Shown here: positions 1-64,000 of the stretch, one piece after another
Layout: every line of letters begins with the position of its first letter
How positions within the stretch are numbered: the stretch's first letter is position 1
Source: a virus
Length of the DNA: 64,000 nucleotides
Virus record (IMG/VR): IMGVR_UViG_3300043185_000079
Direction: 5' to 3' (one strand)
Program-made: the position numbers and the translations under genes
The notes under the pieces: generated by a model
Told to the model about the DNA's origin: nothing
Databases searched by the model: none
What the model saw: only the letters and a program-made list of their open reading frames with translations

Positions 1-628
1 CGATCTCCGGCTTCTTGATCTGCGGGACCGGCTTGAGGATCTCCATGACGGTCATGAGGCGATCGACGTCGTGGCCGTCGTTGCCGTGGCACAGGCCGGG
101 CAGGGCATCCAGAAGCTCCTCCTTGGTCTCGACCTTGGGCTTGACGATGTCGGCGAGCTGCGCCTCGTTGGAGACGAGCTTGGCGAGTGCCTGCTGGAGC
201 TTCTCCATGAGGCCGTAGCGCTCGACCGCGGCGAGGTCGAGGGTCACGCCGGTGGTCACGAGGTAGCCGGAGACGTCGATGCCCATGGCTTCCAGCGCCT
301 CGACCTTCTCGGCGGTGACCGTCATGCGCCGCGTCTGGACGAAGTCGAAGCTGCCCTCGTCTCCGTGGAAGCGGGCCATGTCCGGGCGACGCCCGGTGGC
401 GACGAACTTCTCGCACCAGACCCGGGTCATGTGTTGCTTACACATGGTCTCAGCGATGGCGATCTTGTCCTTGATCTCGTCCTGGATCTGGCGGCCCGCG
501 GCGACCACGTCGGCCGCGAGTCGAAGCTCCTTGGGGAAATCGACCTTCTCGTGGACCTTGGCCTTGCGGCCGGACTTGGCGGGCTGGGGCTTCGGGGCAA
601 AGATGGAGTTGACGTCCGCGTTCTTCAT
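1..628 (-). CDS. hypothetical protein, partial (runs off the window start)
   Basis: Read by eye on the minus strand: MKNADVNSIFAPKPQPAKSGRKAKVHEKVDFPKE..., open to base 1. Strong GC3 bias, AGGA RBS, and a TGTAAG-N14-CGTAC motif upstream. Absent from the ORF track because it has no stop in the window. Confidence 0.8.
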   Translation of the reverse strand, partial: MKNADVNSIFAPKPQPAKSGRKAKVHEKVDFPKELRLAADVVAAGRQIQDEIKDKIAIAETMCKQHMTRVWCEKFVATGRRPDMARFHGDEGSFDFVQTRRMTVTAEKVEALEAMGIDVSGYLVTTGVTLDLAAVERYGLMEKLQQALAKLVSNEAQLADIVKPKVETKEELLDALPGLCHGNDGHDVDRLMTVMEILKPVPQIKKPEI

Positions 629-675
629 GGTTCCTGTCTTTCCGGCCCTCTCGGGCGGCTGTGCTGTCCCGTCTT

Positions 676-701
676 GTACGGGGGCGGGGCCGATCTTACA
701 C
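676..701 (-). promoter_or_regulatory. class II (ECF-like) promoter motif GTGTAAG-N14-CGTAC
   Basis: One of six copies of the same bipartite motif, each just upstream of a gene start. Confidence 0.7.
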
Positions 702-737
702 GTCCGGCCCAGGGGAGGTTCGCGATAACCGCGGGTA

Positions 738-791
738 GTGGCCTAGTTTGACGGTGAGTGGCCTAAGTTGAGCCCGAAGGTGGCCTAGTTT
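738..791. repeat. three phased direct repeats GTGGCCTA(A)GTT
   Basis: Copies start at 738, 758 and 780 (spacing 20 and 22 bp) in a divergent intergenic region. Confidence 0.75.
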
Positions 792-1079
792 CGGGAAGTG
801 CGGGCTCATCTGGCGCAGATCTCGCAACCCTGGCAGACTTGAGCCAACCAAAAAGAACGCCCATCGAGCGCTTGCCGAGTCTCTGGGCAAGTGCGTCCAG
901 AGACCCGATGCCAAAGTCCTTTGTCAACCGTCCCCACCTAGCACTTCGCCAGGACCCATCCTGGAGGGCACCCGCCGATCGCGGGAGGGAAACCTCGCGG
1001 CCGTCCACGGAAAGACGGGCAAGTGCCCAGGCAGCGAACCACACAGGAGATCCGGTCGGGATCCGTGGCGAGGAGTGCG

Positions 1080-1343
1080 ATGCCGGGCGGGACGAAGAAA
1101 TCCGGTACCAAGCAGGCCAAGCGGGTCAAGTCGCACGCGAATGGAAGAGCGACTGACACGCAGCTGGTCATGGCGGGAATCTTCCAGGGACTCACCGTGG
1201 CCCTCAAAGATCGACCCATCTCCGCGCTGCTGGGCATCTTCTCCGATCTCAAGAAGATCGGGATCGACTTCGACAAGTACACGCTCCAGGACTTGGTCGC
1301 TCTCGAGCGGGTCTTCGTTCCTGGGGGAGCCCGGACATCCTGA
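1080..1343 (+). CDS. hypothetical protein
   Basis: GAGGAG RBS before ATG 1080; GC3-biased codons (MPGGTKKSG...). Confidence 0.7.
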   Translation: MPGGTKKSGTKQAKRVKSHANGRATDTQLVMAGIFQGLTVALKDRPISALLGIFSDLKKIGIDFDKYTLQDLVALERVFVPGGARTS

Positions 1344-1344
1344 C

Positions 1345-1950
1345 CTACTCCTGCGGAGCCAGGGGCACTCCCCCTCGCGAGCACGTGAGCTTCATGTAGG
1401 CCACGACATCGCCCTCGTCGGCCTCCAACCCCCACCGCTCCTTTGTTGCCGTCCACCAGTCGAGGTAGGGGCAGCGAGTCGGCTCGTGGGGAGGGAGCCA
1501 CGCCTCCGGGCCTCTCGATCCCTTCGACCTGTTCGGCGTGACGGCTACGGCGCGCAGGTTGGCCGTGTCGTTGTAGAAGGCTCTCTTCTTCGCGGAGTCC
1601 CACGTCCATCCGCCGCTTTCGTGGGCCTCTTCGAGCGCGACGACGTGGTCGATTTCCAGATCGGAGGCGCTGGTGATGGCGAGTCCGGTGTACGGTTCCG
1701 TCCATCGCCCGGAGATGACGCGACACGGCTTGGCCGGATCAGCGAACGTCACTGGGATCTCGCTGTCCCTGATCAGCACCTCGGCCCGCGTGTCCTGGCA
1801 GTCCTTGTCCTCGTCGACCCATCGGCCCCACTCGTCCCGATCGTACGGAGGAATTGTCTCCTCGAGGCATGGTTCGCTGATGATCGCAGGCGTGGCCGCA
1901 GCGGCACAGGCCGACGAGAGGAAGGCTCCGAGGAGGATGCGTCGTCGCAC
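1345..1950 (-). CDS. exported HNH-type endonuclease (DUF1524-like)
   Basis: N-terminal signal-like segment; motifs YDRDEW, C.DTR.EVLIRD, W..PY, IDHVVALEEAHESGG, NL.AV...NRSKG, WLPP. Confidence 0.85.
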   Translation of the reverse strand: MRRRILLGAFLSSACAAAATPAIISEPCLEETIPPYDRDEWGRWVDEDKDCQDTRAEVLIRDSEIPVTFADPAKPCRVISGRWTEPYTGLAITSASDLEIDHVVALEEAHESGGWTWDSAKKRAFYNDTANLRAVAVTPNRSKGSRGPEAWLPPHEPTRCPYLDWWTATKERWGLEADEGDVVAYMKLTCSRGGVPLAPQE

Positions 1951-1980
1951 CTGCTCACGTTACCGTGGTATTGTCGTCCT

Positions 1981-2286
1981 GTGGAGGAATGGCTCCGAAA
2001 GGTCCGCGATCTTGATCTCGAGGGTCGAATTGACGACTCCCTGGACGTCCTCTACGAGCATGCTGACGATCTCATGCTGGAGGGCAGGTTCTCCGAACTC
2101 GACGGAGTAGTCGGGCAAGTGGACGTCGAGGGGATGAGTCTCGACCTGATGATCGGGTTCCTCACGATCACGAATCTCGCGAAGGAACATCTTCCTTCGC
2201 GAGCGACTCTCGTCACGGCGATCGAGACCAGGATCCGGGAGATTGCGCCCGAGCGCGAGGAGTCTCTGTTGCGGGGCCTGCGGTGA
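1981..2286 (+). CDS. hypothetical protein
   Basis: Coding-like 3' part of ORF 1075..2286; GTG start 6 nt after GG-TATTGT. Confidence 0.7.
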   Translation: MEEWLRKVRDLDLEGRIDDSLDVLYEHADDLMLEGRFSELDGVVGQVDVEGMSLDLMIGFLTITNLAKEHLPSRATLVTAIETRIREIAPEREESLLRGLR

Positions 2287-2301
2287 CGGGGTAGAACACC
2301 C

Positions 2302-2493
2302 ATGCGGATTTTCTTGCGACGGCCCGAGAGCGTCTGCATGCGAGACCTCGTCCCGCCAAGCGCGAAGATCGGTGACGATCGTCGCAGCCGTGTGCTCCTC
2401 GCCGAGTATTCCAGAGCCTACTTCGAGAGTTGGTCGACGCACTGCCATCGCCTATTCCGCGCCTACATGAGCGGCGAGGATCCGTATGGCTGA
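2302..2493 (+). CDS. small hypothetical protein
   Basis: Short ORF that overlaps the next start; GGTAG motif upstream. Confidence 0.5.
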   Translation: MRIFLRRPESVCMRDLVPPSAKIGDDRRSRVLLAEYSRAYFESWSTHCHRLFRAYMSGEDPYG

Positions 2494-2959
2494 CGGGTGG
2501 GAATTGGCTCTGCCGTCGTGCGACGACTGCAGGGGGACGGGCATCTCGCATTTGTTCTATGGGCGATGCTGGACGTGCTGCGGGGCGGGCAAGATCCCTG
2601 CGTATCGTCTCCTCTTGACGCACGTTGGAATCTGCACGCTGGCCGAAAAAGTGGCCGGTCGCCATCTCGCCATCGAGGACATCAGGCACGCGGTCGAGAC
2701 TCCGGGTGCCTTCGACTCCGGTGAGGTCACTCGGATGCGACACGCCGTGAGGTACGTCGACGTGTTATCGAAGAACCCGTGCGGCGTGTGCCGGACGTTC
2801 CAGATCGAGGAGAGGTGGGTGGGAACGGGATTTTGCAGCGAAGCATGCTCGCGCGCCGACACGCGCATTCGGACTGGCAACGCTGGGACGGTCACGATCA
2901 CGGGTGGTGGCGGGTGGACGAGCGCCAGCTGTGGGACGATCACAGGCAGCACCACCTGA
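2486..2959 (+). CDS. Zn-finger protein (CxxCxGxG repeats)
   Basis: CDDCRGTG...CWTCCGAG and CGVC...FCSEAC motifs. Confidence 0.6.
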   Translation: MADGWELALPSCDDCRGTGISHLFYGRCWTCCGAGKIPAYRLLLTHVGICTLAEKVAGRHLAIEDIRHAVETPGAFDSGEVTRMRHAVRYVDVLSKNPCGVCRTFQIEERWVGTGFCSEACSRADTRIRTGNAGTVTITGGGGWTSASCGTITGSTT

Positions 2960-3017
2960 CGCAGCTCGGCGAGCGAGCCGAAATTTTGGGTTTGCGAGAA
3001 TGCTTCCATGTCATTAT

Positions 3018-3251
3018 GTGGGCGTGGGCGTCCGGCGGTATCGCGTCAAGTTTGCGTTCCATGACGCGGAGGGGGTTTACCAGACCAAGACAAAGGAGTT
3101 CACGTCCCTCCGTGCCGCCGGGGAATTCGTGAGGGACCGGCCCGACCCCACGGACTTCCTAGAAATACGGGCAGTCAGCTACGAGACCTTGACCGACCAG
3201 GAACGAGAGATATTCGTCTTTTTCACCGAAGGGAAAGCCCATGCTCGTTAG
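3018..3251 (+). CDS. small hypothetical protein
   Basis: Coding-like 3' part of ORF 2904..3251; start uncertain. Confidence 0.5.
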   Translation: MGVGVRRYRVKFAFHDAEGVYQTKTKEFTSLRAAGEFVRDRPDPTDFLEIRAVSYETLTDQEREIFVFFTEGKAHAR

Positions 3252-3260
3252 GGCTTCTAT
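3247..3260 (+). promoter_or_regulatory. class III motif GTTA-N6-CTAT (putative late promoter)
   Basis: Ends 15 nt before ATG 3276; the same GNTW-N6-YTAT pattern recurs at 8794, 17654, 21057(-), 34385, 36766, 40945, 41042, 46606 and 61393, with near-matches at 22666 and 21578(-). Confidence 0.6.
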
Positions 3261-3275
3261 GAGGAAGGCCGTGGC

Positions 3276-4397
3276 ATGAGCCCGCTCGACGCCGTCATCC
3301 TTCGCCTTGCGCGCCACAACAATGATTTCCGCAAGGCACTTCGCGAGGAGATCGCGAAAGCTGGGGCTCGAAACGTTCAGTCCAAGCTGACAAAACCGCA
3401 GGAAAAGATCCTAGCAAAGTACATGGAACAAGGGGGCAGCGCGCAATTTTTCGATGATCTGCCCTCAGCCGTGCAGGCGAGTCTGCGGCGTCTGAAGGAT
3501 CAGGAAACGCTGCACATGGACGCGGACAGATGGTTGTCGGATGCGAGCCTGCGGCGTCGGGCATCCGAGGCGTTTCGTCCCCCCAAGGGAATCGCGGCAG
3601 CAGTTCATGACGGAAAATTGCCTGCTCAAGTTCTGCTGATCTGGAAGTACGTCGCCGAGAAGATGGGAGACCACTTCGACTACAGCGGTGCCGTGTCCTA
3701 CTGGAGGGCGAAGTGCAAGAAGGAGGGGATCGACCTGCCCCCCGAGTTCATCACGGGCCTCGGGGGCAAGGGCGTCACGGCGAACTTCCCCCACAAGACC
3801 GGCGAGCAGATCGAAGACTGGGTCCGCGCGAGACTCAAGAGCGAGGGTCTCATCGCCGAGGCGGGCCAGACGGCGGCCGAGATTGGCCTGTCCATCACGA
3901 GCATCGAGCAGAAGATCCGCGAGGCGAAGACCCGCGTCGAGCAGCACATGCGCGGCATCGAGATGGGCGAGAAGGTCACGCAGCGGAAAAAGTGGCTGGC
4001 CAAGGCGCAGGAGGAACTCGTCGCGCTGGAGCGGCAGCTCGAGGAGGCTCGCCGCGGAGTCACCGTCATCGAGGAGGCAGCCCAGCGTCACGAGGACCAC
4101 CACGCGCCCAGCGTATCATTCGAGGAGCAATTCCAGAAGCTGCTCGCGGAGGCGACGAGGGAGATGTCTCAGCAACAAGTGCTGGACAAGGTGCTCCGCT
4201 CGCTCGCCGAGTTCAACGCTGGGCTCAAGGCTGCCGAAAGCTCCGCGCGCGTGGCAGTTCTCGGAGATCTCTGGGGCGTGCTGGAGCGTGTGTGGGACAA
4301 GATCAAGGGTGTTGTGGCCAGCATCGGCCGGTGGGCGAAGGGACTCTTCTCCTCGGCCACGAAGCTCAATGACCTCCTCGACAAGGCCGGGGCTTGA
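3276..4397 (+). CDS. modular coiled-coil protein with N-terminal ILRLA..DFRKAL motif (putative virion-internal protein)
   Basis: 373-aa ORF with strong codon bias; its N-terminal motif is shared with 8826 and 42309. The function is an inference. Confidence 0.6.
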   Translation: MSPLDAVILRLARHNNDFRKALREEIAKAGARNVQSKLTKPQEKILAKYMEQGGSAQFFDDLPSAVQASLRRLKDQETLHMDADRWLSDASLRRRASEAFRPPKGIAAAVHDGKLPAQVLLIWKYVAEKMGDHFDYSGAVSYWRAKCKKEGIDLPPEFITGLGGKGVTANFPHKTGEQIEDWVRARLKSEGLIAEAGQTAAEIGLSITSIEQKIREAKTRVEQHMRGIEMGEKVTQRKKWLAKAQEELVALERQLEEARRGVTVIEEAAQRHEDHHAPSVSFEEQFQKLLAEATREMSQQQVLDKVLRSLAEFNAGLKAAESSARVAVLGDLWGVLERVWDKIKGVVASIGRWAKGLFSSATKLNDLLDKAGA

Positions 4398-4483
4398 CGT
4401 CGCGTCCGGTCTCGGGTAGAACCCACAGGTCGGCACGGTGCCGGCATCGATCCCCGACCCACGACCACGAAAGGAGCCAAGCG

Positions 4484-4540
4484 ATGTCAGCCGCGACGTA
4501 TCGTCCCTATCCTTGGCTCCGCGGGTCGTGCGGGGCGTGA
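4484..4540 (+). other. putative leader peptide MSAATYRPYPWLRGSCGA inside a long hairpin
   Basis: AAAGGAG RBS; GGAGCCAAG (4473-81) pairs with CTTGGCTCC (4512-20), CACGACC with GGTCGTG, and CCCCG with CGGGG. Confidence 0.45.
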
Positions 4541-4597
4541 TCCAGGCCGAGACCTCGACACACGCCAAGCAGCCCGCGGAGCGGCCCTGACTCACTC

Positions 4598-4684
4598 TGG
4601 TGGATGGGTGCTGCTGGCAAGCACCGGTGGTCTGTAAAACCACCCAGCTTCGCGCTGTCGGGGGTTCGATTCCCTCTCCGCCAA
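4598..4684 (+). tRNA. tRNA-Tyr(GTA), atypical
   Basis: Acceptor TGGTGGA/TCCGCCA, D stem extendable to 6 bp, anticodon arm GTGGT-CTGTAAA-ACCAC, long variable arm, GGGGG-TTCGATT-CCCTC; no encoded CCA. Confidence 0.8.
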
Positions 4685-4688
4685 CCGA

Positions 4689-4771
4689 CGGTCGGTGACC
4701 CGAGCGGCAATGGGGGCGGACTGTAAATCCGCCGCGTTCGCGCTTCGCAGGTTCGAGTCCTGCCCGGCCGA
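4689..4771 (+). tRNA. tRNA-Tyr(GTA)
   Basis: CCC-GAGCGGCAAT-GGG D arm, GCGGA-CTGTAAA-TCCGC, long variable arm, GCAGG-TTCGAGT-CCTGC; acceptor CGGTCGG/CCGGCCG; no encoded CCA. Confidence 0.92.
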
Positions 4772-4814
4772 CGACAAGACGAGGACAGCCCGGAGAGACA
4801 GGTAGAAACGAGAC

Positions 4815-4951
4815 ATGAACATGACCACGAAGCAGCACTTGCTCGCAGGCGACGGGCTTGTCGAGGCGGAAGGCGACGTTCAGGCATGAGGTTCGCGATC
4901 CGCGAGGGCGGGAGGACCGTGGGCGCGGGCGTCCTGGAGGTCAGCGCCTAG
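4815..4951 (+). pseudogene. tuf: elongation factor Tu remnant (C-terminal fragment)
   Basis: 4886-4951 encodes MRFAIREGGRTVGAGVLEVSA*, the conserved EF-Tu C-terminus. It overlaps (ATGA) a 24-aa ORF MNMTTKQHL... in another frame. Confidence 0.85.
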
Positions 4952-4960
4952 GACGTGAAG

Positions 4961-4991
4961 GGGGCCGGGGAGGCGAATCCTCCCCGGCCCC
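4961..4991 (+). terminator. 13-bp GC hairpin ending the tRNA/tuf unit
   Basis: GGGGCCGGGGAGG-cgaat-CCTCCCCGGCCCC; no U tract. Confidence 0.7.
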
Positions 4992-5028
4992 TCGTGTAGA
5001 AGCCTTGTCAGGTCCGGGGCCGGCAGGC

Positions 5029-5055
5029 GTGTAAGACCAGCGAGGAGCCCCGTAC
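5029..5055 (+). promoter_or_regulatory. class II promoter motif GTGTAAG-N15-CGTAC
   Basis: Same bipartite motif with a 15-nt spacer, directly upstream of the DUF3228-like gene. Confidence 0.6.
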
Positions 5056-5832
5056 ATGCCCACGATGCCCACGGTCGCCGTCAGCCGGTTCGTCCGTCGC
5101 CAGACCCCGGAGTCCAGGTTCGGCCACTTCGCCGGGCCGTGGAGCCGCGTCGTCGATCTCGTGATCGAGAACTTCGACCGGGCGCGTCAGGGCTACCGCG
5201 ACGGGGTGATCCTGGTGCCGGTGCCCCCCGAGGGCTTCTTCACGTCCGTCGTGACCCTGCGGGACGGCGACCATCTCGCCGGGACCTACGAGCCCCGGAT
5301 GCCGGGCGAGGAGCCCCGCAAGAGCACCGTCGTCGTCGGCCGCGGCAAGAGCCCCGCCGTCGGTTGCGAGATCGTGCTCTACCGAGCCGACGTCCTGGCC
5401 GAGAACGACGAGCGCTCGGCCGACGCGGAATGGGAGATCATCAGCGTGAACGCCAACCCGGTTGAGGGCCCCGTGCCCATGGACCCCGGAACGCTCATGG
5501 CCAACCATTTCCAGATCAGCGGCGGCACGGCGACCAACATGGACGACGCCGCGTTCGTCGCCACGCTGCGCGAGTCGTTCCTGTGGTGGAGGGACAAGGC
5601 GTACGTCTACGGGGGACGTGATGGGCAGGCGCGCCACGGACGAGGCGAGTGGGTCGACGTGCCCGTCGATCTTCCCATGCGCGACCCGTCCGTCTCCATC
5701 AGCCTCCGCCTGCCGTACCAGATGCTCGCGATCCTCAAGGAGTACCAGACGATGCTCAAGCAGTGGCTGCACGAGAGGATCATCGTGGAGGCCAGGAAGT
5801 TCAAGGCGTCGCTGGCCAGGAAGGACGGATGA
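5056..5832 (+). CDS. DUF3228-like protein fused to a ribbon-helix-helix antitoxin-like fragment
   Basis: FVRRQ, GYRDGV, YEPR..GE.P, IVLY, WEIISVNA, PMDP.T.M.N..GG motifs; tail SVSISLRLP..ML..LKE.YQTMLKQWL. The true start may be 5065. Confidence 0.65.
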   Translation: MPTMPTVAVSRFVRRQTPESRFGHFAGPWSRVVDLVIENFDRARQGYRDGVILVPVPPEGFFTSVVTLRDGDHLAGTYEPRMPGEEPRKSTVVVGRGKSPAVGCEIVLYRADVLAENDERSADAEWEIISVNANPVEGPVPMDPGTLMANHFQISGGTATNMDDAAFVATLRESFLWWRDKAYVYGGRDGQARHGRGEWVDVPVDLPMRDPSVSISLRLPYQMLAILKEYQTMLKQWLHERIIVEARKFKASLARKDG

Positions 5833-5833
5833 C

Positions 5834-6232
5834 GTGCCCAAGACCCGCAAGCAGGAGATCCGTCGGAAGTTCCGCATGGCGGTGTTCCGCCGCGACGGGT
5901 ACCGATGCGTCGTGTGTGGCTTCCAGTCGAGCCCCGAGCGCGCAGACCACGAGATCGACGCGCACCACATCACTCCTCGCGAGCAGCTTCCAAACGGAGG
6001 CTACGTCGCCGAGAACGGAGCCACCCTGTGCGACGCGGCGAAGCAGAACCTTCCGCTCGTCCGTGGCTGTCACTACAGGGCCGAGCAGGTCCTCCTCCGC
6101 ATCTCGCAGGGGTGGACGCCCGGCGTAGGACCGCCCGAGGACCACGAGTACGAGTACACGCCCGAGGCGCTCTACGCGAGGATCGGGTCGAGCCCGGAGA
6201 GGGCGCGCGCGGTGTCCGAGTACCTGAAGTGA
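5834..6232 (+). CDS. HNH endonuclease
   Basis: VFRRDGYRCVVCG...DAHHI...NGATLC...CH. Confidence 0.85.
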   Translation: MPKTRKQEIRRKFRMAVFRRDGYRCVVCGFQSSPERADHEIDAHHITPREQLPNGGYVAENGATLCDAAKQNLPLVRGCHYRAEQVLLRISQGWTPGVGPPEDHEYEYTPEALYARIGSSPERARAVSEYLK

Positions 6233-6685
6233 TGGACGTCTTCCGTGAGCCCGGACGACCAGAGATCCACGTGTGGGACTGGGACGTCGTGTTCTTCCAC
6301 GGAGAGTTCAGGCTTCCGTGAGCCCGGACGACCAGAGATCCACGTGTGGGACTGGGACGTCGTGTTCTTCCACGGAGAGTTCAGGCTCCTCTGCACGGCC
6401 CCTGCCGACGAGAACATCGACGGACATCGGAAGGGTCCGTGCCCGCGGATAACCTCGGAGGTTGTCGGCGTCGATGGCCACCAGCTCGACGAACCGTGGT
6501 CGACACTGGCGAGGCCGGGAGCGCGACTGCACACGGTCTCTGGGAAGACCTACATCCTGCAGGGTCCGAGACGGGAGAGGCACGATCTCGCCGGCAACTC
6601 CGTGATCGACCCGGACTCGTGGTACAACCGTGACCGAGTGCCGAGGGAGGAGAAGCTGCCGTGGTGGCGGAGGATCCTGCGATGA
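6232..6685 (+). pseudogene. hypothetical gene frameshifted by a 73-bp tandem duplication
   Basis: 6240-6312 is repeated at 6313-6385; removing one copy gives a single 126-aa ORF from ATG 6232. Confidence 0.8.
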
Positions 6686-6891
6686 CGTTCCACGACTGCC
6701 TTATGGCATGCGCCGGCAACGGAGATTTCGTGAAGGAGTTCGACCGCCTCCACGGATCCAACCTGGGCCTGCGCGGGAGCGGGCTGGAGCTGGCGATAGA
6801 CGAGGCCACCGGGCGGAGGGACAACGATGACTTCATCAACTTCGTCTACGAGTGCATCTGGCTCCGGCTTCCGCCCGAGGCCAGGCAGTGA
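6682..6891 (+). CDS. small hypothetical protein
   Basis: ATGA overlap with the previous stop; GC3 bias. Confidence 0.7.
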   Translation: MTFHDCLMACAGNGDFVKEFDRLHGSNLGLRGSGLELAIDEATGRRDNDDFINFVYECIWLRLPPEARQ

Positions 6892-6973
6892 CCGGAGAGG
6901 CTCGGCCAGGGCGAGGGTTCTGAGCAGTTGATCTAGAACCTCGGTAAAGCTGGGTATCCCTAGGCAAATTTCC

Positions 6974-8431
6974 GTGCTAAACTACCGAAATCTCGTGAAG
7001 AAGTCGCGCCACTTCTATCTCCACCCGGAGACTAACCCAGGGAAGGTCGCTGCCCTGGAAGCCCTCCACGCCGAGTACGTCAAGTACGTTCGCATCTGCG
7101 TGCAGACCATGATCGACAACCAGAGGCTCAATCTCAAGCGGTCCGAGAAGCAGGCCTTCTTCCAGAAGTCTGAAAAGCTCACGAGCCAGATCCAGAAGAA
7201 CGCCCGCGACCACGCCATCCAGATCGTGAGTACTTGGGCCCAGGCCACCTACGAACGCGCCATCAAAAAGCACCTCACCCAACTCCACAGGTTCGGCCAG
7301 GTCTCCCAGGAGGAACGTCATGCCCTCTGCACCGTGGGAAAGCACCTGATCTCCAATCCCTGGAAACATGTCACCCGGGAGGCCATCGACACCTACTGGT
7401 CCCTCCTGCTCGACCCGGAGATCTCTGGCAACCCTCCCAAGGTGTCCGACCGCATCCCCATGCGGATGTCGGAGAACACCTGCATGCTGGCCGACGCCGA
7501 CGAGGCCGTGGTTGCCCCCATGTGGATCAAGATCTCCACGCTGGCTTCCAGGAAAGTCGTTTGGCTCCCACTCAGTGGAAACCCCTACGTCGAAAAGGCC
7601 GACGACGTGAGCAAGGGAGTTCACGCTCGGAAGGACAAGAGGGGACGCTGGAGGTTTGAGGTCGTCGAGCGCAAGGAGTGGGTCGTCCCTGAACCTCAGC
7701 CAGACGCGCCTAAGATCGGAGTAGATGTCGGTTTGAACGTGGTCACGGCTACATCGGACGGCCGGACGTTTGGTAAAGAGTTGAAACCTAAGTTCGACAA
7801 GCTCTACGAGCGAGTCAGGAATCTCCGGGCGAACCGTCAACGTCAAGGATTGAAGGGGAACAGCCCAAGGCTCGACCGTCTTGAAGACAAGCTCACCGGG
7901 ATGGTGAAGACGATCGCCGGAGAGGTGGCCAACAAACTCGTCAAGAGCGCGCCAGAGGGCACGGTGTTCGTGATCGAAGATCTCGACCTTCGTGGGTGTC
8001 GGGGCCAAAAGAGGTTTGCGTACCGGGCCTTGGCCCGGAGTTTGGAGACGAGGGCGCCGGTGATCAGGGTGAACCCGGCGTACACGTCCCAATGCTGTCC
8101 CTCCTGTGGCTACGTCAGCCGGTCCAACAGGAGGGGAACCGATTTCGTCTGCCGTTCATGTGGCAGGCGTTCTCACGCCGACGTGGTGGGAGGGATCAAC
8201 CTGCTGAGACGTTCTCAGGACGAACAGGTTGGTCTTGGAGATCACCATCGAGACGTGAGGGAGTTGCTGCGAGCGCGATTCCGACTTGCCCGTCAGGGCA
8301 TGAGGACCAGTTCCGCAGGACTGAAAACCGCGCCTGTACCGTCAGGCCGGAGGCTTACTACCGGAGCATCGCCGTCATGGCGGGGCCGGCACAGCCTCGA
8401 ATCAGGAACCCAAGTTTTCCCAAGTTCCTGA
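6974..8431 (+). mobile_element. tnpB: IS200/IS605-family TnpB (RNA-guided endonuclease), no adjacent tnpA
   Basis: RuvC-I IGVDVGLN, RuvC-II FVIEDL, VNPAYTSQCCPSCG, FVCRSCG, HAD...INL; lower GC than the flanks; imperfect hairpin at about 6914-6942 resembles a left end. Confidence 0.92.
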
Positions 8432-8448
8432 GTACGGTAACGTGGGGC

Positions 8449-8829
8449 GTGCAGAGATGCCCCGCGTGCAGGAGAGATCAGCCGGTCGACATGTTCCGCG
8501 GGGAGACGTGCTCGGAGTGCTGGGCACGCCTGCCTGCGACCATCCGGGTCGTCGTTCCCCAGGATTGGCAGTCTGATCCGCGAGGTCTGCCGGAGATGCG
8601 GGCCGACGTCGACGACGAGGCGTGGACCGCCTCGCGCGGAGCCTGGACGCTTGAGGTCCGGTGGAGGGGGAAGCTCGCGGTCTACGAATGCCGAGCCCTG
8701 CGGACGGGAGATCCGGTGGCGCCCCAGGTGGCCAGCCTCGCCTACCCCCACGAGGTGCTCGACTGGATCGGGGCCTGGCTGAGACAGGCGGCCGGTAGCG
8801 GGCCTATGGGCTCCCCGCAGGCAGGATGA
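8449..8829 (+). CDS. Zn-ribbon hypothetical protein
   Basis: GTG 5 nt after GG-TAACGT; CPAC...CSEC. Confidence 0.7.
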   Translation: MQRCPACRRDQPVDMFRGETCSECWARLPATIRVVVPQDWQSDPRGLPEMRADVDDEAWTASRGAWTLEVRWRGKLAVYECRALRTGDPVAPQVASLAYPHEVLDWIGAWLRQAAGSGPMGSPQAG

Positions 8830-9824
8830 ACACGATCCTCCGTCACGCGGCCCTGAACCTCGCCCGAACCAGGCCCGAGTTTCGCGAGGCCTTGCGCGAG
8901 CAGCTCCGAGCCTCAAACAGCCGGCTCGCCGTTCGGGTGCCGATGAAGAAAGAGATCATCGACAAGTCTCGTGCCGCCGCCGAGATCCTCTTTCACGCGA
9001 GGGGCCAACGCCAGGGCATCCGACTCTATCAGGATCTCTTGCAGGATTGGCTCGACACCTATGCCCTGGGCATGTCGGACGTCCCTACCGAGTTCGAGAA
9101 TAAGATCCGCGAGGTGAAGAACGCCACCTACGAACTCGACCACGCGATTGGAGATGTCGCGCACAGAATGGAGGCGCTCGCCCGCGACATCGAGCGGTAT
9201 AAGGGAGACTGGCGTCCCAGAGTCTACGCCTCCGAAAAAGAGGCGCTGGGCCGCCTGCCGATGGAGCGCCGGCACTTCCTCCCGCCGGCCGCGCGAGATA
9301 AGGCCCCCCTGGAACCCGATGGCACGGATCTCCAGATCTGGACTTGGGAGAGCGGCGGGGCGATCTACGGAATCGCCTTCGCAGGCAAGGCTAATAAGCC
9401 GCTGTGGCACCTCAGATTCATGAGCGAGGGCCGACGCGATCAGATGATCAAGGAGACGATCGAGTCTAGGAAACGATCCATCGAGACGAAGCTCCAGCGC
9501 ATGAAGGAGCGCAAGGAGTTCCAGCACGACTACAAGGTCGGCGATATCCTCGACAGCTCCTGGGGGTACGACCAAACCAACCACGATTTCTACGTCGTCA
9601 CGAAGGTGATCGGAAAGCAGATCGAGATCCGCGAGGTCGCGAAGAAGGTGGTCCGAGAGGAGAGGACGGCAGAGTACGTCGTGCCGGTCCCCGCCCATTT
9701 CGTGGGACCCCCGATGCGGAAGACTCCGCAGAAGGGCGGCTATGTGCGCCTGACGTCGTACTCGTCCGCGAGCAAGTGGGATGGGAAGCCGAAGTACCAG
9801 ACGGCCTTCGGGTACGGGCACTGA
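8826..9824 (+). CDS. modular protein with N-terminal LNLARTRPEFREAL motif
   Basis: GGTA-N6-CTAT at 8794-8807; C-terminal module GDILDSSWGYDQTNHDFYVV resembles a common phage hypothetical domain. Confidence 0.7.
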   Translation: MNTILRHAALNLARTRPEFREALREQLRASNSRLAVRVPMKKEIIDKSRAAAEILFHARGQRQGIRLYQDLLQDWLDTYALGMSDVPTEFENKIREVKNATYELDHAIGDVAHRMEALARDIERYKGDWRPRVYASEKEALGRLPMERRHFLPPAARDKAPLEPDGTDLQIWTWESGGAIYGIAFAGKANKPLWHLRFMSEGRRDQMIKETIESRKRSIETKLQRMKERKEFQHDYKVGDILDSSWGYDQTNHDFYVVTKVIGKQIEIREVAKKVVREERTAEYVVPVPAHFVGPPMRKTPQKGGYVRLTSYSSASKWDGKPKYQTAFGYGH

Positions 9825-9871
9825 CGATGAGCAGAACGATGAGCAGAACGATGAGCAGAACGATGAGCAGA
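9824..9871 (+). repeat. 12-bp tandem repeat x4 (ACGATGAGCAGA)
   Basis: Perfect copies, each carrying an in-frame ATG. Confidence 0.95.
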
Positions 9872-10669
9872 ATTCAAAGGGGAATCACGGAGCTGCGTCT
9901 CGCCAGCGAGATGCTCCGCACTGCGGGGGGCACGGACTTCTCGGTGTTCGTCCGCGGCACCGATCCACGCAAGGCGTTCCAGGAGGCCGTGGCGGACGCT
10001 CGACACGAGCACGGGCACGGCGGGTACTCCGGCTCCATCGCGGAGAAGAGTGACTTCAAGCTCCGCAGCTCGACCCCGATGACGCGGGACGAGGCCCACG
10101 CGTTCATCAACAAGGACATCGAGAGGAACGAGAAGTGGGGCCCGGCCTTCGCCGTCCCCATCGCCGAGGGCAAGGTGCTCCGCGAGAGCACGAAGACCGT
10201 CAAGGTCCAGGCCAAGAGCGCGACCTTCGCCGCCGAGGAGGCGCGGAAGCTCCTGACCAGCCAGGCGCGCGCCGGGTCGACCGTCGAGGTCGCCGTCGAG
10301 CACGGCTCCATCAAGGCACTCAAGGCCGGGTCGCCGCCGAAGGTCGAGAAGTCGAAGGGGACGACCTCCTACTGGACGTTCGGTCTGAGCTACGACCGTC
10401 CCAGCGACTGGGCTCCCGACCGTGGTGGAAGATTCAAGGATCGTGCGGGAGCCATGGCCGCGCTCAAGGAGATCTTGGCGGTCAAGCCTGGACGCGAGCC
10501 TCCCTCCAAGGGGGCCCACTACACGGTCTGGAAGGTGCAGCAGACCGACGTCGTCAAGGTCGTCGAGGAACCGTCCAAGCTGCCGTCGTGGGAGGTCACG
10601 GCCAAGGTGCGCGAGGTCCAGAAGGGGACCGTGGTCGGGTACATGTTCTACGGCATCGCCAGCGACTAG
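9827..10669 (+). CDS. hypothetical protein with RTA-ended leader and a GHGGYSGSIAEK domain
   Basis: Strong codon bias; it starts inside a 12-bp x4 repeat, so the start is ambiguous (9827, 9839, 9851 or 9863). Confidence 0.75.
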   Translation: MSRTMSRTMSRTMSRIQRGITELRLASEMLRTAGGTDFSVFVRGTDPRKAFQEAVADARHEHGHGGYSGSIAEKSDFKLRSSTPMTRDEAHAFINKDIERNEKWGPAFAVPIAEGKVLRESTKTVKVQAKSATFAAEEARKLLTSQARAGSTVEVAVEHGSIKALKAGSPPKVEKSKGTTSYWTFGLSYDRPSDWAPDRGGRFKDRAGAMAALKEILAVKPGREPPSKGAHYTVWKVQQTDVVKVVEEPSKLPSWEVTAKVREVQKGTVVGYMFYGIASD

Positions 10670-10851
10670 GAGTAGCCGTCCCTCGCCCAGCCCTTCCCGA
10701 CCAGCTGGAAGCTGGACAGGGTGATGCGCCTCTCCAGGGAGCCCGTGGCCGCGCAGGCGGGGCATTGCTCCGGGGGAGGCTCTCGGTGGCTCCGCTGCAG
10801 CTCCTCGACCACCGCCTTGCACTCTCGGCACTCGTAGATGTAGACTGGCAC
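10666..10851 (-). CDS. FmdB-family zinc ribbon protein
   Basis: MPVYIYECREC...CPAC...LERRI..SSFQLVGKGWARDGY. Confidence 0.85.
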   Translation of the reverse strand: MPVYIYECRECKAVVEELQRSHREPPPEQCPACAATGSLERRITLSSFQLVGKGWARDGYS

Positions 10852-10921
10852 CTGCGATGGCAATCTACCTCGCGCACGACACCCTGTTGCGCCGCTCCTT
10901 ACCGTGAGCGAGAGCGCTCGT

Positions 10922-10993
10922 GCGCGCGTAGGCCAATGAAGAGCCGCCGGCCCTAAGTCCCGGTGGATGGGAGTACGAGTCTCCCCGCACCCT
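10922..10993 (+). pseudogene. degenerate tRNA-Leu(TAA)-like element
   Basis: D arm GGC-CAATGAAGA-GCC, anticodon arm CCGG(C)-CCTAAGT-(C)CCGG, T arm GGGAG-TACGAGT-CTCCC; the acceptor stem has two mismatches. It parallels the adjacent tRNA. Confidence 0.6.
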
Positions 10994-10994
10994 C

Positions 10995-11068
10995 GGGGGT
11001 GTAGGCCAACTGGTAGAGTCGCCCGGCCCAAACCCGGGATGTTGAGGGTTCGAGTCCCTCCGCCCCCA
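10995..11068 (+). tRNA. tRNA-Leu(CAA)-like, short variable arm, C33
   Basis: GGGGGTG/CGCCCCC acceptor, A73, D arm GGC/GTC, CCCGG-CCCAAAC-CCGGG, GAGGG-TTCGAGT-CCCTC. Confidence 0.8.
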
Positions 11069-11071
11069 CCG

Positions 11072-11269
11072 TCATCCGTCGCGCTGTGTGAACTCCAGCA
11101 GACAGCACTCCTCGCCGTCGACGCGCGCGTCTGAGTGAACTTGCACGGTCACGTGCGGGGGCAGGTCGCGGGTCCACGTCTCGGCCGTGGCCTGGTCTGG
11201 AACCGCGACGAGGGCGATGCCGCGTTCGTGGACGCGCTTGAGGACGAAATCGCGCTGATCGGACGTCAT
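11072..11269 (-). CDS. small hypothetical protein
   Basis: Coding-like 3' part of ORF 11072..11581 (MTSDQRDFVLK...). Confidence 0.5.
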   Translation of the reverse strand: MTSDQRDFVLKRVHERGIALVAVPDQATAETWTRDLPPHVTVQVHSDARVDGEECCLLEFTQRDG

Positions 11270-11309
11270 GGGAAGATGCTGGGGCTCCGCGATAGGGAGG
11301 CTAACGTTC

Positions 11310-11618
11310 TCACCATGTCCTACGCGCGCGCCTCGTCGTCGCGGCCGTTCCCGAGCACGCGAGGCCGAGGCGCTGGAGCCTGAGCCCGTGGAGGAACGTC
11401 CTGGCGCGGGCGTAGGTCTTGACGGCCGTGCCGATCTCGTGCCGGATCGCGATGTTGTCCAGGCACTCCGAGATGGAGCGGTCGACGTCTTCCGGGGTGG
11501 CCCGGAGCGCTGCGCGAGGCATCCACACGGCCATGGCCCCTCCCCACGCGTTCTGGATCGCCGCAAACGGGACCACGTCACCGTTCGGCGCGACAGCGTA
11601 CATCTCCGTGCGGCTCAT
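11310..11618 (-). CDS. hypothetical protein
   Basis: GGAAGG RBS; GC3 bias. Confidence 0.55.
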   Translation of the reverse strand: MSRTEMYAVAPNGDVVPFAAIQNAWGGAMAVWMPRAALRATPEDVDRSISECLDNIAIRHEIGTAVKTYARARTFLHGLRLQRLGLACSGTAATTRRARRTW

Positions 11619-11654
11619 GCTGCCCTTCCCGGCCGGCCATCCTTGTGACGTGGG

Positions 11655-12428
11655 TCAGAGCGTCTTGGTGATGTCGACGACCAGCTCGTCGCCCTGGACC
11701 TCGACGGCGTAGGTGTCGCCCGGTTCGAACCGCCCGCTGCCGGCCTTGACGAAGAGGATGCGGCCGCGCGACGTGATGTCGTAGTCCACGGCCCCGTCGA
11801 CCTGGTCCAGGGTGATGATCGCGTGCTCGACGTTGTCGTCGAACCTGACCCATACGCTGTTCTTGCCTCCCCGGAAGCTGCGGCCGGTCTTGTGGAGCAG
11901 GGCCTCCAAGCACACGCGAGGGATGCACAGGCGATGGTCGGTGTGGACCGTGGCCGTCATCTCGGACGTGGCCGGGAGCATCGGCGTGGGCGGGGTCGCG
12001 GCGATGGGGTGCTCGGCGGGCATCTGCGTCAGCTGTGCCCCCGGCTCCGGGATGTCCAGCTCAAACGGGAAGTTCTGCGCCTCGTCCTCGTCCGGAGCGT
12101 AGACGAAGACCGTCTGTCCGGCCGGGGTGCGGCCGAGGCCGGCGCACGTGCGCGGGACCTGCACCGCCGCAATCCCGCGGTACGAGACCGCCCCAGAGTA
12201 GAATTTATCCTGGACGCGCTCGCCGATCCACTGGACCTTGAAGCGGAACTCGGGCCGGTAGACCCGGAGGATCGAGGCGATGTGCCCGGACGTGAATGAC
12301 TGTCCGAGCTGCGTCGTGCAGTCGATGAAGTCGTCCACGGCCTGTTGCCAGTCGGGAGACTGGCGGATGGCCTCACTGAGTGCGTGTTCGTTCTGCATTG
12401 GCTTTCTCCTCGCCCTGGCCTTCGGCAT
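11655..12428 (-). CDS. hypothetical protein, possible C-terminal AbrB-like beta barrel
   Basis: Strong codon bias; TATVHTDHRLCIP and YDITSRGRILF resemble swapped-hairpin repeats. The start may be at MQNEH (AGGAG RBS). Confidence 0.65.
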   Translation of the reverse strand: MPKARARRKPMQNEHALSEAIRQSPDWQQAVDDFIDCTTQLGQSFTSGHIASILRVYRPEFRFKVQWIGERVQDKFYSGAVSYRGIAAVQVPRTCAGLGRTPAGQTVFVYAPDEDEAQNFPFELDIPEPGAQLTQMPAEHPIAATPPTPMLPATSEMTATVHTDHRLCIPRVCLEALLHKTGRSFRGGKNSVWVRFDDNVEHAIITLDQVDGAVDYDITSRGRILFVKAGSGRFEPGDTYAVEVQGDELVVDITKTL

Positions 12429-12440
12429 CGGGGTATGTGG

Positions 12441-12749
12441 CTACCAGCCCTTCTTGCTCACTGGCTCCTGTCTCACTGGCTCCTGTCGCACGGTAGCGAC
12501 AATGGGGAACGGGGCGGACAGGACGGCCAGTTCCAAGAACTCGTCGTCCAGCATCGTCACGCCGTCGAGTGGTTTCACGTCGTACTCGTGTCCGCTGTAC
12601 GCGGGACCAGGATAGCTCTCGTCGAGCCATGCCTCGACCTTGTCGGCCGCGGCCTCCGGGTCCGGCGCGTCCAGGAGAACGACCTTCGGGATGACGCGGA
12701 CGTGGCCCTCGCTCTCGAAGAACACCTGCGTCGTGGCGTAGAAAACCAT
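12441..12749 (-). CDS. hypothetical protein
   Basis: GGAGG RBS, MVFYATTQVFF...; 15-bp duplication (RQEPV x2) near the end. Confidence 0.7.
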   Translation of the reverse strand: MVFYATTQVFFESEGHVRVIPKVVLLDAPDPEAAADKVEAWLDESYPGPAYSGHEYDVKPLDGVTMLDDEFLELAVLSAPFPIVATVRQEPVRQEPVSKKGW

Positions 12750-12870
12750 CAGCGTCTTCCTCCGCACGTGAGCGTGCCGAAGTGCTGCCCCGTCGCGTCG
12801 TCGGGCAGGTAGAACACCGTCCTCCAGCAGCAAGAGGTGGACGGAGCCATCAGGAGCCTTTTCCTGCGGA

Positions 12871-12899
12871 TTGGACAGAACGCATGGGTGGGTTATACT
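12871..12899 (+). promoter_or_regulatory. sigma70-like promoter TTGGAC-N17-TATACT
   Basis: Near-consensus hexamers with a 17-bp spacer, upstream of TTG 12910. Confidence 0.6.
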
Positions 12900-12909
12900 C
12901 CGCAACAGA

Positions 12910-14070
12910 TTGAAGGTCAACCTCGCGGATGTTCTTTCTCGACGGCTCCCGGACGACCGCCCCAACTCCCTCATCGCGATGCGGTTCGGCAGGTTGGTCG
13001 TGGTGGCTGAGTTCCAGGGGAAAAAGGGTGCCTTCGCACCTCTCTGCTTGTGTCGGTGTGACTGCGGGGACGAGCATTGGGTCACACGCGGGAATCTGCG
13101 ACGAACTAGGAGCTGCGGTTGTCTCCGTGTCCCGGAGCTTGTCGGCGCACGATTTGGCAGGCTCACCGTGGTGGAGCCTGTCTCGACGACACTCCGCTCC
13201 GGCAGGAAGCAAACAGCCTTCAGGTGTCGTTGCGACTGCGGGAAGGAGACCGTCGTGTACGCTGGATCTCTTCGAGCAAACTCGACGGTGAGTTGTGGTT
13301 GCGTCAGGTCTGCGGTGATCCATCCCGGCACGAGGTTCGGTCGGCTCGTCGTCGGAGAGCGGCTCCCCGACCCGTCTCGGAGATGGGCTTACGTATATCA
13401 CTGCACGTGTGACTGTGGCATGACGAATCAGGTCAAAGGCAGTGTCCTGAGATCGGGCAAAACGTTGAGCTGTGGTTGTTTGCGTGATGATGTTTCGCGC
13501 GGACCATACGGGGAATCTGTGAAAACCAACATCTTCCACGGCTACCGGAAAAATGCGCGTAAGAGAGGAATCCAATTTGACCTCACGCTGGAGGATGCAG
13601 TTCGACTTTTTCAGGCTCTGTGTCATTACTGCGGAGCACCTCCACGACCCCTTCGGAGGAAGGGTCTTTACGGGGAGTATGTGGCCAATGGCATCGACCG
13701 TCCAGACAACAACAATGGGTACGTTAGGGGGAACATGGTCCCGTGTTGCACGACCTGTAATTTGGCCAAGAGCACAATGACAGTCGCAGGTTTTTTGCGG
13801 TGGGTGTCCAGGATCGTGCCCCCAGAGGAATGGAGAGTCTCCGGCGGCTCCGACCTTCCGATCTTCGCGCCGGTGACCCCCCGAGAACGCGCCAGAGTCC
13901 GCAAATACCTTCAAGGTGCAAAAGAGCGCGGTTTTGATTTTGAGTTGGACGAGTTCGCCTGTGTGGCCAGGTTCCGGTCTCCATGCTCCTATTGCGGCCG
14001 GTCCCCTGCTCTTGGCATCGATCGGGCAGACAATACTGGAGGCTACACCGAAGCTAACGCTGTCCCTTGA
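12910..14070 (+). CDS. free-standing HNH homing-endonuclease-like protein with three RFGRL..CxCDCG..SCGC repeats
   Basis: Three N-terminal repeats and two CxYCG...GIDR.DN..GY...N.VP modules; the second is truncated or frameshifted. Opposite strand to its neighbours and lower GC. Confidence 0.85.
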   Translation: MKVNLADVLSRRLPDDRPNSLIAMRFGRLVVVAEFQGKKGAFAPLCLCRCDCGDEHWVTRGNLRRTRSCGCLRVPELVGARFGRLTVVEPVSTTLRSGRKQTAFRCRCDCGKETVVYAGSLRANSTVSCGCVRSAVIHPGTRFGRLVVGERLPDPSRRWAYVYHCTCDCGMTNQVKGSVLRSGKTLSCGCLRDDVSRGPYGESVKTNIFHGYRKNARKRGIQFDLTLEDAVRLFQALCHYCGAPPRPLRRKGLYGEYVANGIDRPDNNNGYVRGNMVPCCTTCNLAKSTMTVAGFLRWVSRIVPPEEWRVSGGSDLPIFAPVTPRERARVRKYLQGAKERGFDFELDEFACVARFRSPCSYCGRSPALGIDRADNTGGYTEANAVP

Positions 14071-14106
14071 GGATTTCCTGACCTGGGCAGCGCGAGTCCG
14101 CGAGCA

Positions 14107-15750
14107 TCAGAAGCTCACTTCGACGAGATAGCGAATCCGCTGGCGGTTGACGTTGAAGAGCACGTGCTCGTCATTCTGGACAGACGTGTGTTCTGGATAC
14201 GCGGCGATGCTGTCGTGTCCCGCGGGACAATCGGGGACGCTCCACATGGTAGATTTGGCCATGTAGGGCTTGCCCATGATCGCATCGCACAGGAACATGA
14301 AAGCTCCGCGCCCACGGATGGCACCTGACGATGACGAGTAGAGAGCCTTCGGGGAAGAGACATAGCCAGCACTTTTGCCGCGGTCGGTCGCCGCGTACCA
14401 GCCCGCTCCGAAGGCCGATCCCGTGATGTGCACGCCCTTGAGCGCCTTCGGGAGCCGGAAGTTCGTTTGCATGATCGGAGCAATGTTGACCGAGCGCGTT
14501 CCGTGGATCGCGAGGAACGCGTTCGCATCTCCGTACCAGTCGCCGATGTCCGAAGTGTCGGGGCGACTGCGGGGTTGGAGTCGGGCCTTCTCGAGGCGAT
14601 TTCCCTTGCGGAGGCTTGCAACCTGCCTGATCTCGTTCACGAACAGGTCGTCGACCCGAGGACGCTTGACGGAGAAGATGTTGTGGACCGTCCACCTCTC
14701 GCGCAGGTGTCCGTGGCGATTGTTCGTCATCGACAAGTACGAGTCATAGACCCACTTCCCGAGACCGTTCTTCTGATCGATCCACTCGATCTCGGCGTTG
14801 AGCACTTCGCAGGGGTCCAGCTCGTCGTCCTTCCGCTCCTCGACGTCGAAGTCCTCGTTGCGCAGGGCGGCCTCAAAGGCGTCGAGGTCCTGCTGGATCG
14901 AGAAGATGTTGTTCTGGCTCAGGAGGACCGCGCTGGGATCTCCGTTGCGAGGGATGGGCCGCGGCACGATGGTGGCCACGTAGGTCGAGAGCTGCTGGAG
15001 CCGCTTGTCCTTGAGCTGGGCTTCCTGGTCGGGCCCGATCTTGGCGAGGAGCGTCAACGCGTCCGGGATCAGCTTGTCGCGGACCTCCTCGATGGCCGAC
15101 ATCGTCGGGACGATGCCGGTGCTCTGCTGCGCGGCTCGGGCGTAGTCCTGCGTGCCGCCGACCAGCGCGCGTGCGAGCGCGACGACCTGCGGCTGCGCGT
15201 CCACCCTTTTGCGGGGCGTCGCCTTCTTCTGCGCCTTCTTCTCCGGGGCGCTCGCCTTCTTCGCCACGCCCTCGTCGTCCTTGATGAGGTAGGCGTCGGG
15301 GAGCCCCCGCTCGCGGGTGGCGAGACGCTGGATGACGTAGCCGTCCTTGCCGGCCTTGCCGACCCACAGCGTACTCGACCCGACCTTCTTCTGCTCCAGC
15401 CGCTTGACGTTCTTGTCGCGGCACTGCTTCTGGAAGAAGTCGCGCGCCTCGGCCTCGGTCGAACACTGGACGAACTGGAAGTCCTGGCCTCGGAAGCTGC
15501 CGTTCCAGCTCTTACCTCCGGTCACGCGGCCCCACTCCAGGTACACGAACCACTTGCCGGCCGAGGACACGACGCCGGCGTGGTAGTACTTGTTGTTGTT
15601 CGCGTCACCGAACTGGTTGACGCAGACCATGTCGGCGATCCCGACCTCTGAGCCGAAGTCGTCCTGGTCCTTGGCCGGACGACCCTGGTACTTGAACGAT
15701 GCCGGATCCATTTTCGACGGAACTTCCTTGCGACCGAGCTTCGTGGGCAT
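14107..15750 (-). CDS. WGR-domain PARP-like ADP-ribosyltransferase
   Basis: NNNKYY...EWGRV (WGR); catalytic HGTR, FGAGWY, KSAGY, MFLCDAIMG, GHDS, NDEH...RIRYLVE (H-Y-E triad); AGGAG RBS before ATG 15750. Confidence 0.9.
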   Translation of the reverse strand: MPTKLGRKEVPSKMDPASFKYQGRPAKDQDDFGSEVGIADMVCVNQFGDANNNKYYHAGVVSSAGKWFVYLEWGRVTGGKSWNGSFRGQDFQFVQCSTEAEARDFFQKQCRDKNVKRLEQKKVGSSTLWVGKAGKDGYVIQRLATRERGLPDAYLIKDDEGVAKKASAPEKKAQKKATPRKRVDAQPQVVALARALVGGTQDYARAAQQSTGIVPTMSAIEEVRDKLIPDALTLLAKIGPDQEAQLKDKRLQQLSTYVATIVPRPIPRNGDPSAVLLSQNNIFSIQQDLDAFEAALRNEDFDVEERKDDELDPCEVLNAEIEWIDQKNGLGKWVYDSYLSMTNNRHGHLRERWTVHNIFSVKRPRVDDLFVNEIRQVASLRKGNRLEKARLQPRSRPDTSDIGDWYGDANAFLAIHGTRSVNIAPIMQTNFRLPKALKGVHITGSAFGAGWYAATDRGKSAGYVSSPKALYSSSSGAIRGRGAFMFLCDAIMGKPYMAKSTMWSVPDCPAGHDSIAAYPEHTSVQNDEHVLFNVNRQRIRYLVEVSF

Positions 15751-15767
15751 GCGTTCTCCTGTGGCCC

Positions 15768-15793
15768 GTACGGGCTGGGCCATCGTTTTACAC
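15768..15793 (-). promoter_or_regulatory. class II promoter motif GTGTAAA-N14-CGTAC
   Basis: 17 nt upstream of the PARP ATG. Confidence 0.7.
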
Positions 15794-15953
15794 GACGGGG
15801 CGAGAGTTGTCCTCGCGATTATCAGGACTGGCCGCGCGGAGTGCGCCATCGCCGTCTGCGTAGAGGCATCATGCGGTCGCAAGCGCTAACGATCAGGACT
15901 GGGTGCGCCTCGCGAGCGAAGCCACTATCATGCTGTTTCCACGAGTACGCGCG

Positions 15954-16520
15954 ATGATCTGTTCCATCTGTCGGCAAGTGTTTACGTCTCGATCGTTTAC
16001 GCCGGGTGTGTGTCCGGCGTGCGACGTGGGAGTGGGGCCGGAGGACTTCAGAGGATCCGACGAGGAGTCGCACTATGTAGCCCCGGCACTGTGGCGCGAT
16101 ATGCGCAAGCATCGTCTGGCCGATGATGTGGTCTTCGGGATCCCCGACAATCCGTCGTACGGGAAGCGCTCTCTCTGTGGCGATGACTCGAACGAGGTGA
16201 GGCACGATGATCTGGATCCCGAGGACGCGAGTCCCCGTGGTCTGTCGTCCCCGACCGAGCACCGTGAGCACGATCTGAAAACGTGGCCGTTGTATTTCCA
16301 GGCTCTGATCGACGGGACGAAGACCTTCGAGATCCGCCGCAACGATCGGGAGTACGCCGTGGGCGATATACTCGTGCTGCGTGAGTGGGATCCGTCGACG
16401 GCGATCTACACGGGTCGTTCCACGAGGATGATCATCACGTACATGACCGAGGCGTTGGACGTGGGTGGCCTGAGTCCCGGGTGCGTGTGCATGTCCGTGC
16501 GCCCCATGGAGGCCCGATGA
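15954..16520 (+). CDS. Zn-ribbon plus ASCH/DUF3850 domain protein
   Basis: CSIC..CPAC; HDLKTWPLYFQAL..GTKTFEIRRNDREYAVGDILVLREWD. Confidence 0.8.
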   Translation: MICSICRQVFTSRSFTPGVCPACDVGVGPEDFRGSDEESHYVAPALWRDMRKHRLADDVVFGIPDNPSYGKRSLCGDDSNEVRHDDLDPEDASPRGLSSPTEHREHDLKTWPLYFQALIDGTKTFEIRRNDREYAVGDILVLREWDPSTAIYTGRSTRMIITYMTEALDVGGLSPGCVCMSVRPMEAR

Positions 16521-16717
16521 GGATCAAGCGCAGGCGAATGCTCGGAGAGGGACATGGCTGGGCATCCAGCATCCCCTGCGCGATGGTCGAGGACTCCGGC
16601 CTGACTGAGTTCCACGGCGTGGTCACGCGCACATGCTGTGCTGTTGGTCCCGCGGCTCCCGAGGTGGCGGCTCCCGAGGTGATCGACATCATCACAGGCC
16701 ATCCCAAGCTCCTCTGA
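16517..16717 (+). CDS. small hypothetical protein
   Basis: ATGA coupling, GGAGG RBS; 15-bp duplication at 16652-16681. Confidence 0.55.
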   Translation: MRIKRRRMLGEGHGWASSIPCAMVEDSGLTEFHGVVTRTCCAVGPAAPEVAAPEVIDIITGHPKLL

Positions 16718-16765
16718 GTCCCCTTCGGTATTTCTCCCATATAAATCCGGTAGCCGGAGGCATTC

Positions 16766-17536
16766 ATGGTCTGTTCCGGCGACTCCCTCGACCGATTTCT
16801 GCATGCGCTGCGGAGATCCTGGGATATCGGGCAGAGTCTCGTCAACACTCTGCTGGATTGGGAGAGCGTCCACGGTTTCGCCTCGTGTGCGACCTGGACC
16901 AAGAGGGCCGTCAAGATCGATGGGCTACCGTTCGCGGTGCCTCTGGTATTCGCTCTCGGTGAAGCGTTCAGGGGCAATGCGGTCGGACACGTCGGGCGGG
17001 ACATGATCGAGGCATTCTTGCACGACGATCGTCGCGACGTCCGGGAGGCAGCCATGACCGTCGTCGAGGCGTGGGCTGGAGATGACTCGGAGGGTCCGTG
17101 GGGTGCTCTGCTCGACGACGCTCTCGCGCGAGAGGGATTGTGCCCGGACTGCGGAGCCGATGACTGTCTGTGCGACGTCAATGACTTCGATGACTTTGCG
17201 GCAGCGGAGGAGACCGAGGACAACTGGGAAGACCCAGCTCTCGAGGACTGGCGAGCCTCTGTGCGATGTCGTGAAGCTCGGATTCATATCACTGCATCGA
17301 CCAGGGTGCTCCCGAGCATCCTCGAGCGGACGTGCTCGCTGTCTCTGTCCACGACCCTGTCGATGATCGAGAGCGTTCGGACAGGCCACGTGTGCATGCC
17401 GGACGGGAACCTGAGGATCGTCCTCTCGCAGCTCTGCGGAGGCGCGGGACATGTGATCAGGATCTGGAATGACCGCGTGTGCGTCAGCCTGGAGCCGACG
17501 GGCGAGGACCGCTGGCTCGTTTTCGCGTACTGCTGA
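16766..17536 (+). CDS. hypothetical protein
   Basis: GGAGG RBS; 256-aa ORF with an internal CPDCG..CLC. Confidence 0.65.
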   Translation: MVCSGDSLDRFLHALRRSWDIGQSLVNTLLDWESVHGFASCATWTKRAVKIDGLPFAVPLVFALGEAFRGNAVGHVGRDMIEAFLHDDRRDVREAAMTVVEAWAGDDSEGPWGALLDDALAREGLCPDCGADDCLCDVNDFDDFAAAEETEDNWEDPALEDWRASVRCREARIHITASTRVLPSILERTCSLSLSTTLSMIESVRTGHVCMPDGNLRIVLSQLCGGAGHVIRIWNDRVCVSLEPTGEDRWLVFAYC

Positions 17537-17748
17537 CTCGCGGTCGAGAAGGAGTTGGCCATCAAGGAGGCAGAGACTCGCCGCGAGATCGCGGACTGAG
17601 AAGGATGCCCTGGAGGCGAAGATTGCTCGGTGGCATGGTGATTTTCGCGAGACGGTTACGGCCCTATCAGGGACGATGAGTAGAGTCAGAGGGATCCCGG
17701 GAACCGGGATTCCAGCACCAGACGGCGAAGGCCAGAAGGTGACCCGCA

Positions 17749-18897
17749 ATGATGAACGACAAGCGGCAAAAAGCCGAGCGCTTGGGCATGCCCCCGGACA
17801 CGGCGGAGAAGAAACTCCGCAAGGCCGTGATCCTTGAGCTGGCCAAGCAACTCGGCAAGGACATGTGTGCCGCCTGCGGTCGTCGGATCGAGTCTCCCGA
17901 GTCCCTCGCCGTCTTCCACATCCAGGACTGGTCGAACAACCCCGATCAGTACTGGGATCTCACCAATGTTGCCCTGGGCCACCCTGACTGCGCAGCAGCC
18001 TTCGGTGGCCGGGGGCAGGAAGGAACGAAGATGCGCAAGATCAAGGTCACTATCGAAGACGAGAACGGCAACCTGCTCCCGGCGGCAGTCCACGCTGGCA
18101 CCCTCTACGTCGGGGGCGAAAAGAACCAGAGGTACCGGATCAGGATCCGCAATCTCACCACATGGCAGGTCTGCTGTGTAGTGTCGGTGGACGGCCGCAA
18201 CGCGATCTCGGGGGAGCCCGGATCTCTCGATGATGAAGGCTACGTCGTGCCGGCCATGGGCGAGACGCTGATCGACGGGTGGCGCAGGAGCGACACCGAG
18301 GTCGCCGCTTTCCGGTTCTCCAACCCGGACGACAGCTACTCCTCGCAGCTGGAGTCTCCAGAGAACGTCGGGATCGTCGGAGTCGCTGTGTTTGAGGAGG
18401 AGCGTGTCGAGATCCGGCCCTCCGTCGTCACAGTGCGCGAGAAGGAGTACGTTCCCGTGCCGTACCCCGTACAGCCGTGGGATCCGTGGAGACCGTGGAA
18501 ACCGTGGGGGCTGTGGACCCATCCATTCTGGACCTACCAGTCGGGCATCACGATTGACATTCCCCGCTACACGGGAACCGGCGATACCTCCGAACTGCTC
18601 CTGTCGTGCAACGCCGCTCCAGGAACGTTGAGCGTGACCGACAGCAACGTCACGTTGGACTCGGCACAGGTGATCGGCACCGGCTACGGCGAGGACCTGT
18701 CCAGTCCAAGCCACAGGGTGGGGTTCCGGCGTCGGTCTGCTCCCTCGGAGATCGTGGAGATTCGTTATGATGAGGTCGATGCTCTCGTCGTGCGCGGCAT
18801 CCTCCGCGATAAGTCGAAGCGCCGTGAACCCAGAGCGTTCCCGAGGGACGTTCAGGCAGGGTACGCCGCTGCCCCGCCTCGTCGGGTCGGGCGGTAG
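17749..18897 (+). CDS. conserved hypothetical protein (HNH-like Zn module plus SVDG/IDGWR/NVG.VGVAVF domain)
   Basis: Long biased ORF; second possible start MRKIKV at 18031 with a purine-rich RBS. Confidence 0.75.
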   Translation: MMNDKRQKAERLGMPPDTAEKKLRKAVILELAKQLGKDMCAACGRRIESPESLAVFHIQDWSNNPDQYWDLTNVALGHPDCAAAFGGRGQEGTKMRKIKVTIEDENGNLLPAAVHAGTLYVGGEKNQRYRIRIRNLTTWQVCCVVSVDGRNAISGEPGSLDDEGYVVPAMGETLIDGWRRSDTEVAAFRFSNPDDSYSSQLESPENVGIVGVAVFEEERVEIRPSVVTVREKEYVPVPYPVQPWDPWRPWKPWGLWTHPFWTYQSGITIDIPRYTGTGDTSELLLSCNAAPGTLSVTDSNVTLDSAQVIGTGYGEDLSSPSHRVGFRRRSAPSEIVEIRYDEVDALVVRGILRDKSKRREPRAFPRDVQAGYAAAPPRRVGR

Positions 18898-19223
18898 ATC
18901 CTGCATGCAGGATCTCGCCGGAGGACGACCGCGATAACCTCCGCCGTCCTCTTGGCGAGTTCGGTGACGGGCTCGTGGCCACGGCACTGCCGGCTGGCGT
19001 CAACGTCCAAGTGGTATTGTCGGGGAGCATCACCCGTCAGATGGCCGGCGACTGGCGAGTCCGGTCCGGTCGCTATCGACCGGCCTTCCACCGGGTATCC
19101 CAGCCACGCGGCGCGCCATCGCAGCCCTCAGAACGCTACCAGCAGAGGCATACACGGCTCCTGCTCCGGGGGTCGTGAAGGATGGATCCGGACGGTGACG
19201 GGGCTATCGGTGTAGAATTGACG

Positions 19224-19694
19224 ATGGCCAACGACTCCGGCCTCCTGATCCTCGTCGGGGCAATGCTGCTCCTGGGCGGGCTCGTGGCCGTCGTCAAAGT
19301 GTGGATGTGGGTTTGGCTCGTGGGGCGCATGACCCACCATCCTTCACCCCCGCGTACTGCGGTGCCTACCTCCCTCGACAGTTTCAAGAAGTTCCTTGCG
19401 CTGATCTCCACACTCCTGGGGATCGTCACTACCTGCGTCGGTTTGGTGCGCGAGTGCGGGTGGATGCCAGACCGCGAAGAATCTCGTCCCGCAACCCCCG
19501 CGGTGAGTCCACCACCGGCTGCCGCCCCGACCTTTGAGTACCAGATCGACGATGTCTACCAACCCCCACCCTCGTCGATGGTCTGCTGTACGGCGATGGG
19601 GAACTGCATGATGGTGTATCCGGCTGTCGTTGGAACCCAGTGCTTCTGCACCGGGATGATGGGTGCAGCGGTGGGAACCGTGTGTCCGGGATAA
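19224..19694 (+). CDS. membrane protein with Cys-rich C-terminus
   Basis: Two hydrophobic segments; CC..C..C.C..C tail; TAGAAT 5 nt before the ATG. Confidence 0.7.
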   Translation: MANDSGLLILVGAMLLLGGLVAVVKVWMWVWLVGRMTHHPSPPRTAVPTSLDSFKKFLALISTLLGIVTTCVGLVRECGWMPDREESRPATPAVSPPPAAAPTFEYQIDDVYQPPPSSMVCCTAMGNCMMVYPAVVGTQCFCTGMMGAAVGTVCPG

Positions 19695-19701
19695 CCAGAG
19701 C

Positions 19702-20052
19702 ATGGCGTCTGGAAACGTACAAAGAGACATGGACGATTGGCAGACTCGGCTGACCGAGATGGAAACCAAGATGGCCTCCTTGTCGGAGAACCACGACGCG
19801 AGAACCCGTATCTTCGCGGACATCGCCGAACTCGTCCGCGAGAGCGATGTGGTCTACATCCAGGGCATTTCCCGAGACGCGGGAGAGTGGACGCTGGTTC
19901 TGGGTATCGACGAGCGCCACGACGCTCGTGTCTACCGGCACTTGTGCGAGCACATGGTGGCGCCCTTCCTCGTGGATCTTGCCGTGGAGGTCGCTGCCGA
20001 CGCCGGCCACGACATCGGCGATCCTGGCCACGGCGAGGACGTGGCCAACTAG
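19702..20052 (+). CDS. hypothetical protein
   Basis: GC3-biased ORF; start uncertain (19702 or 19729). Confidence 0.65.
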   Translation: MASGNVQRDMDDWQTRLTEMETKMASLSENHDARTRIFADIAELVRESDVVYIQGISRDAGEWTLVLGIDERHDARVYRHLCEHMVAPFLVDLAVEVAADAGHDIGDPGHGEDVAN

Positions 20053-20068
20053 CGCGGTAGAGTGCCGC

Positions 20069-20239
20069 ATGTCACGCCCTATCCTGATCCTGGGCGGCAT
20101 ACCTGGCCTTCGTCCGCCCGCGCCAGCGTGTACGGCCATCACGGAAGACGAGGACGCTCCCGACCACTGCTCGAAAGATGGGGGGTGGGGGGTTCGAGTC
20201 CCTCCCTCGTCCGATGATTGGGACGAGCGAGCCGCCTAG
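20069..20239 (+). CDS. small hypothetical protein
   Basis: GG-TAGAGT-N5-ATG. Confidence 0.55.
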   Translation: MSRPILILGGIPGLRPPAPACTAITEDEDAPDHCSKDGGWGVRVPPSSDDWDERAA

Positions 20240-21018
20240 GCTCGTAGCGCCGCGATCTTCACCGGGCCGAACTGCGCCTCGTACCAGTCCAGGTGTCCCT
20301 CGGGCTCCGGCTTGTCGAGCTGCCTCGGCGCACGGCCGAGTACGCGGAACACGACCGCGTAGATGACTTCGCCAATCGGGAGCGTGGCGAGCCCGAGCAT
20401 CTTCGGATCATCCAGAACGGCGGCGAGGATAGCCGGGAGGACGAAGTGTTCAAAGATCTCAAACAGGGCGAACCCGAGGCCCAGTTTCCACCCGTGCTTC
20501 TTGACTGCTCGGATGATGGCTTCGATCGTGTGCTTCGGGTTGACCGCGTGCCAGATCTTTTTGAGCAGCGTGATCATCACCTGGACGGGGAATCGGCGAC
20601 GGAAATCGGCAATTGCGTCCTCGACGACACGTCGCCTGACCTGTGGCGGCAGGTCGTCGTTGGCGTTCTCATACCCCCACTGGTAGCCTTCGACGATCTC
20701 CTCTGTGACTCCCGTAGGTGGTCGCAACGCTGTGCCGCGTTCACGGTCTCGCTTGCCGAGGGAGGCGCCGTGGGCGAACTCCGCGACGTCATTCTCGACC
20801 TCTCGCTCGGCCAGCTCCTTGAGAAGTTGTGGAGCGATGGCTCTGATCGCGTCGTCGACGAGTTCTTTCACGGGGCCGTAGACGAATTCGCGGTGCAGGT
20901 CGACGACTCGCTTCAGCGGCTGTGCCATCCACTGTAGCCACTCATCCAGGGCCGCATCGCGACGCATGTGGGCGACGGCAACGCGTCGGCTAATTTTCTT
21001 GATCTGGTTGGGGTGCAC
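20236..21018 (-). CDS. membrane-segment protein with RRVAVAHMRRDA leader
   Basis: GCTA-N6-CTAT at 21057-21044, then a 10-bp hairpin, then GTG; hydrophobic hairpin near the C-terminus. Confidence 0.75.
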   Translation of the reverse strand: MHPNQIKKISRRVAVAHMRRDAALDEWLQWMAQPLKRVVDLHREFVYGPVKELVDDAIRAIAPQLLKELAEREVENDVAEFAHGASLGKRDRERGTALRPPTGVTEEIVEGYQWGYENANDDLPPQVRRRVVEDAIADFRRRFPVQVMITLLKKIWHAVNPKHTIEAIIRAVKKHGWKLGLGFALFEIFEHFVLPAILAAVLDDPKMLGLATLPIGEVIYAVVFRVLGRAPRQLDKPEPEGHLDWYEAQFGPVKIAALRA

Positions 21019-21234
21019 GGGCTCTCTCGCAAGAGAGAGCCCTATAGACGGGTTAGCCTACGGAGCGGACAGCCCGCGAGGCATCTTTTCGACCTGTGCA
21101 CATCCCGTTCTCATCGTGATTGCCCCACTGCTTCATGACAGCGGCACATCTACCGGTTCGGGCTCGTCTATCGAGGCATTGATCGCGAATTGCTCATGCC
21201 CACTTGGGCTGCGCTATACGAGCGATGTCGTGTC

Positions 21235-21540
21235 CTAGCAACTCGGGACGTAGCCGTACGTCTCCAGGTCCTCGCACAGGGCTCTGAGTTCTTCGATGTC
21301 GAACCCGGAGTCCGGATCGCAGCCTACGGCATGCTCGGCGTCCTCCCACCCGTCCTCGTAGTCGGGACACACGCACGTGACCTGCACAGGAGGACACGTC
21401 GTGTGATGGAGATGCTCTTCCTTGATTCGACGCGTCGAGTCCTTGAGCATGCCATCGAGCGTCGCGATCCACACGAGCAGCGAGACGATCGCAGTCGCGA
21501 GGATCACGTTGACGGTCAGGGACCATCTCAAGGATTTCAT
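21235..21540 (-). CDS. small membrane-anchored protein
   Basis: AGGAG RBS; N-terminal TM segment; GATA-N6-TGAT upstream. Confidence 0.7.
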   Translation of the reverse strand: MKSLRWSLTVNVILATAIVSLLVWIATLDGMLKDSTRRIKEEHLHHTTCPPVQVTCVCPDYEDGWEDAEHAVGCDPDSGFDIEELRALCEDLETYGYVPSC

Positions 21541-21683
21541 GAGGCTCCTGTGGATCGCCCGTCTATCAAATAACTATCCGAGATGCTGTGTCCGGGAGAT
21601 AGGCTCGCTCGTGAAACGACTGGTCGCGACCGTGGACCGGGCACTCGCCCGCGTGTAAACGATACCAGTGCGGTTGGCGCCTC

Positions 21684-22073
21684 TCACCCAATCTCCTCCA
21701 CGTCCAGACCTCGGAGCGTCGGCCACGTCTGGCAGGCCATCTTCCAAGCCTCCGCCGAACTCCGGCCCAGGCGCCCCTTCCCGTCCTCGATCAACCACTG
21801 AACAGCCGCACGCGGATCATCATGGACGGCGGCCGTGTTCTTCTGGCGCACGATGGGTGGAATTCCTGCGTTGCCCTTCCTCGACCATGCCCGCTGGTCC
21901 GCCCGGCGCCACTGGTGGACGGCCGTCACGATCTTGCCCGCCCTCGTGACGAAAATCCGTACGAGGGTTCCGGCCTGCATGTGCGGGGGGTGGTCGTTGA
22001 CACCTACGAGATAACCCTGGAACCGGAGGTCGAGTCCGTCGTCCCGCAAGAGAAGATGCTCTTCCAGCGGCAT
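21684..22073 (-). CDS. hypothetical protein
   Basis: Coding-like 3' half of ORF 21684..22475 (MPLEEHLLLRDDG...). Confidence 0.6.
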   Translation of the reverse strand: MPLEEHLLLRDDGLDLRFQGYLVGVNDHPPHMQAGTLVRIFVTRAGKIVTAVHQWRRADQRAWSRKGNAGIPPIVRQKNTAAVHDDPRAAVQWLIEDGKGRLGRSSAEAWKMACQTWPTLRGLDVEEIG

Positions 22074-22315
22074 ACTCGGGCCCGCGCCTTCAGTACCTGC
22101 AGGGCTCCTGAGCGCGCCAGATTGCCATTTTCGAAGTATCTCGTCGTTCCCCCGAATCGGAGGATCACCCCGCGAGCTGTTCGCCATGGGCCTGTTCCTG
22201 TGGGCGGTGTGACGGGCATGCCCGCGCCCATGTCTACTATACACTGCATGTCGACTCGACGTCGGTAGTATCTTCCGACGCGGCGTACCGCGCATCTCAG
22301 ACAAACGGAGAAACG

Positions 22316-22516
22316 ATGAAGACGAAAACGAAGACAAAGGTCCCCGCGAAGAAGGCAAAGGCCAAGAAGGCGGCCAGTTCCAGGGCAAAGGCAAAGAAGC
22401 AACCGGCCAAGGCAGCCAAGGCCAAGTCGACCAAGGCCAAGAAGGTGAACCGCACCAAGGCTCGCAAGTCGACACCCAAGAAGAAGGCAGTGGCCGCTCC
22501 CGCCACAGCCGCCTGA
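22316..22516 (+). CDS. histone H1-like Lys/Ala-rich basic protein
   Basis: 66 aa of KKAKAKK-type repeats; GGAG RBS; hairpin immediately after the stop. Confidence 0.85.
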   Translation: MKTKTKTKVPAKKAKAKKAASSRAKAKKQPAKAAKAKSTKAKKVNRTKARKSTPKKKAVAAPATAA

Positions 22517-22526
22517 GCCCGTGTCT

Positions 22527-22570
22527 AAAGACGCGAGGACGTCGTCTCTCGACGACGTCCTCGCGTCTTT
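22527..22570. terminator. perfect 20-bp inverted repeat
   Basis: AAAGACGCGAGGACGTCGTC-tctc-GACGACGTCCTCGCGTCTTT. Confidence 0.85.
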
Positions 22571-22701
22571 CGATGATGATTCTATCGGCGTCCCAGGCTC
22601 GAAGGGGCCGATCTCCTCATGAAGAGCGACACCGAATTCATGGAGCAGCTACCGAGACACTTCTGGGGAAGATGTCTATGAGGCAACCGCGAGGCAAGCA
22701 A

Positions 22702-23649
22702 ATGGCTTCAAGGGTGGCAGCGCGATGGCTCGTCCGCTTGGCGTACGAATTCAGCCTCGATGAGGCGTACAAGTTCATGGGTCTTAGCCCGGGTGCGTCA
22801 CCCGACGACATCAAGACGGCATACCGCAATCTCACGCTCAAGTACCATCCCGACCGCGGCGGGGATCCAGAGGATATGAAGCGGCTCAACGCCGCGCGTG
22901 AGGTCATCGAGAGCGGAGGCACGGTACGACGACCATTGTCACCCGAATCCACCGTGCGCGAGGAGACGATCTGGGAGCGCTACCGCGCCCGGTACGGTCC
23001 GCAGGCGAGCGGGACGTATGTGGATACCGACCTACAGAAATTGGCTCAGGACGTGCTGGACAAGAACCTGCGACAGATCGTCACCCGCGGGAAGGTACCG
23101 TGGGTCCCGGTCGACGCCGGCGTGCCGCAGGGCGGACGCTGGACCTACCATCGCCCGTTCGGGTCCAAGATCAGGACGCAGCGACTGCCAGACGACGTCG
23201 ACGCCGACAAGCTGTACCAGGCCATCCGCAGCTTCGGGAAAGGCAGCATCTTTGACGTCGTCGTCAAGAACAAGGAGGCGTGGGTGACCTGGGAGCACCC
23301 CGACGGCAAGTTCCAGTCCCTCAGCTTTGAGGAGGTGAAGGCGAAGCCCAAGAAGCCGCCGGGCGTAGGCATGAAGCCCGAGGATGCGGCACAGCGCATG
23401 CGAGCGGGCGGCCTGGACGTCGTGGCTGGAGGATCGAAGTACGGGTACTGGGGCGTCAGGGGACAGCGCGAGAAGACGGGATACTTCATCCGCGAGGCCG
23501 CGAAAACGTTGCGCGTCGTTCACCGCGTGAAAACCGGCGACTACCGGGGGATCCAGGATCATCCTCTCGCAGGCGAGATCTACTTCGGGAAACTCACTCC
23601 CGAGACGCTCGACAAGTGGATCGAGTTCGTGAAACGGAAGGCCGGCTAA
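22702..23649 (+). CDS. J-domain (DnaJ-like) protein with ASRVAARWLVRLA leader
   Basis: AY..MGL...AS..DIK.AYR.L..KYHPDRGG...MKRLNAA. Confidence 0.85.
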   Translation: MASRVAARWLVRLAYEFSLDEAYKFMGLSPGASPDDIKTAYRNLTLKYHPDRGGDPEDMKRLNAAREVIESGGTVRRPLSPESTVREETIWERYRARYGPQASGTYVDTDLQKLAQDVLDKNLRQIVTRGKVPWVPVDAGVPQGGRWTYHRPFGSKIRTQRLPDDVDADKLYQAIRSFGKGSIFDVVVKNKEAWVTWEHPDGKFQSLSFEEVKAKPKKPPGVGMKPEDAAQRMRAGGLDVVAGGSKYGYWGVRGQREKTGYFIREAAKTLRVVHRVKTGDYRGIQDHPLAGEIYFGKLTPETLDKWIEFVKRKAG

Positions 23650-23821
23650 GACCTTTGGCGAGAGCGTAGAGCACGCGGATGAGTCCGCCGATCGCGGTCA
23701 CGCCCTCCATGCCGATCACGAAGGCCCCTTTAGACTCGGGCTATGGGACGGCCTTCGCTGATCTCCCCCTGCGCGAAACGTGTCTTCCCTGAGGCCGGAA
23801 TCTCGACCATGTAGATCTCGG

Positions 23822-24925
23822 TCATGTTCCGGGTACGGGCGGCCGCGTGGCGACCTCGTGGAGGCGGGCCGCCAGGGTCTCCAGCGCCTCCCATCCCCAC
23901 AGGGGCGCTCGCGCGTCGTGAATGCGGGGAGCGATCTGCTCGACGACGGCTGCCGGGAACCGGTCCAGACCAACGTGAGCGCCCACGATGGCCCCTGCCA
24001 TCGCTGCGGTGGTGTCGGTGTCCCCTCCGACGATGATTGCCATCTCGATTGCCTTCCACACGTCGGTCGGATGGGCCATCACGCAGTAGAGGCTCCAGAG
24101 GACGGAGGACCGGGCCCACGGGCTGATCCCGTCCCACGACTTGTCGTCGCTCTCCTTGATCCACGCGAACACGTCGTCGCGTTCGTCCGGCGAACCCGGG
24201 CGCCTTCCGAGATTCCGCCGTCCGCCGAATACTCGTCTGGACAGGTCCTCTACGTCGATTGAGAAATCCTTGCTGCTGCGTGCCACGAACCTCGCTAGCC
24301 AGCTCCACCACCCCGGCTCGTGGGGGCCGCTGGTGCTCCTACTGGCGTTGAGGCACATGGCGGTCGCGACGGCAATCGTCACCGCCCCCGCGACCGACAT
24401 CTCAGCCTTGTGCGTGATCACGGCCTGGTCCACGGCGTCGACGATGAGCTGGTCCACGTCGTTCCATCTGAGAAGGCCAATGGGAGCGGCACGCATCGCT
24501 GCCCCGTTGCCCGCGGCGGGTGCTGGGAGTCCCGACTCCGACCACGGGACTCCTCTCTGTAGCCTGGTTGCGGCGATCTTCGTGGAGCGCCCGTATCCGA
24601 CGACGAGATCCTGTGCGAACGCCTTGGCGATCCTGGCCGCGAAGTCTTCCGCGACGAATGACCTCTCGCCCACGATGGACAGTGCGAGTTCTCGTGTCAA
24701 CTGTGTGTCGTCCGTGTACTGCCCGAAGAGTGCGCCGTGATGGTTCCTCTCGGCCGCGAAGTCGACCAGACGGATGAAGTACGTCGCGTAGTCTCTTGCC
24801 TCGGCCGCGGGCCTTCGCTCTGCCCAGGCACCGATAACATCTCCCAAGGCACAGCCCAAGATGCACCCCTTGAACTGTTCGACTCGCGGCACAGGGAGCG
24901 TGTCCATTTCGGCGGTCACGGGCAT
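23822..24925 (-). CDS. ADP-ribosylglycohydrolase (DraG/ARH family)
   Basis: G.ILG.ALGD, GQYTDDTQLT, GNGAAMRAAP, GGDTDTTAAMAGAIVGA. Confidence 0.95.
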   Translation of the reverse strand: MPVTAEMDTLPVPRVEQFKGCILGCALGDVIGAWAERRPAAEARDYATYFIRLVDFAAERNHHGALFGQYTDDTQLTRELALSIVGERSFVAEDFAARIAKAFAQDLVVGYGRSTKIAATRLQRGVPWSESGLPAPAAGNGAAMRAAPIGLLRWNDVDQLIVDAVDQAVITHKAEMSVAGAVTIAVATAMCLNASRSTSGPHEPGWWSWLARFVARSSKDFSIDVEDLSRRVFGGRRNLGRRPGSPDERDDVFAWIKESDDKSWDGISPWARSSVLWSLYCVMAHPTDVWKAIEMAIIVGGDTDTTAAMAGAIVGAHVGLDRFPAAVVEQIAPRIHDARAPLWGWEALETLAARLHEVATRPPVPGT

Positions 24926-25287
24926 CAGTTGGCCCTCCCTGCTCGCGGAGCGTTCGGAACGGGCACACCATTGACGTCGAGTGCGTGAAGGAGGAGCATG
25001 CGCATCTGCGGAGTGATGTGTTTCTTGAAGTTTTCCTTGATCTGCCAATCTGGCAATGTTTCTGCCTGCGTAGCGAGGCGTGTCCAGAGCACGGCGAAGT
25101 CCTCCATCCGCATCTTCGTACGACCGACCGACACCGAGAAGTCCTGTCCCATCCCGTTGACGGAGACCAGGAGATTCCCCTCGACGACGCCCACGTACAA
25201 GTTCTCGCTGGGGAAACCTAGATCCCTCATCATCTGCCATACGGCGAACGTCACCTTGATTTCGACGGGCTGAGAAAGCAGGTTCAC
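24925..25287 (-). CDS. hypothetical protein
   Basis: Overlaps both neighbours in the minus-strand operon. Confidence 0.7.
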   Translation of the reverse strand: MNLLSQPVEIKVTFAVWQMMRDLGFPSENLYVGVVEGNLLVSVNGMGQDFSVSVGRTKMRMEDFAVLWTRLATQAETLPDWQIKENFKKHITPQMRMLLLHALDVNGVPVPNAPRAGRAN

Positions 25288-26591
25288 GGGTCCTCCGCCA
25301 TCAGCAGGTCAAGGATTCCTCCGCTCAGATCATCGTGCTCGGGGACGGGGTCTTCCCACTCAGTCTCAATGCGGCGCGCGGCCATGCCGACGTAGCTCTC
25401 GGAAAGATCGATCCCCAGGAAATTTCGTCCGAGCGCGAGGGAGACCATGCCCGTGGTGCCCGAGCCAGAGAACGGGTCGAGGACGGTGCACGGGACTGGC
25501 TCGTGCTCGGCGCATCGACATGAAGGCTCCCATCCAACCGTGGTCCTGGTTCGAGTATCGTTGAGTGGCGAGGATGACTGGCCGCGTTTGTAGCTTCCGT
25601 TGCCGGAGATTTCGCCGGGGATGCCTTTGCTGACCATCGTGTCGTTTCTCCAGTCCCGACCTCCGCTTGTCTCGACGATCCTGGTCCACGGAGCCCCACA
25701 AGTTGGGCAGCATCCCTTGTCAGAGGTGCCGGCCAACACGCATGTGCGCGGCAGCTCGGGAGGGAATGTGGCGAAGTGGGCTTCAGGATACGGAATCGTG
25801 GTGATGGGCCATACGGTTCTCTTGTTCCGGCCTCGAGGATCCCCGTCGATGTCGGGTTCCTTGCGTGCCGTGCCCGACCACGTGTGCTCGGGCAGGAGAG
25901 GCCCCGGCCGTCGACGCTTGTGGCCGTCCGGGCGTCGTTGCGGCCTCATCGTGTGCGGTTCTCGGATCGCGTCGATGTCGTAGTAGTAGGTCTTCGACTT
26001 GGTGAGATGGAACACGTACTCGTGGGCTCGAGTGCAACGATCTTCCACGCTCTCGGGGAGACAGTTGATCTTCGACCACACGATGTCGTTCCGCAGGAAC
26101 CACCCCTGACTCTTCAGGGCGAAAGCCACCAGCCACGGGATTCCGACGAGATCTTTCTCCTTGAAGCCGGGGACCTTGCTTCTGTCTCTCGAAGAGCCTG
26201 TGGGGGTCCTCTTCCAGTGCTCCGGGTCCCCCGCCAGTCGTCTCTCGTCGTCCCGGTTGACCCTTCCACGCGAGTATGTGTCACCGAGGTTGACCCACAA
26301 GGTCCCATCGTCTCGGAGGACCCTCCACACCTCGTGGAAGATCTCGACGAGGTGTTCGACGTACGCGTTGGGCGTCGGTTCGAGTCCTAGATGGCCTTTC
26401 CACCCATCGCCCCACACGACCTCGGGTACGTTGTACTCCCGAAGCCCCCAGTAGGGCGGGGAGGTCACGACGCAGTGGACGGACTCCGACGGCATGCGAC
26501 GGAGCGCCTCTCGACAGTCCGTGCCGTAGTACAGCGAGGCCGTGGGAGACTTGTCGCCGACCGGACGACGCAGGATGACGGGATCGATCAT
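25284..26591 (-). CDS. site-specific DNA methyltransferase (N4-C/N6-A, beta class)
   Basis: VTSPPYW, GW.LRNDIVW.K, HFATFP, VLDPFSGSGTT; no cognate restriction gene seen. Confidence 0.95.
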   Translation of the reverse strand: MIDPVILRRPVGDKSPTASLYYGTDCREALRRMPSESVHCVVTSPPYWGLREYNVPEVVWGDGWKGHLGLEPTPNAYVEHLVEIFHEVWRVLRDDGTLWVNLGDTYSRGRVNRDDERRLAGDPEHWKRTPTGSSRDRSKVPGFKEKDLVGIPWLVAFALKSQGWFLRNDIVWSKINCLPESVEDRCTRAHEYVFHLTKSKTYYYDIDAIREPHTMRPQRRPDGHKRRRPGPLLPEHTWSGTARKEPDIDGDPRGRNKRTVWPITTIPYPEAHFATFPPELPRTCVLAGTSDKGCCPTCGAPWTRIVETSGGRDWRNDTMVSKGIPGEISGNGSYKRGQSSSPLNDTRTRTTVGWEPSCRCAEHEPVPCTVLDPFSGSGTTGMVSLALGRNFLGIDLSESYVGMAARRIETEWEDPVPEHDDLSGGILDLLMAEDP

Positions 26592-26817
26592 TCCTGGTCC
26601 TCCGCGATGTCGAGCGGCACGGGCGGCCGGCCAGCGGTGTGGACAGAGGGTGCCCGTCGTCCGGTGCAGCGCTCGGCTCGTCGTCCCAGCGCCCACCACG
26701 CGCTCCTGGCTCGAGCGACATGCGTGGAGTTGCAGCCGGCAGATGGGGTGTGAGACTCCCACGTGGGGCCGTTGTCCTGCCGGCGCTTCTCGCATCTCCG
26801 ATGGTTCGGTCCGCTGC

Positions 26818-27576
26818 TCACGACGCCTCCGGGAACCTGTGAATCTCTCTCTTAGAAAACGGGTCAAGGATCGGGAATCTGTAGAGGGCCGACGGCCTTC
26901 CCCTGTCCTGCATCCCGGCCACCGCTCCGACCTCCTCGACGCGTCCGTCCTCGATCATGCGTCGGAACCGCTTGGAGAAGTTGGAGGAGTCCTGGGGTCT
27001 CCCCTTCACGATCTCGTGGACTCGTCGGAAGTCGTTCAGTGTGAACTCTGTGGGCAACAGCGCCCTGACGATGCGAGGATCGTAGTCGATCTTGCCTCGG
27101 ACGCGGCTGATCGCGGTGGCGAGGACCTTGTCGTGGTCGAACGCCAGCTTCGGAAGTTGGCTCGTCGCGACCCAATACACCCTCGCAGAGTCGTCTCCCG
27201 CGCGGACTCGTGGAGCGATGTCCATCCCAACGAGGGCATAGTACGCGACAGAGATTGCGCGACCGCGGGGGTCTCGTCCTGGGTCCCCGAACGTATAGAG
27301 CTGCTCAAGGAACACGTTGTCGCGTACGACGTCGAGATCGGTTTCTTCCCTCAGCTCTCGAGCGGCTGCCGCGTCAAGCGATTCTCCCTGCGCAGCGTCC
27401 TCTCGGTACCCTTCACCGACCTCGACGAATCCTCCCGGTAGGGCTGCGTGGCTCCGGAACGGGTCGTCGCGTCGTTCGATCAGAAGAACGTCCAGATCCC
27501 CGCGCCTGGACACCGTGAAGATCACGATGTCGACCGTCACGGCCGGGAGGGGATACCTGTATGAGTGCTTGCCCAT
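26818..27576 (-). CDS. NrtR-like Nudix hydrolase / wHTH regulator
   Basis: ALPGGFV..(insert)..ES...AAARELREET, EQLYTFG.PGRDPR, LAFDH, NF.KR, GRP..LYRF. Confidence 0.92.
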   Translation of the reverse strand: MGKHSYRYPLPAVTVDIVIFTVSRRGDLDVLLIERRDDPFRSHAALPGGFVEVGEGYREDAAQGESLDAAAARELREETDLDVVRDNVFLEQLYTFGDPGRDPRGRAISVAYYALVGMDIAPRVRAGDDSARVYWVATSQLPKLAFDHDKVLATAISRVRGKIDYDPRIVRALLPTEFTLNDFRRVHEIVKGRPQDSSNFSKRFRRMIEDGRVEEVGAVAGMQDRGRPSALYRFPILDPFSKREIHRFPEAS

Positions 27577-27715
27577 CTCTCTGCCAGACTACCCGGTTCA
27601 CGCACTGTCCTCGGACTGATAGAGTCCGTGCGTCGAGATCGAATGAATCGGGATATCCACGAACCCGAACTCGCGCTCGATGACGGTGATGACCACGGCG
27701 AAGCGTGCCAATGCT

Positions 27716-28189
27716 TCAGGCACGATCGGGTTTCCGTCTCGTGGCTGGGTCGGTGTCTGCGGCTCGCGCGCGCTCGACGGCCGTCTGCAGCTGCTTCTCC
27801 TGGTATGAGGACAGGCTGGACATTGCCGACATGGCCGACAGCCTCGCGTGGTCATCGACCGCACGTTCCTGCTCTCGCCTGTCGAGGACTGTCCGCTGGA
27901 CGGACGCGCGCACGGCCTGCATGATGGCCATCATCTCGATCGCCGAGCCCCACATCTCCGTCGCGAAGCTCGGCCGATCGTGCTCGTATCGTCGGAAGAC
28001 TTGGCGTGGGATGCCCGCTTCTTCCATCCCTTCGTAGTAGACGGGATGCGTGGTCCCGCACCTGTAGATTTCACCATCGACGCGGAGCAGAGTGTCACGA
28101 CACCACGAGTCGAACCACGCGTCGGTCTCGTACTTCGCAGGATCGAAGTCTCTGCGGGTCTTGCAGTACTCGTAGGATCGCTGCTTCAC
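27716..28189 (-). CDS. hypothetical protein
   Basis: 157-aa ORF in the minus-strand block. Confidence 0.6.
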   Translation of the reverse strand: MKQRSYEYCKTRRDFDPAKYETDAWFDSWCRDTLLRVDGEIYRCGTTHPVYYEGMEEAGIPRQVFRRYEHDRPSFATEMWGSAIEMMAIMQAVRASVQRTVLDRREQERAVDDHARLSAMSAMSSLSSYQEKQLQTAVERARAADTDPATRRKPDRA

Positions 28190-28367
28190 GGCAGTGAACT
28201 AACACAACCACTATTTTGGTACCCATACCCTCTGGATGGTCCAGGGACCATTTCCGTGCCGTCGAAGGACAGTTCGGGCCTGTTGGACGGCGGACACGGC
28301 CTCGGGGGCGATAGGCGCCGGGACGACGGCGAGCAGTTCTGCGAGGGCTTGGAGAGCCTGGAGCGTG

Positions 28368-28709
28368 TCAGAGGAGCTTGATGGGAGGCACGTACCCGTC
28401 CAGCTCGGGGGGCTCTGTGGACTCGGGTTCTGGAGCTTTGACGGGCCGGGGATGCGTCGGGACTTGGCGAGTTTGCGCATTGCCCGGTGCGTCTCGTGGA
28501 TTCTCGGGCCCGTCAAGTTCTTCGACATTTTCAGCCTCCTGCTCTGGCTCGTCCTCGCTGACCAGGCCGGGAGGTGGACCGATGTTCTCGATGATCCACT
28601 TGGTGACGCAGTTGGACATGGTCAGACCGTGGGCTTCGCAGTGAGCCCGCAGGTGGCGATACATGGTTCCGGTGATGCTGATGCTCTTGCGCGTCTGTTT
28701 GCGGGCCAT
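28368..28709 (-). CDS. ribbon-helix-helix-like protein with acidic/Pro-rich tail
   Basis: RKSISIT...Y..L...C...G..MS..V pattern; GGAGG RBS. Confidence 0.65.
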   Translation of the reverse strand: MARKQTRKSISITGTMYRHLRAHCEAHGLTMSNCVTKWIIENIGPPPGLVSEDEPEQEAENVEELDGPENPRDAPGNAQTRQVPTHPRPVKAPEPESTEPPELDGYVPPIKLL

Positions 28710-28710
28710 C

Positions 28711-29283
28711 CTATTCCTCCGCAGTGGCCGCGCGCGACGGCCGGTTGCGCTTGAAACTTACGCGAGGTGTGAGTTCGACGCGCTCCACGGCATCGAAGAG
28801 GATTTGCTGCTGCACCGGGTCGCTCACGGCCACCACACGCTCCTCGTACTCCTTGCGCGGCGTGAATGTTGTGACCTCCTCGAAGAATAGCGAGAATTGG
28901 CTGCCGAGCCGCAACCGAATTTCTTCCATGTCCTTGCCCTTCGGCACGCGGAGGACAGCGTTGGGGACGAGAACGGACGCTTCGCCGAGATCGTCCCCGA
29001 GGAATGTGTGCGTCCCGACACGACCATCGAGTTGCTTCATAGTCTCCGCCCGCAGTTCTTCCTTGATCGAGTCGAGAATCTTGTGCAGGGAGTCGTCGAT
29101 CTCCGACAGAACGGTGCCGACTTCGGTCTTCGTGGAAAGAGATTCAGTCTCCAGGATTTCACGGACCTGATCGAGCGCCTCGAGCAGCACGCGATGAGCT
29201 ACCTTGGTGTCGAGGGTCGGGTCCCGGGCCTTTCGCGACTTTCCCGTTCGCGATCCGCGTTTGTCATGGTCAGCATCCTTCAT
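28711..29283 (-). CDS. hypothetical protein
   Basis: Biased ORF, ATGA-coupled to the upstream gene. Confidence 0.7.
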   Translation of the reverse strand: MKDADHDKRGSRTGKSRKARDPTLDTKVAHRVLLEALDQVREILETESLSTKTEVGTVLSEIDDSLHKILDSIKEELRAETMKQLDGRVGTHTFLGDDLGEASVLVPNAVLRVPKGKDMEEIRLRLGSQFSLFFEEVTTFTPRKEYEERVVAVSDPVQQQILFDAVERVELTPRVSFKRNRPSRAATAEE

Positions 29284-30110
29284 GTCTTTACTTCTACGCC
29301 GGTGGGCTGGAAGACACATCCGGGATGGAAGATACCCTTGCTCTTGATCCACAAGGCTCTCGACTTCGCCGGCATCTGGCCACCACAGTGCTCGCACAAG
29401 GAGTCCAGGTCGATGACTGCTTCCCTGGTGGTTTCTCCGTGGCCAAGGCGATACGGTTTCTGAGGCGATCCTCGAACGTGTCCGCCCAGGTCCTGGATAG
29501 TCTGGATCAGCTCGGCCACGGACGAATCGATCTTTGCACTTTTCTTGGCCATCGTCGCGCGCGCGTGGGCGTCGGTCTTTTCCTCGGCGAGGATCTCCGC
29601 CGCGATCTCAGCTTTGTGCAGCCACCTGGCCTCGACACAGACGGGCGCCAGGCGGCACGCGGCACAGACCTTGTTCGCGGGCAGCCAGCCGCCGAAGCAC
29701 GGCGTGCGAACGACCGCGAGCGAGCGAATGTAGGGGTCCGCGTAGGGATTGTCGTCGAGCATGAGTGGTACAGCTTCGGACATCGCCTTGGCGTCGACCT
29801 CGACGGCTATCCCGTCCTGGGTTCGGTGGAGACATGATACCCCCGTGGGGGTGAGTCGCCAAACACCCTTCCGCACGTAGTCGGTGAGTCCCCGATCCCG
29901 CATGCTTCGCATCGCCAAGCTGATCGAACGATGGGTCTGGAGAGTGCCGTGCGCCGACGTGCCGAACTGGTCCTCCTTGACGCCGATGCGGGCACACACG
30001 GGTCCGAAGGTGGCCTCCATCTTCACGCCTTGTCCGACGTCGAAGTCCGAGAGTTCGCCCAACACGGCGAGAAGGTGCATCTCGTAGTCCTTGGGAGTCA
30101 AGTGGGTCAC
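29280..30110 (-). CDS. Mrr N-terminal-like wHTH plus Zn-finger protein
   Basis: LLAVL..L...ISLA...MRDRGL....KGVWRLTPTG; Cys clusters downstream. Confidence 0.65.
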   Translation of the reverse strand: MTHLTPKDYEMHLLAVLGELSDFDVGQGVKMEATFGPVCARIGVKEDQFGTSAHGTLQTHRSISLAMRSMRDRGLTDYVRKGVWRLTPTGVSCLHRTQDGIAVEVDAKAMSEAVPLMLDDNPYADPYIRSLAVVRTPCFGGWLPANKVCAACRLAPVCVEARWLHKAEIAAEILAEEKTDAHARATMAKKSAKIDSSVAELIQTIQDLGGHVRGSPQKPYRLGHGETTREAVIDLDSLCEHCGGQMPAKSRALWIKSKGIFHPGCVFQPTGVEVKT

Positions 30111-30114
30111 AGCT

Positions 30115-31341
30115 TCAACTCCTCATCCACAGCTTCAACTCCTCATCCTCACGCACCCCAACCACAGGTCCGCGGGGGAGTCCGCCGTCCCTGATATGGG
30201 GGTCGACGAGCGTCAGCGCTTGATTGCGATTCTGCTCGTCCGGCAGTCCGTCAGCGTAGCTCATGAACCCCTGGCGCAGCAGATCCCTCGGGAGTGTCTG
30301 GGAGTACTGCAAGATGTCCTCGCAGTCCCCGATCCACGTGCACAAGTCGCGGTGGCTGAACTCGCCGAAGAGGTTTTGCTCGTCCACGGCCTTGCGCAGC
30401 GCACTCACGGCCGCGCCGATGGCACCGAACATGTGACCGCACCGCTCGTCGAAGATCGGGAACTTTGCTCGGAGGACGGGTTCCTCATCATCCCACGCGA
30501 GCTGATGGAATTTCACCTTTCGCTCGATGCGGTTGATGATCGAGCTGTCGAGGACGTTGGCACTGATGCACTTGCCCGACGCGTCACCTCCGCCCATAGT
30601 GTTCGCCGTGATCACGATGCGCGTCCCAGGCAACACCGGGTACGTCTCACCTCTTGGACCCTTGACGCGCCCCTGGATCGTATCGGCGACGAGTCGGATG
30701 GCTTCGGCTTGCGAGCGCCCCGCTCGGTCGAAGTCGGACAGGAGCACGAGCATGGGCACATGGCGCCCCGTTGGGCTCTTGTAGCCCTCCACGAGAGCCC
30801 GAAACAGCTCGCCGAACTCCCACCCCGTGCCTCCGGCACTGAGGGTCTTGTCATAGAACCAGGTCAGGATGTCCACGTCGGGGTTGATCGGGAAGATCGC
30901 GCTCGGCGTTCGGGTCAGCGCGCACACGGCCGACGGCAGCGCGTCCTTGCCCGCACCCGTAGATCCCCAGATCCACGTGCTTCGCCCGGCTCGGAAGTAT
31001 CGAAGCGCCCGCGCGACGTCTTTGCCCAGATCGCCAGCCGTGGGGAGGCGGTAATGCGCGGGGAGAGGCAGGCAAGCGCTCTCCGGCACGTCCCAGTTCA
31101 CGGGGAAATCTACGTTGCCGATGCGAATGCGAAGTTCTGAGGGATCGGGCGCGCGGCGCCGGCGGAGCCGCGATGCCCAATCTGCGTGGCGTCGGGTAAT
31201 CTCCGGCGACTCGACCGGGGCATCGGGAAACTGCGTCAGGTATGTCTCGACGGACATCCTGTGGATCTCGGCGAGGTGGGGGGCGAGGAGGAGGTGTTCC
31301 TCCCCGTCCAGCTCGCAACGGACTCTCTGTGCGGTCGGCAT
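30115..31341 (-). CDS. MoxR/CobS-like AAA+ ATPase with N-terminal Zn/MucR-like module
   Basis: Walker A GSTGAGKD, Walker B LLSDFDR, ITANT.G.G sensor, LD.S.INR. Confidence 0.9.
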   Translation of the reverse strand: MPTAQRVRCELDGEEHLLLAPHLAEIHRMSVETYLTQFPDAPVESPEITRRHADWASRLRRRRAPDPSELRIRIGNVDFPVNWDVPESACLPLPAHYRLPTAGDLGKDVARALRYFRAGRSTWIWGSTGAGKDALPSAVCALTRTPSAIFPINPDVDILTWFYDKTLSAGGTGWEFGELFRALVEGYKSPTGRHVPMLVLLSDFDRAGRSQAEAIRLVADTIQGRVKGPRGETYPVLPGTRIVITANTMGGGDASGKCISANVLDSSIINRIERKVKFHQLAWDDEEPVLRAKFPIFDERCGHMFGAIGAAVSALRKAVDEQNLFGEFSHRDLCTWIGDCEDILQYSQTLPRDLLRQGFMSYADGLPDEQNRNQALTLVDPHIRDGGLPRGPVVGVREDEELKLWMRS

Positions 31342-31355
31342 GCGTCCCCAGGCCC

Positions 31356-31421
31356 GTACGACGCGGGCTCAGGTTTTACACTCCCGACGACGGCCGTGTA
31401 AAATGGCCGAAGGAAGCGTAC
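31356..31421. promoter_or_regulatory. back-to-back class II promoter motifs
   Basis: Minus-strand GTGTAAA-N14-CGTAC at 31381-31356 and plus-strand GTGTAAA-N14-CGTAC at 31396-31421. Confidence 0.8.
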
Positions 31422-31429
31422 GATCCGTC

Positions 31430-33820
31430 ATGCCGCGCGAAGCCAGGCTGCCGGACACCTTTCCCGGTGTCAGGTACTGCAAAACCATGCAGGCGTCTGT
31501 GGACGCAATCCTGTTCCCGATGGGCATTTCACGCCGTGTCGTGTCCTTCGGGCGCCGGTTCCTCAACGTCGATGCCTGGACGGGCCAGAAGTTCGTGGAC
31601 TCGCTCTGCGCGTTCTGGTCCAAGACGCCTCGGCACATGCCAAGCGCGGCACAGGTGCAAGCGATGGTGGCGGAGGCCAACGGCTTCCGCTGCGCCAACC
31701 CGCATATTCTGGTGGCCGCGATGCCTACCCGAGTGAGCCACCGTGTTGTTCTCGCGATCATTGGCGGCGGCTATCACGAGGCATGGCACACCAAGTACAG
31801 CAAGCGCGACGCCATCAAACTGCACGAGATCAAGGACGCACTGAGTGTCGCTGCGGGGCTCGTTCACGAGGGCGGGGCATGGGACGCCAAGACGCGCGGG
31901 CTACTCGTGACCCTCTCGAAGATCATCGAGGACATCAGGATTGAGCGACGAGGCAACGAGGACTTTCCTGGGGCCCTCCAGCCGATGCGAGACCTTCAGG
32001 ACTTCATTCTGGGCCAGGAGGCGAAGGCTCGCTCTGGCGATCGTGAGGACGACGAGGACACGTCCAACGACCGCTCAATCCTGTTGTGCTGCTTTCGAGA
32101 CCTTGGACTCGGCTACAACACGGAGACAGCGAGGGCCACGCTCCAGTGGTACCGCGAGTCCGCTCCCAGTGTGGTGTCCATGTTGGCCGACGGGGGGTTG
32201 TTGGCTCCGATGCTCGTCGAGGCCAAGAATCTGGCGGCGGAAGACAAGATGGGAGCGTTGCGTGTCGCCGCGAAGATCGTCGTGGCTCTCTGGCGTGCGT
32301 CACAAGCGAAGGACCGCCCAAATCCGGAGTGCCCGTCGTGTGGTGCGGACGCGAGCCAAATCGAAATCGGTGCTGCCATGGACGCCGAGGGCAAGAAGAT
32401 CCGCGGGCGAGGCGAGTTGCGATGTCGGGCGTGTGGTTATCGGCACGAGTTCGATCTCCCCGACGTGTCACTTAATCTCAATCAGCAAGATCAGAAGGAC
32501 GCTGTGCAACCCGAGATCACCGACGACCTCAACCCCGAGGATGTGGGTGCGGGTCAGGACGGGTTCGGAGACGACGTCCGCGAGGCTGTCCGGGACAGCC
32601 AGAATTCCCCGCAGGATGTCGAGACCCCGCCTCCGTTGCCTGTGGTGCCGGTCGTGCCGCCATCGCGTGCGATTGACGAAGGCGAGGATCCCGAGGTTCG
32701 TTCGGGGGAGGAAATGAGCGAAGGAGCGGACGAAGAGTCTGCAATTGGCCCTTCCTTCGACCTCGGGTGGGAACCGACGAGTCAGCTCGCGGAGCAGATC
32801 CTGTCGGGTTCTGGGGAACCTTTGAACAGCTCGAGCATCGCGGATGTGTTGGCGCAGGAAATCGACCGAGAGCATGAAGACCTGCAGCGTGGCGAACTGC
32901 CGTGGTGCCCCCTCAATCCTTCGCTCGACGAGGCAGCCTTTGTGCAGCCTGCGACCACCGACGAGGAGGTCGCGAATCAGCTTCTCTCCGAGGTGCAGGA
33001 AGAAGTAGTGTACCTCCGTGCGCGCTTGCGAACGATTGTGCTGGCACAGGAGATGGTCGACACGTCACACGGCTTCAGGAAAGGCCGTCGCTTGTCCTCC
33101 AGGATGCTCGTGGACAGCCACGTCGAAATTTTGGCGAACTCGTCTCCGAGCCGTGCCTATGTGAATGCCGAAGCACGAACCGACACTAGCCTCGCTCTGG
33201 CCGTGTGCCTCGACGAGAGCGGATCAATGCGAGGTCAACAGCGGGTCGTCGCCCAGTGCATGCTCCTCTTGTGCGACGCTGTGGAGTCCGTGCAAGGGAA
33301 GACAATGGCCTTCGGATTCAGAGACGCATGTCAACGTGCGGACGTCCAGCCCGAAGATGGCCGGGAGTACCATCGAACGACCGGTGTCCGCTACGACGTG
33401 TTCAAAGTGTGGGAGGAGACACTGTCGGCTACGAAGCGGCGCTTCGCGTGTACCAAGGCGGATGGGAACACTCCGATGGCGGACGGCGTGCAATATGGCC
33501 TGATGTCGCTCAACGATCGTCGAGAAGCGCATCGAATTTTGGCGGTGGTGACTGACGGAGAGCCAGACCATTCCCACGAACGGGTGATCCAGCGTCAGTG
33601 TCGGCTTGCTCGAGAGGCTGGAGTCCACGTTCTCGGCATCGGCATCGGCCACGAAGCCCGCTACGTCAAGCACATGTTTCCCGATCACGTCCATGTGGAT
33701 CGCCTCAACGATCTGCCCGAGCAGCTGGTGGCCAAGATGAACGATCTGTGCGACTTCACGGGGCGGTTCCGTGGCAGTCGGGTGCACTTGGATGGGGCCA
33801 TCACGAGACACCTATCGTGA
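31430..33820 (+). CDS. CobT-like VWA-domain protein with HExxH motif and Zn ribbon
   Basis: YHEAWH, IEDIRIE, CPSCG..CRACG, acidic linker, MIDAS LDESGSM, GNTP, VVTDGEP. Confidence 0.9.
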   Translation: MPREARLPDTFPGVRYCKTMQASVDAILFPMGISRRVVSFGRRFLNVDAWTGQKFVDSLCAFWSKTPRHMPSAAQVQAMVAEANGFRCANPHILVAAMPTRVSHRVVLAIIGGGYHEAWHTKYSKRDAIKLHEIKDALSVAAGLVHEGGAWDAKTRGLLVTLSKIIEDIRIERRGNEDFPGALQPMRDLQDFILGQEAKARSGDREDDEDTSNDRSILLCCFRDLGLGYNTETARATLQWYRESAPSVVSMLADGGLLAPMLVEAKNLAAEDKMGALRVAAKIVVALWRASQAKDRPNPECPSCGADASQIEIGAAMDAEGKKIRGRGELRCRACGYRHEFDLPDVSLNLNQQDQKDAVQPEITDDLNPEDVGAGQDGFGDDVREAVRDSQNSPQDVETPPPLPVVPVVPPSRAIDEGEDPEVRSGEEMSEGADEESAIGPSFDLGWEPTSQLAEQILSGSGEPLNSSSIADVLAQEIDREHEDLQRGELPWCPLNPSLDEAAFVQPATTDEEVANQLLSEVQEEVVYLRARLRTIVLAQEMVDTSHGFRKGRRLSSRMLVDSHVEILANSSPSRAYVNAEARTDTSLALAVCLDESGSMRGQQRVVAQCMLLLCDAVESVQGKTMAFGFRDACQRADVQPEDGREYHRTTGVRYDVFKVWEETLSATKRRFACTKADGNTPMADGVQYGLMSLNDRREAHRILAVVTDGEPDHSHERVIQRQCRLAREAGVHVLGIGIGHEARYVKHMFPDHVHVDRLNDLPEQLVAKMNDLCDFTGRFRGSRVHLDGAITRHLS

Positions 33821-34119
33821 GCGACAAGAAACCACCTCCAGACTCCCCGGGCAACATCCGGGGACGCATGCTAGTGCTCGGCGATCATGCTCGGCGGGCG
33901 GCGGCCGCCGAGGCCCGTGAGGGAGGCGACTCCGAGAGGGCGTTGGCGAAACACATGAAAGAGATCGAGCCGGCACTAGAGGATCTCAGGCGTCGACTGA
34001 CGAAGTGCAAGAGCCCCCCGAAAAACACTGACCCGAAGATCGAGCGGGGGTCATCCACCAAGCTGGACAAGCCGGGTGCCAGCGAACAGAGCTTGATCGA
34101 TATGCTCGATGATCTCTAG
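33817..34119 (+). CDS. hypothetical protein
   Basis: GTGA coupling with the VWA stop. Confidence 0.6.
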   Translation: MSDKKPPPDSPGNIRGRMLVLGDHARRAAAAEAREGGDSERALAKHMKEIEPALEDLRRRLTKCKSPPKNTDPKIERGSSTKLDKPGASEQSLIDMLDDL

Positions 34120-34417
34120 CCGCGTCGACGTGCAGGCCGGTGCCGCCACCGATCTCACGGTGGCCTCGCGCTCTCCGGCTCCGGCCGTCGCCTTTCTCTA
34201 CCTGGCCTGGAAGATGGGCGCAGATCGTCGGGCGAAGCGTTCTCGGACGCGAGGGGCGGTTGTTCGACGCACAGCTAGTGGTCGATGTACGCCTTGGCTC
34301 AGCGGCACCAGTAGATCTCTGGATCCGTGCCTACGACTCTTATTCCTCGTGAATGGCGCCGGATTGCTAGAGAGGGCCCTCGGCGGTAATTGGCTTATCG
34401 GGGGCCAGATCGTGAGA

Positions 34418-35788
34418 ATGGCCGAGGCCGACCACACAGAGCACTACTTCACCGTCCGCGGCCGGGGCTTCGACCAGAAGAGCTGGAGGACGATCCTGTC
34501 GGTCGTCCGTCAGATCGTGGATGATGCTCGCGAGAACGGTGTTGACGCGACGCTCGAGGGCGACGCTCGACGAGTCATCGTGTCCCCTTCGGGCGAAGGA
34601 ATGCCGCTCGTGATCTGGCGGACGGGCCAGCCCAACATCCCGGAATGCGTCACGGCCACGCCCCCGTTCGACGCCCTCGTCGAGAGCGTGCTCTCCGGGG
34701 TCAAGAAGATCGCCCCGGACATCTTCGAGATGACATCACCGGATGGACGGGACTACCGTCGGATTTTCGCCGACCAGGCAGCCTCGAGAAAGCAAACAGC
34801 CATGACGACCGAAGAGATCATCAGGAAGGCTGCCATCAGAGTGGCTGCCGGCACCCAGGACAAGGTGCTCAAGAGGGAGCTGCTCACCATCTTGAAGGAC
34901 TCCGTCGAGCACTGCGGGGACGAGGGGTGCGCGAGCGAAGAGAAGGAATCTCGTCACGAAGAGGGTAAGTCGGTCGACATCGGGGACTGGCTCCGCGACC
35001 ACGGGTACGAGGAAGCCGCAGACAAGTGGGAGAAGCATGAGGGCAAGATCGAGGAAATCGGCAAGTCGGCCTCCGCGGTCGTCTTTCCCGAAATCCGAGA
35101 TCTCGCGTGGCGCTACGTGCTGGAGTTCTCCGCCGCGAAGCCGACGTCGAAGCTCGCCGCCGCTTCGACCGCGACAAAAGCCGCCGCCGCGGAGCGTATG
35201 GCCAAGAAGTGGATCTCCGACGCCATCAAGCGTCCGGGTCGGGTGCACGAGTATCTCGGGATCCCCGAGGATCAGACGATCCCGATGGCGAAGCTCGACG
35301 CGGCCATCGAGAAGGTTAAGGCCACCGGCAACAAGTCGCTCCTGGCTGCTCTACAACTGGCCAAGCGCCTGAAGGGGATGAAGAAAGCGGCGGCCCCGGA
35401 CAAGGCTGCGGCGAAGTGGAAGACGATGCCCAAGGGGTGGACTGACGAGTCTCGCAAGAAGTTCTGGGAGTCGCTCACTGGTCGGTCCCCGAAGCACAAA
35501 GTCACCGCGTGCATCAAGAGGATGGAGGGCAACGTGTCGGACGCCGGAGCGTTCTGTGCTGCCCTCGCTGATCGTGTCCTCGGCACGACCGACTGGCGGG
35601 GCGAGGACCGCACGGCCCGGGCCAATCCGTTCGACAACGACCGGGTTCGGGCGAGGATCGCATCGACCAATCCGTGGATATCGTACGCGGAAATGGTCGA
35701 TCTCTGTCCCTCGTGTGCAGAACGGATGCACAACCATGGGATCACGCGGATCCACGCCAGTGTCATCCGCCGACTACTCGGCGCTTGA
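34418..35788 (+). CDS. polyprotein-like modular protein with multiple [RK]xA junctions
   Basis: GGTA-N6-TTAT upstream; IIRKAAIRVAA..KRELL motif; modules KKWISDAIKRPG.. and AKWKTMPKGWT.. each follow an RxA or KxA site. Confidence 0.7.
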   Translation: MAEADHTEHYFTVRGRGFDQKSWRTILSVVRQIVDDARENGVDATLEGDARRVIVSPSGEGMPLVIWRTGQPNIPECVTATPPFDALVESVLSGVKKIAPDIFEMTSPDGRDYRRIFADQAASRKQTAMTTEEIIRKAAIRVAAGTQDKVLKRELLTILKDSVEHCGDEGCASEEKESRHEEGKSVDIGDWLRDHGYEEAADKWEKHEGKIEEIGKSASAVVFPEIRDLAWRYVLEFSAAKPTSKLAAASTATKAAAAERMAKKWISDAIKRPGRVHEYLGIPEDQTIPMAKLDAAIEKVKATGNKSLLAALQLAKRLKGMKKAAAPDKAAAKWKTMPKGWTDESRKKFWESLTGRSPKHKVTACIKRMEGNVSDAGAFCAALADRVLGTTDWRGEDRTARANPFDNDRVRARIASTNPWISYAEMVDLCPSCAERMHNHGITRIHASVIRRLLGA

Positions 35789-35804
35789 CGGGTAGCGTCC
35801 AGAC

Positions 35805-36218
35805 ATGGACGCTCCGTGGCCCAAAGGAACGCACGTGGACTACTCGGCCTTCGTGATCGAGGTCCACGTTCGCCGCAGCCATGACGGAACGATGGCTTGC
35901 CACCGGGGGCTGCAGGACGCTACGGACGTGGCAGTCACCACTTCCCTCCGATCAGGGGGGATGGAGGAGGGCGCATGGGCTCTTCTCACCGAGGCGGTCC
36001 GAACCGAGGTAATGCTCCAGCTCCTCGTGAAAATGACTAAGGACGCGGAATTTCACGAGAAAACCCTAATCGACCCGGACGCAGAGGAACAATTGAAAGT
36101 AGCTCTCGCGGAGACTACTATGGAGCTGATGGACCGCGAGTTGCGTGGGATAATCCCCGGTGTAGTCCGCGACACCATCAAGGTTCTCCGCGATGGACTC
36201 AGAACCCAAGTCGGGTAG
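35805..36218 (+). CDS. hypothetical protein
   Basis: GG-TAGCGT-N6-ATG. Confidence 0.7.
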   Translation: MDAPWPKGTHVDYSAFVIEVHVRRSHDGTMACHRGLQDATDVAVTTSLRSGGMEEGAWALLTEAVRTEVMLQLLVKMTKDAEFHEKTLIDPDAEEQLKVALAETTMELMDRELRGIIPGVVRDTIKVLRDGLRTQVG

Positions 36219-36465
36219 AAGCGAGGAGGCGACCTTGTCCCTGCTCGGAGCAATTCGTGAGCGTCTGAAGCCCATTCTCCTGGGGCGGTGGCGCGCAGCT
36301 CGGAAACAAGTTTCCGACAGGGTCGCGCGTGACGGCTTGACGGCACGAGAACAGAGGCTCTTCTTCGGGGGGTTCCAGGAAGGTTACTGGCGCGGAGCCC
36401 GCGACGTGACCACGATCAGTCCGTCGGATCTTTGTCCGCGAGACCGCTCGGGCCAAGTTCACTAG
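36193..36465 (+). CDS. small hypothetical protein
   Basis: An internal GAGGAGG suggests a TTG start near 36235. Confidence 0.45.
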   Translation: MDSEPKSGRSEEATLSLLGAIRERLKPILLGRWRAARKQVSDRVARDGLTAREQRLFFGGFQEGYWRGARDVTTISPSDLCPRDRSGQVH

Positions 36466-36727
36466 CGCCACTCTCAGCCTTGAGACGACGAGAGATGTGC
36501 AGCTTGGCCTGCACGCGCTCGACCGCAACAGTCCACTCCCCGTTCGGAAGACGGACGCGTTTCGCGGGTCGTCGGATTATCTTGAAGGTGCCAAGGGGGG
36601 TCCAGACCTTCTCGCCTTCCTGGCACATCATCACGATGTCGGGGAACACATCGAGAACTTGGCGCACCTTTGCTGGATCGACACCTGTGGCTTCGGAGAT
36701 CCGAGCAAGAAGTTCATCGTAGGGCAT
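36416..36727 (-). CDS. HU/IHF-family DNA-binding protein
   Basis: ELL..ISE.TG....V..VL....GEKV...GTF....R..K.VR.P.GE pattern. Confidence 0.8.
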   Translation of the reverse strand: MPYDELLARISEATGVDPAKVRQVLDVFPDIVMMCQEGEKVWTPLGTFKIIRRPAKRVRLPNGEWTVAVERVQAKLHISRRLKAESGASELGPSGLADKDPTD

Positions 36728-36805
36728 TCTTCTGCGTTGGGGGGTGAAATAGGGGCGCTAACAGCGATAGTTCGCCTATGGGGGCGGGCCCGATAGGGTC
36801 CGCCG

Positions 36806-37579
36806 ATGAGCAAGACTCAATCTACCGAAGACCAAATTGTTCGGCGCTTCGCCACTCGTCGTCTCGTTCGCGAGATGGTCGCGGACGGCGCGCGCATCGC
36901 CACGCGTCCGGCATCGCAGGGGCGTGACTACCGACTGTGGCAGGCCCTGTGTCGCATCGCTGATGAGGCGCCGGAGATTCTCGAGATGGTCCGCTCCGGG
37001 GAGGACCTGGAGCCCTGGCAAGAACATCGTCTGGAACTCGCGGCCGAGTACATCGACTCCGTCCACGACTCGCTCACCTGTCGACTCGACGCGAGTCCCG
37101 ATCCGGTCGAAATGGAAGTCGAAGAGGTACGGACCGCTGGCGCCCTGGACAACGCGGACGACACGTGGCCCAGTGAAAGCGACGACGTCCACACCCGAGC
37201 CGTTTTGGTCGCCCTCGACAGCCTCCTGGCTACGAACGAGATCGATGCCCAGGGGCGCGACCTGTTGCTGCGCCGGATGTTGGATCGATCGCGCCGTGAC
37301 CTGGGGGCCTCCAAAGTCCAGCAGGCACGGGTTCTCGCGGGGCGGATGCTGAACATCCTGGGGCGAATCGAATCTACCGGTCCTGTCAAGGCCAGGGCAG
37401 TCGCTGCAGTCGCTCTCAACGACATCGCATCATCCTCTCAACCGTGGGCACAGCAGCTCGAGAAGCCCATTACGTGGCTGGCGACCTACTTGTGGCGCCA
37501 GCTCGGACCGGAGGACCGGAGAGATGCCGCGCTTCTTCGCGCCAAGATCATGAGGGTGGCTCAGACCAGAGCCGAGTAG
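36806..37579 (+). CDS. modular hypothetical protein with IVRRFA leader and LRAKIMRVA tail
   Basis: GATA-N6-CTAT at 36766-79, then a 9-bp hairpin, then ATG. Confidence 0.7.
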   Translation: MSKTQSTEDQIVRRFATRRLVREMVADGARIATRPASQGRDYRLWQALCRIADEAPEILEMVRSGEDLEPWQEHRLELAAEYIDSVHDSLTCRLDASPDPVEMEVEEVRTAGALDNADDTWPSESDDVHTRAVLVALDSLLATNEIDAQGRDLLLRRMLDRSRRDLGASKVQQARVLAGRMLNILGRIESTGPVKARAVAAVALNDIASSSQPWAQQLEKPITWLATYLWRQLGPEDRRDAALLRAKIMRVAQTRAE

Positions 37580-37581
37580 TC

Positions 37582-38475
37582 ATGACGGAGAAGTTTGCCA
37601 GAGCCAGCGTGGAGCCTCGACGTCAGCGAACGCAGTACTCCTGCATGGCGTGCTCCATGATGATGTGCCTACGAGCGCACGGGATCGACTGCGACGAGGA
37701 CGAAGTGAACCGCACCATGGGAGCGCGTCCTATGCAGGGCGCGACTTGGGAGAGTGCCCTCGCCTGCGGCCAGCACTACGGGATGCGCTGCACCCTCGTG
37801 ACCCCCGCCACGCTCGGGCAGATCAAGAGTTGGACGGATCGCGGTGTGCCGGTGATGATCGCCTGGAATCCCGAAGGCCGCCCGTGGTCACATGCGTCGG
37901 TCATCTTCGACGTGGACGAGGACAACGTCCATGTCGCTGATCCAAATATCCCAGATCCAAGCGAGACGGTTCGGGTGGTTCCCAAAGCCGAGTTCTACAG
38001 CAAGTGGTACGAGAAGTGGCCCGACTACCTCGTGCGGCGGCCCGCGATGGCGGTCGAACGCGAGGTAACCTCCGATGGCCGGCAAGTCGTGGCGTCATCT
38101 CGACGCCAGATTTCCGCTGTGCAAATCGGCGAGGCGCTCGTGCGGGTCGGGACGACGCAAGAAGCAGTTAGGGGTGCGTACAATGATTACGTCCAGGCGG
38201 TGACGAACCTCGAGGCGGGGGCCGATCTCGTCGCCGTCGCCACCAACAGGCTCCGGGCACTCGGCTTTCCTCCCGACGAGACCACGTATCCGTTCGCCGA
38301 GAGCATCGAGGTGGTAGCGTCCGACATCTGGCGCTGGCGGAACAACATCGAGCGGATCTACGATCCAGACGATCGCCTCGCGGTGACACACAGGGTCGCA
38401 TCTCGTTTCCTTCAGGCAGAGCGGTACCCGGCGGAATGTCCAACATCGTCTTCCTCATTCGCTGGAAAGGAATGA
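37582..38475 (+). CDS. C39-like cysteine peptidase domain protein with RVASRFL tail
   Basis: QRTQYSC (Q..C), HASVI, VADP catalytic pattern. Confidence 0.8.
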   Translation: MTEKFARASVEPRRQRTQYSCMACSMMMCLRAHGIDCDEDEVNRTMGARPMQGATWESALACGQHYGMRCTLVTPATLGQIKSWTDRGVPVMIAWNPEGRPWSHASVIFDVDEDNVHVADPNIPDPSETVRVVPKAEFYSKWYEKWPDYLVRRPAMAVEREVTSDGRQVVASSRRQISAVQIGEALVRVGTTQEAVRGAYNDYVQAVTNLEAGADLVAVATNRLRALGFPPDETTYPFAESIEVVASDIWRWRNNIERIYDPDDRLAVTHRVASRFLQAERYPAECPTSSSSFAGKE

Positions 38476-38534
38476 TGCCGCCCGAGTACTCGGCGGTCGT
38501 CATCCACCTGTACAGTCCAAGTTAGGAGCCCAAG

Positions 38535-39356
38535 ATGTCAGCACAGTACGCAAATCTCGGTGGTCGCCAGTTCGTGAACGAGGACTTCGTGAGCGACGTC
38601 CGCGAGCTGTACCCGCACTCGACGAGGAAGATTCCATTCGGGTGGAGTACGTACACAGGGTGGACTGGTAAAGACGAGGTGCTCTTCACCCGGCACGACG
38701 CGGTGGAGGGCCTTGAGGGGGACACCTACGAAGTCACGTTCGATCCGGTGAACCCGGCGGCGTTCGACGAGCGAATCCTCGGCGAAATCCAGCATGTCGT
38801 AAAGAGTGCGTCAGTCCCCATGGAACGGCAGGCCCGTGTTCCGAGTGGGCTCTACGGCTATGCAAAGTCCATTCAGGCAAGCTGCGAGTCCGCCTCGCGG
38901 CGGCTCAATCGCCGCGCCACCGACCTGGTGAAGAAGGCTGTCGCGCGTGACGCCTCGGTCCTCGGTTTCCTGGAGACGCATGCGCGTCGAGGGCCGAGTC
39001 TGGCCGCGCGGGTGCTCCTGGGGGCGTATGGGAGTTCGCTTCCCCGTCCCTCAGGGACTGTGACGGCTGGTGCCGTCAGGCTCGGTATGTACGGCTATCC
39101 GGCGAAGATCGCGAGGATCGCGTTGACGGCGTGCCAGGCCCTCCGAGAGGAGGCTGGCATGCTGGCGGCGGATCTGCATGTTCGCCGCGCCGGTGTGCAT
39201 GCGAAGATCGTCGGCTTCCTGGGCGAACACTCCAAGACCGGAGGCTGCACTGCGAGCGGCCTGATCCTGTCCTGCTACCCCGAGGCCGATTTCCGGTTCC
39301 GTCGGACCGCCACGGTCACGGACTGGATCGCGTGGGACGAGTCTCCTACGACATGA
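38535..39356 (+). CDS. modular protein with two G[LM]YGY repeats
   Basis: AGGAG RBS; duplicated helical domain, each copy ending in FL..H.[RK].G..A...L..Y. Confidence 0.75.
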   Translation: MSAQYANLGGRQFVNEDFVSDVRELYPHSTRKIPFGWSTYTGWTGKDEVLFTRHDAVEGLEGDTYEVTFDPVNPAAFDERILGEIQHVVKSASVPMERQARVPSGLYGYAKSIQASCESASRRLNRRATDLVKKAVARDASVLGFLETHARRGPSLAARVLLGAYGSSLPRPSGTVTAGAVRLGMYGYPAKIARIALTACQALREEAGMLAADLHVRRAGVHAKIVGFLGEHSKTGGCTASGLILSCYPEADFRFRRTATVTDWIAWDESPTT

Positions 39357-40749
39357 GATCATCGAGCGACCCGTCGTCTCGAGCCCGACGCATGAGGGAC
39401 TTCACGCGCTTGAGCGCGCCGGTGATTCTCTCCGTCTCCTCGATCGGAATGTGGTGTTCCTCGGCGATCTCGTCCACCGTCATCTCCTTGACGTAGCGAT
39501 CGACGAGCACCTGACGGTGCCACTCGACGTCCGCTTCATCACGGATCTCGCTGCACAGGACGCGCGAGATGCAGTCCAGGACGCTTTCCAGGTCCAGGTT
39601 CGCGCTGAGCGTACTCTCTGGGTTGAGACCATCGGTAAGGTACTCGATGGGGTCCGTGTTCGAGTCGTCCTCGCTATGCTCGGTGTGTGTGTACGACAGT
39701 CTTTGCTCTGATTCGTTGATCGTTCGAGGCACGACTTCGTGCGTCCAGTTCGTCGGGTCGTAGCTGGGGATTTCCCGCGGAGTGAGGGCTCCATGGAAAA
39801 CCCGGCATACGGGCTCGCGTCCATCGTTGCGGATCTCGCTGTAGGCTCCTCGACGCGCCCAGGCACAGATCTGGGAGGGCGCGGGACCTCGTCCATCGCG
39901 GACCCGTTCTTTCAGACCGTCTCGCTGGATGATTTTCTCGATCCAGCCCATCGCGTGGTCCTCGATTTTCCCGAGAGTCTCCGAGCGCGGCATCTTGGTC
40001 CGCAGGTGCATCGTCATGCGGCCGTAGATCCGGGAGAAGTGCTCGCCCAGGTAGCGCGCCGTCTCATTGGTGCCGCACGAGAGCACGATGCGTCCCTCGT
40101 ACGTCGGACACAGTGAGCGGGCCTTCTTCACCCCGTTGGCCGTCAGCTCCCACCCGCCCCGCTGAGATCCGCTGCACAGCGGGACGACATCCCCATGGAG
40201 TCCTCGAGTCTGGACATGCCAAGCGGCTTTGACGTCGCGTCGGGCGATGTCATCCGACTGGACCCCGAGAAGGCGAGGCGCGTCGGCGACGATGTGGTCG
40301 GGCCTCACGCTGACGTAAGGCTTGAAGCCCGACATCTTCCCGATGAGGTAGACCACAGGGTCCAGGTAGCGAGTGGCGCCGATTTCGACGGGACTCTCGT
40401 CGCGGAAGTAGCCATCCCACCGAGGGTACTTCTGCTGGACCTCGCGGGCAGCCGCGACCCCGGCCTCCGTCAAGCCCCACAGACCGGGAGCAGGAGCCGA
40501 ACACAGGCCCCACAGGTCCTTCAGCCACCGCCAGGCGAAGTGGACCTCGCGGTAAAGGCCAGGCGGGCTGTTGCCATGGAGCGGCCAGTCGGGGCGTCGA
40601 GGGTCGATCCCGCGCAACGCCAGGGCCTTGTCCCGTATCGCTCTCTGGTGGATCCCCACGTCTGAGCGGAAGTCGCTCGCCGTGCCGAGGAGATAGAGGA
40701 CGGGATCGTAGAAGTCGACGCCGCGTGGGCGTTCGGAGAGGTGCGCCAT
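39346..40749 (-). CDS. sigma-70/ECF-like factor with two N-terminal Mrr-like wHTH domains
   Basis: GLWGLTEAG and GGWELTANG wHTH ends; region-2-like IEDH...WARRGAYSEIR; region-4-like RQVLVDRYVKEMTVDEIAEE. Confidence 0.6.
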   Translation of the reverse strand: MAHLSERPRGVDFYDPVLYLLGTASDFRSDVGIHQRAIRDKALALRGIDPRRPDWPLHGNSPPGLYREVHFAWRWLKDLWGLCSAPAPGLWGLTEAGVAAAREVQQKYPRWDGYFRDESPVEIGATRYLDPVVYLIGKMSGFKPYVSVRPDHIVADAPRLLGVQSDDIARRDVKAAWHVQTRGLHGDVVPLCSGSQRGGWELTANGVKKARSLCPTYEGRIVLSCGTNETARYLGEHFSRIYGRMTMHLRTKMPRSETLGKIEDHAMGWIEKIIQRDGLKERVRDGRGPAPSQICAWARRGAYSEIRNDGREPVCRVFHGALTPREIPSYDPTNWTHEVVPRTINESEQRLSYTHTEHSEDDSNTDPIEYLTDGLNPESTLSANLDLESVLDCISRVLCSEIRDEADVEWHRQVLVDRYVKEMTVDEIAEEHHIPIEETERITGALKRVKSLMRRARDDGSLDDLMS

Positions 40750-41079
40750 GTTGTCCTCGCCTGGGCTCAAGAGCCGCAGCTAAGTGGGGTGCCGGTGTGC
40801 TCGGGTCCTGGACATGTCCTGAGACGGGCAGGTCAGTGGACGGAAGCGCGACCCTTCTACGGCGCGAGGTGTGGCCCTGTCAAGATTTCCGCAGCGATGG
40901 GCGTCAGCAGAACATTGGTGAGAGAAGTCCGTGGCTTGCGGTCCGATAGCTAAACTATTGGTGCCGAGCGGCCGGAAAGATTTTTCCTGTGGATAACTCG
41001 GGAGAGATCTCCCTTTGGTCGGACCGGGGTGCGGCCCCGTCGCTTATGCCTCTATAGGCGAGACTCAGCGGTGACCCCC

Positions 41080-42312
41080 ATGCCCGATTTTGCCGACCCG
41101 CTCGTGCGCCGCTACCTGCGAGCCGCCATCGAGCGGACCGCGCTATGGAACATGGACATGTTCGCGCGGCTGAGCGTGTTGGAGGGCGCGGCTGGTCGCA
41201 CGCCCGGTGAGTGGGTCCGCATGGGTGAGCGCGGGTTCGGGAAGGCGAAGGAGCACTTCGGGCCAGGCCTCGCCGCGGCCTGGTCGACCTCGGGGAACAC
41301 AGGGGTGTACGACGCGGCTGTCTCGTCGGCTGAGAAGACGCTCCGTAACGTGCCCGGGTTGGACGGAGCTGATCTCGTCCAGGAGATGATGGTGGGCTCC
41401 AGCAGCCCACGAGCGCCGAGCAATGGCAACGGCAAGACCGAACTCGTGGGTCCTCGAAGGCAACGGATCTTCTACTCCGTCGGCGAGACCGTCAAGAAGA
41501 TGGAGGGCGATGACAGGCTGCGATCGGGGGTCATCGGGCCCTCTCACCGCCACATCATCGCGGACATCCGACGCTGGGTACAGCGCGCGGCTCTGGATGA
41601 AATCGCGAGATGGAAGCGGCAACGCATCGTTCCGTTCAGCCCAGGGGAACCACAAGGACTGGATCCGCTCAGGACTCGAGGCGAGAGGATGACGGATGAG
41701 CAACGAGAGAACCTCGTGCTGCTCGCCCTCCGGAGTCCAGGGGGTCCCGGACGCATCGTGCAGGATGTCGTGGAGGAGTTGGTCGACCGGCGATTCCCAC
41801 CCGCGCAAGCCAAGATCGTACGGGCGTTCTTGGCGAAGATCGGCCAGGAAAAGCTGCGGTCCTCGGCCGAGATGGGGCGCCTGGTCAAGACTTTCGATCC
41901 GAACAAGTGGTGGACGCAGGCGTTCAACGTCGTTCGTCGCGAGATCATGGAAGAGATGGGCGTCTCGGCACAGCAGCTCACCAACGCGCTCGGAGGAGGA
42001 GCGAAACGCGTCTTCGACTTCATGCAGAAGGACGTGGGGCGCGACCCGAGGATCATCAAGATCGTCGAGAACCTCGGAGAGCAGATTGACCTGCTCGAGC
42101 CCGGGCTCGGCAGCAGGGTTGCTCGTTCGCGGGTGCCGGAGTCTCTCCCGGAGCACCAGCGCCCCGTGTCGCCCTTCTCGTCGTTGAGCAATTGGCTGGA
42201 GAAGGATGAGCACATGGAGTGGGGCACGCAGAGCAGTCCGCTCGCGCAGCCCTCTCGGGGCCCCGTCCCCTTGCGCGTGGCGTCTCGGTGGATTGCCGTT
42301 AAGAATCGTTGA
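41080..42312 (+). CDS. sigma-like protein flanked by LVRRYL..RTA leader and RVASRW tail
   Basis: Region-2-like GADLVQEM...WVQRAALDEIAR; HTH-like REIMEEMGVSAQQLT; GCTT-N6-CTAT upstream. The CDS is secure, the function tentative. Confidence 0.5.
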   Translation: MPDFADPLVRRYLRAAIERTALWNMDMFARLSVLEGAAGRTPGEWVRMGERGFGKAKEHFGPGLAAAWSTSGNTGVYDAAVSSAEKTLRNVPGLDGADLVQEMMVGSSSPRAPSNGNGKTELVGPRRQRIFYSVGETVKKMEGDDRLRSGVIGPSHRHIIADIRRWVQRAALDEIARWKRQRIVPFSPGEPQGLDPLRTRGERMTDEQRENLVLLALRSPGGPGRIVQDVVEELVDRRFPPAQAKIVRAFLAKIGQEKLRSSAEMGRLVKTFDPNKWWTQAFNVVRREIMEEMGVSAQQLTNALGGGAKRVFDFMQKDVGRDPRIIKIVENLGEQIDLLEPGLGSRVARSRVPESLPEHQRPVSPFSSLSNWLEKDEHMEWGTQSSPLAQPSRGPVPLRVASRWIAVKNR

Positions 42313-43463
42313 ACAGGAGGAATGCTGTGCTCCGTCGCATCGTGAAGACTACCATCGATCGTCCGGATCTCCGGCCCGTTCTCGTGCCTCTTGTGAAGGC
42401 AGCGCGATCCGGGGCTCTCGATCTGGCCGATCGTGCGCGCGCAATCCGATTTGCGTACTTTGTCCGCGACCGTGAGCTTCGTTCTGCCGTCGTCCGCCTT
42501 TTGGAATGCGTGTCGCCCTCGCCCGTGTCGCCTGCGCGCCTCGCTTCTCTCGTACGAGAAGCTCTCGCCGCGAAGGGAGTTGAGCGGCGAGTCCGAGTTG
42601 CGGCACTGCAACGCTTCGCCAAGTATGTGCCGGCCTTCCTCAAATGGGTCGAGACACAGTCGTTTCCCAACGCGGAGCTGAATCAAGACCTCAAGTTCTA
42701 CTCGCTGCCTCCCGAAGAACAGAAGAAGGTCTACGAGCGGTGGGGCACGTGGCGCAAACAATGGGCGGAAAAGTCCAAGCCGGAAGGCCTCTCGGACGAG
42801 ACGGTGCTCACCCCCGAGTGCTACGACGAAACGCAAGAGGGGGATCTGCTCTGGATCGCTTGGCGCCCCGACAAGCTGCACAAAGTTGTCGGCCGGGGCA
42901 AAACGAAGGGCGGCAAGTCTTATCTCGATCTGGTTCTGGTCGATCCGAAGGACACTTCCAAGGAGGGAACCCGCAGGTCGTTGTTCCGTTCCTCCGTGGA
43001 AGGGGGGGACGTCGAGATGCACAAGATGCCGAAGGTCGAGCCCGAGGAAATCGGGCTCGAAATCGAGGAAACCGAGCCGGAAACGGAAATCTCGTTTGAG
43101 GATGAGTCCGAGCCGGAAGTGGCCTCCACGGACGAGCCCGAACCGGATCCCGAAACAGCGCCAGACGAGCCCGAACCGCAGGGCAAGCGAAAACCGCGAA
43201 AGGACTCCGCCAAGGCGTCTGTTCCCGACAGCATCATCTCTTTGGCCACGCCAAAGAGCATGGGCCAGGCCATGGCGAAGAGGACGCGTGAGGGACTCAA
43301 AAAGATCACGGTCGGAGACGCCAAGAAACTGATCAAGAACATCGGTGAGGCCCTCGCTGATCTCGGCGGTGAGACAATGAAGAGTCTCCGGGCAGCCGGT
43401 TACACTGATCAGGCTCTCCGGGATCTTCAGTCAGAGCTGCAGCAGCACCTGGAAATCGTCTAG
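42309..43463 (+). CDS. modular protein with three tandem N-terminal helical motifs and an acidic linker
   Basis: LRRIVK..IDRPDLRPVLVPL, RAIRFAY..DRELRSAV, RVAALQRFA. Confidence 0.7.
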   Translation: MNRRNAVLRRIVKTTIDRPDLRPVLVPLVKAARSGALDLADRARAIRFAYFVRDRELRSAVVRLLECVSPSPVSPARLASLVREALAAKGVERRVRVAALQRFAKYVPAFLKWVETQSFPNAELNQDLKFYSLPPEEQKKVYERWGTWRKQWAEKSKPEGLSDETVLTPECYDETQEGDLLWIAWRPDKLHKVVGRGKTKGGKSYLDLVLVDPKDTSKEGTRRSLFRSSVEGGDVEMHKMPKVEPEEIGLEIEETEPETEISFEDESEPEVASTDEPEPDPETAPDEPEPQGKRKPRKDSAKASVPDSIISLATPKSMGQAMAKRTREGLKKITVGDAKKLIKNIGEALADLGGETMKSLRAAGYTDQALRDLQSELQQHLEIV

Positions 43464-44360
43464 CCAGGGAGCACACAACCTCCCTGCGAGCGGTTGTGCT
43501 TGTCTGAAACCTCGGCCGAGGGGCTCCAAAGGTTCCCTGGTGTCGGTTGAAATCTAGTAGATGTCGTGCCGCAGGGAGATTCAAATTCCTTCAGCACATC
43601 GTGCACTCCGAGGACGCGCGACCTCGGAGGCTCGACTACCGAGGTTGCTTCGGGCCATGCGGGGAAGCCTCTCACTGCGCGGACGATTCGTGGCTTGACA
43701 GAGGCCATGGCGCTGCCCTAGTCTCCCTCAGCCGTCTCCCCTCCCTTGATTGGGGGGAGAGCCCCCGTAGGCAGGAGCGACCTGGACGGTCGCTCCTGGG
43801 GGCCGAGCGGAACGCTCGGACGCGTCTCACGCCAGGCATCCAGGTCCTCAGACGAAAGACCTCAGATGGGGACTTCCTGGTATTGACGCGCTCCGGGTGG
43901 GGAAGCTGGGGAAACCCAGGAGGGCTGACGAAGCCTCCGAGACGGCCGGGATCCATCCCGCAAGGTTGCACCGAACGAGCTGACCCTCAGGTCTTACCGG
44001 GTCTTCAGGATGACTCACCCTCGCATCAAGTTCTCCATCCAGGACGATCTCGTCCTGGATCCTCTTGGTCGAGGACGGGACACTCCCACACTCACGTTCG
44101 TTCTCGGGGACGACTCGACGCTACTCCTGGATGCCGGGGTGTTGTTGTTGTCCTACCATCTCTTGATGGATGAGAATTAACAGAACGTGGGTGTTCGTTC
44201 ACGAACACACACCGACTTCAGATCCTTGTTCTCCTTCTCCAAGTTCTCTGCCTAGCCCTCATCCACACCCACCCGGTCCTCCACCAGACAGTCCAAACAC
44301 AACACCTACCAGAACCACGACCTAGCACAATGCTTCTTCTATCCTTCCACGACTGGGAGG

Positions 44361-44768
44361 ATGGGCGACAAGCGTAGAGCACGACAAGGGAGTGTGGGAG
44401 GCAACCTCACTCCTAAGCAAGCTCGAGATGCCCTCGCGATCCCCGTGTACGCTGTCGTGTCGGGGTACGCGACGCCCATTTTCCCGACCACAAATCTGGC
44501 GAGCTGGTCGAGCTTGGTGGGGATCTTCATGAAGCCAGGCGGATCCTGTCGGACCCTCAGAAGAGGGCAGACCGCGTTCTATCCTGTCTGGGTCAACGGC
44601 CGACAGTGGGAGCGTGCGGTCGTCCCTGTTTTGCTTGATCCTCGGTGGAACGCGTCGAATCCACTTTTCCAGTTCGTGGCTTTCTCCTCACCGTCGGAGA
44701 TAATCAGGCTGATCGGGGAAGCTCTCGCGCAGAGCTTTCACGACGCTGGGTATGGTCCCTTGCCATGA
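44361..44768 (+). CDS. hypothetical protein
   Basis: GGGAGG before ATG; ATGA-coupled to the next gene. Confidence 0.55.
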   Translation: MGDKRRARQGSVGGNLTPKQARDALAIPVYAVVSGYATPIFPTTNLASWSSLVGIFMKPGGSCRTLRRGQTAFYPVWVNGRQWERAVVPVLLDPRWNASNPLFQFVAFSSPSEIIRLIGEALAQSFHDAGYGPLP

Positions 44769-44968
44769 GCAATCCACGGCCGCCCTCTTCCCGGCCTCCC
44801 GGAGTCGAGTATCCCGCAGACGAGGTCGTCTGGGTGTCGTGCCGGGCGAGCAAGTCCTGCGAAGGGAAGAAGGCCAAGGTGCTGCTCCGGAAGAACGACG
44901 GGATCAATGGCACCTGGATTCAGTACATCTGCATGACGTGTCGCCGTCCGTTTTCCGTGCGCTTCTAG
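44765..44968 (+). CDS. small Zn-ribbon protein
   Basis: C....C and CMTC pairs. Confidence 0.7.
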   Translation: MSNPRPPSSRPPGVEYPADEVVWVSCRASKSCEGKKAKVLLRKNDGINGTWIQYICMTCRRPFSVRF

Positions 44969-44987
44969 CCATTGGGTAGAAGGACAG

Positions 44988-45587
44988 ATGCTCCGCTACC
45001 CCTCGGCGGTTCTCTTGCACGGTCCAGGAGCGCGACTAGAGGCCATCGCGTTAGCCCCGCGGCTCGGACGGGTTTTGCACGAGCCGTTCGGGGATGATGG
45101 CCTCAAGATCGCCGACAGCCGCGAGATCGTGGACCTGCTGAGCGCCTCTCCCGTGGGAGACGGCCCGGGCTCCGTGGTGATCGGTCCGATGGATGCTGCG
45201 AACCGGATGGCCGCCGATGCTCTACTCAAGACGCTGGAGGAGTTCGACGAACGTGTTGTTCGCCCCGTGCTGTGGGCCCGGGATGAAGGGGGCGTGGCCT
45301 CGACGATTCGCTCGCGTTGCATCCGAAGATGGTGCCCCGCGGAGGAGGAACACGAGGACGAGGTTGTCGATCTGGGACGCGCCGTTGTGACGGCCATACA
45401 AGATCGTGATGTGGCCGTGCTGATCGAGACGCTCAAGGAACGTGACCCGGAGCAGGTCATCGTTGGCGTTTCCTTGGCACTGGCGGAGCGTCGCTGCGCA
45501 GGCATGGCCGAAACCTGGCGGGCTCTCCGTGAGGTGTCCATGGTTCGAGATCCAACCTTGACCGAGGTGCTTGCGGCCCTCCTGTGA
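44988..45587 (+). CDS. holB: DNA polymerase III delta-prime-like clamp-loader subunit (truncated)
   Basis: AADALLKTLEE and TIRSRC motifs. Confidence 0.8.
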   Translation: MLRYPSAVLLHGPGARLEAIALAPRLGRVLHEPFGDDGLKIADSREIVDLLSASPVGDGPGSVVIGPMDAANRMAADALLKTLEEFDERVVRPVLWARDEGGVASTIRSRCIRRWCPAEEEHEDEVVDLGRAVVTAIQDRDVAVLIETLKERDPEQVIVGVSLALAERRCAGMAETWRALREVSMVRDPTLTEVLAALL

Positions 45588-45594
45588 TGTCCCG

Positions 45595-46599
45595 ATGAGT
45601 CGCTGGTCGAATCCACCCCCCGTTGTCGTACTGTCTGGCACCGACGACTACCTTCGGTCGAGGGAATTGCGAGCGGCGGTGTCGGCCGCCGATGAGGCCG
45701 GTCGTGGCGTGGAGTATCTTCAAGGAGGCAACAACGATGATCTGCGTCGTGTCTTGTCGAGTACGGGCGTTCTTTTCCGGGAGGAGGTTCTCGTTGTTGT
45801 GGACGCCCCAGAGGAGGTGGACGCTGCTCTTGTTCTCGAACACCATGCGACCGAGAACAACACGACGGTGATCGTCCTCCATCACGAGGGAGCGATCAAG
45901 GCGAAGTCGAACCTCGCCCAGATTGCGGACGCGCTCCCATCTCGTTTCGTCGCGCGCTTCGAGAAACCGAAGCCGTGGGAGGAGATCGAGTACGCCGCGA
46001 GGTTCTGCGTGTCGGAGGCGTCGACCAAGGGCGTCAGGCTTTCACTCGATTTGGCCGAACGCGTCGTCCGAACTGTCGGCACTGACCTCGGGATATTGGC
46101 CTTTGAGATCGACAAGGTAGCGCGGCTCATGCGTGCCGAGGGCGGAGATGATGTGACGATGGCGCACATGAAGCGAACGATCGGTGCCTTCTCTGAGATG
46201 GGCCCCAAGCCCATCGTGGAGGCCCTCGAGAGGCGCGACATCAGGGAGGTGGGATCTGCGCTCGCTAGCATGCGGAGAACTCACGCTGGCCAGCTTTCAG
46301 GGGGCACGCTTCGTGCGTGCGCCTTTATCGGGACCGCCGCCCGAAGCTGGCTGCACGTTGCGTCACTGTTGGAAGAGGGACTTTCTCAGGATGAGATCTC
46401 GGATAGGATCAAGTTGGCTCCCTTTGTTGTCCGTAAAACGTCCATTCCGACGGCAAGAAGGTGGGGCAAGGGAGATTTAATCTCCCTTCTGAAGTCCATT
46501 GCCGCAGTCGAGCGCGGCGTAAGGAACGGACATGCGAACTCGTGGGTCGCGTTGGAGTGCGCTCTCTTTCGCTCGCTCAGGACTACGACGAGCGGGTAA
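45595..46599 (+). CDS. holA: DNA polymerase III delta-like clamp-loader subunit
   Basis: VVVLSGTDDYL, GVLF, VGTDLG.L..EIDK pattern; about 334 aa; adjacent to the holB-like gene. Confidence 0.75.
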   Translation: MSRWSNPPPVVVLSGTDDYLRSRELRAAVSAADEAGRGVEYLQGGNNDDLRRVLSSTGVLFREEVLVVVDAPEEVDAALVLEHHATENNTTVIVLHHEGAIKAKSNLAQIADALPSRFVARFEKPKPWEEIEYAARFCVSEASTKGVRLSLDLAERVVRTVGTDLGILAFEIDKVARLMRAEGGDDVTMAHMKRTIGAFSEMGPKPIVEALERRDIREVGSALASMRRTHAGQLSGGTLRACAFIGTAARSWLHVASLLEEGLSQDEISDRIKLAPFVVRKTSIPTARRWGKGDLISLLKSIAAVERGVRNGHANSWVALECALFRSLRTTTSG

Positions 46600-46706
46600 C
46601 ATGGCGTTAGGTCGCCTATATCCGAGGTCATGTTGCGCGCGCGCGGGACTCTCGTGACCTGCGCGCCGCGTATAAGCTCAACGGACCGCATCGGTCGAGG
46701 TCACGC

Positions 46707-49700
46707 ATGCTCGATTTTCACACCAATCACGTCGCAGTGCCCAAGGATCCAAAGACCGAAGCTGATCTTCATGACGACGGCGCCGCGATGAAAACGATGA
46801 GGCCATCTCCGAAGACATACAGCTACGACGAAGCGTACGTAGCTGCCCGCGAGGCCTTCGGTGGAGACGACTTGGCGGCAAGCACGTGGGTCACGAAGTA
46901 TGCGTTGCGCGACCTCAATGGTCAGATCATCGAGCGATCTCCCGCCGACATGCACCAGAGATTGGCGAGAGCTTTCGCGGCGATCGAGGCACGTTACCCG
47001 AACTCGATGTCGGAGGACGAGATCTTCGCGCTCCTCGCGGACTGGACGGTGGTCCCCCAGGGGTCGCCGATGAGCGGGGTCGGGAATCCGTACAAGTTCC
47101 AGAGCGTCTCAAACTGCTTCGTCGTCCCCTCTCCCGAGGATTCCTACGGAGGCATCCTCCTCGTTGATCAGCTCCAGGCGCAGATCATGAAGAGGCGCGG
47201 GGGTGTCGGCTTCGACGTGTCGACGATCCGCCCGAAGGGCTTGCCCACTGCCAACGCCGCGCACACCACCGACGGTATCGGGATCTTCATGGAGAGATTC
47301 TCCAGGACATGCCGCGAGGTCGCCCAGGGAGGACGGCGTGGCGCCCTGATGCTCACGTGCGACGTGCACCATCCCGAGATCCTCACGTTCATCCGAATCA
47401 AGAACGATCTGACCAGATGCAAGGCGTGTGGCCACGGCGAGCGCATGAAGGTCACCGGAGCGAACGTCAGCGTCCGCCTCACCGACGAGTTCCTCAATGC
47501 AGTCGAGCGTGGCGAGAAGTATCAGCAGCGCTGGCCCGTGGACCGTTCTGATGTTCCTTCCATCGAGAACTGGGTCGACGCCAGGGCGATCTGGGAGGAG
47601 ATCACGCAGAATGCCCGGGACAGCGCCGAGCCCGGCCTGCTGTTCTGGGACAACATTCTGCGCGAGAGCCCAGCGGACTGCTACGCGGACGTCGGCTACC
47701 AGACCACGAGCACGAACCCGTGTTCCGAGATTCCTCTCTCCCCGTGGGACTCGTGCCGGCTGATGGCGATCAATCTCTCCAATTTCGTGTCCGATCCGTT
47801 CACGGACAACGCCGACTTCGATTGGCGCAGGCTGTCTGAAGTCGCCAAGAGGGCGCAGCGGCTGATGGACGATCTCGTTGACATCGAGATCGAGCACGTC
47901 GATCGGATCCTGGCGAAGATCGACAGGGACCACGAATCTGAGGATGTCAAGCGTGTCGAGAGAGATCTCTGGGAGCGTATCCGTGAGACCGGAGTGAACG
48001 GTCGGCGGACCGGGCTCGGCGTGACGGCCGTGGGCGACACCGTCGCCATGATGGGCATGAAATACGGCAGCGACCAGTCGATTGACTTCGTCGAGCGCAT
48101 GTACCGGGCGCTGGCCGTCGCCGCCTACGAGGCGTCGGTGGACATGGCCAGCGAGCGGGGATGTTTCCCGGCCTACGCCTTCCGCAAGGAGGCTGGACAC
48201 CCTTTCATCGAGCGCATCCTGGACGCCGCGCCGCCCGAGCTGAGGGTGAAGTACGAGCGTCATGGCCGACGTAACATCTCGTGTCTCACGACAGCCCCGA
48301 CGGGCAGTGTCAGCATCCTGACCCAGACATCATCTGGGATCGAGCCGGTGTTCCGCGCCATGTACACGCGTCGGAAAAAGATCAACCCCAGCGACGAGGG
48401 AACGCGCGTGGATGATGTCGATGCCCACGGCGACAGATGGCAGCATTTCACCGTGAAGGAACACGGGTTCAAGCGTTGGCAGGACGTCACGGGGAAGACC
48501 GACGAGGACTTCGCAGAGAGTCCGTACGCAGGAGCACAGGCCGAGGAGATCGATTGGCTGCAGCGGGTGAGGCTCCAGGCAGCGGCCGGTCGATGGATCG
48601 ATCACGCCATCAGCTCGTGTCTGGTTGCAGGCGAGAGTTTGGTGTGGACCGACAAAGGACTCCTCGATATCGAGGAGCTGGCCGGACACGCGGAACGGGG
48701 ACAGTTCGCGCCCGTCGACATGCAGGTTTCGTCCATTAACGCCGCCGGGACCCCGGCGCAGATCTCTCAGGGTTTCAACAACGGCCTCGCCAGGGTGTTG
48801 AGGATCTCATTCCCGAACGGGTTTGAGATTTCCTGTACCCCCAACCACAAGCTCGTGGTTCTGGACGAGAATTACACGCAGGTCTGGAAGGAAGCTGCGA
48901 GTCTCCGGCCGGGAGACGTCGTGGTGGGCCGCAAGGGAATCAATCTGTGGAATGATGGCAGCAAGTGCCTGACTCGACTCGTCGGCACGCCCTTCCAGTA
49001 CGAGCACAGGACCAACGCGAAGGATGTCCGCATCCCGAAGGACATGACACCCGCGCTGGCGAGGCTTCTCGGGTACATGTGCAGTGACGGGTTCTGGTCC
49101 GAGAACTCGATTGGCTTGTCGCAGCAGCGCAACGATGCTGCGGAGGACTTCGCAGGTCTCGTGGGCGACCTGTTCGATCTTGAGGTCTCGGAGAAGAAAG
49201 ACGAGCGTGGCGATAACCTTTTCCAGTACGTCGCCAACTCGCGCGAGGCGGCGGCGTTCATGCAGTGGATCGGAATCCGGCATCACGATGATCTCGTCGT
49301 CCCGCTCGCAATCCGCAGGTCGGGGCGCCAGTGCGTCAAGGAGTTCATCCGCGGCTTGACTATCAATGGATTCGTGTCGAGAGACAGCCTCGGCATCACG
49401 ACCTCTATCTGCCTGCCATTCTTGCGACAAGTGCAGCAGCTCCTGCTGAACCTCGGGATCGAGGCCGGCATCGACCAGTGCGCGGAGGAAGACCTGCGGA
49501 TGCTGCCCGACGGTAAGGAGTACCGCTGCAAGGATGCGTGGGTGCTTCGCATCTCCCACTCGGAGGAGGCCGAACGCTTTGTTCGGCTCGTGGGCTCTGT
49601 GGAGGATAGCGAAGACAAGTTCCACCGGGCCTCGCGCCCCAAGTTCCACCGGGCCTCGCGCCCCAAGCTCTGCGGCGAGGTCCCCGATCACGGTCTGCGG

Positions 49701-50678
49701 GAGCGATTCAGGGACCTACACCTGGGGCACGTCCGGTCGAACCGCCTGTACGAGATCTTCCACTCCCTCACCTGTGCCGACAAGCGTGGGCGGTGGCTCA
49801 ACCGAGAATCGCTTCTGGAGATGGCTGACGTGGGGCTCGATGTGCCGCCGATCCTGCTCGATCCAACGTACGTCTTCCGTCCCATCAAGACAATCGAGGA
49901 CGGGGGGATCCGGCAGACCTTCGATGTCGAGGTCCCCGATGGACATGCCTACGTCGCAAACGGGATCATCTCACACAACACGATCAACCTCCCCAAGGAC
50001 GTGTCCACCGAGGTCGTCCGCGACATCTACACGACGGCGTGGAAGATGGGTGTCAAGGGGATCACCGTCTACCGCGACACAGCCAGGGACGGTGTGCTGA
50101 TCGAGAAGAAGTCGGAGTTCGTGCAGCACAGTGCTCCGAAACGCCCCGAGGTACTCCCGTGCGACATCCACCGCACGCGCGTCAAGATTGTCGAGGACCA
50201 GTACGAGGACTGGATCTTCTTCGTCGGACTGTACGACGGGAAGCCCTTCGAGATTTTCGGCGGGACCACGGAGAACATCGAGCTTCCGCGCAAGGTGGAG
50301 AGGGGCTGGATCGTCAAGAGAGCCTTCAAGACGGGCGGGAAGTACGATCTCTGTTACGGCGAATCCGACGATCCCTTCAAGATCAAGGACATCGTTCGGC
50401 AGTTTGACAACCCGGAGCGAGGCTGGGCGACTCGGATGGTCTCCTTGTCGTTGCGGCACGGGGCTCCGATCCAGTACGTCGTGGAGCAGCTCCAGCGCGA
50501 TCGGGCGTCGGATATGTTCGACTTCGCCAGGACGATGGCCAGGGTCCTCAAGCGCTACATCCCCGACGGATCGACTGCGTCGCACAACCTCTGTGCGAGC
50601 TGTGGCGCCGAGGACAGCCTGCGGTACCAGGAAGGTTGTCTTCTCTGCGTCTCGTGTGGATCGAGCAAGTGCGGATAA
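46707..50678 (+). CDS. nrdJ: class II (B12-dependent) ribonucleotide reductase with intein
   Basis: SNCF, GGVG, QGGRRGALM, EPGLLF, TNPCSEI, APTGSVS, SSGIEP, KGITVYRD, C-terminal Zn ribbon; the start may be 46788. Confidence 0.95.
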   Translation: MLDFHTNHVAVPKDPKTEADLHDDGAAMKTMRPSPKTYSYDEAYVAAREAFGGDDLAASTWVTKYALRDLNGQIIERSPADMHQRLARAFAAIEARYPNSMSEDEIFALLADWTVVPQGSPMSGVGNPYKFQSVSNCFVVPSPEDSYGGILLVDQLQAQIMKRRGGVGFDVSTIRPKGLPTANAAHTTDGIGIFMERFSRTCREVAQGGRRGALMLTCDVHHPEILTFIRIKNDLTRCKACGHGERMKVTGANVSVRLTDEFLNAVERGEKYQQRWPVDRSDVPSIENWVDARAIWEEITQNARDSAEPGLLFWDNILRESPADCYADVGYQTTSTNPCSEIPLSPWDSCRLMAINLSNFVSDPFTDNADFDWRRLSEVAKRAQRLMDDLVDIEIEHVDRILAKIDRDHESEDVKRVERDLWERIRETGVNGRRTGLGVTAVGDTVAMMGMKYGSDQSIDFVERMYRALAVAAYEASVDMASERGCFPAYAFRKEAGHPFIERILDAAPPELRVKYERHGRRNISCLTTAPTGSVSILTQTSSGIEPVFRAMYTRRKKINPSDEGTRVDDVDAHGDRWQHFTVKEHGFKRWQDVTGKTDEDFAESPYAGAQAEEIDWLQRVRLQAAAGRWIDHAISSCLVAGESLVWTDKGLLDIEELAGHAERGQFAPVDMQVSSINAAGTPAQISQGFNNGLARVLRISFPNGFEISCTPNHKLVVLDENYTQVWKEAASLRPGDVVVGRKGINLWNDGSKCLTRLVGTPFQYEHRTNAKDVRIPKDMTPALARLLGYMCSDGFWSENSIGLSQQRNDAAEDFAGLVGDLFDLEVSEKKDERGDNLFQYVANSREAAAFMQWIGIRHHDDLVVPLAIRRSGRQCVKEFIRGLTINGFVSRDSLGITTSICLPFLRQVQQLLLNLGIEAGIDQCAEEDLRMLPDGKEYRCKDAWVLRISHSEEAERFVRLVGSVEDSEDKFHRASRPKFHRASRPKLCGEVPDHGLRERFRDLHLGHVRSNRLYEIFHSLTCADKRGRWLNRESLLEMADVGLDVPPILLDPTYVFRPIKTIEDGGIRQTFDVEVPDGHAYVANGIISHNTINLPKDVSTEVVRDIYTTAWKMGVKGITVYRDTARDGVLIEKKSEFVQHSAPKRPEVLPCDIHRTRVKIVEDQYEDWIFFVGLYDGKPFEIFGGTTENIELPRKVERGWIVKRAFKTGGKYDLCYGESDDPFKIKDIVRQFDNPERGWATRMVSLSLRHGAPIQYVVEQLQRDRASDMFDFARTMARVLKRYIPDGSTASHNLCASCGAEDSLRYQEGCLLCVSCGSSKCG
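48618..49979 (+). mobile_element. intein (454 aa) with LAGLIDADG-type domain in nrdJ
   Basis: AISS|CLVAGES...TPNHKL...LLGYMCSDG...YVANGIISHN|TINLP. Confidence 0.95.
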
Positions 50679-50712
50679 CTCCTCCCATTCTCGCGGGGGG
50701 TAGACTCTACAA

Positions 50713-51249
50713 GTGCCTGATCCGTTTGCCGGGCTCCGCGTCGTGGACGTTCTCGGGACCTTCTACCGGGAGAATGGCCGTCTGCTCGTGGCGGATGAGT
50801 TCGAGGGGGTCCGCGACGTTGACGCGATGCTCGCTGATTTCGTCGACATGCAGGTGCGGATTCTTGCCCACCACCGCCCGCGTGAGCCCCATGACTCGGC
50901 TCGGTGGGGCGGGGGATGCTGCTACCTCGAGAACACGGGGCAGTGCCACTTTGGTCACCACGAGGATCCCAGCAGACTATTCGTGTTCGATGGCGGCGGG
51001 ATCCTGAAGTTCCTTGCCGGGAGATGGAAGCTCGACGACACCGAAATGTGGTTGGACGCGCTGCTTGGGCACCGGTCTCAGATCGTAGTCATGACCGCCC
51101 CGGATGTTGATGTAATCTCCGAAGGTGTCGCGGCCCTCGACCCCGACAACATGACCAATCCCACGCTCGACGATCTCCTGGAGCGGCTCCGCCAGACCCG
51201 GGACTTCGTCGAGCAGATCAACGATCTCAAGAGCAAGATCGATGGCTGA
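50713..51249 (+). CDS. hypothetical protein
   Basis: GG-TAGACT-N6-GTG; overlaps the recD start. Confidence 0.75.
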   Translation: MPDPFAGLRVVDVLGTFYRENGRLLVADEFEGVRDVDAMLADFVDMQVRILAHHRPREPHDSARWGGGCCYLENTGQCHFGHHEDPSRLFVFDGGGILKFLAGRWKLDDTEMWLDALLGHRSQIVVMTAPDVDVISEGVAALDPDNMTNPTLDDLLERLRQTRDFVEQINDLKSKIDG

Positions 51250-53581
51250 GTACTTCTCTGGACGCGTCACCAGCGTGCGGTTCAACAACGCCGCGCAGGC
51301 GTTCTATGTGATGGACATGGAGCTGGAAAACGGGTTCAAGACGACCGTCCGAGGAACGGTGCCGGGCATCGAGGTGCGAGCTGGGTGCTGGTTCGGGTTC
51401 GAGGCGCGGTGGGAGATTCACCAGACGTACGGTCGTCAGCTCGTGATTGAGCGAGCCCCCATCATCCGCGGGGGGTGGAACGCGGAGACGGCCCTCAAGA
51501 TGCTCCAAGGCCATGGCGTGGGCGCCATGGTCTGCCGGCACATCGAGACGCATTTCGGGGACCGAATCCTCGACGCGCTCGGCAACGCACAGCTGCTCCA
51601 GGAGGCGCCAGGTATCTCCGAGTTCACGGCGCAGCTCGTGGTCGGCAGGTGGCACGCGGTACGAGCCATGTTTCAGTCGCTCAAGTTCCTTGGGGACATG
51701 GCACTCCCCAAGGGGAAGACCGAGCAGATTTACGCGCACTTCGGGGACGATGCGGAGAAGATTCTCAGCGAAGACCCGTGGGCTCTCGTGCAGATCGACG
51801 GCATCACTTTTGAGCAGGCCGACGAGGTTGCGCGTCGGCTGAGCCTCGATCTCGGGTCTGACAGGCGACTCAGGGGAGCCGTCCTCCACACATGCAAGAT
51901 GCGTCGCGGTCTCGGACACATCTACCTGGGCTCGGGGGAGATCGTGCAGGGTATTCAGCAGCTCGTGGCGGATGCTGACAAGGGACGGATCGCTAGAACG
52001 CTCAAGGGCCTCCACGACGAGGCGAAGCTGGTGCTCGACAACCGCACGCGAGCTGGAACGACGGCGATCTACGAGCCATGGTTCCATCGCCTCGAGTCCG
52101 AAGCCGCGAGAATGTTGGCGGAGCGTATTGGTGACGCGACGTTGATCGACGAGGCGAGAGCGAAGTATGCGACGCAGTTGGCAACGGTGGGCCCCAGGAC
52201 GACCGAGACCATGGTCAGTGGTGCTGACCTGCCCGCGGTGGCTCGCTCGGCCATTGAGGAGTGGTCGACGCACGGCAACCTGCGGCTTTCCGAGGACCAA
52301 ATGCGAGGGGCTGTGAACGCCCTGGTCGAGCCTGTCTCCATCCTCACCGGGTTGCCGGGTACTGGGAAAACGACCTGCCTGAAGGTCGTCGTCAAGGTGT
52401 TGCAGGATGCCGGCGTGCCGTTTTTGCTCGTCGCGCCGACGGGCATCGCAGCCAAGCGGATCACGGCCGTCACCGGGGCCGAAGCCAGCACCATCCATCG
52501 AGCCTTCGGGGCCAAGGGCGTCGAGTCCGAGGACGAGCGCGAGAGTACGTACGCCGGGATCATCGGGTTCTCTTCGGCAGGCGTGGACTCTGACGGCTCA
52601 AACGAGTCTTGGTCGTACTCAAACATGAGGCCTCACCCAGCGCAGGTCGTGGTCGTCGACGAGAGTTCCATGGTGGACCAGCATCTTCTGTTCCGCCTCC
52701 TTAGCTGCACGAGCCGAAATTGCCGTCTCGTGTTCGTTGGCGACGCGGCACAGTTGCCGTCCGTCGGTCCTGGCAACGTCCTCCGGGACATGATCACCTT
52801 GCGACATTTTCCGACCGTTGCGCTCAAGGAGATCTTCCGACAGGACGAGGCGTCGGACATCGTGATCGCGGCCCACGCGATCAACGCGGGCAATCCTCCG
52901 CGGTTCTCTCACAAGTCTCGAGACTTCACATTTGTCGATGTGCGCGACGAGAACGCGATCCTTGAGACGTTGGTATCGACGGTCGCTAAGCTCTTTGAGC
53001 GTCGCGCCAACTTCCAGGTCCTCAGTCCGCGTCACTCGGGGGTCCTTGGGGTCACGAACCTTAATCTCAGGATTCGCGAGTTGCTCAACCCACGAACTCC
53101 CGGTCTCCGCGAGATCCGACTCGGGTCGGAGACGATCCGCGAGGGCGACCGTGTCATGGTGTCCAAGAACAACTATCGGTACGAGATCTTCAACGGAGAC
53201 GTTGGGAAGGTCGTGAGCCTCGACGAGAAGGCGAAGCTCGTGACAATCAAGATCCATGGGCCGCCGGTCATGCAGGTCCAGATCCCGTTTCGCGATGCCC
53301 CGTCCCACCTGCGGATGGCCTACGCAGTTACGGTGCACAAGTCGCAAGGCCAAGAGTACGACGTAATCCTCATGCCCTGGGTGCTGGGGTTCAAGGCACA
53401 ACTCCAGAGAAATCTTCTCTACACGGCAATCACCCGAGCAAGGCGCAAGGTAATCCTGATTGGCCACCCAGAGGCCTTGGAACGAGCGGTCATGAACGGT
53501 AAGGAAGATACCAGGAACACGCTTTTCCCAGACCGCCTCGAGAGTTTTTTGAATGTGCCCCGGCAGTGCACGGCGGGGTAA
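51242..53581 (+). CDS. recD2: RecD2-like SF1B helicase
   Basis: N-terminal OB/HhH region, TGLPGTGKTT, APTGIAA, VDESSM, VGD.AQLPSVGPG, AYAVTVHKSQG.E, LLYTAITRA. Confidence 0.95.
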   Translation: MAEYFSGRVTSVRFNNAAQAFYVMDMELENGFKTTVRGTVPGIEVRAGCWFGFEARWEIHQTYGRQLVIERAPIIRGGWNAETALKMLQGHGVGAMVCRHIETHFGDRILDALGNAQLLQEAPGISEFTAQLVVGRWHAVRAMFQSLKFLGDMALPKGKTEQIYAHFGDDAEKILSEDPWALVQIDGITFEQADEVARRLSLDLGSDRRLRGAVLHTCKMRRGLGHIYLGSGEIVQGIQQLVADADKGRIARTLKGLHDEAKLVLDNRTRAGTTAIYEPWFHRLESEAARMLAERIGDATLIDEARAKYATQLATVGPRTTETMVSGADLPAVARSAIEEWSTHGNLRLSEDQMRGAVNALVEPVSILTGLPGTGKTTCLKVVVKVLQDAGVPFLLVAPTGIAAKRITAVTGAEASTIHRAFGAKGVESEDERESTYAGIIGFSSAGVDSDGSNESWSYSNMRPHPAQVVVVDESSMVDQHLLFRLLSCTSRNCRLVFVGDAAQLPSVGPGNVLRDMITLRHFPTVALKEIFRQDEASDIVIAAHAINAGNPPRFSHKSRDFTFVDVRDENAILETLVSTVAKLFERRANFQVLSPRHSGVLGVTNLNLRIRELLNPRTPGLREIRLGSETIREGDRVMVSKNNYRYEIFNGDVGKVVSLDEKAKLVTIKIHGPPVMQVQIPFRDAPSHLRMAYAVTVHKSQGQEYDVILMPWVLGFKAQLQRNLLYTAITRARRKVILIGHPEALERAVMNGKEDTRNTLFPDRLESFLNVPRQCTAG

Positions 53582-53607
53582 ACAGGAGGACCGAACTCGG
53601 TCTCACC

Positions 53608-54039
53608 ATGGCGACGAGCCTTTCCAGCCGCCCGACGAGGGGAGAAATCCGACAGAAGCTCCAGACGATTCGGCGGGGCATTCGCATCACCAAGATCACG
53701 TGCACGCGTTCGGTGAAGGGCCGCACCGGCGACTCGTTCGTCGGGTTCTCGGCCGCTTGGCAGGCAGTCCAGGACGAGGCGGATCATGTTGATCTAGGTG
53801 AAGAATCCGCTGCCGCTTCGCAGGGAATCTCGATCAAGGATGCGAGACTCGCTCGGTACATGCTGGCGCTCGAGTGTGACGTCGCGGCTCTTGAGTCGGC
53901 CTACGCCAACGGGTCGATCACCCAGGAGTACTTCCGCGACGCCGTTCGGGGCGTCAGGCATAACTACAACCAGCTCATCCTCAACGAGATGGGAGCCACC
54001 CCCGATGACGTCGAAGACCGTGGACACGAAAACCGTTGA
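53608..54039 (+). CDS. hypothetical protein
   Basis: Biased ORF within the replication block. Confidence 0.7.
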   Translation: MATSLSSRPTRGEIRQKLQTIRRGIRITKITCTRSVKGRTGDSFVGFSAAWQAVQDEADHVDLGEESAAASQGISIKDARLARYMLALECDVAALESAYANGSITQEYFRDAVRGVRHNYNQLILNEMGATPDDVEDRGHENR

Positions 54040-54997
54040 ACCGGAAACGCCCGTTGTGGACCAGGACCGTCTGCGGGGCACGTACACCGAGCTGAGGAAG
54101 ATGGAGGTTCACCTCGATCCTAATCCGCTGGAGTACGGTCCCAAGAGGTTCAACAATCGGATCGCGCATGTCCGCGCCATCTTGAACCGCATCGAGCAGA
54201 TTTACCTCCAGACGGCCGAGGATCTGCACTTCCTGCGCCGGATCATCAACGTCAAGCGAGGGCTCTACGAGCTGGAGCGGCGGGAACTCATGGTCAACGA
54301 TCCCAAGTGCCGCGTTGGTCGTTCACAGGGAGAACGTGAAGCCCTCGCCGATGTGCAGCTACGGTCGCATATCGAGAGCATCCAGAAGCTGGAGTTGGCT
54401 GCGTACGATCTTGAGACGGTGATGATGTCCATCAAGTCGAGGCGGACCGACATCAAGAATGCACAGAGTAAGATGCGCGATCAGATGACGATGATCGAGC
54501 ACGACCTCAGCATGGGTGCACAGTGGGGGCGGAAAGCAGTTCCCGATCTCTCGGTCGGGCTCGAGTCCCTCGACGCCGTTCTCTCGCAGATCGATCAGAA
54601 CCTCGGGGTGGTGGCCGATGAGAGCGATGAGAGCGATGAGAGCGATGAGAGCGATGAGAGCGATGAGAGCGATGAGAGCGATGAGAGCGATGAGAGCGAT
54701 GAGAGCGATGAGAGCGACATGCCCGTGGCCGCGTCTGGGCTCCTGCCCCTCGACCCAGCACCCAAGGCTGCCCTTGAGCCGGTGATCGTCCTGGGGGAGC
54801 CGGATGGCTCGGACATCGATGCGTTGCTCGGGGGAGATGATGCGGAGCCCCTTCTTCCGCAGGGCTCCGGTACGCAAGACGACGCAGACGACTTCCTCGC
54901 CAGTCTCGGCAGTATCGATCAGAGCGAGTTGATCGGTCCCGAACCACAGGCAGGTGGCGGTATCGACGACCTCATCGCCTCCCTCACAGACGACTAA
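54005..54997 (+). CDS. coiled-coil protein with long acidic tail (possible recombination mediator)
   Basis: Helical N-terminal half and (DES)x11 tail; its position upstream of the SSB/RuvC/RecA genes is the only functional clue. Confidence 0.6.
   Translation: MTSKTVDTKTVEPETPVVDQDRLRGTYTELRKMEVHLDPNPLEYGPKRFNNRIAHVRAILNRIEQIYLQTAEDLHFLRRIINVKRGLYELERRELMVNDPKCRVGRSQGEREALADVQLRSHIESIQKLELAAYDLETVMMSIKSRRTDIKNAQSKMRDQMTMIEHDLSMGAQWGRKAVPDLSVGLESLDAVLSQIDQNLGVVADESDESDESDESDESDESDESDESDESDESDESDMPVAASGLLPLDPAPKAALEPVIVLGEPDGSDIDALLGGDDAEPLLPQGSGTQDDADDFLASLGSIDQSELIGPEPQAGGGIDDLIASLTDD
54617..54715 (+). repeat. 9-bp tandem repeat x11 (GATGAGAGC)
   Basis: Perfect in-frame repeat encoding DES. 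Confidence 0.97.
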
Positions 54998-55081
54998 ATC
55001 CTTGATGGCGTGAAGGGGTAAAAGCCTCGACACGGCACGTCTGAACCAGACCCGCCCAGTCACAACCAAAAGGAATCAGAA

Positions 55082-55843
55082 ATGAGCACCGCATTCCAGT
55101 CTTTCGGTTTCGGCCACGGAGATAACAGCATCACGGGACGTCTGCAGAAGTTCAAGGGCGAGAAGGGCAAGACGTATCGCCTTGGTTTCGTATGGTGGGA
55201 GGGCATGGATGGCAACCGGGAGTTCACGGTCAACGATTTGACCCCGCCTCCCGATGCCGCCGAGGAAGAGCTGACCCCAAAGTTCGTCGGAGCCCAGCGC
55301 CACCTCATCCAGGGTGTCGGCTACGTCATCAACAAGGGCCCCGAGTGGACGCAGCTCGCGGGCTCCCCTCCGCGCATGGCGATCGCCACCATCATCGTCG
55401 TGTGGCCGCTCGGGAAGAATGGCCAGCCGACGAAGGACACCCTCTTCGGGCAGCAGCCCGACGTACAGCCCTGGGTATTCGGACAGGACAAGTACGAGAA
55501 GCTCAGGAAGATGCACCAGTCGGGCTATCCGATGTACGACTACGACGTGCAGGCCGACTGCGAGGAGAGCCAGTTCCAGAAGTTCAACTTCCTTCCCGCG
55601 AAGCAGAACATATTCAAGGAGATGCTCAAGGCCAACAGCCAGCAGGCGAAGGACGTGGCCAAGTTCATCATCGATCGCGTGCGCGCCATCGTGCCCGGGA
55701 TCGAGCGCGAGATCGGCCAGAACCTCACGCTCGACCAGCTCCGCGAGAAGATGGGCCAGTCGGTGCAGAACCCGACAGGGGGAAGCGCCGTCGCTGGCGA
55801 CCAGGAGGTGGACAACATCCTCGGGTCGATGCTGGAGGACTAG
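55082..55843 (+). CDS. putative phage single-stranded DNA-binding protein
   Basis: Highly biased codons, AAGGA RBS, aromatic-rich core and acidic C-terminus; next to ruvC/recA. The function is an inference. Confidence 0.55.
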   Translation: MSTAFQSFGFGHGDNSITGRLQKFKGEKGKTYRLGFVWWEGMDGNREFTVNDLTPPPDAAEEELTPKFVGAQRHLIQGVGYVINKGPEWTQLAGSPPRMAIATIIVVWPLGKNGQPTKDTLFGQQPDVQPWVFGQDKYEKLRKMHQSGYPMYDYDVQADCEESQFQKFNFLPAKQNIFKEMLKANSQQAKDVAKFIIDRVRAIVPGIEREIGQNLTLDQLREKMGQSVQNPTGGSAVAGDQEVDNILGSMLED

Positions 55844-55888
55844 GACGACCATCCTGGTGATGCCCCTGTTGAGGCCGGCGAGGAAATC

Positions 55889-56557
55889 GTGAGAGTCCTC
55901 GGACTCGACCCCTCGCTCACGAACTATGGGTGGGCGCTCCACGACACCGAGGGCGTGGGCGGGGGGCGATGCCTCGATAAGGGCAGATTCAGGACCAAGC
56001 CGCGCGACTTTCGAGACGAGATTTCCCGGTACGTGCATCTTCGTGAGAGCCTGCGCGGCAAGATCGAGGAACTCCGTCCCGATGCCGCGGGGATCGAACA
56101 TCCGGTGTTCGGGGAGGACTACTCGGAGGGCATGTACGGGCTCTTCCTGTTCAGTCTTGAGGTCCTCAAGGATTCGCGTCTCGATGTCGTCTTCTTCGCT
56201 CCTCCACAAGTCAAGCGCCATGCGAAGGACATCCTCGATCGACCGAAGGGGTGGAAGATGGCGAAGTCCGATATGGTCGATGCGGCTCGGGAGGACACCG
56301 ATGGTGGTCGGTGGGATCACAACGAGGCTGACGCCTATCACGTTGCGTGCATGGCTGGCCGGTTCTGGGGGCTCTACTCGGGGCAGATCGGAACGGACGT
56401 GCTCACCCCGTACGAGAACAAGCTGTTCACCGAGATCAGGACCATCACGCGGGGCAAACGGGCAGGCCAGGTACAGATCAAGGGTATCCTGCATCGAGAG
56501 TCCGAGCGTTTCTTCCTGTGGTCATCTTCCGCGAAAGCGGTGAAACGGAAAGCGTAG
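55889..56557 (+). CDS. ruvC: RuvC-like Holliday junction resolvase
   Basis: VLGLDPSL..YGW, GIE, P.QVK, HNEADA. Confidence 0.88.
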   Translation: MRVLGLDPSLTNYGWALHDTEGVGGGRCLDKGRFRTKPRDFRDEISRYVHLRESLRGKIEELRPDAAGIEHPVFGEDYSEGMYGLFLFSLEVLKDSRLDVVFFAPPQVKRHAKDILDRPKGWKMAKSDMVDAAREDTDGGRWDHNEADAYHVACMAGRFWGLYSGQIGTDVLTPYENKLFTEIRTITRGKRAGQVQIKGILHRESERFFLWSSSAKAVKRKA

Positions 56558-56567
56558 ACATACGACC

Positions 56568-57836
56568 ATGGCCAAGAAGACCAAGAAACCCTCGGGGGCC
56601 GAGCCCGCTAAGCCCAAGAAGCCGACCTCGAAGAAGTCCTCCCCGCTCACGCAGGCGTCGGAACTTCTGAAGCAAGCGTTGAAGGGGGACGACTGGAAGG
56701 CCGACCTCGACCCGAAGAATCTGCGGCAGCCCCTTCCCCACCTGTCCAGTGGGTCCTTGGTGATCGATCATCTGATCGGGGGCAAGGCTAACGCTAACGG
56801 CGTCTCGCCGTGTCCCGGGTTCCCTCGCGGGAGAATCCTCAACCTTTACGGTCACGAGGGCTCTGGTAAGACGACGATCGCCCTGCAGTCGTCGGCCGAG
56901 ACGATCAGGGCCGGTGGAACCGTCTGCTACATCGACTGGGAGCACGAGATCGTTCCTGGATACGCTCACGCTCTCGGAGTCCCGATCGGCGACGAGTCGA
57001 AATTCATGCTCTGCCAGCCCGATACGTTGGACGATGGAGTGGCGATCCTGTGGACAATGGCCTCGGCCGGCGTCGACCTCATCGTCCTGGACTCGGTTGG
57101 GGCAGGAGTGCCCAAGGCGTTCTTCGAGAAGTCAATCAAGGAGACCGCGGACCAGGGTCGGGTCGGGATGAATGCTGCCGTGTGGTCGCAGTTTTTGCCC
57201 AAGCTTAAGGCACGGATCAATAAGACCAAGTCGACCGTGATCGGCATCTCGCAGATCCGCGATGCCATCAACACGATGGGCTACGGTGACAAGATCACGG
57301 TCCAAGGAGGCAAGGCGTGGAAGTTTTACTCGGCCGTGCGCCTCCGGCTGCAGAAGGTTGGAACGGAGAAGGCTAGCGACTACTCTTCGCTTGTCAACAA
57401 GGCACAGGACCGTGTCGTGGGGGCTTTGATCAAGGCGAAGCTCGACAAGTGCAAGGTCTCATCTCAGCAGGGCAACGAGGAGAACTTCTACATCAGGTGG
57501 GGCGAGGGTATCGACAACACCCGCTCGTTGATCGAGATCGCGGTCGCCCACAAGATCATCGCCAAGAACGGAGCCCACTTCCGGTGGACAGCTCCCGATG
57601 GGACCGAACAAGCGCGCCAGGGCATGGACAAGCTCCGCCAGATGTTCATCGATAACGCGCTGTGGGCCAAGTTGCTCGAGAAGCAAGTGAAGCCTCACAT
57701 GGCCATGTCGGGTGAATCCAGTGACGATGACGAGGAAGACGATCCGGAGATGTACGATCAGGACGCCTTCACGATCGACGCGGAGATCGGAGAGATTCTC
57801 GGTTCGATCACGGACGGAGGCGAGGGCGAAGGGTAG
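56568..57836 (+). CDS. recA: RecA recombinase
   Basis: SGSL.ID, G.PRGRI, YG.EGSGKTT, YID.EH, IVLDSV, ISQIR, GGKAWKFYSAVR. Confidence 0.97.
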   Translation: MAKKTKKPSGAEPAKPKKPTSKKSSPLTQASELLKQALKGDDWKADLDPKNLRQPLPHLSSGSLVIDHLIGGKANANGVSPCPGFPRGRILNLYGHEGSGKTTIALQSSAETIRAGGTVCYIDWEHEIVPGYAHALGVPIGDESKFMLCQPDTLDDGVAILWTMASAGVDLIVLDSVGAGVPKAFFEKSIKETADQGRVGMNAAVWSQFLPKLKARINKTKSTVIGISQIRDAINTMGYGDKITVQGGKAWKFYSAVRLRLQKVGTEKASDYSSLVNKAQDRVVGALIKAKLDKCKVSSQQGNEENFYIRWGEGIDNTRSLIEIAVAHKIIAKNGAHFRWTAPDGTEQARQGMDKLRQMFIDNALWAKLLEKQVKPHMAMSGESSDDDEEDDPEMYDQDAFTIDAEIGEILGSITDGGEGEG

Positions 57837-57844
57837 GGTCTGTT

Positions 57845-59083
57845 GTGCCCCTGAAGGTCCGCGTCAGAAACTTCCAATCGATCGCCGACGCCGAAATCGA
57901 GATCGACGGTTTCACGGTCGTGACCGGGACGAACAACGCTGGGAAGTCGGCGATGCTCCGTGCGATCCGGGGGGCTTTCACGAATGCCCGGGGCTCGGAC
58001 TTCGTGCGCCTGGGGGCTTCCCACTGCACGGTCGACATCATGTTCGATGACGGCCAGACGCTGCGCTGGGAGAAGGGTGACAAGGGTGTCAACAACTATG
58101 TCATCAACGGGAGGTCCTTCAAGAAGGTTGGCCACGGGGTTCCTCCCGAGGCCCGAGTCTTCGGCGTCGAACCCATCGTCGTGAATGACGTCGAGCTTTG
58201 GCCGCAGATCGCCCCGCAAGTCACCGGCGTCAGTTTCCTCCTCGACCAGCCGGGGGCTGTCATTGCGGAAGCGGTCGCGGACGTCGGCCGGGTCAACCAG
58301 CTCACGCGCGCTCTGAAGTCGTGCGAATCGGACCGTAGGACGGCGCGAGGCGATCTCAAGACTCGCCGGGACGACGCAGGGACTCTCGCGGCGAGGAGGG
58401 AAAAATTCGACGGTCTCGACGCCGCCGTGTCCGTCCTTGATGACCTGACGACGCGCAGAGATCGGGCCGAGCGGACGTCGACCGCAGCTCGCAACCTCAC
58501 CAAGCTGCGCGACCGAATACGCCAAGCCTACGAGGCGGTTGAGCGCCTGCAGGGACTCGACATGGCGGCGGAGGGACTCCCAGACGAGGATCGTGTCGGT
58601 CAGACCGTCGACGCCCAGGGCGCCGTCTCCACGGTCCGGTCGCTCCAGAAGCGACACGCCCAGGCATCGAGGAGTGTGGTCGCCTTGGCCGGGCTGGACG
58701 AGGCCGGAGTCCTGCTCCCCTCCGACGAGAGGGTGACTCACGTCGAGAAGTTTCGGCAGGCCCTTGGGATCACCGTCACGCTCTCCATGAGGCTCGAGGA
58801 GGCACAGAAGGAGCTGAGCCAGGCTCGGGAGGCCGACGCCGTCGTGTCCCGGCTCTCGCTCGACGACGGGCCCGCGGACAAGGCCGACCGCATGAAGAGG
58901 GCGCTGTCGAAGATGCGGGATCTTGCCCGGAGGCTGTCGCAGGTTCGGCAAGAGGTCACGACGCTTGATGCAGAGACCGCGAGGCTGGAGGGAGAGCATG
59001 GCGTGATCGATGCGCGCGCGCGTGAAATCCTTGGATCCTACGAGGAGTGCCCCACATGCGGCAAGATCCTCGGCTCCGCGTGA
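57845..59083 (+). CDS. SbcC/Rad50-like ATPase, N-terminal half only
   Basis: NFQSI, Walker A GTNNAGKS, Q-loop, coiled coil; ends just after the Zn hook CPTCG; no signature motif or Walker B. Confidence 0.85.
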   Translation: MPLKVRVRNFQSIADAEIEIDGFTVVTGTNNAGKSAMLRAIRGAFTNARGSDFVRLGASHCTVDIMFDDGQTLRWEKGDKGVNNYVINGRSFKKVGHGVPPEARVFGVEPIVVNDVELWPQIAPQVTGVSFLLDQPGAVIAEAVADVGRVNQLTRALKSCESDRRTARGDLKTRRDDAGTLAARREKFDGLDAAVSVLDDLTTRRDRAERTSTAARNLTKLRDRIRQAYEAVERLQGLDMAAEGLPDEDRVGQTVDAQGAVSTVRSLQKRHAQASRSVVALAGLDEAGVLLPSDERVTHVEKFRQALGITVTLSMRLEEAQKELSQAREADAVVSRLSLDDGPADKADRMKRALSKMRDLARRLSQVRQEVTTLDAETARLEGEHGVIDARAREILGSYEECPTCGKILGSA

Positions 59084-59109
59084 TTTCCCGGGTCATGGGC
59101 GACCTCGTT

Positions 59110-59135
59110 GTGTAGAAACCTGAACTCTCCCGTAC
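59110..59135 (+). promoter_or_regulatory. class II promoter motif GTGTAGA-N14-CGTAC
   Basis: 9 nt before ATG 59145; no SD sequence. Confidence 0.7.
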
Positions 59136-59144
59136 AGGCCCACC

Positions 59145-61391
59145 ATGCACTTCGACGTCGACACCCACACGATCTTCCTCGGGGTTACCGGGTCGCACGC
59201 GTACGGCATGGCGCGGGCCGGCTCCGACGTCGACGTGCGCGGAGCCTGCATCCCGCCCCGGGAGGTACGGGACAGCCACTACAAGGTGTTTGAGCAGTTT
59301 CTCGTCCAACAGCAACGAGGGGCCTGGGGTCCCGGTCCTGCTGCGCAGGCGATCGAGAACATCCTTGCACACCCGACCGCGGGCGAGTCGTATCGCCAGA
59401 GCGACCCGGTCTTCCGTCGGGCAAACGGTGTGGTGGACCTCTGCATCTACTCCCTGGCCAAGCTCGTGGCATTGGCCGCCAACAACAATCCAAACGTCCT
59501 TGAGCTGCTGTTCCTGGACGAGCGTGACGTCCTCTACGCCGATGCCAAGTGGCGTCGTATCGTGGAGCATCGTGACATCTTCCTCTCGCGCAAGTGCAAG
59601 CACACGTACCTCGGGTACGCCCACGCGCAGCTTAAGCGCATCAAGGGGCACCGGGAGTGGCTCCTCAATCCGCCGACGACGGAGCCCACGCGGAAGGACT
59701 TCGATTTGCCCGAGGAGTCTGTGTTGCCCGCCGACGTTCGCAACCAGATTGACGAGGTTGTGAAGAAGATCATCGGTGGTTGGAAGGTCGACGACGGGCT
59801 GGATGTGCTGAGCGGGGCCACGCTGGACGTGCTCATGGGGAGGATGCGGGAGTTCCACGCGACGCTGCTGGCTTGCACGGATGACATGCTCGACGAGAAG
59901 GTCTACGAGCTGGGTGCCGCGAGCATCGGGTTGAGCAAGGACGTGCTCTACGCCATCCGGCAGGAGCGGCGCTACCGTGCCGCTCGCAAGCACTGGGAGC
60001 AGTATCAACGGTGGATCAGGGAGCGTAACCCGGCGCGAGCCGAGCTGGAGGCGAAGTACGGCTTCGACTGCTACTCGGCGGACACGCAGTTCTTGACCGA
60101 GAACGGGTGGAAGTGTTTCGACGAGATCCAGGCGGGGGAGAGGCTCGCCACGGTCCATGTTGGGCGCGACATGCCGCATCGGAGGTTCGGATCGCTGGAA
60201 TACCAGGCCCCGACAGAGAGGTTTGACGGCACGTTCACCGGCAACATGTACCACTTCGGAGGGCACAACACAGACGTGCTCGTGACCCCAAACCATCGGA
60301 TGCTTTATCGTCAGGTCTCGCGAAGAAGAGGCGAAACGTATGGTGTCGTGATGGAGGAGGCGGCCCGGATGCCCGACGCCTTCGACTTCGTGCGGACGAT
60401 CCGACCGCGCACGAAGACGTACGGCACGAGGAGGTTGTTCGCGGAGATCCCGATCAAGCCGGAGGCGTTTCTACGCCTGATGGGGTGGTATCTGACTGAT
60501 GGCTCCGCCAACATGCGGAAAGGGAAGCGGAGAACCAGCGTTCACGACGTTCGCGTCAGCCAGAAGAAGAACGGACGCTCTCACGGAGAGATGGTCAAGT
60601 TCCAGAACAGGTACGGTAAGGCCCTTCAGAGTTCGATGTACGCCTACGACAAGAAGGGTCTCTCCGGTGATCCGATCACGGAGATCGTCCTGTCGGTCCG
60701 ACACCGCGGAGTCTGTGAGAGAATCGTGTCCGAGTGTGGTCGCACCGACAACAAGCGTATCCCGCGGTGGGTGTTCTCGCTGTCCAAGAGACACATGGAG
60801 ACCCTGTTTGACGCGATGTGTGGGGGTGACGGCACAGTTAAGCGAAGCTGGATCTACTACTCCTCCTTGAAAGGACTCGCCGACGACGTCAATGAACTGG
60901 CTCTGCACTGCGGCTGGGAAACCTCTCTGTGGGGTCCGTACGCAATCCCTACCGACCTCAGTCCTGACTGTGTCATGTACCATGTTCACGTCGACAAGCA
61001 CGCGGAGGAGTTCCAGAGGTTCGTCAGGAACAAGAGCATCGATCTGAATCCGGTGAAGAACCATCGCATTGTATGCTTCACGGTTCCGAACGGCACGCTC
61101 ATTACCCGCCGCAATGGCCGTGTGGGCATCCACGGGAACAGCAAGCACGGCGCCCATCTGATCAGGCTCATGAGGACGGGGCACGAGATTCTCACCGAGG
61201 GCGTTCTCCGAGTACGCAGGCCGGATGCGGAGGAACTGCTGGCGATCCGAGATGGGGCGTTGAGCTACGACGAGCTGATCGCGGAAGCGGAGCGGATCGA
61301 GAAGGCGGTGCTCGAGGCCGAGGTATCTTCCAAGCTGCCCAAGGCGCCCCAGGTCGAGCGGATCGACGAGGTGTTGCTGTCGATCCTGTAG
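59145..61391 (+). CDS. RlaP-type (Pol beta superfamily) nucleotidyltransferase with intein
   Basis: GSHAYG....SDVDVRG, NNPN.LE.LF, GYA..Q, KYGFD|intein|SKHGAHLIRL. Confidence 0.9.
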   Translation: MHFDVDTHTIFLGVTGSHAYGMARAGSDVDVRGACIPPREVRDSHYKVFEQFLVQQQRGAWGPGPAAQAIENILAHPTAGESYRQSDPVFRRANGVVDLCIYSLAKLVALAANNNPNVLELLFLDERDVLYADAKWRRIVEHRDIFLSRKCKHTYLGYAHAQLKRIKGHREWLLNPPTTEPTRKDFDLPEESVLPADVRNQIDEVVKKIIGGWKVDDGLDVLSGATLDVLMGRMREFHATLLACTDDMLDEKVYELGAASIGLSKDVLYAIRQERRYRAARKHWEQYQRWIRERNPARAELEAKYGFDCYSADTQFLTENGWKCFDEIQAGERLATVHVGRDMPHRRFGSLEYQAPTERFDGTFTGNMYHFGGHNTDVLVTPNHRMLYRQVSRRRGETYGVVMEEAARMPDAFDFVRTIRPRTKTYGTRRLFAEIPIKPEAFLRLMGWYLTDGSANMRKGKRRTSVHDVRVSQKKNGRSHGEMVKFQNRYGKALQSSMYAYDKKGLSGDPITEIVLSVRHRGVCERIVSECGRTDNKRIPRWVFSLSKRHMETLFDAMCGGDGTVKRSWIYYSSLKGLADDVNELALHCGWETSLWGPYAIPTDLSPDCVMYHVHVDKHAEEFQRFVRNKSIDLNPVKNHRIVCFTVPNGTLITRRNGRVGIHGNSKHGAHLIRLMRTGHEILTEGVLRVRRPDAEELLAIRDGALSYDELIAEAERIEKAVLEAEVSSKLPKAPQVERIDEVLLSIL
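60069..61139 (+). mobile_element. intein (357 aa) with LAGLIDADG domain
   Basis: CYSADT...VTPNHRM...LMGWYLTDG...LFDAMCGGDG...CFTVPNG...HGN|S. Confidence 0.93.
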
Positions 61392-61404
61392 CGGTTTTTG
61401 GGCT

Positions 61405-61851
61405 ATGGCCCATCTAAGGCATGCCCACGACACCAGCACGGCCCGAGTCGCATTGGAAGGGCCAGCCAAACGGGCTGCCGGCGCCCATTTCGATACCGCC
61501 TTTGTGTGGAACGACTCTGGCAAGTGGCGCGTGGAACTCACCAAGTTCATCTCGGGCGGTGGCATTCAACTCGGCAAGGCGACAGCCTTGGCCAACACGC
61601 ATGTCAGAGAGGCGAAGGCTTTTGCGAAGGCTCTCGAAGCTGGTCTGAACGAACAGGCCCTTGAGGCAAAGGTTACCGTGCCCTCCCCAGACAAGGTGAC
61701 CATCCTCGGCGATCTGGATGGCGCCTTCATGGCCATTGATGTCGATCTTGGCTTCCGAGAAGCCTCCCCACACGCAGAGAAGGCCATCAAGTCTGTGGTC
61801 TCTGATCTGGGGATCCGCGTCCGGCGTTACCCAGAGCCGGGCAGCGGCTGA
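61405..61851 (+). CDS. hypothetical protein
   Basis: Fills the gap between the NTase and sbcD genes; start uncertain because the ATG overlaps a class III motif. Confidence 0.6.
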   Translation: MAHLRHAHDTSTARVALEGPAKRAAGAHFDTAFVWNDSGKWRVELTKFISGGGIQLGKATALANTHVREAKAFAKALEAGLNEQALEAKVTVPSPDKVTILGDLDGAFMAIDVDLGFREASPHAEKAIKSVVSDLGIRVRRYPEPGSG

Positions 61852-61875
61852 TCTGCGGCGGGTAGAGATGGGGAG

Positions 61876-62862
61876 ATGGTCCGTCTTCTCTGGCGCACCG
61901 ACGTCCACTACTCCGACCAAACGCCGTCGTCCAGGACCGATGACTGGACCGAAACGGTGGCGGGCAAGCTCGCCGAGGTTGGCGAGGTTGCCCGCGCCTA
62001 TGACGTCGCGGCGGTGCTCGACGGAGGCGACTTCTTCAACGACAAGACGCCGATTCGGACGAGTCACCGCCTCGTCAGCCGCATCGCGCAGATCCACGCA
62101 GGATATCCGTGTCCCGTCTACGGATCCGTCGGCAACCACGACATCCGCCTGGCGCAGATGGCCAACCTCGGGGAGAGTCCGTTGGAGAGCCTGTTCGCTG
62201 CGGGCGTGTTCAGGCGTCTCTACGACGAGCACGAGCTAGTCCTGGAGCGCGGGGGCGTGAAGGTGCGCGTCGTCGGGGTTCCGTACCACGGGCCTCGCTA
62301 CGACCTCGAAAGGTTTCGCAGGATCCGTCGCGGTGACGAGGACTGGCTCGTGTGTGTCGCCCATGTGCTGGCCAGCCCACAGGGCGGGGAGATGTTCAAG
62401 AACGAGGACATTCTCCGCTACGATGACCTGCCCGATCTGGCTCCGGACGTCTCGGTCTGGGCGTTTGGGCACTGGCACAAGAACCAGGGGATCCAGGAGA
62501 TCGCCGGAGGTCGGTGGGTGGTTAACGTTGGCAGTCTGACACGAGGGGCTCTCACGCAGGACAACATCGACCGCGAACCGGGCGTCGTGACCATGTGTTT
62601 CGGTCCCCGCGGCACCCGGCTGTCCCTCGACTTCGTCAAGATCCGCGTGCGTCCGGCGGGGGAGGTATTCGACATGCAGAAGCGTGTCCGAGAGGAGGCC
62701 AGGGCGATGACGGTTGACGCGTTCGTGGAGTCGATCCGGCGCGAACTCCAAGGGCCCACGGGTCGGCCGTTCCGCGAGATCATCGAGTCCGCCGACGTTC
62801 CAACGAAAGTCCGAGAGCGGGCCCTCGATTACATCGAGAGAGCTAGTGATTCGCCGCGGTAG
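61876..62862 (+). CDS. Mre11/SbcD-like metallophosphoesterase nuclease
   Basis: TDVH, GGDFF, GNHD, AH, FGHWH, NVGSL motifs. Confidence 0.9.
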   Translation: MVRLLWRTDVHYSDQTPSSRTDDWTETVAGKLAEVGEVARAYDVAAVLDGGDFFNDKTPIRTSHRLVSRIAQIHAGYPCPVYGSVGNHDIRLAQMANLGESPLESLFAAGVFRRLYDEHELVLERGGVKVRVVGVPYHGPRYDLERFRRIRRGDEDWLVCVAHVLASPQGGEMFKNEDILRYDDLPDLAPDVSVWAFGHWHKNQGIQEIAGGRWVVNVGSLTRGALTQDNIDREPGVVTMCFGPRGTRLSLDFVKIRVRPAGEVFDMQKRVREEARAMTVDAFVESIRRELQGPTGRPFREIIESADVPTKVRERALDYIERASDSPR

Positions 62863-62872
62863 AGTGTCCGCG

Positions 62873-63820
62873 ATGGCCAAACCCCCCGACACGCTGTACT
62901 GGGCGCATGTGGATGCCTACGAGAGGTGTCCGCAGAAAGGGCTGTGGCAGTATGGCTTCGGACAGATTGACATCGGTGGAGGCCCTGGGCGCCCGAAGCC
63001 CAAGCCACACGACAAGTCGCGTCACCATGCCGTCATGGGCATCGTGATCCAGGGGGTCCTCGAACAGTTCTACAACGAGGAGATGTGGCGGCACCGGGAA
63101 GGCCTCAAGGAGCGTCTCGTGAAAATGACGCGGGACAGACTGCTCGACGAACTCCCGCGCAATTACATCGACTGGAAAGAGTCCCCTCCACATGACGAGA
63201 TGGAACAGATCTGCGTGTCGGGCGTGTTGGGCTTCCTCTCGACGATGCAGGCGCACAAGCTGCTCGGACCGTACGCGCGCAGCGAGGTGACGCTGTTCGG
63301 CTACGCCGACAAGTACCTGGCTCTTGGAGGGAGAGCGGACTTCGTGATTCGTCGGGACGACACTGGGATCACGATGATCGACGGCAAGAACAGCATGACG
63401 AAGATGAAGCACGTGGACCCCGACCAGCTGCGGTGGTACGCCTTGTGCTTCGCGCTCAGCTATCGTAAGTTGCCCGATCGGCTCGGGTTCGTGTGGTTCA
63501 GGTTCCCCTACGATGAGGCGACAGGAGAGTCGGGTCTCGACTGGGTCGAGTTCACGCGGAGAGATCTCCGTGAGCTGGTCGAGCGGGCGCAGGCGGTGAG
63601 GAAGGGTCAGCGCAAGGAGCACTTTGACGCCAAGCCGGCTTACGATGTTTGCCGGCTCTGCGATTACGAGTCCGTGTGTCCGCAGCGCCAGGCCGCTCGC
63701 GAGGAAAACGCAGCCAAGCGGGCCAAGTCCCGCGGGCTGACGGTTGTCTCTGACGTCTCTCCCGAGGGAATCTTTGAGCTGGGATTCGGACGCCCACAGG
63801 ACGGGTCCGAAGGGGGGTAG
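62873..63820 (+). CDS. PD-(D/E)XK Cas4/AddB-like exonuclease
   Basis: CP near the N-terminus, E...GRADF..IDGK, QL..Y, CRLCDY..VCP; GG-TAGAGT-N7-ATG. Confidence 0.9.
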   Translation: MAKPPDTLYWAHVDAYERCPQKGLWQYGFGQIDIGGGPGRPKPKPHDKSRHHAVMGIVIQGVLEQFYNEEMWRHREGLKERLVKMTRDRLLDELPRNYIDWKESPPHDEMEQICVSGVLGFLSTMQAHKLLGPYARSEVTLFGYADKYLALGGRADFVIRRDDTGITMIDGKNSMTKMKHVDPDQLRWYALCFALSYRKLPDRLGFVWFRFPYDEATGESGLDWVEFTRRDLRELVERAQAVRKGQRKEHFDAKPAYDVCRLCDYESVCPQRQAAREENAAKRAKSRGLTVVSDVSPEGIFELGFGRPQDGSEGG

Positions 63821-63856
63821 TAGGGTTAGGACCATGTCGCGCCGCGAGAAGACCTT

Positions 63857-64000
63857 ATGAGCAACCTGGACCAGGAGCTGGAGCAGGTTGTCCAGAAGCG
63901 CAAGCGCCTGCGAGCGGACATCGAGCGGCTCAGAGGACGCAAGGAGCAGGCCGAGGCCAATCTTGCGCAGATCGAGGCCGAATGCCGGTCGAAGAACATC
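63857..64000 (+). CDS. coiled-coil protein, partial
   Basis: MSNLDQELEQVVQKRKRLRADIERL..., open at the window end. Confidence 0.7.
   Translation, partial: MSNLDQELEQVVQKRKRLRADIERLRGRKEQAEANLAQIEAECRSKNI

Follow-up and report, generated by a model that had tools for sequence, protein, structure and literature searches.

The six copies of a two-block motif, GTGTARR-N14/15-CGTAC, found in a 64-kb stretch of a 144.7-kb phage contig (hereafter the window) are most likely sigma-dependent promoters that belong to one general class of this GC-rich huge phage lineage. The motif combines a -35-like block, (G)TGTAA(R), with a -10-like block, (C)CGTAC, at a spacing of exactly 15 nt (TGTAR to CGT). Its reader would be the host core RNA polymerase bound to an ECF-like (group-4) sigma factor of two domains, and transcription would start about 7-10 nt past the second block. 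The class would be a general non-late, probably early one, to which the six window genes happen to belong in this phage. The phage is uncultured, and we infer the promoter status of the motif, the start points, the timing and the reading sigma factor from sequence. An exact scan of the window returned the same six sites, with the same coordinates, strands, intergenic placement and orientation, as a preliminary description had reported, and re-measurement reproduced its distances between the final C of CGTAC and the start codon:

Putative promoter site 1, 676..701 (-): GTGTAAG-N14-CGTAC, 47 nt ahead of the ATG at 628.
Putative promoter site 2, 5029..5055 (+): N15 spacing variant, CGTAC abutting the ATG at 5056 (0 nt).
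Putative promoter site 3, 15768..15793 (-): exact match, 17 nt ahead of the ATG at 15750.
Putative promoter site 4, 31356..31381 (-): exact match, 14 nt ahead of the ATG at 31341 (AAA operon).
Putative promoter site 5, 31396..31421 (+): exact match, 8 nt ahead of the ATG at 31430.
Putative promoter site 6, 59110..59135 (+): GTGTAGA-N14-CGTAC, 9 nt ahead of the ATG at 59145.

Exact matches are not expected by chance (0, with none in 100 dinucleotide-preserving shuffles), and allowing one mismatch in the N14 form recovers only the same five N14 sites in the window (0.15 expected). All six sites are intergenic on the gene map and directed towards the adjoining gene, in a window of which 16.4% is intergenic (p ~2e-5 for six of six). 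The -35 block reads TAAG, TAAG, TAAA, TAAA, TAAA and TAGA across the window sites while the -10 block is CGTAC in every one, and its CGT core extends to 25 of 25 sites in the sister phage G002 and to all relatives. When the spacing in TGTAR-Nk-CGTRC was varied, k=15 gave 5 matches in the window, 20 in G002 and 3 in the phage fragment G004 (other values of k, 0-3). The six sites undercount the class, since only 64 kb of the contig is visible.

All six sites front auxiliary, conflict-type genes. The PARP, AAA, VWA, RNA-repair nucleotidyltransferase and DUF3228 genes named in the preliminary description agree with the Pfam and PHROG matches, the Pfam match of the AAA protein lying below cut-off:

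2..628 (-): ORF of unknown function, 209 aa seen, running off the window start (site 1).
5056..5832 (+): DUF3228 protein, PF11539, 29.7 bits (site 2).
5834..6232: HNH-like gene with HNH PHROG matches.
14107..15750 (-): WGR + PARP catalytic domain protein, 547 aa, PF00644 E 1.2e-14, WGR E 8.5e-4 (site 3).
30115..31341 (-): AAA ATPase (MoxR/CobS-like), Walker A GSTGAGKD, CobS-like PHROG 249 (site 4).
31430..33820 (+): zincin (HEAWH) + CobT-like VWA protein, 796 aa, CobT_C and VWA matches, PHROG 1576 (site 5).
59145..61391 (+): RlaP-family nucleotidyltransferase fusion, 748 aa, PF10127 E 5.7e-18, PHROG 388 (site 6).

The gene at 2-628 has no Pfam or PHROG match and no orthologue in G002, and the HNH-like gene is probably co-transcribed with the DUF3228 gene. 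The AAA ATPase gene is the first of a co-directional run that reaches ~28368 on the gene map, and its product matches AAA_lid_7 (midasin-lid) at E 0.012. In the VWA protein HEAWH lies at residue 116, and homologues of the RlaP-family protein occur in mycobacteriophage cluster C and in Pectobacterium phages.

Conservation of the motif extends well outside the window. G002 (230 kb) shares synteny with the window (amino-acid identity 31-80%) and contains 22 pattern matches versus 1 for a reversed-pattern control; a position weight matrix matches at 25 sites, 24 of them intergenic and directed at the next gene. In seven distinct relatives (AAA identity 60-79%), both blocks and their 15-nt spacing are retained at either side of the AAA/VWA intergenic region, whereas spacer and flank sequences drift. 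The -10 variant is uniform inside a phage: CGTAC in the window, CGTGC at 18 of 25 sites in G002, and CGTGG on both sides of the AAA/VWA region in relatives L155 and L162. The motif is absent from a further genome, G003, though sigma region-4-like matches are present there, one in a 495-aa frame.

The position of the start codons is tied to the second block. Start codons peak 7-10 nt past CGTRC, with a long-ORF start at this distance downstream of 10 of 31 sites in three genomes versus 7.6% of random positions (p 6e-5). The VWA start codon lies a constant 6-9 nt past the -10 block in all 7 relatives, which implies that the VWA mRNA, as predicted, would be leaderless, and the RlaP mRNA from site 6 is also predicted to be leaderless. 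Where an ATG abuts CGTAC (site 2 and one G004 site), translation would have to begin at a downstream codon to agree with the predicted start point; at site 2 a further in-frame ATG lies at 5065, 9 nt downstream, and the DUF3228 mRNA would probably be leaderless as well. The G002 DUF3228 orthologue has its site (CTGTAAA-N14-CGTGT) 48 nt ahead of its start. The PARP and AAA mRNAs would carry leaders of ~7-10 nt with a Shine-Dalgarno sequence retained (the short leader at site 3 contains AGGAG), and the mRNA of the 2-628 gene a leader of ~40 nt.

The timing of the class is suggested by the gene content of G002. Most of the G002 sites front unrelated genes, among them small ones of unknown function and a RadC/JAB gene; 11 lie at 4-25 kb, among small genes and directly after strong terminators, and a simple consensus scan of this arm found no sigma70-type promoter. 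The class is therefore probably early by gene content, and its position in G002 makes an early takeover or counter-defence role plausible. Because the motif behaves as a conserved ECF-type promoter, the six downstream genes very probably share expression timing, which may nevertheless be mixed, given the GGGTATAA-type element found upstream of the AAA-side promoter in most relatives.

Two window proteins are candidates for the sigma factor:

39346..40770 (-): candidate reader, a phage sigma factor of 474 aa in which sigma2 and sigma4 follow two winged-helix domains at the N terminus.
41071..42312 (+): a second sigma-like protein and the weaker candidate, with a conserved RVASRWI tag at its C terminus.

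Judged from its sequence matches and structural model, the 474-aa protein is a member of the sigma-70 family with both sigma2 and sigma4. It matches Sigma70_r4 at 24.6 bits (cut-off 24.1 bits) and, in a profile search, region 4 of R. sphaeroides ECF SigE (E 0.022). Sigma factors dominate the Foldseek list of its AF2 model (mean pLDDT 71), and VIA-align superimposes it on sigma4 of M. tuberculosis SigD (Z 8.5, rmsd 1.9, 62 residues) and aligns residues 234-471 with ECF SigL over 159 of 174 residues; Z values of this size are middling on the tool's own scale, and it is the agreement among the matches that makes the case. Sigma factors also fill the VIA-align list of the 41071-42312 protein but at Z <=5, and it has no Pfam or PDB sequence match. 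The window, G002 and G004 yielded no phage RNA polymerase.

Granted that the sites are promoters, the 474-aa protein is a candidate reader whose chances we put a little short of even, a host ECF-type sigma is a tangible but lesser prospect, and some other factor accounts for the rest. The phage assignment is weak because G004, an unrelated phage fragment with almost no proteins common to the window or G002, carries three exact GTGTAAN-N14-CGTAC sites (0.04 expected) with no sigma homologue detected in the 29% of that genome represented. The same evidence favours the possible, though rather doubtful, alternative that the promoters are read by a host-encoded ECF-type sigma with no phage sigma involved. 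In one variant infection itself may switch on a host envelope-stress ECF sigma, which the phages would then exploit. The expected early-gene position of the class in G002, with no sigma70-like promoters nearby, and the failure of either phage sigma gene to be autoregulated by the motif are consistent with such a reader. However, G004 is incomplete, and a scan of bacterial genomes gave 31 scattered single matches in unrelated taxa, none of which stood out. ECF sigmas are moreover normally sequestered, which would make reliance on them for a main promoter class risky, and the phage's own sigma2-sigma4 protein needs a two-block promoter to read. A bolder proposal, which we regard as a long shot, is that this is a true early class whose sigma enters together with the DNA, the 41071-42312 protein being packaged in the virion and injected. 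If so, host core polymerase would be diverted immediately to TGTAA-N15-CGTAC promoters. Injection of entire virion RNA polymerases by phages is known; an injected sigma would, to our knowledge, be new.

The general promoter class differs from the dedicated module that the preliminary description had drawn from these sites, in which PARP, DUF3228, AAA, VWA and RlaP form one regulon of ADP-ribosylation, chaperone and RNA repair. The conflict-type genes behind the window sites are compatible with that module, as are the retention of the motif on the G002 DUF3228, AAA and VWA orthologues and the recurrence of PARPs, MoxR-vWA pairs and RlaP as jumbo-phage accessory genes (PMC7824862). Comparison with G002 argues against the idea, however, since there the ~25 members are mostly unrelated and only those 3 of 5 orthologues keep the motif: the PARP orthologue (63% identity) has a GAGTATAA-type element ahead of it instead, and the RlaP orthologue has no equivalent site. 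The G004 sites front an NAD-dependent DNA ligase and an MBL-fold gene, and the window undercounts the class. We consider a dedicated regulon unlikely.

It is more improbable still that the motif is an operator, bound by a phage repressor or activator, instead of a core promoter. CGTACG is palindromic and extended at some sites (GCCCGTACGGGC at site 3), and winged-helix and HTH proteins are encoded in the window. However, neither sites 1, 2 and 6 nor the CGTGC and CGTGG variants contain the palindrome, and the full motif is asymmetric and strictly oriented towards genes, with two unlike blocks at promoter-like spacing. The fixed 7-10 nt to start codons fits a start-site relation, and most sites are without any other promoter-like element. 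A role in RNA, as a structured 5' leader or a signal for translation, is the least probable of these readings: the motif stands directly ahead of start codons and sites 1, 3 and 4 allow local hairpins, but folding energies are no better than those of shuffles (z -1.5 to +0.6), there is no Rfam match, the spacer is unconserved with no compensatory pattern across relatives, and the divergent back-to-back pair of sites fits DNA-level promoters.

Transcriptional annotation is almost absent for uncultured huge phages. The promoter class supplies a scannable consensus, TGTAR-N15-CGTRN, with a predicted leaderless start point and a candidate cognate sigma factor, by which the genes of the lineage could be sorted into expression classes from sequence alone, and it offers compact ECF-like promoter and sigma parts for testing. 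Although the consensus sequence itself is new, it points to no novel type of regulatory system.

The resemblance to ECF (group 4) promoters is real but incomplete. Autoregulation is usual for ECF sigmas, whereas here there is no autoregulated sigma/anti-sigma operon with the motif, which was not found upstream of either sigma-like gene. SigW promoters have N16 spacing, 2 nt more than TGTAAR-N14-CGTA. ECF promoters are marked by CGT at the core of the -10 element, spacers of 14-17 nt, sites that deviate little from consensus and a T-tract beside the -35 block (PMC5758882). The preliminary description's term ECF-like holds for the two short blocks, the fixed spacing within that range, the CGT core, the tight consensus, the orientation and the conservation, and the T-tract just past the -35 block in the G002 consensus TGTAAGATyTTC resembles that of tGAAACnTTTt (PMC5758882). 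It does not hold for the -35 block, (G)TGTAA(R), which at all six window sites is without the hallmark AAC and its conserved C; a C at the third AAC position occurs at only 2 of 25 G002 sites and at some sites of other relatives. The Bacillus consensus that the description had given agrees with the published one (B. subtilis SigW TGAAAC ... CGTA; SigX CGAC/CGwC; PMC5758882).

Many members of the class also resemble leaderless transcription units in the start codon 7-10 nt past a -10-like block (10 of 31 sites) and in its conservation at VWA in 7 relatives, but with CGTAC in place of the primary-sigma TANNNT and with start points that are predicted. In Actinobacteria, Deinococcus and some phage repressor genes, mRNAs commonly lack a leader. 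The temporal promoter classes of phages that are read by phage-encoded sigmas (middle and late sigmas of Bacillus phage SPO1; group 2 jumbo phage sigmas; PMC7824862, PMC13401047) provide a broader parallel: a phage-specific consensus stands before many genes, in many intergenic copies co-oriented with genes and conserved in related phages, and no phage RNA polymerase but at least one phage-encoded sigma-like protein is found. The consensus here is new, however, many members are apparently leaderless, and the same motif is also present in the unrelated G004. Finally, the AAA ATPase beside a VWA protein with an N-terminal zincin HEAWH corresponds to the MoxR AAA+ / metallopeptidase-vWA pair of group 2.2 jumbo phages, for which a role in virion assembly was predicted (PMC7824862). 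In the window, by contrast, the genes diverge and each has a separate putative promoter, from a class that looks non-late. This grouping suggests that the AAA/zincin-VWA pair, PARP, DUF3228 and RlaP share expression with small takeover-type genes rather than virion genes, a point of relevance to the published conjecture of an assembly-chaperone role for the MoxR-vWA pair.

The window carries six copies of GTGTARR-N14/15-CGTAC (the motif), in which (G)TGTAA(R) forms the -35-like block and CGTAC the -10-like block, at exactly the coordinates of the preliminary description. That description had also placed all six between genes and facing the neighboring gene, and had named DUF3228, PARP, AAA, VWA and an RNA-repair nucleotidyltransferase as downstream products; location, orientation, distance from CGTAC to the start codon and gene identities all agree with the present analysis.

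Copies of the motif in the window, distance from CGTAC to the start codon, and product of the gene behind each site
Site 1: 676-701, minus strand; 47 nt before the gene at 2-628 (minus strand), protein without known identity
Site 2: 5029-5055, plus strand, N15; 0 nt before 5056-5832 (plus strand), DUF3228
Site 3: 15768-15793, minus strand; 17 nt before 14107-15750 (minus strand), WGR+PARP
Site 4: 31356-31381, minus strand; 14 nt before 30115-31341 (minus strand), MoxR/CobS-like AAA
Site 5: 31396-31421, plus strand; 8 nt before 31430-33820 (plus strand), zincin (HEAWH) + CobT-like VWA protein
Site 6: 59110-59135, plus strand; 9 nt before 59145-61391 (plus strand), RlaP nucleotidyltransferase fusion, 748 aa

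The six copies compare with 0 in 100 dinucleotide-preserving shuffles, and a search for the N14 form with one mismatch returns the same five sites and no others (0.15 expected), so that the window sites are all-or-none, with no weaker matches trailing behind. A gene map built from codon usage places 6/6 sites between genes; with an intergenic fraction of 16.4% this gives p ~2e-5. Site 2, which abuts its start codon, reads CGTAC-ATGCCCACG-ATGCCCACG, thus providing a second in-frame ATG 9 nt downstream. Four of the six proteins (starts at 5056, 15750, 31341 and 31430) have a Met-Pro N-terminus (MPT..., MPT..., MPT... and MPR..., respectively), which may reflect GC bias or a preference that goes with starts having a short leader or none. 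In the AAA ATPase the Walker A motif reads GSTGAGKD: the Lys is followed by Asp instead of the usual Ser/Thr, and all three aligned orthologs share this GKD.

No close relative of the window (63% GC) was found among sequenced phages; one of its proteins is matched exactly on a contig of 144,733 bases. The best available relative is a sister phage (G002; IMG/VR contig 3300028840_005860; 230 kb; 65.7% GC; estimated 90% complete), whose synteny with the window spans 37 proteins with identities of 31-80%. The motif pattern matches G002 22 times versus once for a reversed-pattern control, and a position weight matrix identifies 25 sites, of which 24 fall between genes (p ~1e-18), with the consensus (G/A)TGTAA(G/A)ATyTTC-N8-CGTGCAGGGG. 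Eleven of these sites, at 4-25 kb, lie in a plus-strand arm of small genes; products of the genes behind them include a RadC/JAB protein and many proteins without known family. The arm starts directly after two strong intrinsic terminators with a nearly identical stem (4200-4385), located just before its first promoter, and a consensus scan of this left arm found 0 sigma70-type promoters versus 0.8 expected.

A metagenome scan with the AAA alignment gave 21 loci and seven distinct relatives with AAA identities of 60-79% (L154, L155/157, L156, L159, L162, L163/164 and L165/168, the last identical to G002 in the AAA/VWA region). In 7/7 relatives [T/C]GTAR-N15-CGTRN is kept on both sides of the divergent AAA/VWA region while spacers and flanks vary, and the VWA start codon lies 6-9 nt past the second block in the window and in all seven. 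The motif is absent in relatives with 43-48% identity. It has no matches in two more distant relatives, G001 and G003 (PARP 52%, AAA 38% identity), and is thus confined to a sub-lineage. Beyond these relatives, a viral-contig scan with the extended motif (GTGTAAAA-N13-CGTACG) yielded 79 single matches, nearly all by chance or in coding sequence, one of which (L100) led to a 152-kb phage fragment (G004; IMG/VR 3300043185_000099; 62% GC; estimated 29% complete) that has almost no proteins in common with the window or G002. G004 contains three exact GTGTAAN-N14-CGTAC sites versus 0.04 expected, one of them 10 nt upstream of the ATG of an NAD-dependent DNA ligase.

The spacing of the two blocks is strict. 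When the spacer of TGTAR-Nk-CGTRC is varied over k = 8-24, matches peak sharply at k = 15, with counts of 5 (window), 20 (G002) and 3 (G004), against 0-3 at other k. Across 31 sites from the three genomes, a long ORF starts 7-10 nt downstream of 10, compared with 7.6% of random positions (p 6e-5), and at the other sites the leader measures 13-90 nt and frequently includes a Shine-Dalgarno sequence. If transcription starts 7-10 nt after the -10-like block, about one third of these mRNAs would be leaderless, a configuration that, judged from sequence, is apparently conserved. The window also has GGGTAG 8-14 nt before start codons at 26790-62000 (e.g. 44975-44980, 50698-50703, 57831-57836 and 61860-61865), preceding seven genes (26818-27576 on the minus strand, those starting at 35805, 44988, 50713, 57845 and 61876, and that at 55082, where the element is further upstream), the copy at 55016 being GGGTAA. 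GGTATAA occurs 6-8 nt before ATG at four intergenic sites in G002. GGGTAG/GGTATAA looks like a second, -10-only promoter class, which would also give leaderless mRNAs.

Two window genes are candidates for the sigma that reads the motif. The 474-aa protein encoded at 39346-40770 (minus strand) matches Pfam Sigma70_r4 with 24.6 bits, above the 24.1-bit cut-off, and has 45 homologs, some carrying the JGI label sigma24. In its AlphaFold model (mean pLDDT 71), a pair of winged-helix domains at the N-terminus precedes a sigma2-linker-sigma4 part. In structural comparison the model aligns with sigma4 of M. tuberculosis SigD (Z 8.5, rmsd of 1.9 Å for 62 residues) and with ECF SigL over 159/174 of its residues, the rest of the match list consisting of SigH, SigE, SigW and primary sigmas. 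Such Z values count as middling, and the argument for a sigma thus rests on the Pfam match and on how consistent these structural matches are. A -35 element is required by any sigma that has a full sigma4 domain; among the three upstream motif classes in this genome, two blocks are found in the GTGTARR-N14/15-CGTAC class only. The second candidate, at 41071-42312 (plus strand), has a weak sigma likeness (Z 5 or less); it ends in a conserved RVASRWI tag, present on 0/6 proteins behind the motif. In the window, G002 and G004 no beta-prime catalytic motif of a phage RNA polymerase was seen, nor any match to a T7-type polymerase; the latter negative is weak, as the T7 family control matched nowhere. 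The phages seem to rely on the core enzyme of the host together with a sigma.

That sigma could instead belong to the host. The motif is common to unrelated phages of similar GC, which points to a host sigma, and no sigma homolog is detectable in the G004 fragment (29% complete). A bacterial genome scan for GTGTAAAA-N13-CGTACGGG returned 31 scattered single matches in unrelated taxa, as by chance, and no host emerged; two Acidobacteriaceae matches among the 31 represent one orthologous locus upstream of a 158-aa ORF without known identity. We slightly favor a phage sigma, with a host ECF-type sigma nearly as probable and any other reader less likely. An operator reading carries little weight: the motif is asymmetric and directional, and three window sites, like the CGTGC and CGTGG variants, lack the CGTACG palindrome. 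Action in RNA through structure is disfavored, since the sites fold no better than shuffles (z -1.5 to +0.6) and match no Rfam family, tRNAs being the only Rfam matches.

Other features of the window are:
4598-4772 and 10995-11070: three tRNA genes, two tandem tRNA-Tyr(GTA) and one tRNA-Leu(CAA), the latter with GTGTAGG at 10999 inside the gene
6974-8431, plus strand: TnpB/IS605 OrfB-like protein within the phage genome (Cas12f1-like TNB domain, E 4e-13)
37582-38475, plus strand: Peptidase_C39-like cysteine protease (E 1e-7), between the VWA gene and the sigma-like genes
46707-50678, plus strand: ribonucleotide reductase large subunit, split by an intein with a LAGLIDADG domain

The six genes had been proposed to form one co-expressed module of ADP-ribosylation, AAA/VWA chaperone and RNA repair. 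Co-expression is likely, since they share a promoter class; a dedicated functional module is not supported by motif usage in G002 and G004. The sister phage uses the motif for ~25 transcription units, mostly of unrelated or unknown function, and only its DUF3228, AAA and VWA orthologs keep it: the PARP ortholog has a GAGTATAA element upstream instead, and the RlaP ortholog has no equivalent site. The sites in G004 serve a ligase and an MBL-fold gene. The motif class is thus not tied to gene function. In most relatives the AAA-side promoter is additionally preceded by a GGGTATAA element, suggesting that the AAA operon may be transcribed in two phases. The PARP ortholog of the AT-rich G001 (L001 2919-3003) has, in place of the motif, a sigma70-type element with an extended -10, TGGTATAAT, that ends 7 nt before the ATG, a leaderless arrangement. 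Jumbo phages were already known to carry PARPs, RlaP with RNA ligases, and a MoxR-vWA pair that has an N-terminal peptidase and a proposed role in virion assembly (PMC7824862); the presence of AAA/VWA in a class that looks non-late fits that proposal poorly without disproving it.

Finally, the motif had been likened to ECF promoters, a comparison supported in architecture and incomplete in membership. ECF promoters, as described by Gaballa et al. (PMC5758882), carry AAC at -35 and CGT at -10, with CGTA as the SigW-selective form and CGAC/CGwC as the SigX-selective one; their spacers measure 14-17 nt, they adhere closely to consensus, and a T-tract adjoins the -35 block (tGAAACnTTTt). The motif likewise has the CGT core, a spacer within this range and a tight consensus, and in G002 the T-tract as well (TGTAAGATyTTC), whereas the C of AAC is missing in 6/6 window sites. 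Neither sigma-like gene of the window has the motif upstream, and autoregulation is thus not seen; the gene for the 474-aa sigma is preceded by a weak CGTAG-N14-CGTCC, which was ruled out because a spacing of 14 between these blocks is found nowhere else. By its architecture the motif would work like an ECF promoter, yet we stop short of calling it a proven member. Which sigma reads the motif, and when its genes are expressed, are inferred. As a phage promoter class that has an alternative sigma as candidate reader, the motif is of a familiar kind; its consensus is new.

Follow-up and report, generated by a model that had tools for sequence, protein, structure and literature searches.

A 15-base bipartite DNA motif, CGnTW-N6-CTAT, stands in front of a specific set of genes in a 64,000-nt stretch of DNA from a large uncultured phage (IMG/VR record IMGVR_UViG_3300043185_000079), which was analysed as a whole and is referred to here as the window. 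The motif is biased in position and strand, is conserved, and in relatives is associated with head genes and with genes for proteins that bear the proposed RVAxx[WFHY] packaging tag. Because it lies just upstream of a specific gene set and recurs at the same places in distant relatives, the front of the capsid gene included, we consider it probable that the motif forms the core of a promoter specific to the phage and independent of a -35 element. Judged from sequence, this promoter would most likely be used largely late and belong to a sequence type not described before.

Results

The exact pattern GNTWNNNNNNYTAT (GNTW-N6-YTAT) was searched on both strands of the 64-kb window and gave 14 matches, ten on the + strand and four on the - strand, compared with a mean of 2.55 and a maximum of 8 in 100 dinucleotide shuffles. 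Twelve of the 14 precede a co-oriented gene start by no more than 120 nt, and such zones make up 6.6% of the two strands (binomial p 5e-13). This placement rules out the objection that an earlier note on this DNA had raised against its own promoter reading, namely that the motif might be equally frequent inside coding sequences and on the antisense strand. Two matches, 16754(-) and 22024(-), seem to be chance occurrences. When upstream regions were scanned for dyads in an unbiased way, TAG-N6-TAT was among the top signals. The twelve sites listed in the earlier note are all in the sequence at the coordinates given there, and ten of them fit the pattern; the one at 22666 (GGGA...) falls below the weight-matrix threshold and is not convincing as a member, and that at 21578(-) carries TGAT. 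The list had overlooked two good sites, 11305(-) and 36762(-), as well as a weak, positionally conserved one at 16728(+).

Alignment of 26 sites from several lineages gave the consensus C-G-n-T-W, six variable bases ending in a pyrimidine, C-T-A-T and then n-G-S, with n-G following CTAT in 18/26; across the wider clade the second box is looser (Y-n-A-T-A). Outside the search pattern, C is found at -1 in 10/12 sites and a purine at +4 in 11/12. Partial dyad symmetry is visible in the motif (TAG-N5-CTA, with C at -1 facing G at +15). Upstream of the C at -1, no position from -2 to -20 is conserved in at least 80% of the 26 aligned sites, the best being G at -4 (16/26), and inspection by eye of the region up to -40 revealed nothing in common. 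The -35 hexamer 16-19 bp upstream that marks a sigma-70 -35/-10 promoter is thus not conserved in the 26 aligned sites. When the motif was tested as a TATAAT-like -10 element, -12/-11 could be taken by the T-A at positions 2-3, or -12 to -10 by TAT, with no conserved T at the matching -7. Canonical sigma-70 promoters occur in the window at shuffle level.

The distance from CTAT to the start codon is 15, 18, 19, 21, 22, 25, 26 and 15/24 nt at eight window sites and 81-97 nt at three. Overall, 22/28 distances fall within 13-32 nt and no site comes nearer to its start codon than about 15 nt; leaders of 80-155 nt lie behind several motif sites, that of the capsid unit among them. At both 15-nt sites an SD-like run starts directly after CTAT. 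Hairpins at the 5′ end start 0-3 nt after CTAT, and in a relative such a hairpin is kept with a different sequence; an RNA structure common to the motif sites was not found.

The first class III site of the window, CGTTAGGGCTTCTAT (3247..3260, +), is placed 15 nt before the ATG at 3276 of a gene for a 373-aa coiled-coil-like protein, the SD-like run after CTAT being purine-rich. CGGTAGCGGGCCTAT (8794..8807, +) lies inside the preceding gene, at its 3′ end, and 18 nt ahead of the ATG at 8826 (332 aa, phrog_37844); it is kept in L008/L003 and L004. On the - strand, CGTTAGCCTCCCTAT (11292..11305) is found 22 nt before the ATG at 11269 of a 65-aa ORF, and its L008 ortholog differs at non-consensus positions only. 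The weak variant CGGTATTTCTCCCAT, with a CCAT box, lies at 16728..16741 (+), 24-25 nt ahead of the ATG at 16766, and its orthologous counterpart in L008 is CGGTATCTCCTCGAT; CGGTTACGGCCCTAT (17654..17667, +), 81 nt before the ATG at 17749 (382 aa), corresponds to CGGTGACGGGCCTAT in the same relative. A strong hairpin begins 1 nt after the CTAT of GGCTAACCCGTCTAT (21044..21057, -), located 25 nt before the GTG at 21018 of a gene whose 260-aa product carries RVAVAH near its N-terminus; L008 keeps this motif with unalignable flanks and a different hairpin behind it. The one-mismatch variant GATAGTTATTTGAT, with a TGAT box (21565..21578, -; 24 nt before the ATG at 21540), is a weak member.

Sites orthologous to CGGTAATTGGCTTAT (34385..34398, +), which stands 19 nt before the ATG at 34418 of a gene for a 456-aa protein with a Fusello_VP2-like domain, precede VP2-domain genes in L013, L014 and the 230-kb relative G002. 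Two class III sites form a back-to-back divergent pair: TGTTAGCGCCCCTAT (36749..36762, -), 21 nt before the ATG at 36727 of a 103-aa gene that is HU-like in relatives, and CGATAGTTCGCCTAT (36766..36779, +), whose CTAT is followed by a hairpin and stands 26 nt before the ATG at 36806 of a 257-aa gene with a peptidase C39-like gene behind it. Five lineages (L009, L011, L013, L014 and G002) conserve this pair between the HU-like gene and the C39 operon, its two copies separated by 3-5 nt, and the 78-nt interval between the two gene starts holds no other conserved element. CGCTTATGCCTCTAT (41042..41055, +) lies 15 nt before a GTG at 41071 or 24 nt before an ATG at 41080, the 413-aa product ending in a C-terminal RVASRW; its orthologs are CGTTTTCGCTTCTAT in L011 and L012 and CATTTTC..CTAT in L009 and G002. 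The near-palindromic CGATAGCTAAACTAT (40945..40958, +), 83 nt upstream of the 41042 site, may be a separate, palindromic element, since in relatives ATAGCTnAACTAT persists and the CG does not. The large subunit of ribonucleotide reductase, with an intein, is preceded by CGTTAGGTCGCCTAT (46606..46619, +), 87 nt before the ATG at 46707; L011 has CGGTAGGGCTCCTAT about 90 nt before its reductase gene and G002 has CGTTAGGCACCTTAT. Finally, CGGTTTTTGGGCTAT (61393..61406, +) follows the stop of an RlaP-like gene, and the following ORF begins either at 61405, where it overlaps the motif, or at 61504.

Taken together, metagenomic relatives of 48-68% GC (L008, L004, L009, L011, L012, L013, itself at 48% GC, and L014) retain the motif at orthologous positions with changed spacers and flanks. 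Position, orientation, the conserved divergent pair and conservation down to 48% GC all fit, and so support, the promoter reading that the earlier note had put forward.

The window contains no structural genes, and the label 'late' rests on relatives. In G002, 17 weight-matrix matches were found where 3.4 were expected (about five-fold), about 14 of them intergenic and co-oriented. In that genome, sites follow the sigma-4 gene and the portal gene and precede a unit of a 217-aa gene and the major-head-protein gene that ends in a terminator. Across the wider clade, the best match at 68 IMG/VR capsid loci is on the coding strand and precedes the capsid gene by about 740-860 nt; 21 of these matches score above 12, against 0 on the opposite strand. 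The clade comprises 573 capsid-related IMG/VR loci from soil and freshwater, on contigs of up to 619 kb. Among cultured relatives by capsid protein, the major head protein is 48% identical in Tunturiibacter phage Tunturi_5 and 38% in Bacillus phage G. Tunturi_5 carries CGGTGCCGGACCTATAG after a terminator, 95 nt before the unit of gp333 and the major head protein; the strict motif form is not enriched in its genome (8 vs 7 in the control), and the Tunturi_5 paper describes neither promoters nor sigma factors. The proposal of the earlier note that the promoter is late is supported by the head-gene placements in G002 and from the related element before the capsid gene in IMG/VR, and is weakened by the site before ribonucleotide reductase.

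The same note had grouped the motif with genes for tagged proteins. This grouping holds in G002, where the tag is present in 6/15 first genes behind the motif and in 9/304 other genes (Fisher p 1.4e-5), and does not reach significance in the window (2/11 vs 2/59, p 0.11). The motif is not dedicated to tagged-protein genes, as had been claimed, since untagged genes, namely ribonucleotide reductase, the HU-like gene and small ORFs, also lie behind it.

We then considered which polymerase could read such sites. RNA polymerase beta-like genes (PF00562) were not found in G001 and G002, two relatives each at least 90% complete, in a search whose control was positive in 14/14 genomes and in which very divergent homologues could be missed. 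A phiKZ/AR9-type promoter, which goes with phage-encoded beta/beta′ homologues, is disfavoured by this search of the two genomes. T7-type polymerase (PF00940) gave no match in G001 and G002, and the control genomes were unmatched too. Sigma-like genes are encoded in the near-complete relatives; a 203-aa protein with only sigma region 4 is encoded beside dnaX, the clamp-loader gene, and a G002 ORF has a weak sigma-2 match (E 6e-4). In the window, a 474-aa sigma-like gene (39346..40770, -) has a Sigma70_r4 match above the Pfam cut-off and its own host-type promoter, TTGACA-N17-TAGAA. Its product is a candidate specificity factor for one of the phage promoter classes and might serve CGnTW-N6-CTAT. 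A separate class II motif, TGTAAAA-N13-CGTAC, has the layout of an ECF-sigma promoter (AAC-type -35 and CGT-type -10, about 16-17 bp apart); this layout does not fit CGnTW-N6-CTAT, for which an ECF-sigma promoter was rejected.

What we infer from these comparisons is that the motif works as a promoter, where transcription starts, that its timing is late, and which polymerase and factor read it. In this model CGnTA, at about -15 to -11, would play the part of an extended -10-like element, and melting and initiation would take place over CTAT, at -5 to -2. Transcription would start 1-2 nt after CTAT, probably at the frequent G, producing short leaders of about 13-30 nt that would hold the ribosome-binding site only. 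The reader would probably be the host RNA polymerase core with a phage-encoded sigma-like factor. The genes driven would be mainly virion-associated (late) ones, that is head-module units, RVAxx[WFHY]-tagged proteins and HU-like and VP2-like DNA-binding proteins, and a few others such as ribonucleotide reductase. Ribonucleotide reductase is usually an early or middle gene, and the promoter may therefore not be strictly late.

Discussion

One of the closest known parallels is T4, whose late promoters, TATAAATA, are read by the host polymerase with gp55, gp33 and the gp45 clamp. Both systems have a short phage-specific element near the start site, without a -35, for virion genes, and in the present clade no polymerase of its own was found, while sigma-like proteins include a small region-4-only protein beside the clamp-loader gene; this protein and the weak sigma-2-like ORF of G002 are hints, no more, of gp55-like and gp33-like factors. 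In contrast, CGnTW-N6-CTAT is unrelated to TATAAATA, being bipartite and about 15-18 bp long, and the capsid is HK97-type, related to that of phage G, whereas T4 has the gp23 type. Phage sigma factors such as phiEco32 gp36 and SPO1 gp28 and gp33/34 guide the host polymerase, in a temporal cascade, to consensus sequences specific to the phage. Phage sigma-like proteins, and a host-type class and an ECF-like class II beside this motif, resemble that arrangement, but the -35-like block is missing here. The CGTTAG of the upstream block resembles the late -35 of SPO1, CGTTAGA, by sequence only, since it lies 5 nt and not 17-19 nt from the second block.

In architecture, the motif resembles the promoters of T7, SP6 and K11, which are contiguous from about -17 to +6 and combine TA-G/C, a spacer, CTAT at -5 to -2 and G at +1 (CTATA-G at the start). 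A recognition block of about 17 bp that runs without a break up to the start site, with an upstream TA-purine element, CTAT followed by n-G and no -35, is what a promoter for an unrecognised phage RNA polymerase, single-subunit or very divergent, would look like, and the PF00940 search that failed to find such an enzyme in the relatives failed on the control genomes as well. We nevertheless regard this explanation as unlikely: TA-R and CTAT are separated by one base fewer than in the T7 group, so that the upstream block is offset by one, this block is CG-rich, neither PF00940 nor PF00562 was matched in two relatives at least 90% complete, and several sigma-like genes are encoded instead. According to a review (PMC7824862), phage-G-type jumbo phages have no polymerases of their own.

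Slightly less credible again is that the motif is the site of a phage activator or repressor beside a weak promoter, and not a polymerase recognition element. Its partial dyad symmetry could be used by a dimeric DNA-binding protein, HTH proteins are numerous in these phages, and the 40945 element, conserved without CG, is almost a perfect palindrome. However, symmetry breaks down at the most conserved positions (C mirrors the G at 0 in only 10/26 sites, and A the T at 13 in only 3/26), all good sites are oriented toward their gene, the divergent genes have two opposed copies in five lineages and not a single shared symmetric site, and no further conserved promoter element accompanies the sites. 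A role in RNA, as a processing site or translational operator in the 5′ untranslated region, is very improbable. The distances of 13-32 nt seen at most sites do coincide with the zone of translational operators, but other sites lie at 80-155 nt, the sites share no RNA structure, what is conserved is sequence without covarying pairs, and with 78 nt between the divergent genes, each transcript would need its start within the leader or coding region of the other gene.

A promoter core thus remains the preferred reading. In a bolder form, to which we give limited credence, it would represent a new class of -35-independent promoter common to large and huge phages of soil and freshwater that form a very widespread clade. 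Host polymerase would read it with an unconventional, split or minimal phage sigma (the sigma-4-only protein beside the clamp loader together with a region-2-like protein), and its regulon would consist of virion-packaged, tag-bearing cargo and head genes. From sequence, the motif opens a way into how transcription is programmed in these abundant, uncultured large phages; genes for virion and cargo proteins may be predicted through it from DNA alone, and it lends independent support to the proposed RVAxx[WFHY] packaging tag. It also suggests a testable pairing of a new promoter type with the unusual sigma-like proteins of the clade, and Tunturi_5, as a cultured distant relative, would offer a route to an experimental test of the motif.

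A conserved motif in front of genes

The element CGnTW-N6-CTAT was searched for in the window with the pattern GNTW-N6-YTAT, which matched 14 times; 100 dinucleotide shuffles averaged 2.55 matches and never exceeded 8. Twelve of these matches (9 on the plus strand, 3 on the minus strand) were intergenic or located at gene junctions and aimed at the next same-strand gene, the gene-front zone representing 6.6% of the searched sequence (placement p = 5e-13). Two matches, at 16754(-) and 22024(-), seem fortuitous. All the sites quoted in the earlier note were found in the sequence; its list omitted good sites at 11305(-) and 36762(-) and included off-pattern variants at 22666 and 21578(-). Conservation extended beyond the search pattern, with a C preceding the G in 10/12 sites and a purine following the TA in 11/12. 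When all 3+3 dyads in the upstream regions of the window were scanned without bias, three signals emerged: GTA-N18-TAC, GGGTAG and TAG-N6-TAT, the last lying upstream of genes in 6 of 9 cases. A DNA search with 7.3 kb of the window against a phage collection returned no match.

Results showed that a close relative (loci L003/L008), syntenic with the window at 67-86% nucleotide identity, retains the motif ahead of the orthologues of the genes at 8826, 11269(-), 17749 and 21018(-). Changes at site 11305(-) are confined to non-consensus positions, and at 21057(-) the motif is retained within flanks that cannot be aligned. An IMG/VR search for close relatives with the 413-aa protein (41071-42312(+)) found none, and more distant ones were located via the families of this protein and of the 474-aa sigma-like protein. 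In these loci, namely L009, L011 and L012 (68% GC), L014 (60% GC) and L013 (48% GC), the motif is kept ahead of the VP2-domain gene and the 413-aa/polyprotein gene, ∼90 nt ahead of ribonucleotide reductase, and as a divergent back-to-back pair, 3-5 nt apart, between a HU-like gene and a peptidase-C39 operon. The spacers turn AT-rich in L013 and the consensus positions are unchanged. Alignment of 26 sites, numbered from the G as 0, gave C(-1) G(0) n T(2) W(3) ... Y(9) C(10) T A T(13) n G(15) S(16), with G(15) in 18/26 and S(16) in 25/26, and no conserved position upstream of the motif. The case for a conserved regulatory element is solid, and a promoter is its probable function.

The motif at head genes of relatives

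G002, a near-complete relative from IMG/VR (230 kb, 90% complete, 65.7% GC), is syntenic with this phage. Scanning its genome with a weight matrix derived from other lineages yielded 17 matches above 12 bits compared with 3.4 in Markov-shuffled sequence, and 9 compared with 0.8 above 14 bits. About 14 matches were co-oriented and intergenic, 17-46 nt ahead of gene starts. Sites were found immediately 3′ of a 203-aa sigma-4 gene, ahead of a gene string containing the portal gene (phrog_16240), immediately 3′ of the portal gene, and ahead of a unit comprising a 217-aa gene and the major head protein (phrog_2522, E 7e-50), which is closed by an intrinsic terminator.

The capsid protein has 573 related loci in IMG/VR, 68 of which had sufficient upstream DNA for analysis. 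The best coding-strand match was located ahead of the gene preceding the capsid gene, ∼740-860 nt upstream of the latter. It exceeded 12 bits in 21 of the 68 loci, and no match on the other strand did. These scans of relatives correspond to the check at capsid and portal genes proposed in the earlier note. In the broader clade the consensus becomes CGnTW-N6-YnATA, with CTAT, CGAT or CAAT as the second box. A second near-complete relative, G001 (619 kb), did not count as an independent lineage in the capsid test, its capsid protein sharing 97% identity with that of G002. Over loci L030-L109 in IMG/VR, on contigs of 36%-66% GC and up to 619 kb, identity of the major head protein is 89-98%. Judging from its sequences, the capsid of this very widespread clade is evolving unusually slowly. 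Pfam Gp23 and Phage_sheath_1 had no match in G001 or G002.

In LR745208 (485 kb, same capsid clade), which has no homologue of the 413-aa protein, the strict form of the motif matched only 7 times compared with 2 in the control, and the genome was set aside as uninformative. Tunturi_5 and phage G are the closest relatives in culture. A single suggestive site precedes the capsid unit of Tunturi_5; the strict form is not enriched in its genome, and the Tunturi paper mentions no promoters. No description of the CGnTW-N6-CTAT consensus was found in the literature.

The earlier note had also placed the motif in front of genes for tagged proteins. With RVAxx[WFHY] as the tag, this held in G002, where the tag occurs 18 times compared with 5.5 in shuffled proteins and is carried by 6/15 first genes behind the motif versus 9/304 other genes (p = 1.4e-5); the window, with its small numbers, gave no significant association (2/11 first genes versus 2/59 others, p = 0.11). 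The 413-aa family, with a conserved RVAxRxL at its N-terminus, forms the N-terminal module of far longer proteins (690-1717 aa) in relatives (P0122-P0131).

Probable promoter geometry and alternative readings

Transcription probably starts at or just after CTAT, because several features of the sites converge there. The divergent genes at 36727(-) and 36806(+) have 78 nt between their start codons, with the two motif copies as the sole conserved elements in this interval; all sites keep a distance of at least ∼15 nt from the start codon, and in both 15-nt cases an SD-like run begins directly after CTAT. Moreover, gene-specific 5′ hairpins begin 0-3 nt downstream and are swapped for different hairpins in relatives, and a G is frequent two bases 3′ of CTAT. 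The T-A of the first block would then lie at -13/-12 or -12/-11, a geometry compatible with an extended -10-like block and an initiation-region block.

A common RNA hairpin downstream of the motif was considered and rejected, since a hairpin is present in two gene families only; strong 5′-leader hairpins (z ∼ -4) lie directly 3′ of the motif at 21020-21043(-) and 36784-36805(+), and the corresponding leaders of L008 and L011 fold into hairpins that differ in sequence. A symmetric operator was likewise rejected as the main reading, the conserved positions being asymmetric. Among known promoters, the motif resembles the T4-type late class in the lack of a -35 element, in its virion genes and in a presumed redirection of the host polymerase, but it fails the T4 sequence test. 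T7-group promoters have a similar layout, offset by one base, and no matching polymerase was found: a T7-type enzyme had no match in G001 or G002 in a search run without positive control. No polymerase beta-like gene was detected in either genome in a search with positive control.

Gene content, sigma-like factors and other promoter-like elements

The window (63% GC, ∼70 genes, 86% coding) contains genes of replication, nucleotide metabolism and conflict, including RecD2, RecA-like, RlaP-like, methylase and HNH genes, three tRNA genes and no polymerase gene. A PARP-like ADP-ribosyltransferase with a WGR-like region, an ADP-ribosylglycohydrolase and a NUDIX-NrtR-like regulator are encoded at 14107-15882(-), 23822-25240(-) and 26818-27576(-), and a TnpB/Cas12f-like gene (OrfB_IS605 and TNB domains) at 6974-8431. 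The ribonucleotide reductase large subunit (46707-50678, 1323 aa) has an intein with a LAGLIDADG domain that is lacking from the 855-aa enzyme of L011 (15465-18032).

Class II elements, TGTAAAA-N13-CGTAC, correspond to the GTA-N18-TAC dyad and occur at 676(-), 15768(-), 22265(+), 31356(-), 31398(+) and 59112(+), ahead of PARP, AAA, VWA, RlaP-like and other genes, and at three intergenic sites in G002. They form a second promoter-like class, often 9-19 nt from the start codon, with predicted leaderless or near-leaderless transcripts. Many gene junctions carry GGGTAG, possibly as the local -10 form. Canonical sigma-70 promoters and intrinsic terminators were at shuffle level in the 30-48 kb part of the window.

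Within the interval 40945-41030, located between the divergent genes for the sigma-like and 413-aa proteins, the near-palindrome ATAGCTAAACTAT precedes a conserved ∼60-nt segment with a perfect DnaA-box-like TGTGGATAA, the hairpin GGGAGAGATCTCCC and a T-run. L009 keeps this element, and L011, L012 and L014 keep parts of it; a function as small RNA, leader or origin-related element is possible.

The 474-aa gene (39346-40770(-)) is the sole sigma-like gene in the window, with a Sigma70_r4 score above the Pfam cut-off. The same phage is represented in JGI and Logan assemblies, and the Logan contig gene table places dnaX, a 176-aa gene and a 203-aa Sigma70_r4_2 protein just outside the window. Profile searches of PDB sequences with the 474-aa and 413-aa families gave no match; a sigma-like label for the 413-aa protein is unsupported, with no sigma-like similarity detectable in its family. 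The clade encodes several sigma-like proteins, among them a 447-aa region-2-like protein, whereas phage-G-type jumbo phages are described as having neither polymerases nor sigma factors (PMC7824862). A host-type promoter, TTGAC(A)-N17-(GG)GTAGAA, is found at 4394(+) ahead of tandem tRNA-Tyr genes and at 40855(-) ahead of the 474-aa sigma-like gene, where its form TTGACA-N17-TAGAA is kept in L009. This latter position suggests a transcription cascade in which the host sigma would act first and phage factors next.

Follow-up and report, generated by a model that had tools for sequence, protein, structure and literature searches.

Two portable helical tags bordered by [KR]xA sites in an uncultured huge phage: a plausible system for loading and processing head proteins

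Eleven genes dispersed over one stretch of phage DNA provoke a question: why should proteins with unrelated cores carry the same short helical motifs? The window (the whole stretch analysed, 64,000 nucleotides) is part of the genome of a huge phage, uncultured and with 63% GC; its capsid protein has its kin in Bacillus phage G and Tunturi_5. A preliminary description had proposed that the motifs load diverse effectors into the head and that [RK]xA tripeptides mark where the proteins are processed. Each of the eleven genes that it listed is present where it placed them (Table 1), and their cores are indeed unrelated: BLASTP detected no similarity outside the tag, and the best pair among the eleven proteins, g3276 and g8826, aligned over 24 residues that are tag B itself. 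Pfam recognized DnaJ in g22702 (1e-11), Peptidase_C39 in g37582 and a Fusello_VP2-like domain in g34418, and the core of g8826 (residues 139–332) matched phrog_37844. The “sigma-like core” ascribed to g41080 had no Pfam match.

Table 1. Tagged genes and promoter-like motif copies in the window
Feature	Position	Strand	Description
g3276	3276..4397	+	373 aa, coiled-coil-rich; tag B residues 7-30 (3294-3365)
g8826	8826..9824	+	332 aa; tag B residues 4-30 (8835-8915)
g9827	9827..10669	+	280 aa; degenerate tag-A-like leader ELRLASEMLRTA (9890-9925)
g21018	20236..21018	-	260 aa; N-terminal tag A SRRVAVAHMRRDA (20956-20991), regex match at residue 12
g22702, J-domain protein	22702..23649	+	tag A MASRVAARWLVRL residues 1-13 (22702-22740), then junction RLA-YEF, J domain residues 22-69, C-terminal domain without recognised fold
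g34418, multi-module	34418..35788	+	internal tag-B-like AAIRVAAGTQDKVLKRELLTILKD (34817-34897); tag-A-like ERMAKKWI begins Fusello_VP2-like domain (35180-35236); 9 [KR]xA[SAGT] sites
g36806	36806..37579	+	257 aa; weak tag-A-like N-terminus IVRRFATRRL (36836-36865)
g37582, C39-type cysteine peptidase	37582..38475	+	KFA-RA N-terminal junction (37591-37599)
g37582 C-terminal tag A	38374-38418	+	THRVASRFLQA
g38535	38535..39356	+	273 aa; GLYGY module, internally duplicated; 5 [KR]xA[SAGT] sites
g41080	41080..42312	+	410 aa; tag A both ends: LVRRYLRAAIE (41101-41136, degenerate), LRVASRWI (42271-42294)
g42309	42309..43463	+	384 aa; N-terminal tag B VLRRIVKTTIDRPDLRPVLVPLVKAARS (42327-42410)
Promoter-like motif	3245..3265	+	11 nt before g3276 start; 23.8 bits
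Promoter-like motif	8792..8812	+	heads g8826-g9827 unit; 19.0 bits
Promoter-like motif	21039-21059		at g21018
Promoter-like motif	22664..22684	+	18 nt before ATG at 22702; 20.6 bits
Promoter-like motif, weaker copy	34383..34403	+	15 nt before g34418; 12.7 bits
Promoter-like motif	36764..36784	+	before g36806; 21.6 bits
Promoter-like motif	41040..41060	+	heads g41080-g42309 unit; 22.0 bits

Tag A spans about 12 residues (A-x-[RK]-[VIL]-A-x-[RK]-[YWFH]-[LIVM]) and tag B about 26 (LRxxLIRLAHxxPELRxxLLPLLK). We counted them in a set of 992 proteins drawn from the window and from related contigs; comparisons also draw on G001, a 230-kb relative, and on Tunturi_5 and phage G, the two relatives in culture. 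The HMMs for tags A and B gave 85 and 37 matches, respectively, with fewer than one expected per shuffled set, so that the feared lack of enrichment over an Ala/Arg-rich background did not materialize. Conservation extends to columns on which the search pattern set no constraint: Ala at −2 in 39 of ~75 instances, and Arg at +4 in 44 of 78. Tag B is widespread and without a name: its profile finds 3,738 protein clusters among 1.84 billion (E ≤ 1e-3), and ten top matches yielded no Pfam family.

For the window itself, the tag A HMM was trained on non-window relatives alone. Four matches reached the cut-off of at least 6 bits (0.07 in shuffles): the N-terminus of g22702 (13.1 bits), the C-termini of g37582 (13.0) and g41080 (6.3), and an internal match in the doubtful ORF 2486. 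Those in g37582 and g41080 partly reflect homology, because their families are in the training set. The N-terminal LVRRYL of g41080 is backed by its orthologues (RRVAERYL, LRVASRVL); among 11 orthologous loci, the more complete ones retain tag A at both termini. The proposed tag A instances stand in g22702, g37582 and at both ends of g41080; they are weaker in g21018 (3.7 bits, N-terminal) and g34418 (RMAKKWI, 4.7 bits), and IVRRFA of g36806 is weak. For tag B, the instances in g42309 (15.3–15.4 bits) and g8826 (12.5 bits; shuffles 0 at ≥8 bits) hold, as do those in g3276 (a regex match, with 46% identity to the g8826 tag over 24 aa) and inside g34418 (backed by the G001 orthologue, 10 bits), whereas support is weak for AIRFAYFVRDRELR and KIMRVAQTRAE.

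Both tags are genuine portable modules, lying for the most part at a protein terminus, N or C, or within polyproteins. With tags masked, the 108 tagged proteins among the 992 fall into 47 unrelated clusters; tag A is N-terminal in 32 cases, C-terminal in 25 and internal in 28, and tag B in 23, 4 and 10, respectively. They are also interchangeable between orthologues. Leaders of the J-protein family are tag A in seven members, tag B in one and absent in two, and the g36806 orthologues (L001/G001, L002) have tag B where the window has its weak A-like leader. The C39 gene has 44 homologous loci (48–76% identity, mostly 57–76%, over ~170 aa), whose products are 186–1029 aa long and unrelated in their C-terminal parts, many nevertheless sharing the tag at their end. 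In an AF2 model of g22702 the tag helix looks detached from the fold, at pLDDT <50.

The same units occur as separate genes in one phage and as fused polyproteins in another. Residues 22–106 of g3276 recur as an internal module of an L019 polyprotein, ending RTA|A; in L025 the g8826 core forms the C-terminal end of a 1209-aa polyprotein, after a tag B copy. A unit homologous to g42309 lies within a 1023-aa protein of G001 with tag B ahead of it, the C-terminal module of g34418 is a stand-alone tag-B-led gene in L025, and in L004, L017 and L021 one polypeptide joins a g38535 homologue to the C39 peptidase. In g9827 the leader ELRLASEMLRTA directly abuts the conserved GGTDF core, and its L019 orthologue reads PTRVAFRSLIA|GGSDF at the equivalent position. 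Polyproteins that G001 encodes between its portal and capsid genes bear tags, with tag A at junctions, for example directly ahead of a CCA-type nucleotidyltransferase.

We then consider the second element, the [KR]xA site, which is found on both sides of the tags. In 23 of the 36 tag B copies its start falls 25–28 residues in; around tag A it lies at −4 in 15 of 83 and at +7/+8 in 13 of ~80, against a background of 1.4% per residue. Boundaries of this kind are conserved in the C39 (ahead of the domain in 31 of 33), g38535 and J-protein families, with non-homologous sequence upstream of the conserved cores, and tag-less J-protein homologues start 0–3 residues from the junction, a check that the preliminary description itself had suggested. 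The claim that domains begin right after the tripeptide is upheld to this extent, but several junctions lie 4–8 residues upstream of the domain start or overlap it. The boundary that follows the C39 domain, GRQ[VM][MV]AS, does not fit [KR]xA and counts against the cargo reading set out below.

The extended site, [KR]xA[SAGT], is enriched specifically in head modules. The eleven genes hold 35 sites vs. 16.5 expected (z ~5), a count biased because the genes were picked by eye; the remaining window genes hold 30 vs. 43.5. Head-module proteins of G001, Tunturi_5 and phage G show ~2–3-fold over-representation, and mirror-image control motifs show no enrichment there. The G001 module has 46 sites vs. 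21.5 expected (mirror control, 22 vs. 22), RxAS being second most enriched among all a-x-b-c words; KxAS is the top word in Tunturi_5; phage G has 27 vs. 8.6 (neighbouring genes, 14 vs. 11.6), with sites at both ends of its portal and of its protease. Part of the apparent signal comes from within the tags: R-V-A and R-L-A inside them are themselves [KR]xA. The flanking sites could belong to the helix rather than be cut sites.

The tagged genes also share a promoter-like motif, G.TA[AG]-N5-CTAT[AG][AG]G. Six of the ten CTATRRG matches in the window lie 11–30 nt upstream of tagged genes, and a matrix built from those matches picks up tagged genes in G001 as well as its capsid operon; there the g34418 orthologue has a copy at 15.1 bits. 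The motif heads predicted transcription units covering 11 of the 11 genes; the copy before g36806 probably heads a g36806-g37582(-g38535) unit, whose extent is predicted from gene order. The copy upstream of g22702 supports its ATG as the start.

From portable tags, fixed [KR]xA sites, head-module enrichment and the common promoter-like motif, it is plausible, at a probability of about one half, that tags and sites form an address-and-cut system that loads proteins into the head. A phage of the phage-G-like capsid lineage would mark co-regulated proteins with either of two swappable helical tags, at a protein end or between polyprotein units, the cargo side being bordered by [KR]-x-A-(S/A/G/T). 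The tags would dock the proteins inside the assembling procapsid, on shell or scaffold; the head-maturation protease would cut at [KR]xA, removing tags and separating polyprotein units; and the freed enzymes would ride in the head and pass into the host alongside the DNA. Candidate cargo in the window and relatives includes the J-protein, the C39 peptidase, a DNA-binding protein, topoisomerase IB, RNA-repair enzymes and a ParB-like nuclease. The cargo-loading proposal of the preliminary description is supported to that degree.

Some observations weigh against it, and they favor another reading, in which the tags would dock to a common hub that is not the capsid: a compartment for replication or assembly, a chaperone (for instance the phage J-protein with host Hsp70) or a multi-enzyme complex. 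[KR]xA would still be the head-protease code, but unrelated to the tags. Most tagged window genes, at 3–43 kb, lie far from the head module, and 23 tag B sites are scattered across the entire 497-kb genome of G003. Neither tag occurs in Tunturi_5 or phage G (tag B absent by profile search), though these have the same capsid and protease and the [KR]xA[S] signature; head assembly in this lineage can therefore do without the tags. A capsid-side partner was not found: G001 scaffold-like proteins gave no match above threshold to either tag HMM. Given the G001 polyproteins between portal and capsid, the fixed offsets of [KR]xA beside tags and the promoter-like motif common to tagged genes and capsid operon, we consider a hub unlikely.

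More doubtful still is that the tags act as exosites that recruit the protease, or as linkers between units, and promote cutting without capsid targeting, single-gene copies being remnants of polyprotein fission. Proteins with 2–5 tag B copies, tags between repeated ParB-like units in L025, and [KR]xA on both sides would suit this; multiple tags per polyprotein, which targeting would not require, also count against the cargo reading. Yet most tags occupy the very ends of proteins with a single domain, where there is nothing to separate, and orthologues without any leader exist.

Nor do we find it probable that the C39 peptidase, instead of the head protease, processes proteins whose tags would be leader-like recognition helices. 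C39 is the best-conserved gene of its block, lies amid tagged genes and is fused to them in L004, L017 and L024; among the GenBank phages searched, LR745208.1 was the only one with C39 and the only one with tag B. However, the head proteins of phage G and Tunturi_5 are enriched in [KR]xA[S] without C39, no Gly-Gly site follows the tags, and the peptidase, as cargo would, has a tag and [KR]xA sites of its own. Chance, for which Ala- and Arg-rich composition and some weak listed instances might speak, is very improbable and was rejected on the shuffles (4–35 matches observed vs. 0.07–0.65) and the database-wide tag B profile search, the mirror-image controls agreeing.

Several known systems resemble the one proposed. 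Internal proteins of T4 carry a capsid-targeting sequence removed by the prohead protease gp21, and propeptides of phiKZ and SPN3US are cut at AxE (PMC5694885, PMC10052503). There, as proposed here, a short terminal peptide ending in a protease motif sits on unrelated head-cargo proteins, the motif recurs in scaffold, portal and the protease itself, and ejection of the cargo into the host is presumed. The motif differs ([KR]xA-(S/A/G/T) vs. [LI]xE or AxE); the present tags are longer, of two swappable kinds, at either end or internal, and multi-copy; and, in contrast to those systems, searches placed the protease in neither Pfam S77 nor S78. Polyvalent proteins of phages and conjugative elements are multi-enzyme polypeptides believed to be processed and delivered with DNA (Iyer et al. 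2017, PMC5512222). Searching that article by term showed processing ascribed mainly to zincin-like and some assemblin-like peptidase domains, and returned no C39, linkers, portable tags or [KR]xA code. Our multi-enzyme polypeptides (topoisomerase IB with GNAT, 2H with a CCA enzyme, ParB-like repeats) are similarly placed in or near head modules, but many units here are single tagged genes.

Double-glycine leaders of bacteriocins, cut by C39 peptidases, share an amphipathic helical leader, diverse substrates and a C39-family peptidase encoded alongside; here there is no Gly-Gly site or ABC-transporter fusion, and leaders are also C-terminal. Herpesvirus assemblin cuts its maturation site at Ala|Ser, freeing the scaffold's C-terminal capsid-binding tail. 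The small P1 (Ala), the P1' Ser and a short C-terminal helix after the site (compare ...GRQLMAS-KIASKYLR(stop) in C39 homologues) would be alike, whereas the P3 residue here would be basic, the tags are on enzymes instead of scaffold, and the likeness drawn is one of sites rather than of established protease homology. Encapsulin cargo-loading peptides have no sequence resemblance to the tags, but they too are short, conserved, N- or C-terminal on unrelated enzymes and portable between cargo families, and they dock inside an HK97-fold shell, as we propose for the tags; here that shell would be a DNA-filled phage head, with apparent protease sites on the flanks of the tags.

All eleven genes singled out in the preliminary description were present in the window, and its claim that their cores are unrelated held: BLASTP similarity among the proteins was limited to the 24-residue tag of g3276 and g8826 (genes are designated by position). 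Of the domains that it had recognised, Pfam identified the J domain and the C39 peptidase, but nothing confirmed the “sigma-like core” of g41080; Pfam also detected a DNA-binding domain of Fusello_VP2-like type. A multi-module architecture was clear only in g34418 among the window proteins. The g38535 family, which matched nothing in Pfam or PHROG, contains an internal duplication of an ~80-residue module beginning GLYGY...C and is often fused to the C39 peptidase. At the repetitive N-terminus of g9827, four ATG codons are candidates for the true start.

The window, with a G+C content of 63%, carries genes for RecD2, RecA/UvsX, a PARP/WGR protein and a ribonucleotide reductase of class II type that contains a LAGLIDADG intein; a TnpB-like gene and many unknown genes are also present. 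A megablast search with 20 kb of it found no near-identical DNA among GenBank phages. When the C39 peptidase gene was used to search for related loci, 44 relatives were recovered on IMG/VR contigs, the longest of 618 kb, and several of these C39-bearing contigs are syntenic with a block of the window. The same search with g41080 gave no match, and when g41080 and g38535 were compared with GenBank phages by tblastn, the outcome was either nothing or LR745208.1, an uncultured huge phage, alone.

Features of the window and related loci for which coordinates were recorded
Feature	Coordinates	Strand	Remarks
TnpB/IS605 OrfB-like gene	6995-8431	+	Between two tagged genes; Cas12f1-like TNB domain and OrfB_IS605
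N-terminus of g9827	9827-9870	+	3.5 tandem MSRT copies (12-nt repeat)
Gene behind second upstream motif	14107-15750	-	
J-protein C-terminal domain	22966-23646	+	Residues 88-315; confident model, pLDDT ~90
Syntenic block	~28.7-46.6 kb		
Gene behind second upstream motif	30115-31341	-	Divergent from 31487
Gene behind second upstream motif	31487	+	Divergent from 30115
C39 peptidase gene	37582-38475		
Conserved end of C39 domain	38035-38100 region		RRPA[ML]..E[IV]...G[RK]Q[VMLI][MV]AS, strongly conserved in homologues from L002-L040
g38535	38535-39356	+	
Ribonucleotide reductase large subunit with intein	46707-50678	+	Pfam Intein_splicing and LAGLIDADG_3, residues ~654-1091
Gene behind second upstream motif	59145	+	
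Capsid protein of G001	L057:3317-4192		Residues 177-193, tag-A-like RHDLRVARVYMNARDYA, 8 bits; may be chance
Two recurrent mini-modules	L025:3729-7355, L025:17006-18055, L016:601-1119, L025:2000-2344, L019:11082-13157		
Phage G genes with similar basic N-terminal peptide	L058: 4754, 9524, 16055, 17765, 35181		LSRIKK.., LTRLKK.., LKRLIKK.., MSKKISRLKKTA.., MKRLVK..

The shorter of the two tags, tag A (~12 residues), is apparent at the ends of the C39 homologues. These vary in length between 186 and 1029 residues and are unrelated in their C-terminal parts, yet many finish with a common peptide, for example ARRVAHRYLERK, ASRVANRHLQAGK or MASKIASKYLR followed by a stop; the more complete g41080 orthologues retain the motif at both termini. 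The pattern [RK][VIL]A..[YFWH][LIMV] occurred 90 times in the 214,140 residues of the window and related loci, compared with ~13 by a rough composition estimate made by hand. Twenty-eight of these occurrences were no more than 20 residues from a C-terminus and 27 no more than 30 from an N-terminus, and conservation extended to columns that the pattern leaves free (Ala at -2 in 39 of ~75, Arg at +4 in 44 of 78). A first, small scoring matrix built from C39 tails was too narrow, disallowing W and I, and missed the g41080 tail; hidden Markov models (HMMs) were used instead. Trained without the window or its closest complete relative, G001 (230 kb), the tag A HMM gave four matches in the window (0.07 in shuffles) and seven in G001 (0.23 in shuffles). 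The C39 and g41080 matches are partly due to homology with the training families, of which the J-protein match (13.1 bits) is independent. Among the instances listed in the preliminary description, those of g21018 (3.7 bits) and g36806 (IVRRFA) were weak.

Tag B (~26 residues) has the consensus xLRxxLIRLAHxxPELRxxLLPLLK. It is found at N-termini and at C-termini (one L025 protein has it at both ends), and three copies lie within a 1209-residue L025 polyprotein. Its HMM matched 35 times in loci other than the window, against 0.65 in shuffles; within the window it scored 15.4 bits in g42309 and 12.5 bits in g8826, and g3276 was identified by pattern. A 33-position profile retrieved 3,738 proteins at E <= 1e-3, 328 of them at E <= 1e-10, from 1.84 billion representatives. 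The best 150 matches carry two to five copies per protein in lengths of 86-1780 residues; the top matches are unnamed metagenomic proteins or “hypothetical protein”, and in ten of them no Pfam family was found for the motif. The gene context of two database tag B proteins was uninformative, with no C39 gene nearby. Among 50,697 GenBank phages, only LR745208.1 contained it. Searches of whole records found 23 copies in the 497-kb relative G003 and two in G002; in G001 no copy exceeded the threshold, and Tunturiibacter phage Tunturi_5 and Bacillus phage G had no copy. In relatives, a mini-module, ARKKYLQEHPKADPKNHTV, recurs directly after tag B, and another, KFEEGxDVPLDELPxELQxNVxxPPP, recurs upstream of g38535-type cores.

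Both tags proved portable. Across the 992 proteins encoded by the window, by G001 and by the remaining related loci, 108 bear a tag, and these fall into 47 clusters once the tags are masked. Members of the J-protein family are led by tag A (seven), tag B (one) or neither (two); the two leaderless proteins start at or adjoining the first J-domain residues, in agreement with the proposal that the junction coincides with a stand-alone start. The g36806 orthologues have tag B where the window protein has its A-like leader. Units that are genes of their own in one phage are also joined in another: C39 and the g38535 unit form a single fused protein in locus L004, and the g3276 module is embedded in a 692-residue protein of L019. 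In L025, the g8826 core is part of a polyprotein, and the C-terminal module of g34418 is a gene of its own led by a tag. Large fusions include a 2044-residue G001 protein (Topoisom_I and a GNAT-like domain), an 854-residue G001 protein (2H and PolyA_pol) and a 1209-residue L025 protein with two ParB-like units. AlphaFold2 models the window J-protein as a confident two-domain body, from which the tag stands apart as a helix of low confidence. (Foldseek with this model matched the J domain only, the C-terminal domain having no convincing PDB match.)

The tags are accompanied by the tripeptide [KR]xA, for which the background is 1.4% per residue. It starts 25-28 residues into tag B in 23 of 36 copies (LLPLLKEA-A) and peaks around tag A at -4 (15 of 83) and at +7/+8 (13 of ~80); the R-V-A and R-L-A within the tags are themselves [KR]xA, a caveat on these counts. 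Its placement at module boundaries, as first proposed, is conserved among homologues of C39, g38535 and the J-protein. In 31 of 33 C39 homologues, [KR]xA[KRAQ]A lies just N-terminal of the domain; the boundary after the domain, GRQ[VM][MV]AS, departs from the [KR]xA rule. The J family has [KR]xA[FY]x[FM] immediately before the J domain. In the g38535 family, [KR]xA[AGS] precedes the conserved GLYGY core despite non-homologous upstream sequence, and further conserved sites lie between the two repeats and ~13 residues before the end.

Enrichment of the tripeptide had also been anticipated. In the eleven named genes [KR]xA[SAGT] was 2.1-fold enriched, although these are a biased set; head modules, which were chosen by position, are more telling. 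The head module of G001 encodes a portal with an apparent intein, multi-enzyme proteins, acidic scaffold-like proteins, a head protease with an apparent intein and a capsid protein matching phrog_2522. There, [KR]xA[SAGT] occurred 46 times against 21.5 expected (mirror control, 22 against 22), and RxAS ranked second among all a-x-b-c words. KxAS was the top-ranked word in the Tunturi_5 head region (10 observed, 1.9 expected). In phage G, gp4-gp21 held 27 sites for an expectation of 8.6 (mirror control, 11 against 8.1), with sites at both ends of the portal and the protease, whereas the other genes of the first 50 kb were not enriched (14 against 11.6). A complementary depletion outside cargo proteins was inconsistent (ratio 0.69 in the window, 1.11 in G001) and was dropped.

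Head genes of the relatives were recognised by PHROGs, where the Pfam head families failed: S77 (PF03420) and S78 (PF04586) matched nothing in five related genomes, and Phage_capsid likewise missed the relatives' head genes. The G001 capsid protein is 90% identical to that of LR745208.1, 48% to that of Tunturi_5, 38% to that of phage G and 28% to those of cluster C mycobacteriophages. The sole match of the head protease orthologue was a weak one to phrog_18299; on visual comparison, the proteases of G001, Tunturi_5 and phage G have a common conserved segment and look orthologous. By eye, the G001 portal and protease translations look intein-interrupted, with Cys starts and boundaries between ...YN or ...HN and Cys. 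The phage G paper and the Tunturi paper report no cleavage specificity. The basic peptide at the N-termini of phage G head-region proteins may be that phage's own leader, analogous to the tags.

The tagged genes also appear to be expressed together. The sequence CTAT[AG][AG]G occurs at ten sites in the window (~20 expected from composition), six of which lie 11-30 nt upstream of start codons (g3276, g8826, g21018, g22702, g36806 and g41080); g34418 has a weaker copy. Together with gene order, these place all eleven genes in apparent motif-headed units (g38535 from gene order alone), and the motif positions support start codons 22702 and 36806. In G001, a matrix from the six sites picked out the orthologues of g34418 and g36806, the gene immediately preceding that of the capsid protein, and a HAD/polynucleotide-phosphatase gene that has tag A at its end. 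A distinct upstream motif, GTGTA(A/G)AA...N...CGTAC, lies before a PARP/WGR gene, the divergent 30115/31487 pair and an RlaP-type nucleotidyltransferase gene.

From the window, related contigs and two cultured phages, we propose, with a probability of roughly 0.4, that across a large clade of uncultured huge phages tags A and B with [KR]xA act as a general, modular address code. Any protein given a tag and a cut site would enter the procapsid, be freed by the head protease and reach the next host. The code, a phage counterpart of encapsulin cargo peptides, would serve counter-defence and takeover enzymes by the dozen and be driven by a dedicated late promoter. Its parts differ in strength. [KR]xA-(S/A/G/T) is probably the head-protease site of this lineage; that the tags are capsid-targeting signals is close to an even bet. 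Tunturi_5 and phage G have the site signature but lack the tags; the tags are therefore an add-on of an uncultured subclade, in which the C39 gene is present as well.

Could the tags serve another end? They might dock to some hub other than the capsid, which we consider unlikely. A role as protease-recruiting linkers is improbable, and we give little credence to processing by the conserved C39 peptidase itself. Chance is excluded, as the matches to both tags far exceed those in shuffles. Beyond the conserved end of the C39 domain, homologues diverge completely, and two of them stop at it; this end may be where the protein cleaves itself or is released, at a site of another type than [KR]xA.

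If the address code is real, the proteins that huge phages inject can be listed straight from metagenomes by a rule of sequence, and tag B alone is on thousands of protein clusters; the code also predicts the head-protease specificity of the phage-G lineage, and a small peptide would serve as the handle by which foreign proteins are brought into phage heads. The [KR]xA-S prediction is open to test in two cultured phages, phage G and Tunturi_5. Even without packaging, an explanation would be needed for two widespread and unnamed peptide modules that are swappable and occur on unrelated phage proteins.

Among known systems, the evidence fits, by analogy, an address-and-cut arrangement like the T4 capsid-targeting sequence with gp21 or the propeptides of phiKZ and SPN3US. 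In both cases, a short terminal peptide on unrelated proteins is followed by a head-protease motif (a candidate one here, found in silico), and the cut-type motif is over-represented in head modules with scaffold, portal and protease (here those of G001, Tunturi_5 and phage G). The known motifs, however, end in Glu ([LI]xE or AxE), in contrast to the [KR]xA[S] enriched here, and are cut by a gp21-family protease (Pfam S77), which had no match in five related genomes; the tags are also longer and of two interchangeable kinds. As in polyvalent proteins (Iyer et al. 2017, PMC5512222), at least two effector-type domains share a polypeptide near virion genes (G001, L025). A term search of that paper turned up neither C39 nor linkers, and portable tags and a [KR]xA site were not encountered there; some polyvalent proteins embed a zincin-like metallopeptidase for self-processing, and Pfam scans of a subset of our proteins found no metallopeptidase. 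C39 double-glycine leaders differ in having a Gly-Gly (or Gly-Ala/Ser) site, where [AG] after the tags is only loose, and in a C39 domain fused to an ABC exporter rather than stand-alone or fused to cargo units. Encapsulin cargo peptides are likewise short, terminal and portable on diverse proteins, but their sequence is unrelated, and the shell here would be a phage capsid in a context of portal, protease and terminase. Encapsulin cargo peptides and the herpesvirus maturation site between Ala and Ser are useful analogies for a system that, on this comparison, belongs to neither family.

Follow-up and report, generated by a model that had tools for sequence, protein, structure and literature searches.

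The short run of EF-Tu sequence that lies behind two tRNA-Tyr genes in the viral DNA analysed here (IMG/VR record IMGVR_UViG_3300043185_000079, whose whole 64,000-nucleotide stretch is called the window) is very probably a recently inactivated copy, or pseudogene remnant, of a phage-borne EF-Tu gene (tuf). The homology of each piece of this stub, the breakpoints between the pieces, the synteny of the locus and the presence of an intact gene in a close relative can all be read directly from the alignments (Table 1). The original prediction of a hidden EF-Tu C-terminal peptide is borne out: the 21-codon ORF encodes MRFAIREGGRTVGAGVLEVSA, in which the 15 residues RFAIREGGRTVGAGV agree at every position with the C-terminal motif found in genuine EF-Tu genes, a match that lies far beyond chance. 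The two tRNA-Tyr genes ahead of the peptide, both called by ARAGORN, and the strong hairpin behind it had also been correctly recognised. The hallmarks of EF-Tu itself are gone, with both the GTP-binding domain and its GHVDHGKT P-loop and the three-domain length of about 390 residues absent, and codons 1-9 and the last 23 codons remaining. A tblastn search of the 64-kb window with four phage EF-Tu queries recovered no other EF-Tu sequence, and its minus-strand matches revealed an inverted piece within the stub itself. Outside the window the phage genome may contain another, intact tuf, which would leave the interpretation of the stub as it is.

Central to this reading is L055, a 7.8-kb metagenome contig that we found by using the conserved tuf leader as a DNA pattern against a metagenome collection. 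Blastn comparisons show it to be collinear with the window to either side of the locus, the matched flanking blocks being 83-92% identical, and exactly at the site of the stub it carries an intact 385-aa tuf, which begins MNMTTKKHLNVGTIGHVDHGKT, ends PGMRFAIREGGRTVGAGVVLEVSA followed by the stop codon, and scores 534.6 bits on the NCBIfam model NF000766 (cut-off 449). Pieces A, C', B' and D of the stub all map onto this bona fide EF-Tu gene. The weak likeness of MNMTTKQHL to an EF-Tu N-terminus, noticed in the original prediction, is thereby seen to be real, and so is the proposed EF-Tu remnant with both gene ends kept. L055 additionally harbours, at 4466-4852 between its tRNA-Tyr and the tuf leader, a PD-(D/E)XK endonuclease gene (PF11645, E 4e-15), the corresponding site in the window being taken up by the second tRNA-Tyr; this gene may be a free-standing homing endonuclease beside tuf.

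Table 1. Features of the stub and its surroundings in the window, with the matching positions in the relative L055
Feature	Window position	Strand	L055 position	Remarks
Upstream 373-aa gene	3564-4398		790-1624	90% identity (blastn)
Region before tRNA-Tyr	4388-4603		4163-4382	83% identity (blastn)
Promoter-like element TTGACG-N17-TAGAAC ahead of the tRNA-Tyr unit	4394-4422	+		Read from the sequence; putative function
tRNA-Tyr(GTA) copy 1, atypical	4598-4686	+		ARAGORN
tRNA-Tyr(GTA) copy 2	4689-4772	+		ARAGORN; Rfam tRNA 44.7 bits
Leader and first 9 codons of tuf	4768-4841		4858-4933	92% identity (blastn)
Conserved tuf leader with native ribosome-binding region	4773-4814	+		Aligned with L043 and L048; 92% to L055 together with piece A
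Piece A, tuf codons 1-9 (MNMTTKQHL)	4815-4841	+		L055 tuf starts MNMTTKKHL; 24/27 nt identical
24-codon ORF (ORF1)	4815-4889	+		Reads MNMTTKQHLLAGDGLVEAEGDVQA, then stop
Piece C', inverted tuf codons 350-361 (L055 numbering)	4842-4877	-		Reverse complement reads VAFRLDKPVACE
Piece B', inverted tuf codons 10-12 (CGACGTT)	4874-4880	-		Looked at first like 5 nt of filler
Piece D, last 23 codons of tuf and stop	4881-4951	+		Contains the 21-codon ORF
Tuf end, hairpin and DUF3228-like gene	4883-5999		5993-7193	85% identity (blastn)
21-codon ORF	4886-4951	+		Reads MRFAIREGGRTVGAGVLEVSA, then stop
Native tuf-distal hairpin	4960-4992	+		14-bp GC stem; -35.3 kcal/mol, z -4.5; 0/200 shuffles fold as well

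After codon 9 the homology of piece A to intact genes ends. The residues that piece C' encodes on the minus strand, VAFRLDKPVACE, normally precede PGMRFA, and the piece matches the expected codons at 29/36 nt in L043, 27/36 in L048 (two further viral tuf loci, see below) and 30/36 in L055, compared with a mean best match of 21.4 for control 36-mers; in blastn, L055 5954-5990 aligns with window 4877-4841. Piece B' is short enough to need a control of its own: read in reverse complement, the 11 nt at 4874-4884 have a single exact match in L055 (4930-4940, codons 9-12), immediately beyond the native end of piece A, and 4 of 885 control 11-mers match anywhere in that contig. Piece D follows L055 5990-6064 codon by codon, including both unusual AGG arginine codons, with a few point changes, and lacks one GTC codon and one junction base; across the 21-codon ORF, the DNA differs from the intact gene by that missing codon and one substitution (ACC/ACG). 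The three junctions fall within 45 nt and display microhomologies of 1-4 nt (G, CGAC, CAGG), of which the CGAC shared by B' and C' marks the deletion junction and CAGG (4881-4884) the right inversion junction. The inverted segments derive from both ends of the lost interval, and relative to L055 the window is short of 1,017 nt of tuf interior in addition to the codon and the junction base. The internal loss of about 1.1 kb in the original prediction therefore holds as to size, about 1 kb being gone, but not as to form: this is no simple internal deletion, as the tuf sequence at 4842-4880 is inverted. For the same reason ORF1 ends in a mere antisense reading of that piece, LAGDGLVEAEGD.

Very probably, then, the tuf interior (codons 10-361, 1,056 nt) was inverted and 1,017 nt inside the inverted block were deleted, so that of the gene only codons 1-9 and the last 23 codons are left, with 39 nt of inverted sequence between them. 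A model built accordingly from L055, in which 4934-5989 is inverted and all but 39 nt of the inverted block deleted, aligns to the window from end to end. Microhomology-mediated complex rearrangements of the template-switching type combine inversion with deletion, and the stub is like them in both respects and in the short microhomologies at its junctions. As order and mechanism are read back from the product, the route may have comprised either two steps, inversion and then deletion, or one microhomology-mediated template-switching event; an intermediate with the whole tuf interior inverted was not found. Mobile elements near tuf, namely the PD-(D/E)XK gene in L055, the HNH genes in the window and in another tuf locus, L045, and TnpB, are a plausible source of the initiating break, and we found nothing that ties the PD-(D/E)XK, HNH or TnpB genes near tuf to the junctions.

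Complex junctions packed within 70 nt of a metagenome-type assembly could in principle be chimeric, in which case the stub would be an assembly artefact, or a minority defective allele, of a real phage with an intact tuf. We consider this very unlikely. The inverted pieces, of 36 and 7 nt, are in our judgement too short for the usual assembly-graph errors, and the junction microhomologies are typical of real rearrangements. Furthermore, the Logan assembly of SRR13020435, compared by gene spacing, contains the downstream gene in identical form, separated from the upstream gene by a gap of the same 659 nt, and the recurrence of this gap in an independent assembly argues against an assembler-specific artefact. 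The separate loss of a tRNA array in the same contig, described below, also fits real erosion.

Because the promoter-like element, the tRNA-Tyr genes, the leader and the hairpin survive around it, the stub is probably still transcribed together with the tRNA-Tyr genes; translation of the 24-codon ORF may begin at the former tuf start codon. The second tRNA-Tyr copy aligns with the tRNA-Tyr that precedes tuf in L043, L048 and L033, and the first shares only 53-68% identity with the tRNA-Tyr genes set against it, the second copy of the window included, its best Rfam match being the tRNA-Sec model at 35.7 bits, under the threshold of 47. Besides the two tRNAs, no Rfam family was detected in the stub region. 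L055 has two copies of the promoter-like element, GCTTGAC...TAGAGT (at about 1618) and GCTTGAC...TAGAAT (at about 4165), which the window joins into one; a strict scan of 4300-5100 returned neither sigma-70 promoters nor terminators, and the element at 4394-4422 did not pass it. The hairpin has a counterpart at the same place in L055, with compensatory changes in the stem (GGUUCC/GGAACC against GGGGCC/GGCCCC). Its stem is strong but is followed by no U-tract, and in a consensus scan it did not match canonical terminator criteria; as a terminator or a processing stem, it may still end or stabilise the tRNA-Tyr transcript. The whole stub RNA has no unusual structure (z -0.88).

Both mini-ORFs are most likely by-products without a function of their own. 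The original prediction held that the 21-aa piece keeps its own ATG through an ATGA overlap, here the four nucleotides shared by the 24-codon and the 21-codon ORFs, and this ATG proves to be in no sense special: it goes back to an internal Met codon of the intact gene, that of GMRFA, which the clade conserves, while the overlapping TGA lies inside an ATG-AGG that the intact L055 tuf has as well, and the overlap is incidental. A functional 21-aa (or 24-aa) peptide, for instance a mimic of the EF-Tu C-terminus that serves as a decoy for host factors binding or modifying this segment and is made by ATGA-coupled translation from the tuf start, would be in keeping with the retention of the native leader and start codon, with the overlap of the ORFs, with the near identity of piece D to the end of L055 tuf and with the known role of EF-Tu as a target or component of the anti-phage systems Lit, type IV Thoeris and Avs7 (PMC13581612). 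We give such a peptide very little chance, given that both the ATG and the TGA were already part of the intact ancestral gene, that a 21-aa excerpt of two domain III beta strands is unlikely to fold, and that the stub is a singleton, two motif scans of IMG/VR viral contigs having turned up no second one of its kind. The original prediction itself took an intact tuf in relatives to favour simple decay over a functional peptide, and L055 has kept just such a gene.

The degree of preservation bears on the same question. The inverted piece C', which cannot be translated, yields clean EF-Tu codons when read on the minus strand, and its conservation toward L055 is similar to that of the flanks, so selection is not needed to explain the perfect motif, which speaks for recency instead. 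Piece D, with one substitution and one codon loss in 66 nt, is more conserved than the surrounding sequence (about 85%), which could hint at constraint; the same is to be expected, however, of the best-conserved part of a gene that had stayed intact until a short time ago. Very doubtful, too, is the idea that the stub has been kept because the tuf start and the ATGA coupling still yield the 21-aa peptide as a decoy or pseudo-substrate for host toxins or defence proteins that recognise this part of EF-Tu. Doc-type kinases would be a candidate, directed at the Thr of GGRTVGAG, presumably the residue that the Doc toxin phosphorylates; were this true, the phage would protect host translation without the cost of a full tuf.

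The family to which the inactivated gene belongs emerged from scans of IMG/VR with the back-translated EF-Tu C-terminal motif, in a longer and then in a shorter core version. Whereas the longer motif gave 17 matches, the shorter one also picked up a 372-kb viral contig on which a full-length EF-Tu gene sits amid an array of 22 tRNAs, and a query with this EF-Tu protein led to 29 viral loci with full-length EF-Tu among tRNAs, most of them on contigs of 190-619 kb. These loci show that a sizeable clade of huge phages carries its own tuf inside tRNA arrays. The phage homologues pass the NCBIfam EF-Tu subfamily models, with 532-535 bits on NF000766 for intact ones, and fall just under the equivalog cut-off of TIGR00485 (518.9 and 506.8 against 522.4). 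Huge phages have been reported to encode 'elongation factors G, Tu and Ts' (Al-Shayeb et al. 2020, PMC7162821), and the stub is like these genes in that it derives from such a gene and sits in a phage tRNA region, but unlike them it is destroyed, with no GTPase domain, no domain II and 9 + 23 sense codons left. With bacterial EF-Tu as modelled by NF000766 and TIGR00485 it likewise has RFAIREGGRTVGAGV in common, yet the window fragment cannot be a member.

Several traits place the stub within this clade. Most clade EF-Tu proteins have Met instead of Leu before RFA, as does the window; the EF-Tu of L048 ends in GAGVVLEVSA, and those of L033 and L050 begin with NMTQKQH, both window-like features. 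A tRNA-Tyr(GTA) gene lies directly upstream of tuf in L043 (in two copies), L048, L033/L050 and L055, and downstream L043, L048 and L033/L050 share with the window a tRNA-Leu CAA/TAA pair. In the window the module order tRNA-Tyr, conserved leader, tuf and GC hairpin is found at the syntenic site. Elsewhere in the clade tuf is preceded by tRNA-Asp, not tRNA-Tyr. The window belongs to the broad huge-phage group, as its RecD2 and DUF3228-like proteins share 45-46% identity with proteins of the 372-kb record. Among sequenced phages there is no close match: blastn and megablast with the locus and with 25 kb returned tRNA-Tyr similarity or nothing, and tblastn with two flanking proteins returned only one distant match, in a Microcystis jumbo phage; a search of viral contigs with the DUF3228-like protein found no relatives. 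Two other tuf copies are also irregular. In L045 (3882-5125) the gene looks damaged, its first 16 codons, P-loop included, being missing where it abuts an HNH fragment, and in L031 (4960-5170) an extra T in a run of nine T shifts the frame, which may be a sequencing error.

Residence in the phage clade also bears on the captured tRNA-tuf unit of the original prediction, a claim that is not supported: the tRNA-Tyr-leader-tuf-hairpin unit is at home in the huge phages, and the loss of the tuf interior happened in place. Bacterial tRNA-tufB operons are of the type thrU-tyrU-glyT-thrT-tufB, and the window resembles them in having co-oriented tRNA genes, including tRNA-Tyr, upstream of tuf, so that the phage might have captured a host tRNA-Tyr-tufB unit that then lost its interior; in a variant, the tuf 3' end would be the core of an attachment site, and host tuf genes do occur at prophage borders in IMG/VR. 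We regard the probability of either version as close to negligible. Unlike the operon, the window has only tRNA-Tyr ahead of the stub, without the tRNA-Thr/Gly set, in an arrangement that is a trait of the phage sub-clade and that gives way to tRNA-Asp in other clade members. The stub shares the clade's own features (the MNMTTK start, GMRFA, the LEVSA end, AGG codons and the leader) and occupies its syntenic site. An attachment-site core would need neither the leader nor both gene ends, all of which are present, and among the neighbours tested (the DUF3228-like gene, HNH and TnpB) no integrase was found. The 17 matches of the longer motif, considered as candidates for such capture or attachment, were ordinary host tuf genes at prophage edges, none of them stub-like. 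Among the viral and metagenome sequences compared, the closest were phage or metagenome loci with clade-specific ends. An ancient capture of tuf at the root of the clade is possible and would be a different event from capture of a host unit by this phage.

Inactivation of tuf is accompanied by a second loss. The window is without the 2.5 kb at L055 1625-4162, a block made up of an ORF and seven tRNA genes (Pro, Arg, Pro, Pro, Leu, Leu, Leu), and the junction, at window 4388-4399, lies in the repeated promoter-like GCTTGAC element. A Pro-Arg-Pro-Pro-Leu-Leu array precedes tRNA-Tyr-tuf in L043, L048, L033/L050 and L055, and the window has neither this array nor an intact tuf. As L043, L048 and L033/L050 carry the array too, its loss in the lineage of the window is the simpler reading.

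The remaining genes mark the window as part of a large, novel, high-GC (about 62%) phage; among them are an intein-bearing ribonucleotide reductase, a RecD2-type helicase, HNH and TnpB. The large subunit of the reductase (46707-50678) is split by an intein with a LAGLIDADG endonuclease domain. The TnpB-like gene at 6974-8431 (Cas12f1-like TNB and OrfB_IS605) encodes a protein 84% identical to the copies in L033 and L050 (3-863) and is 83% identical in DNA to L055 7196-7846; since that copy lies at a different position and in the opposite orientation, the gene looks mobile within the phage clade. A 559-aa protein (34109-35788) matches the Fusellovirus VP2 capsid/DNA-binding family in residues 366-426 (PF25632, E 4e-11), a segment that is unusual in a bacterial-type phage context.

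The stub thus represents what is left of a phage gene of a kind already known; it is a tidy and instructive case, though an ordinary one. Phages purge dead DNA quickly and remnants of this sort are rarely caught, which makes it probable that the inactivation is recent. What had appeared as a hidden peptide becomes a well-documented case of gene decay in a very large phage, and its breakpoints, readable to the base, provide a natural example of inversion plus deletion with microhomology. For annotators it carries the warning that a phage may show a perfect EF-Tu motif without having captured host DNA. For the huge phages themselves, it indicates that at least one lineage can do without the translation module formed by the tRNA array and EF-Tu and is shedding it, while a close relative keeps both.
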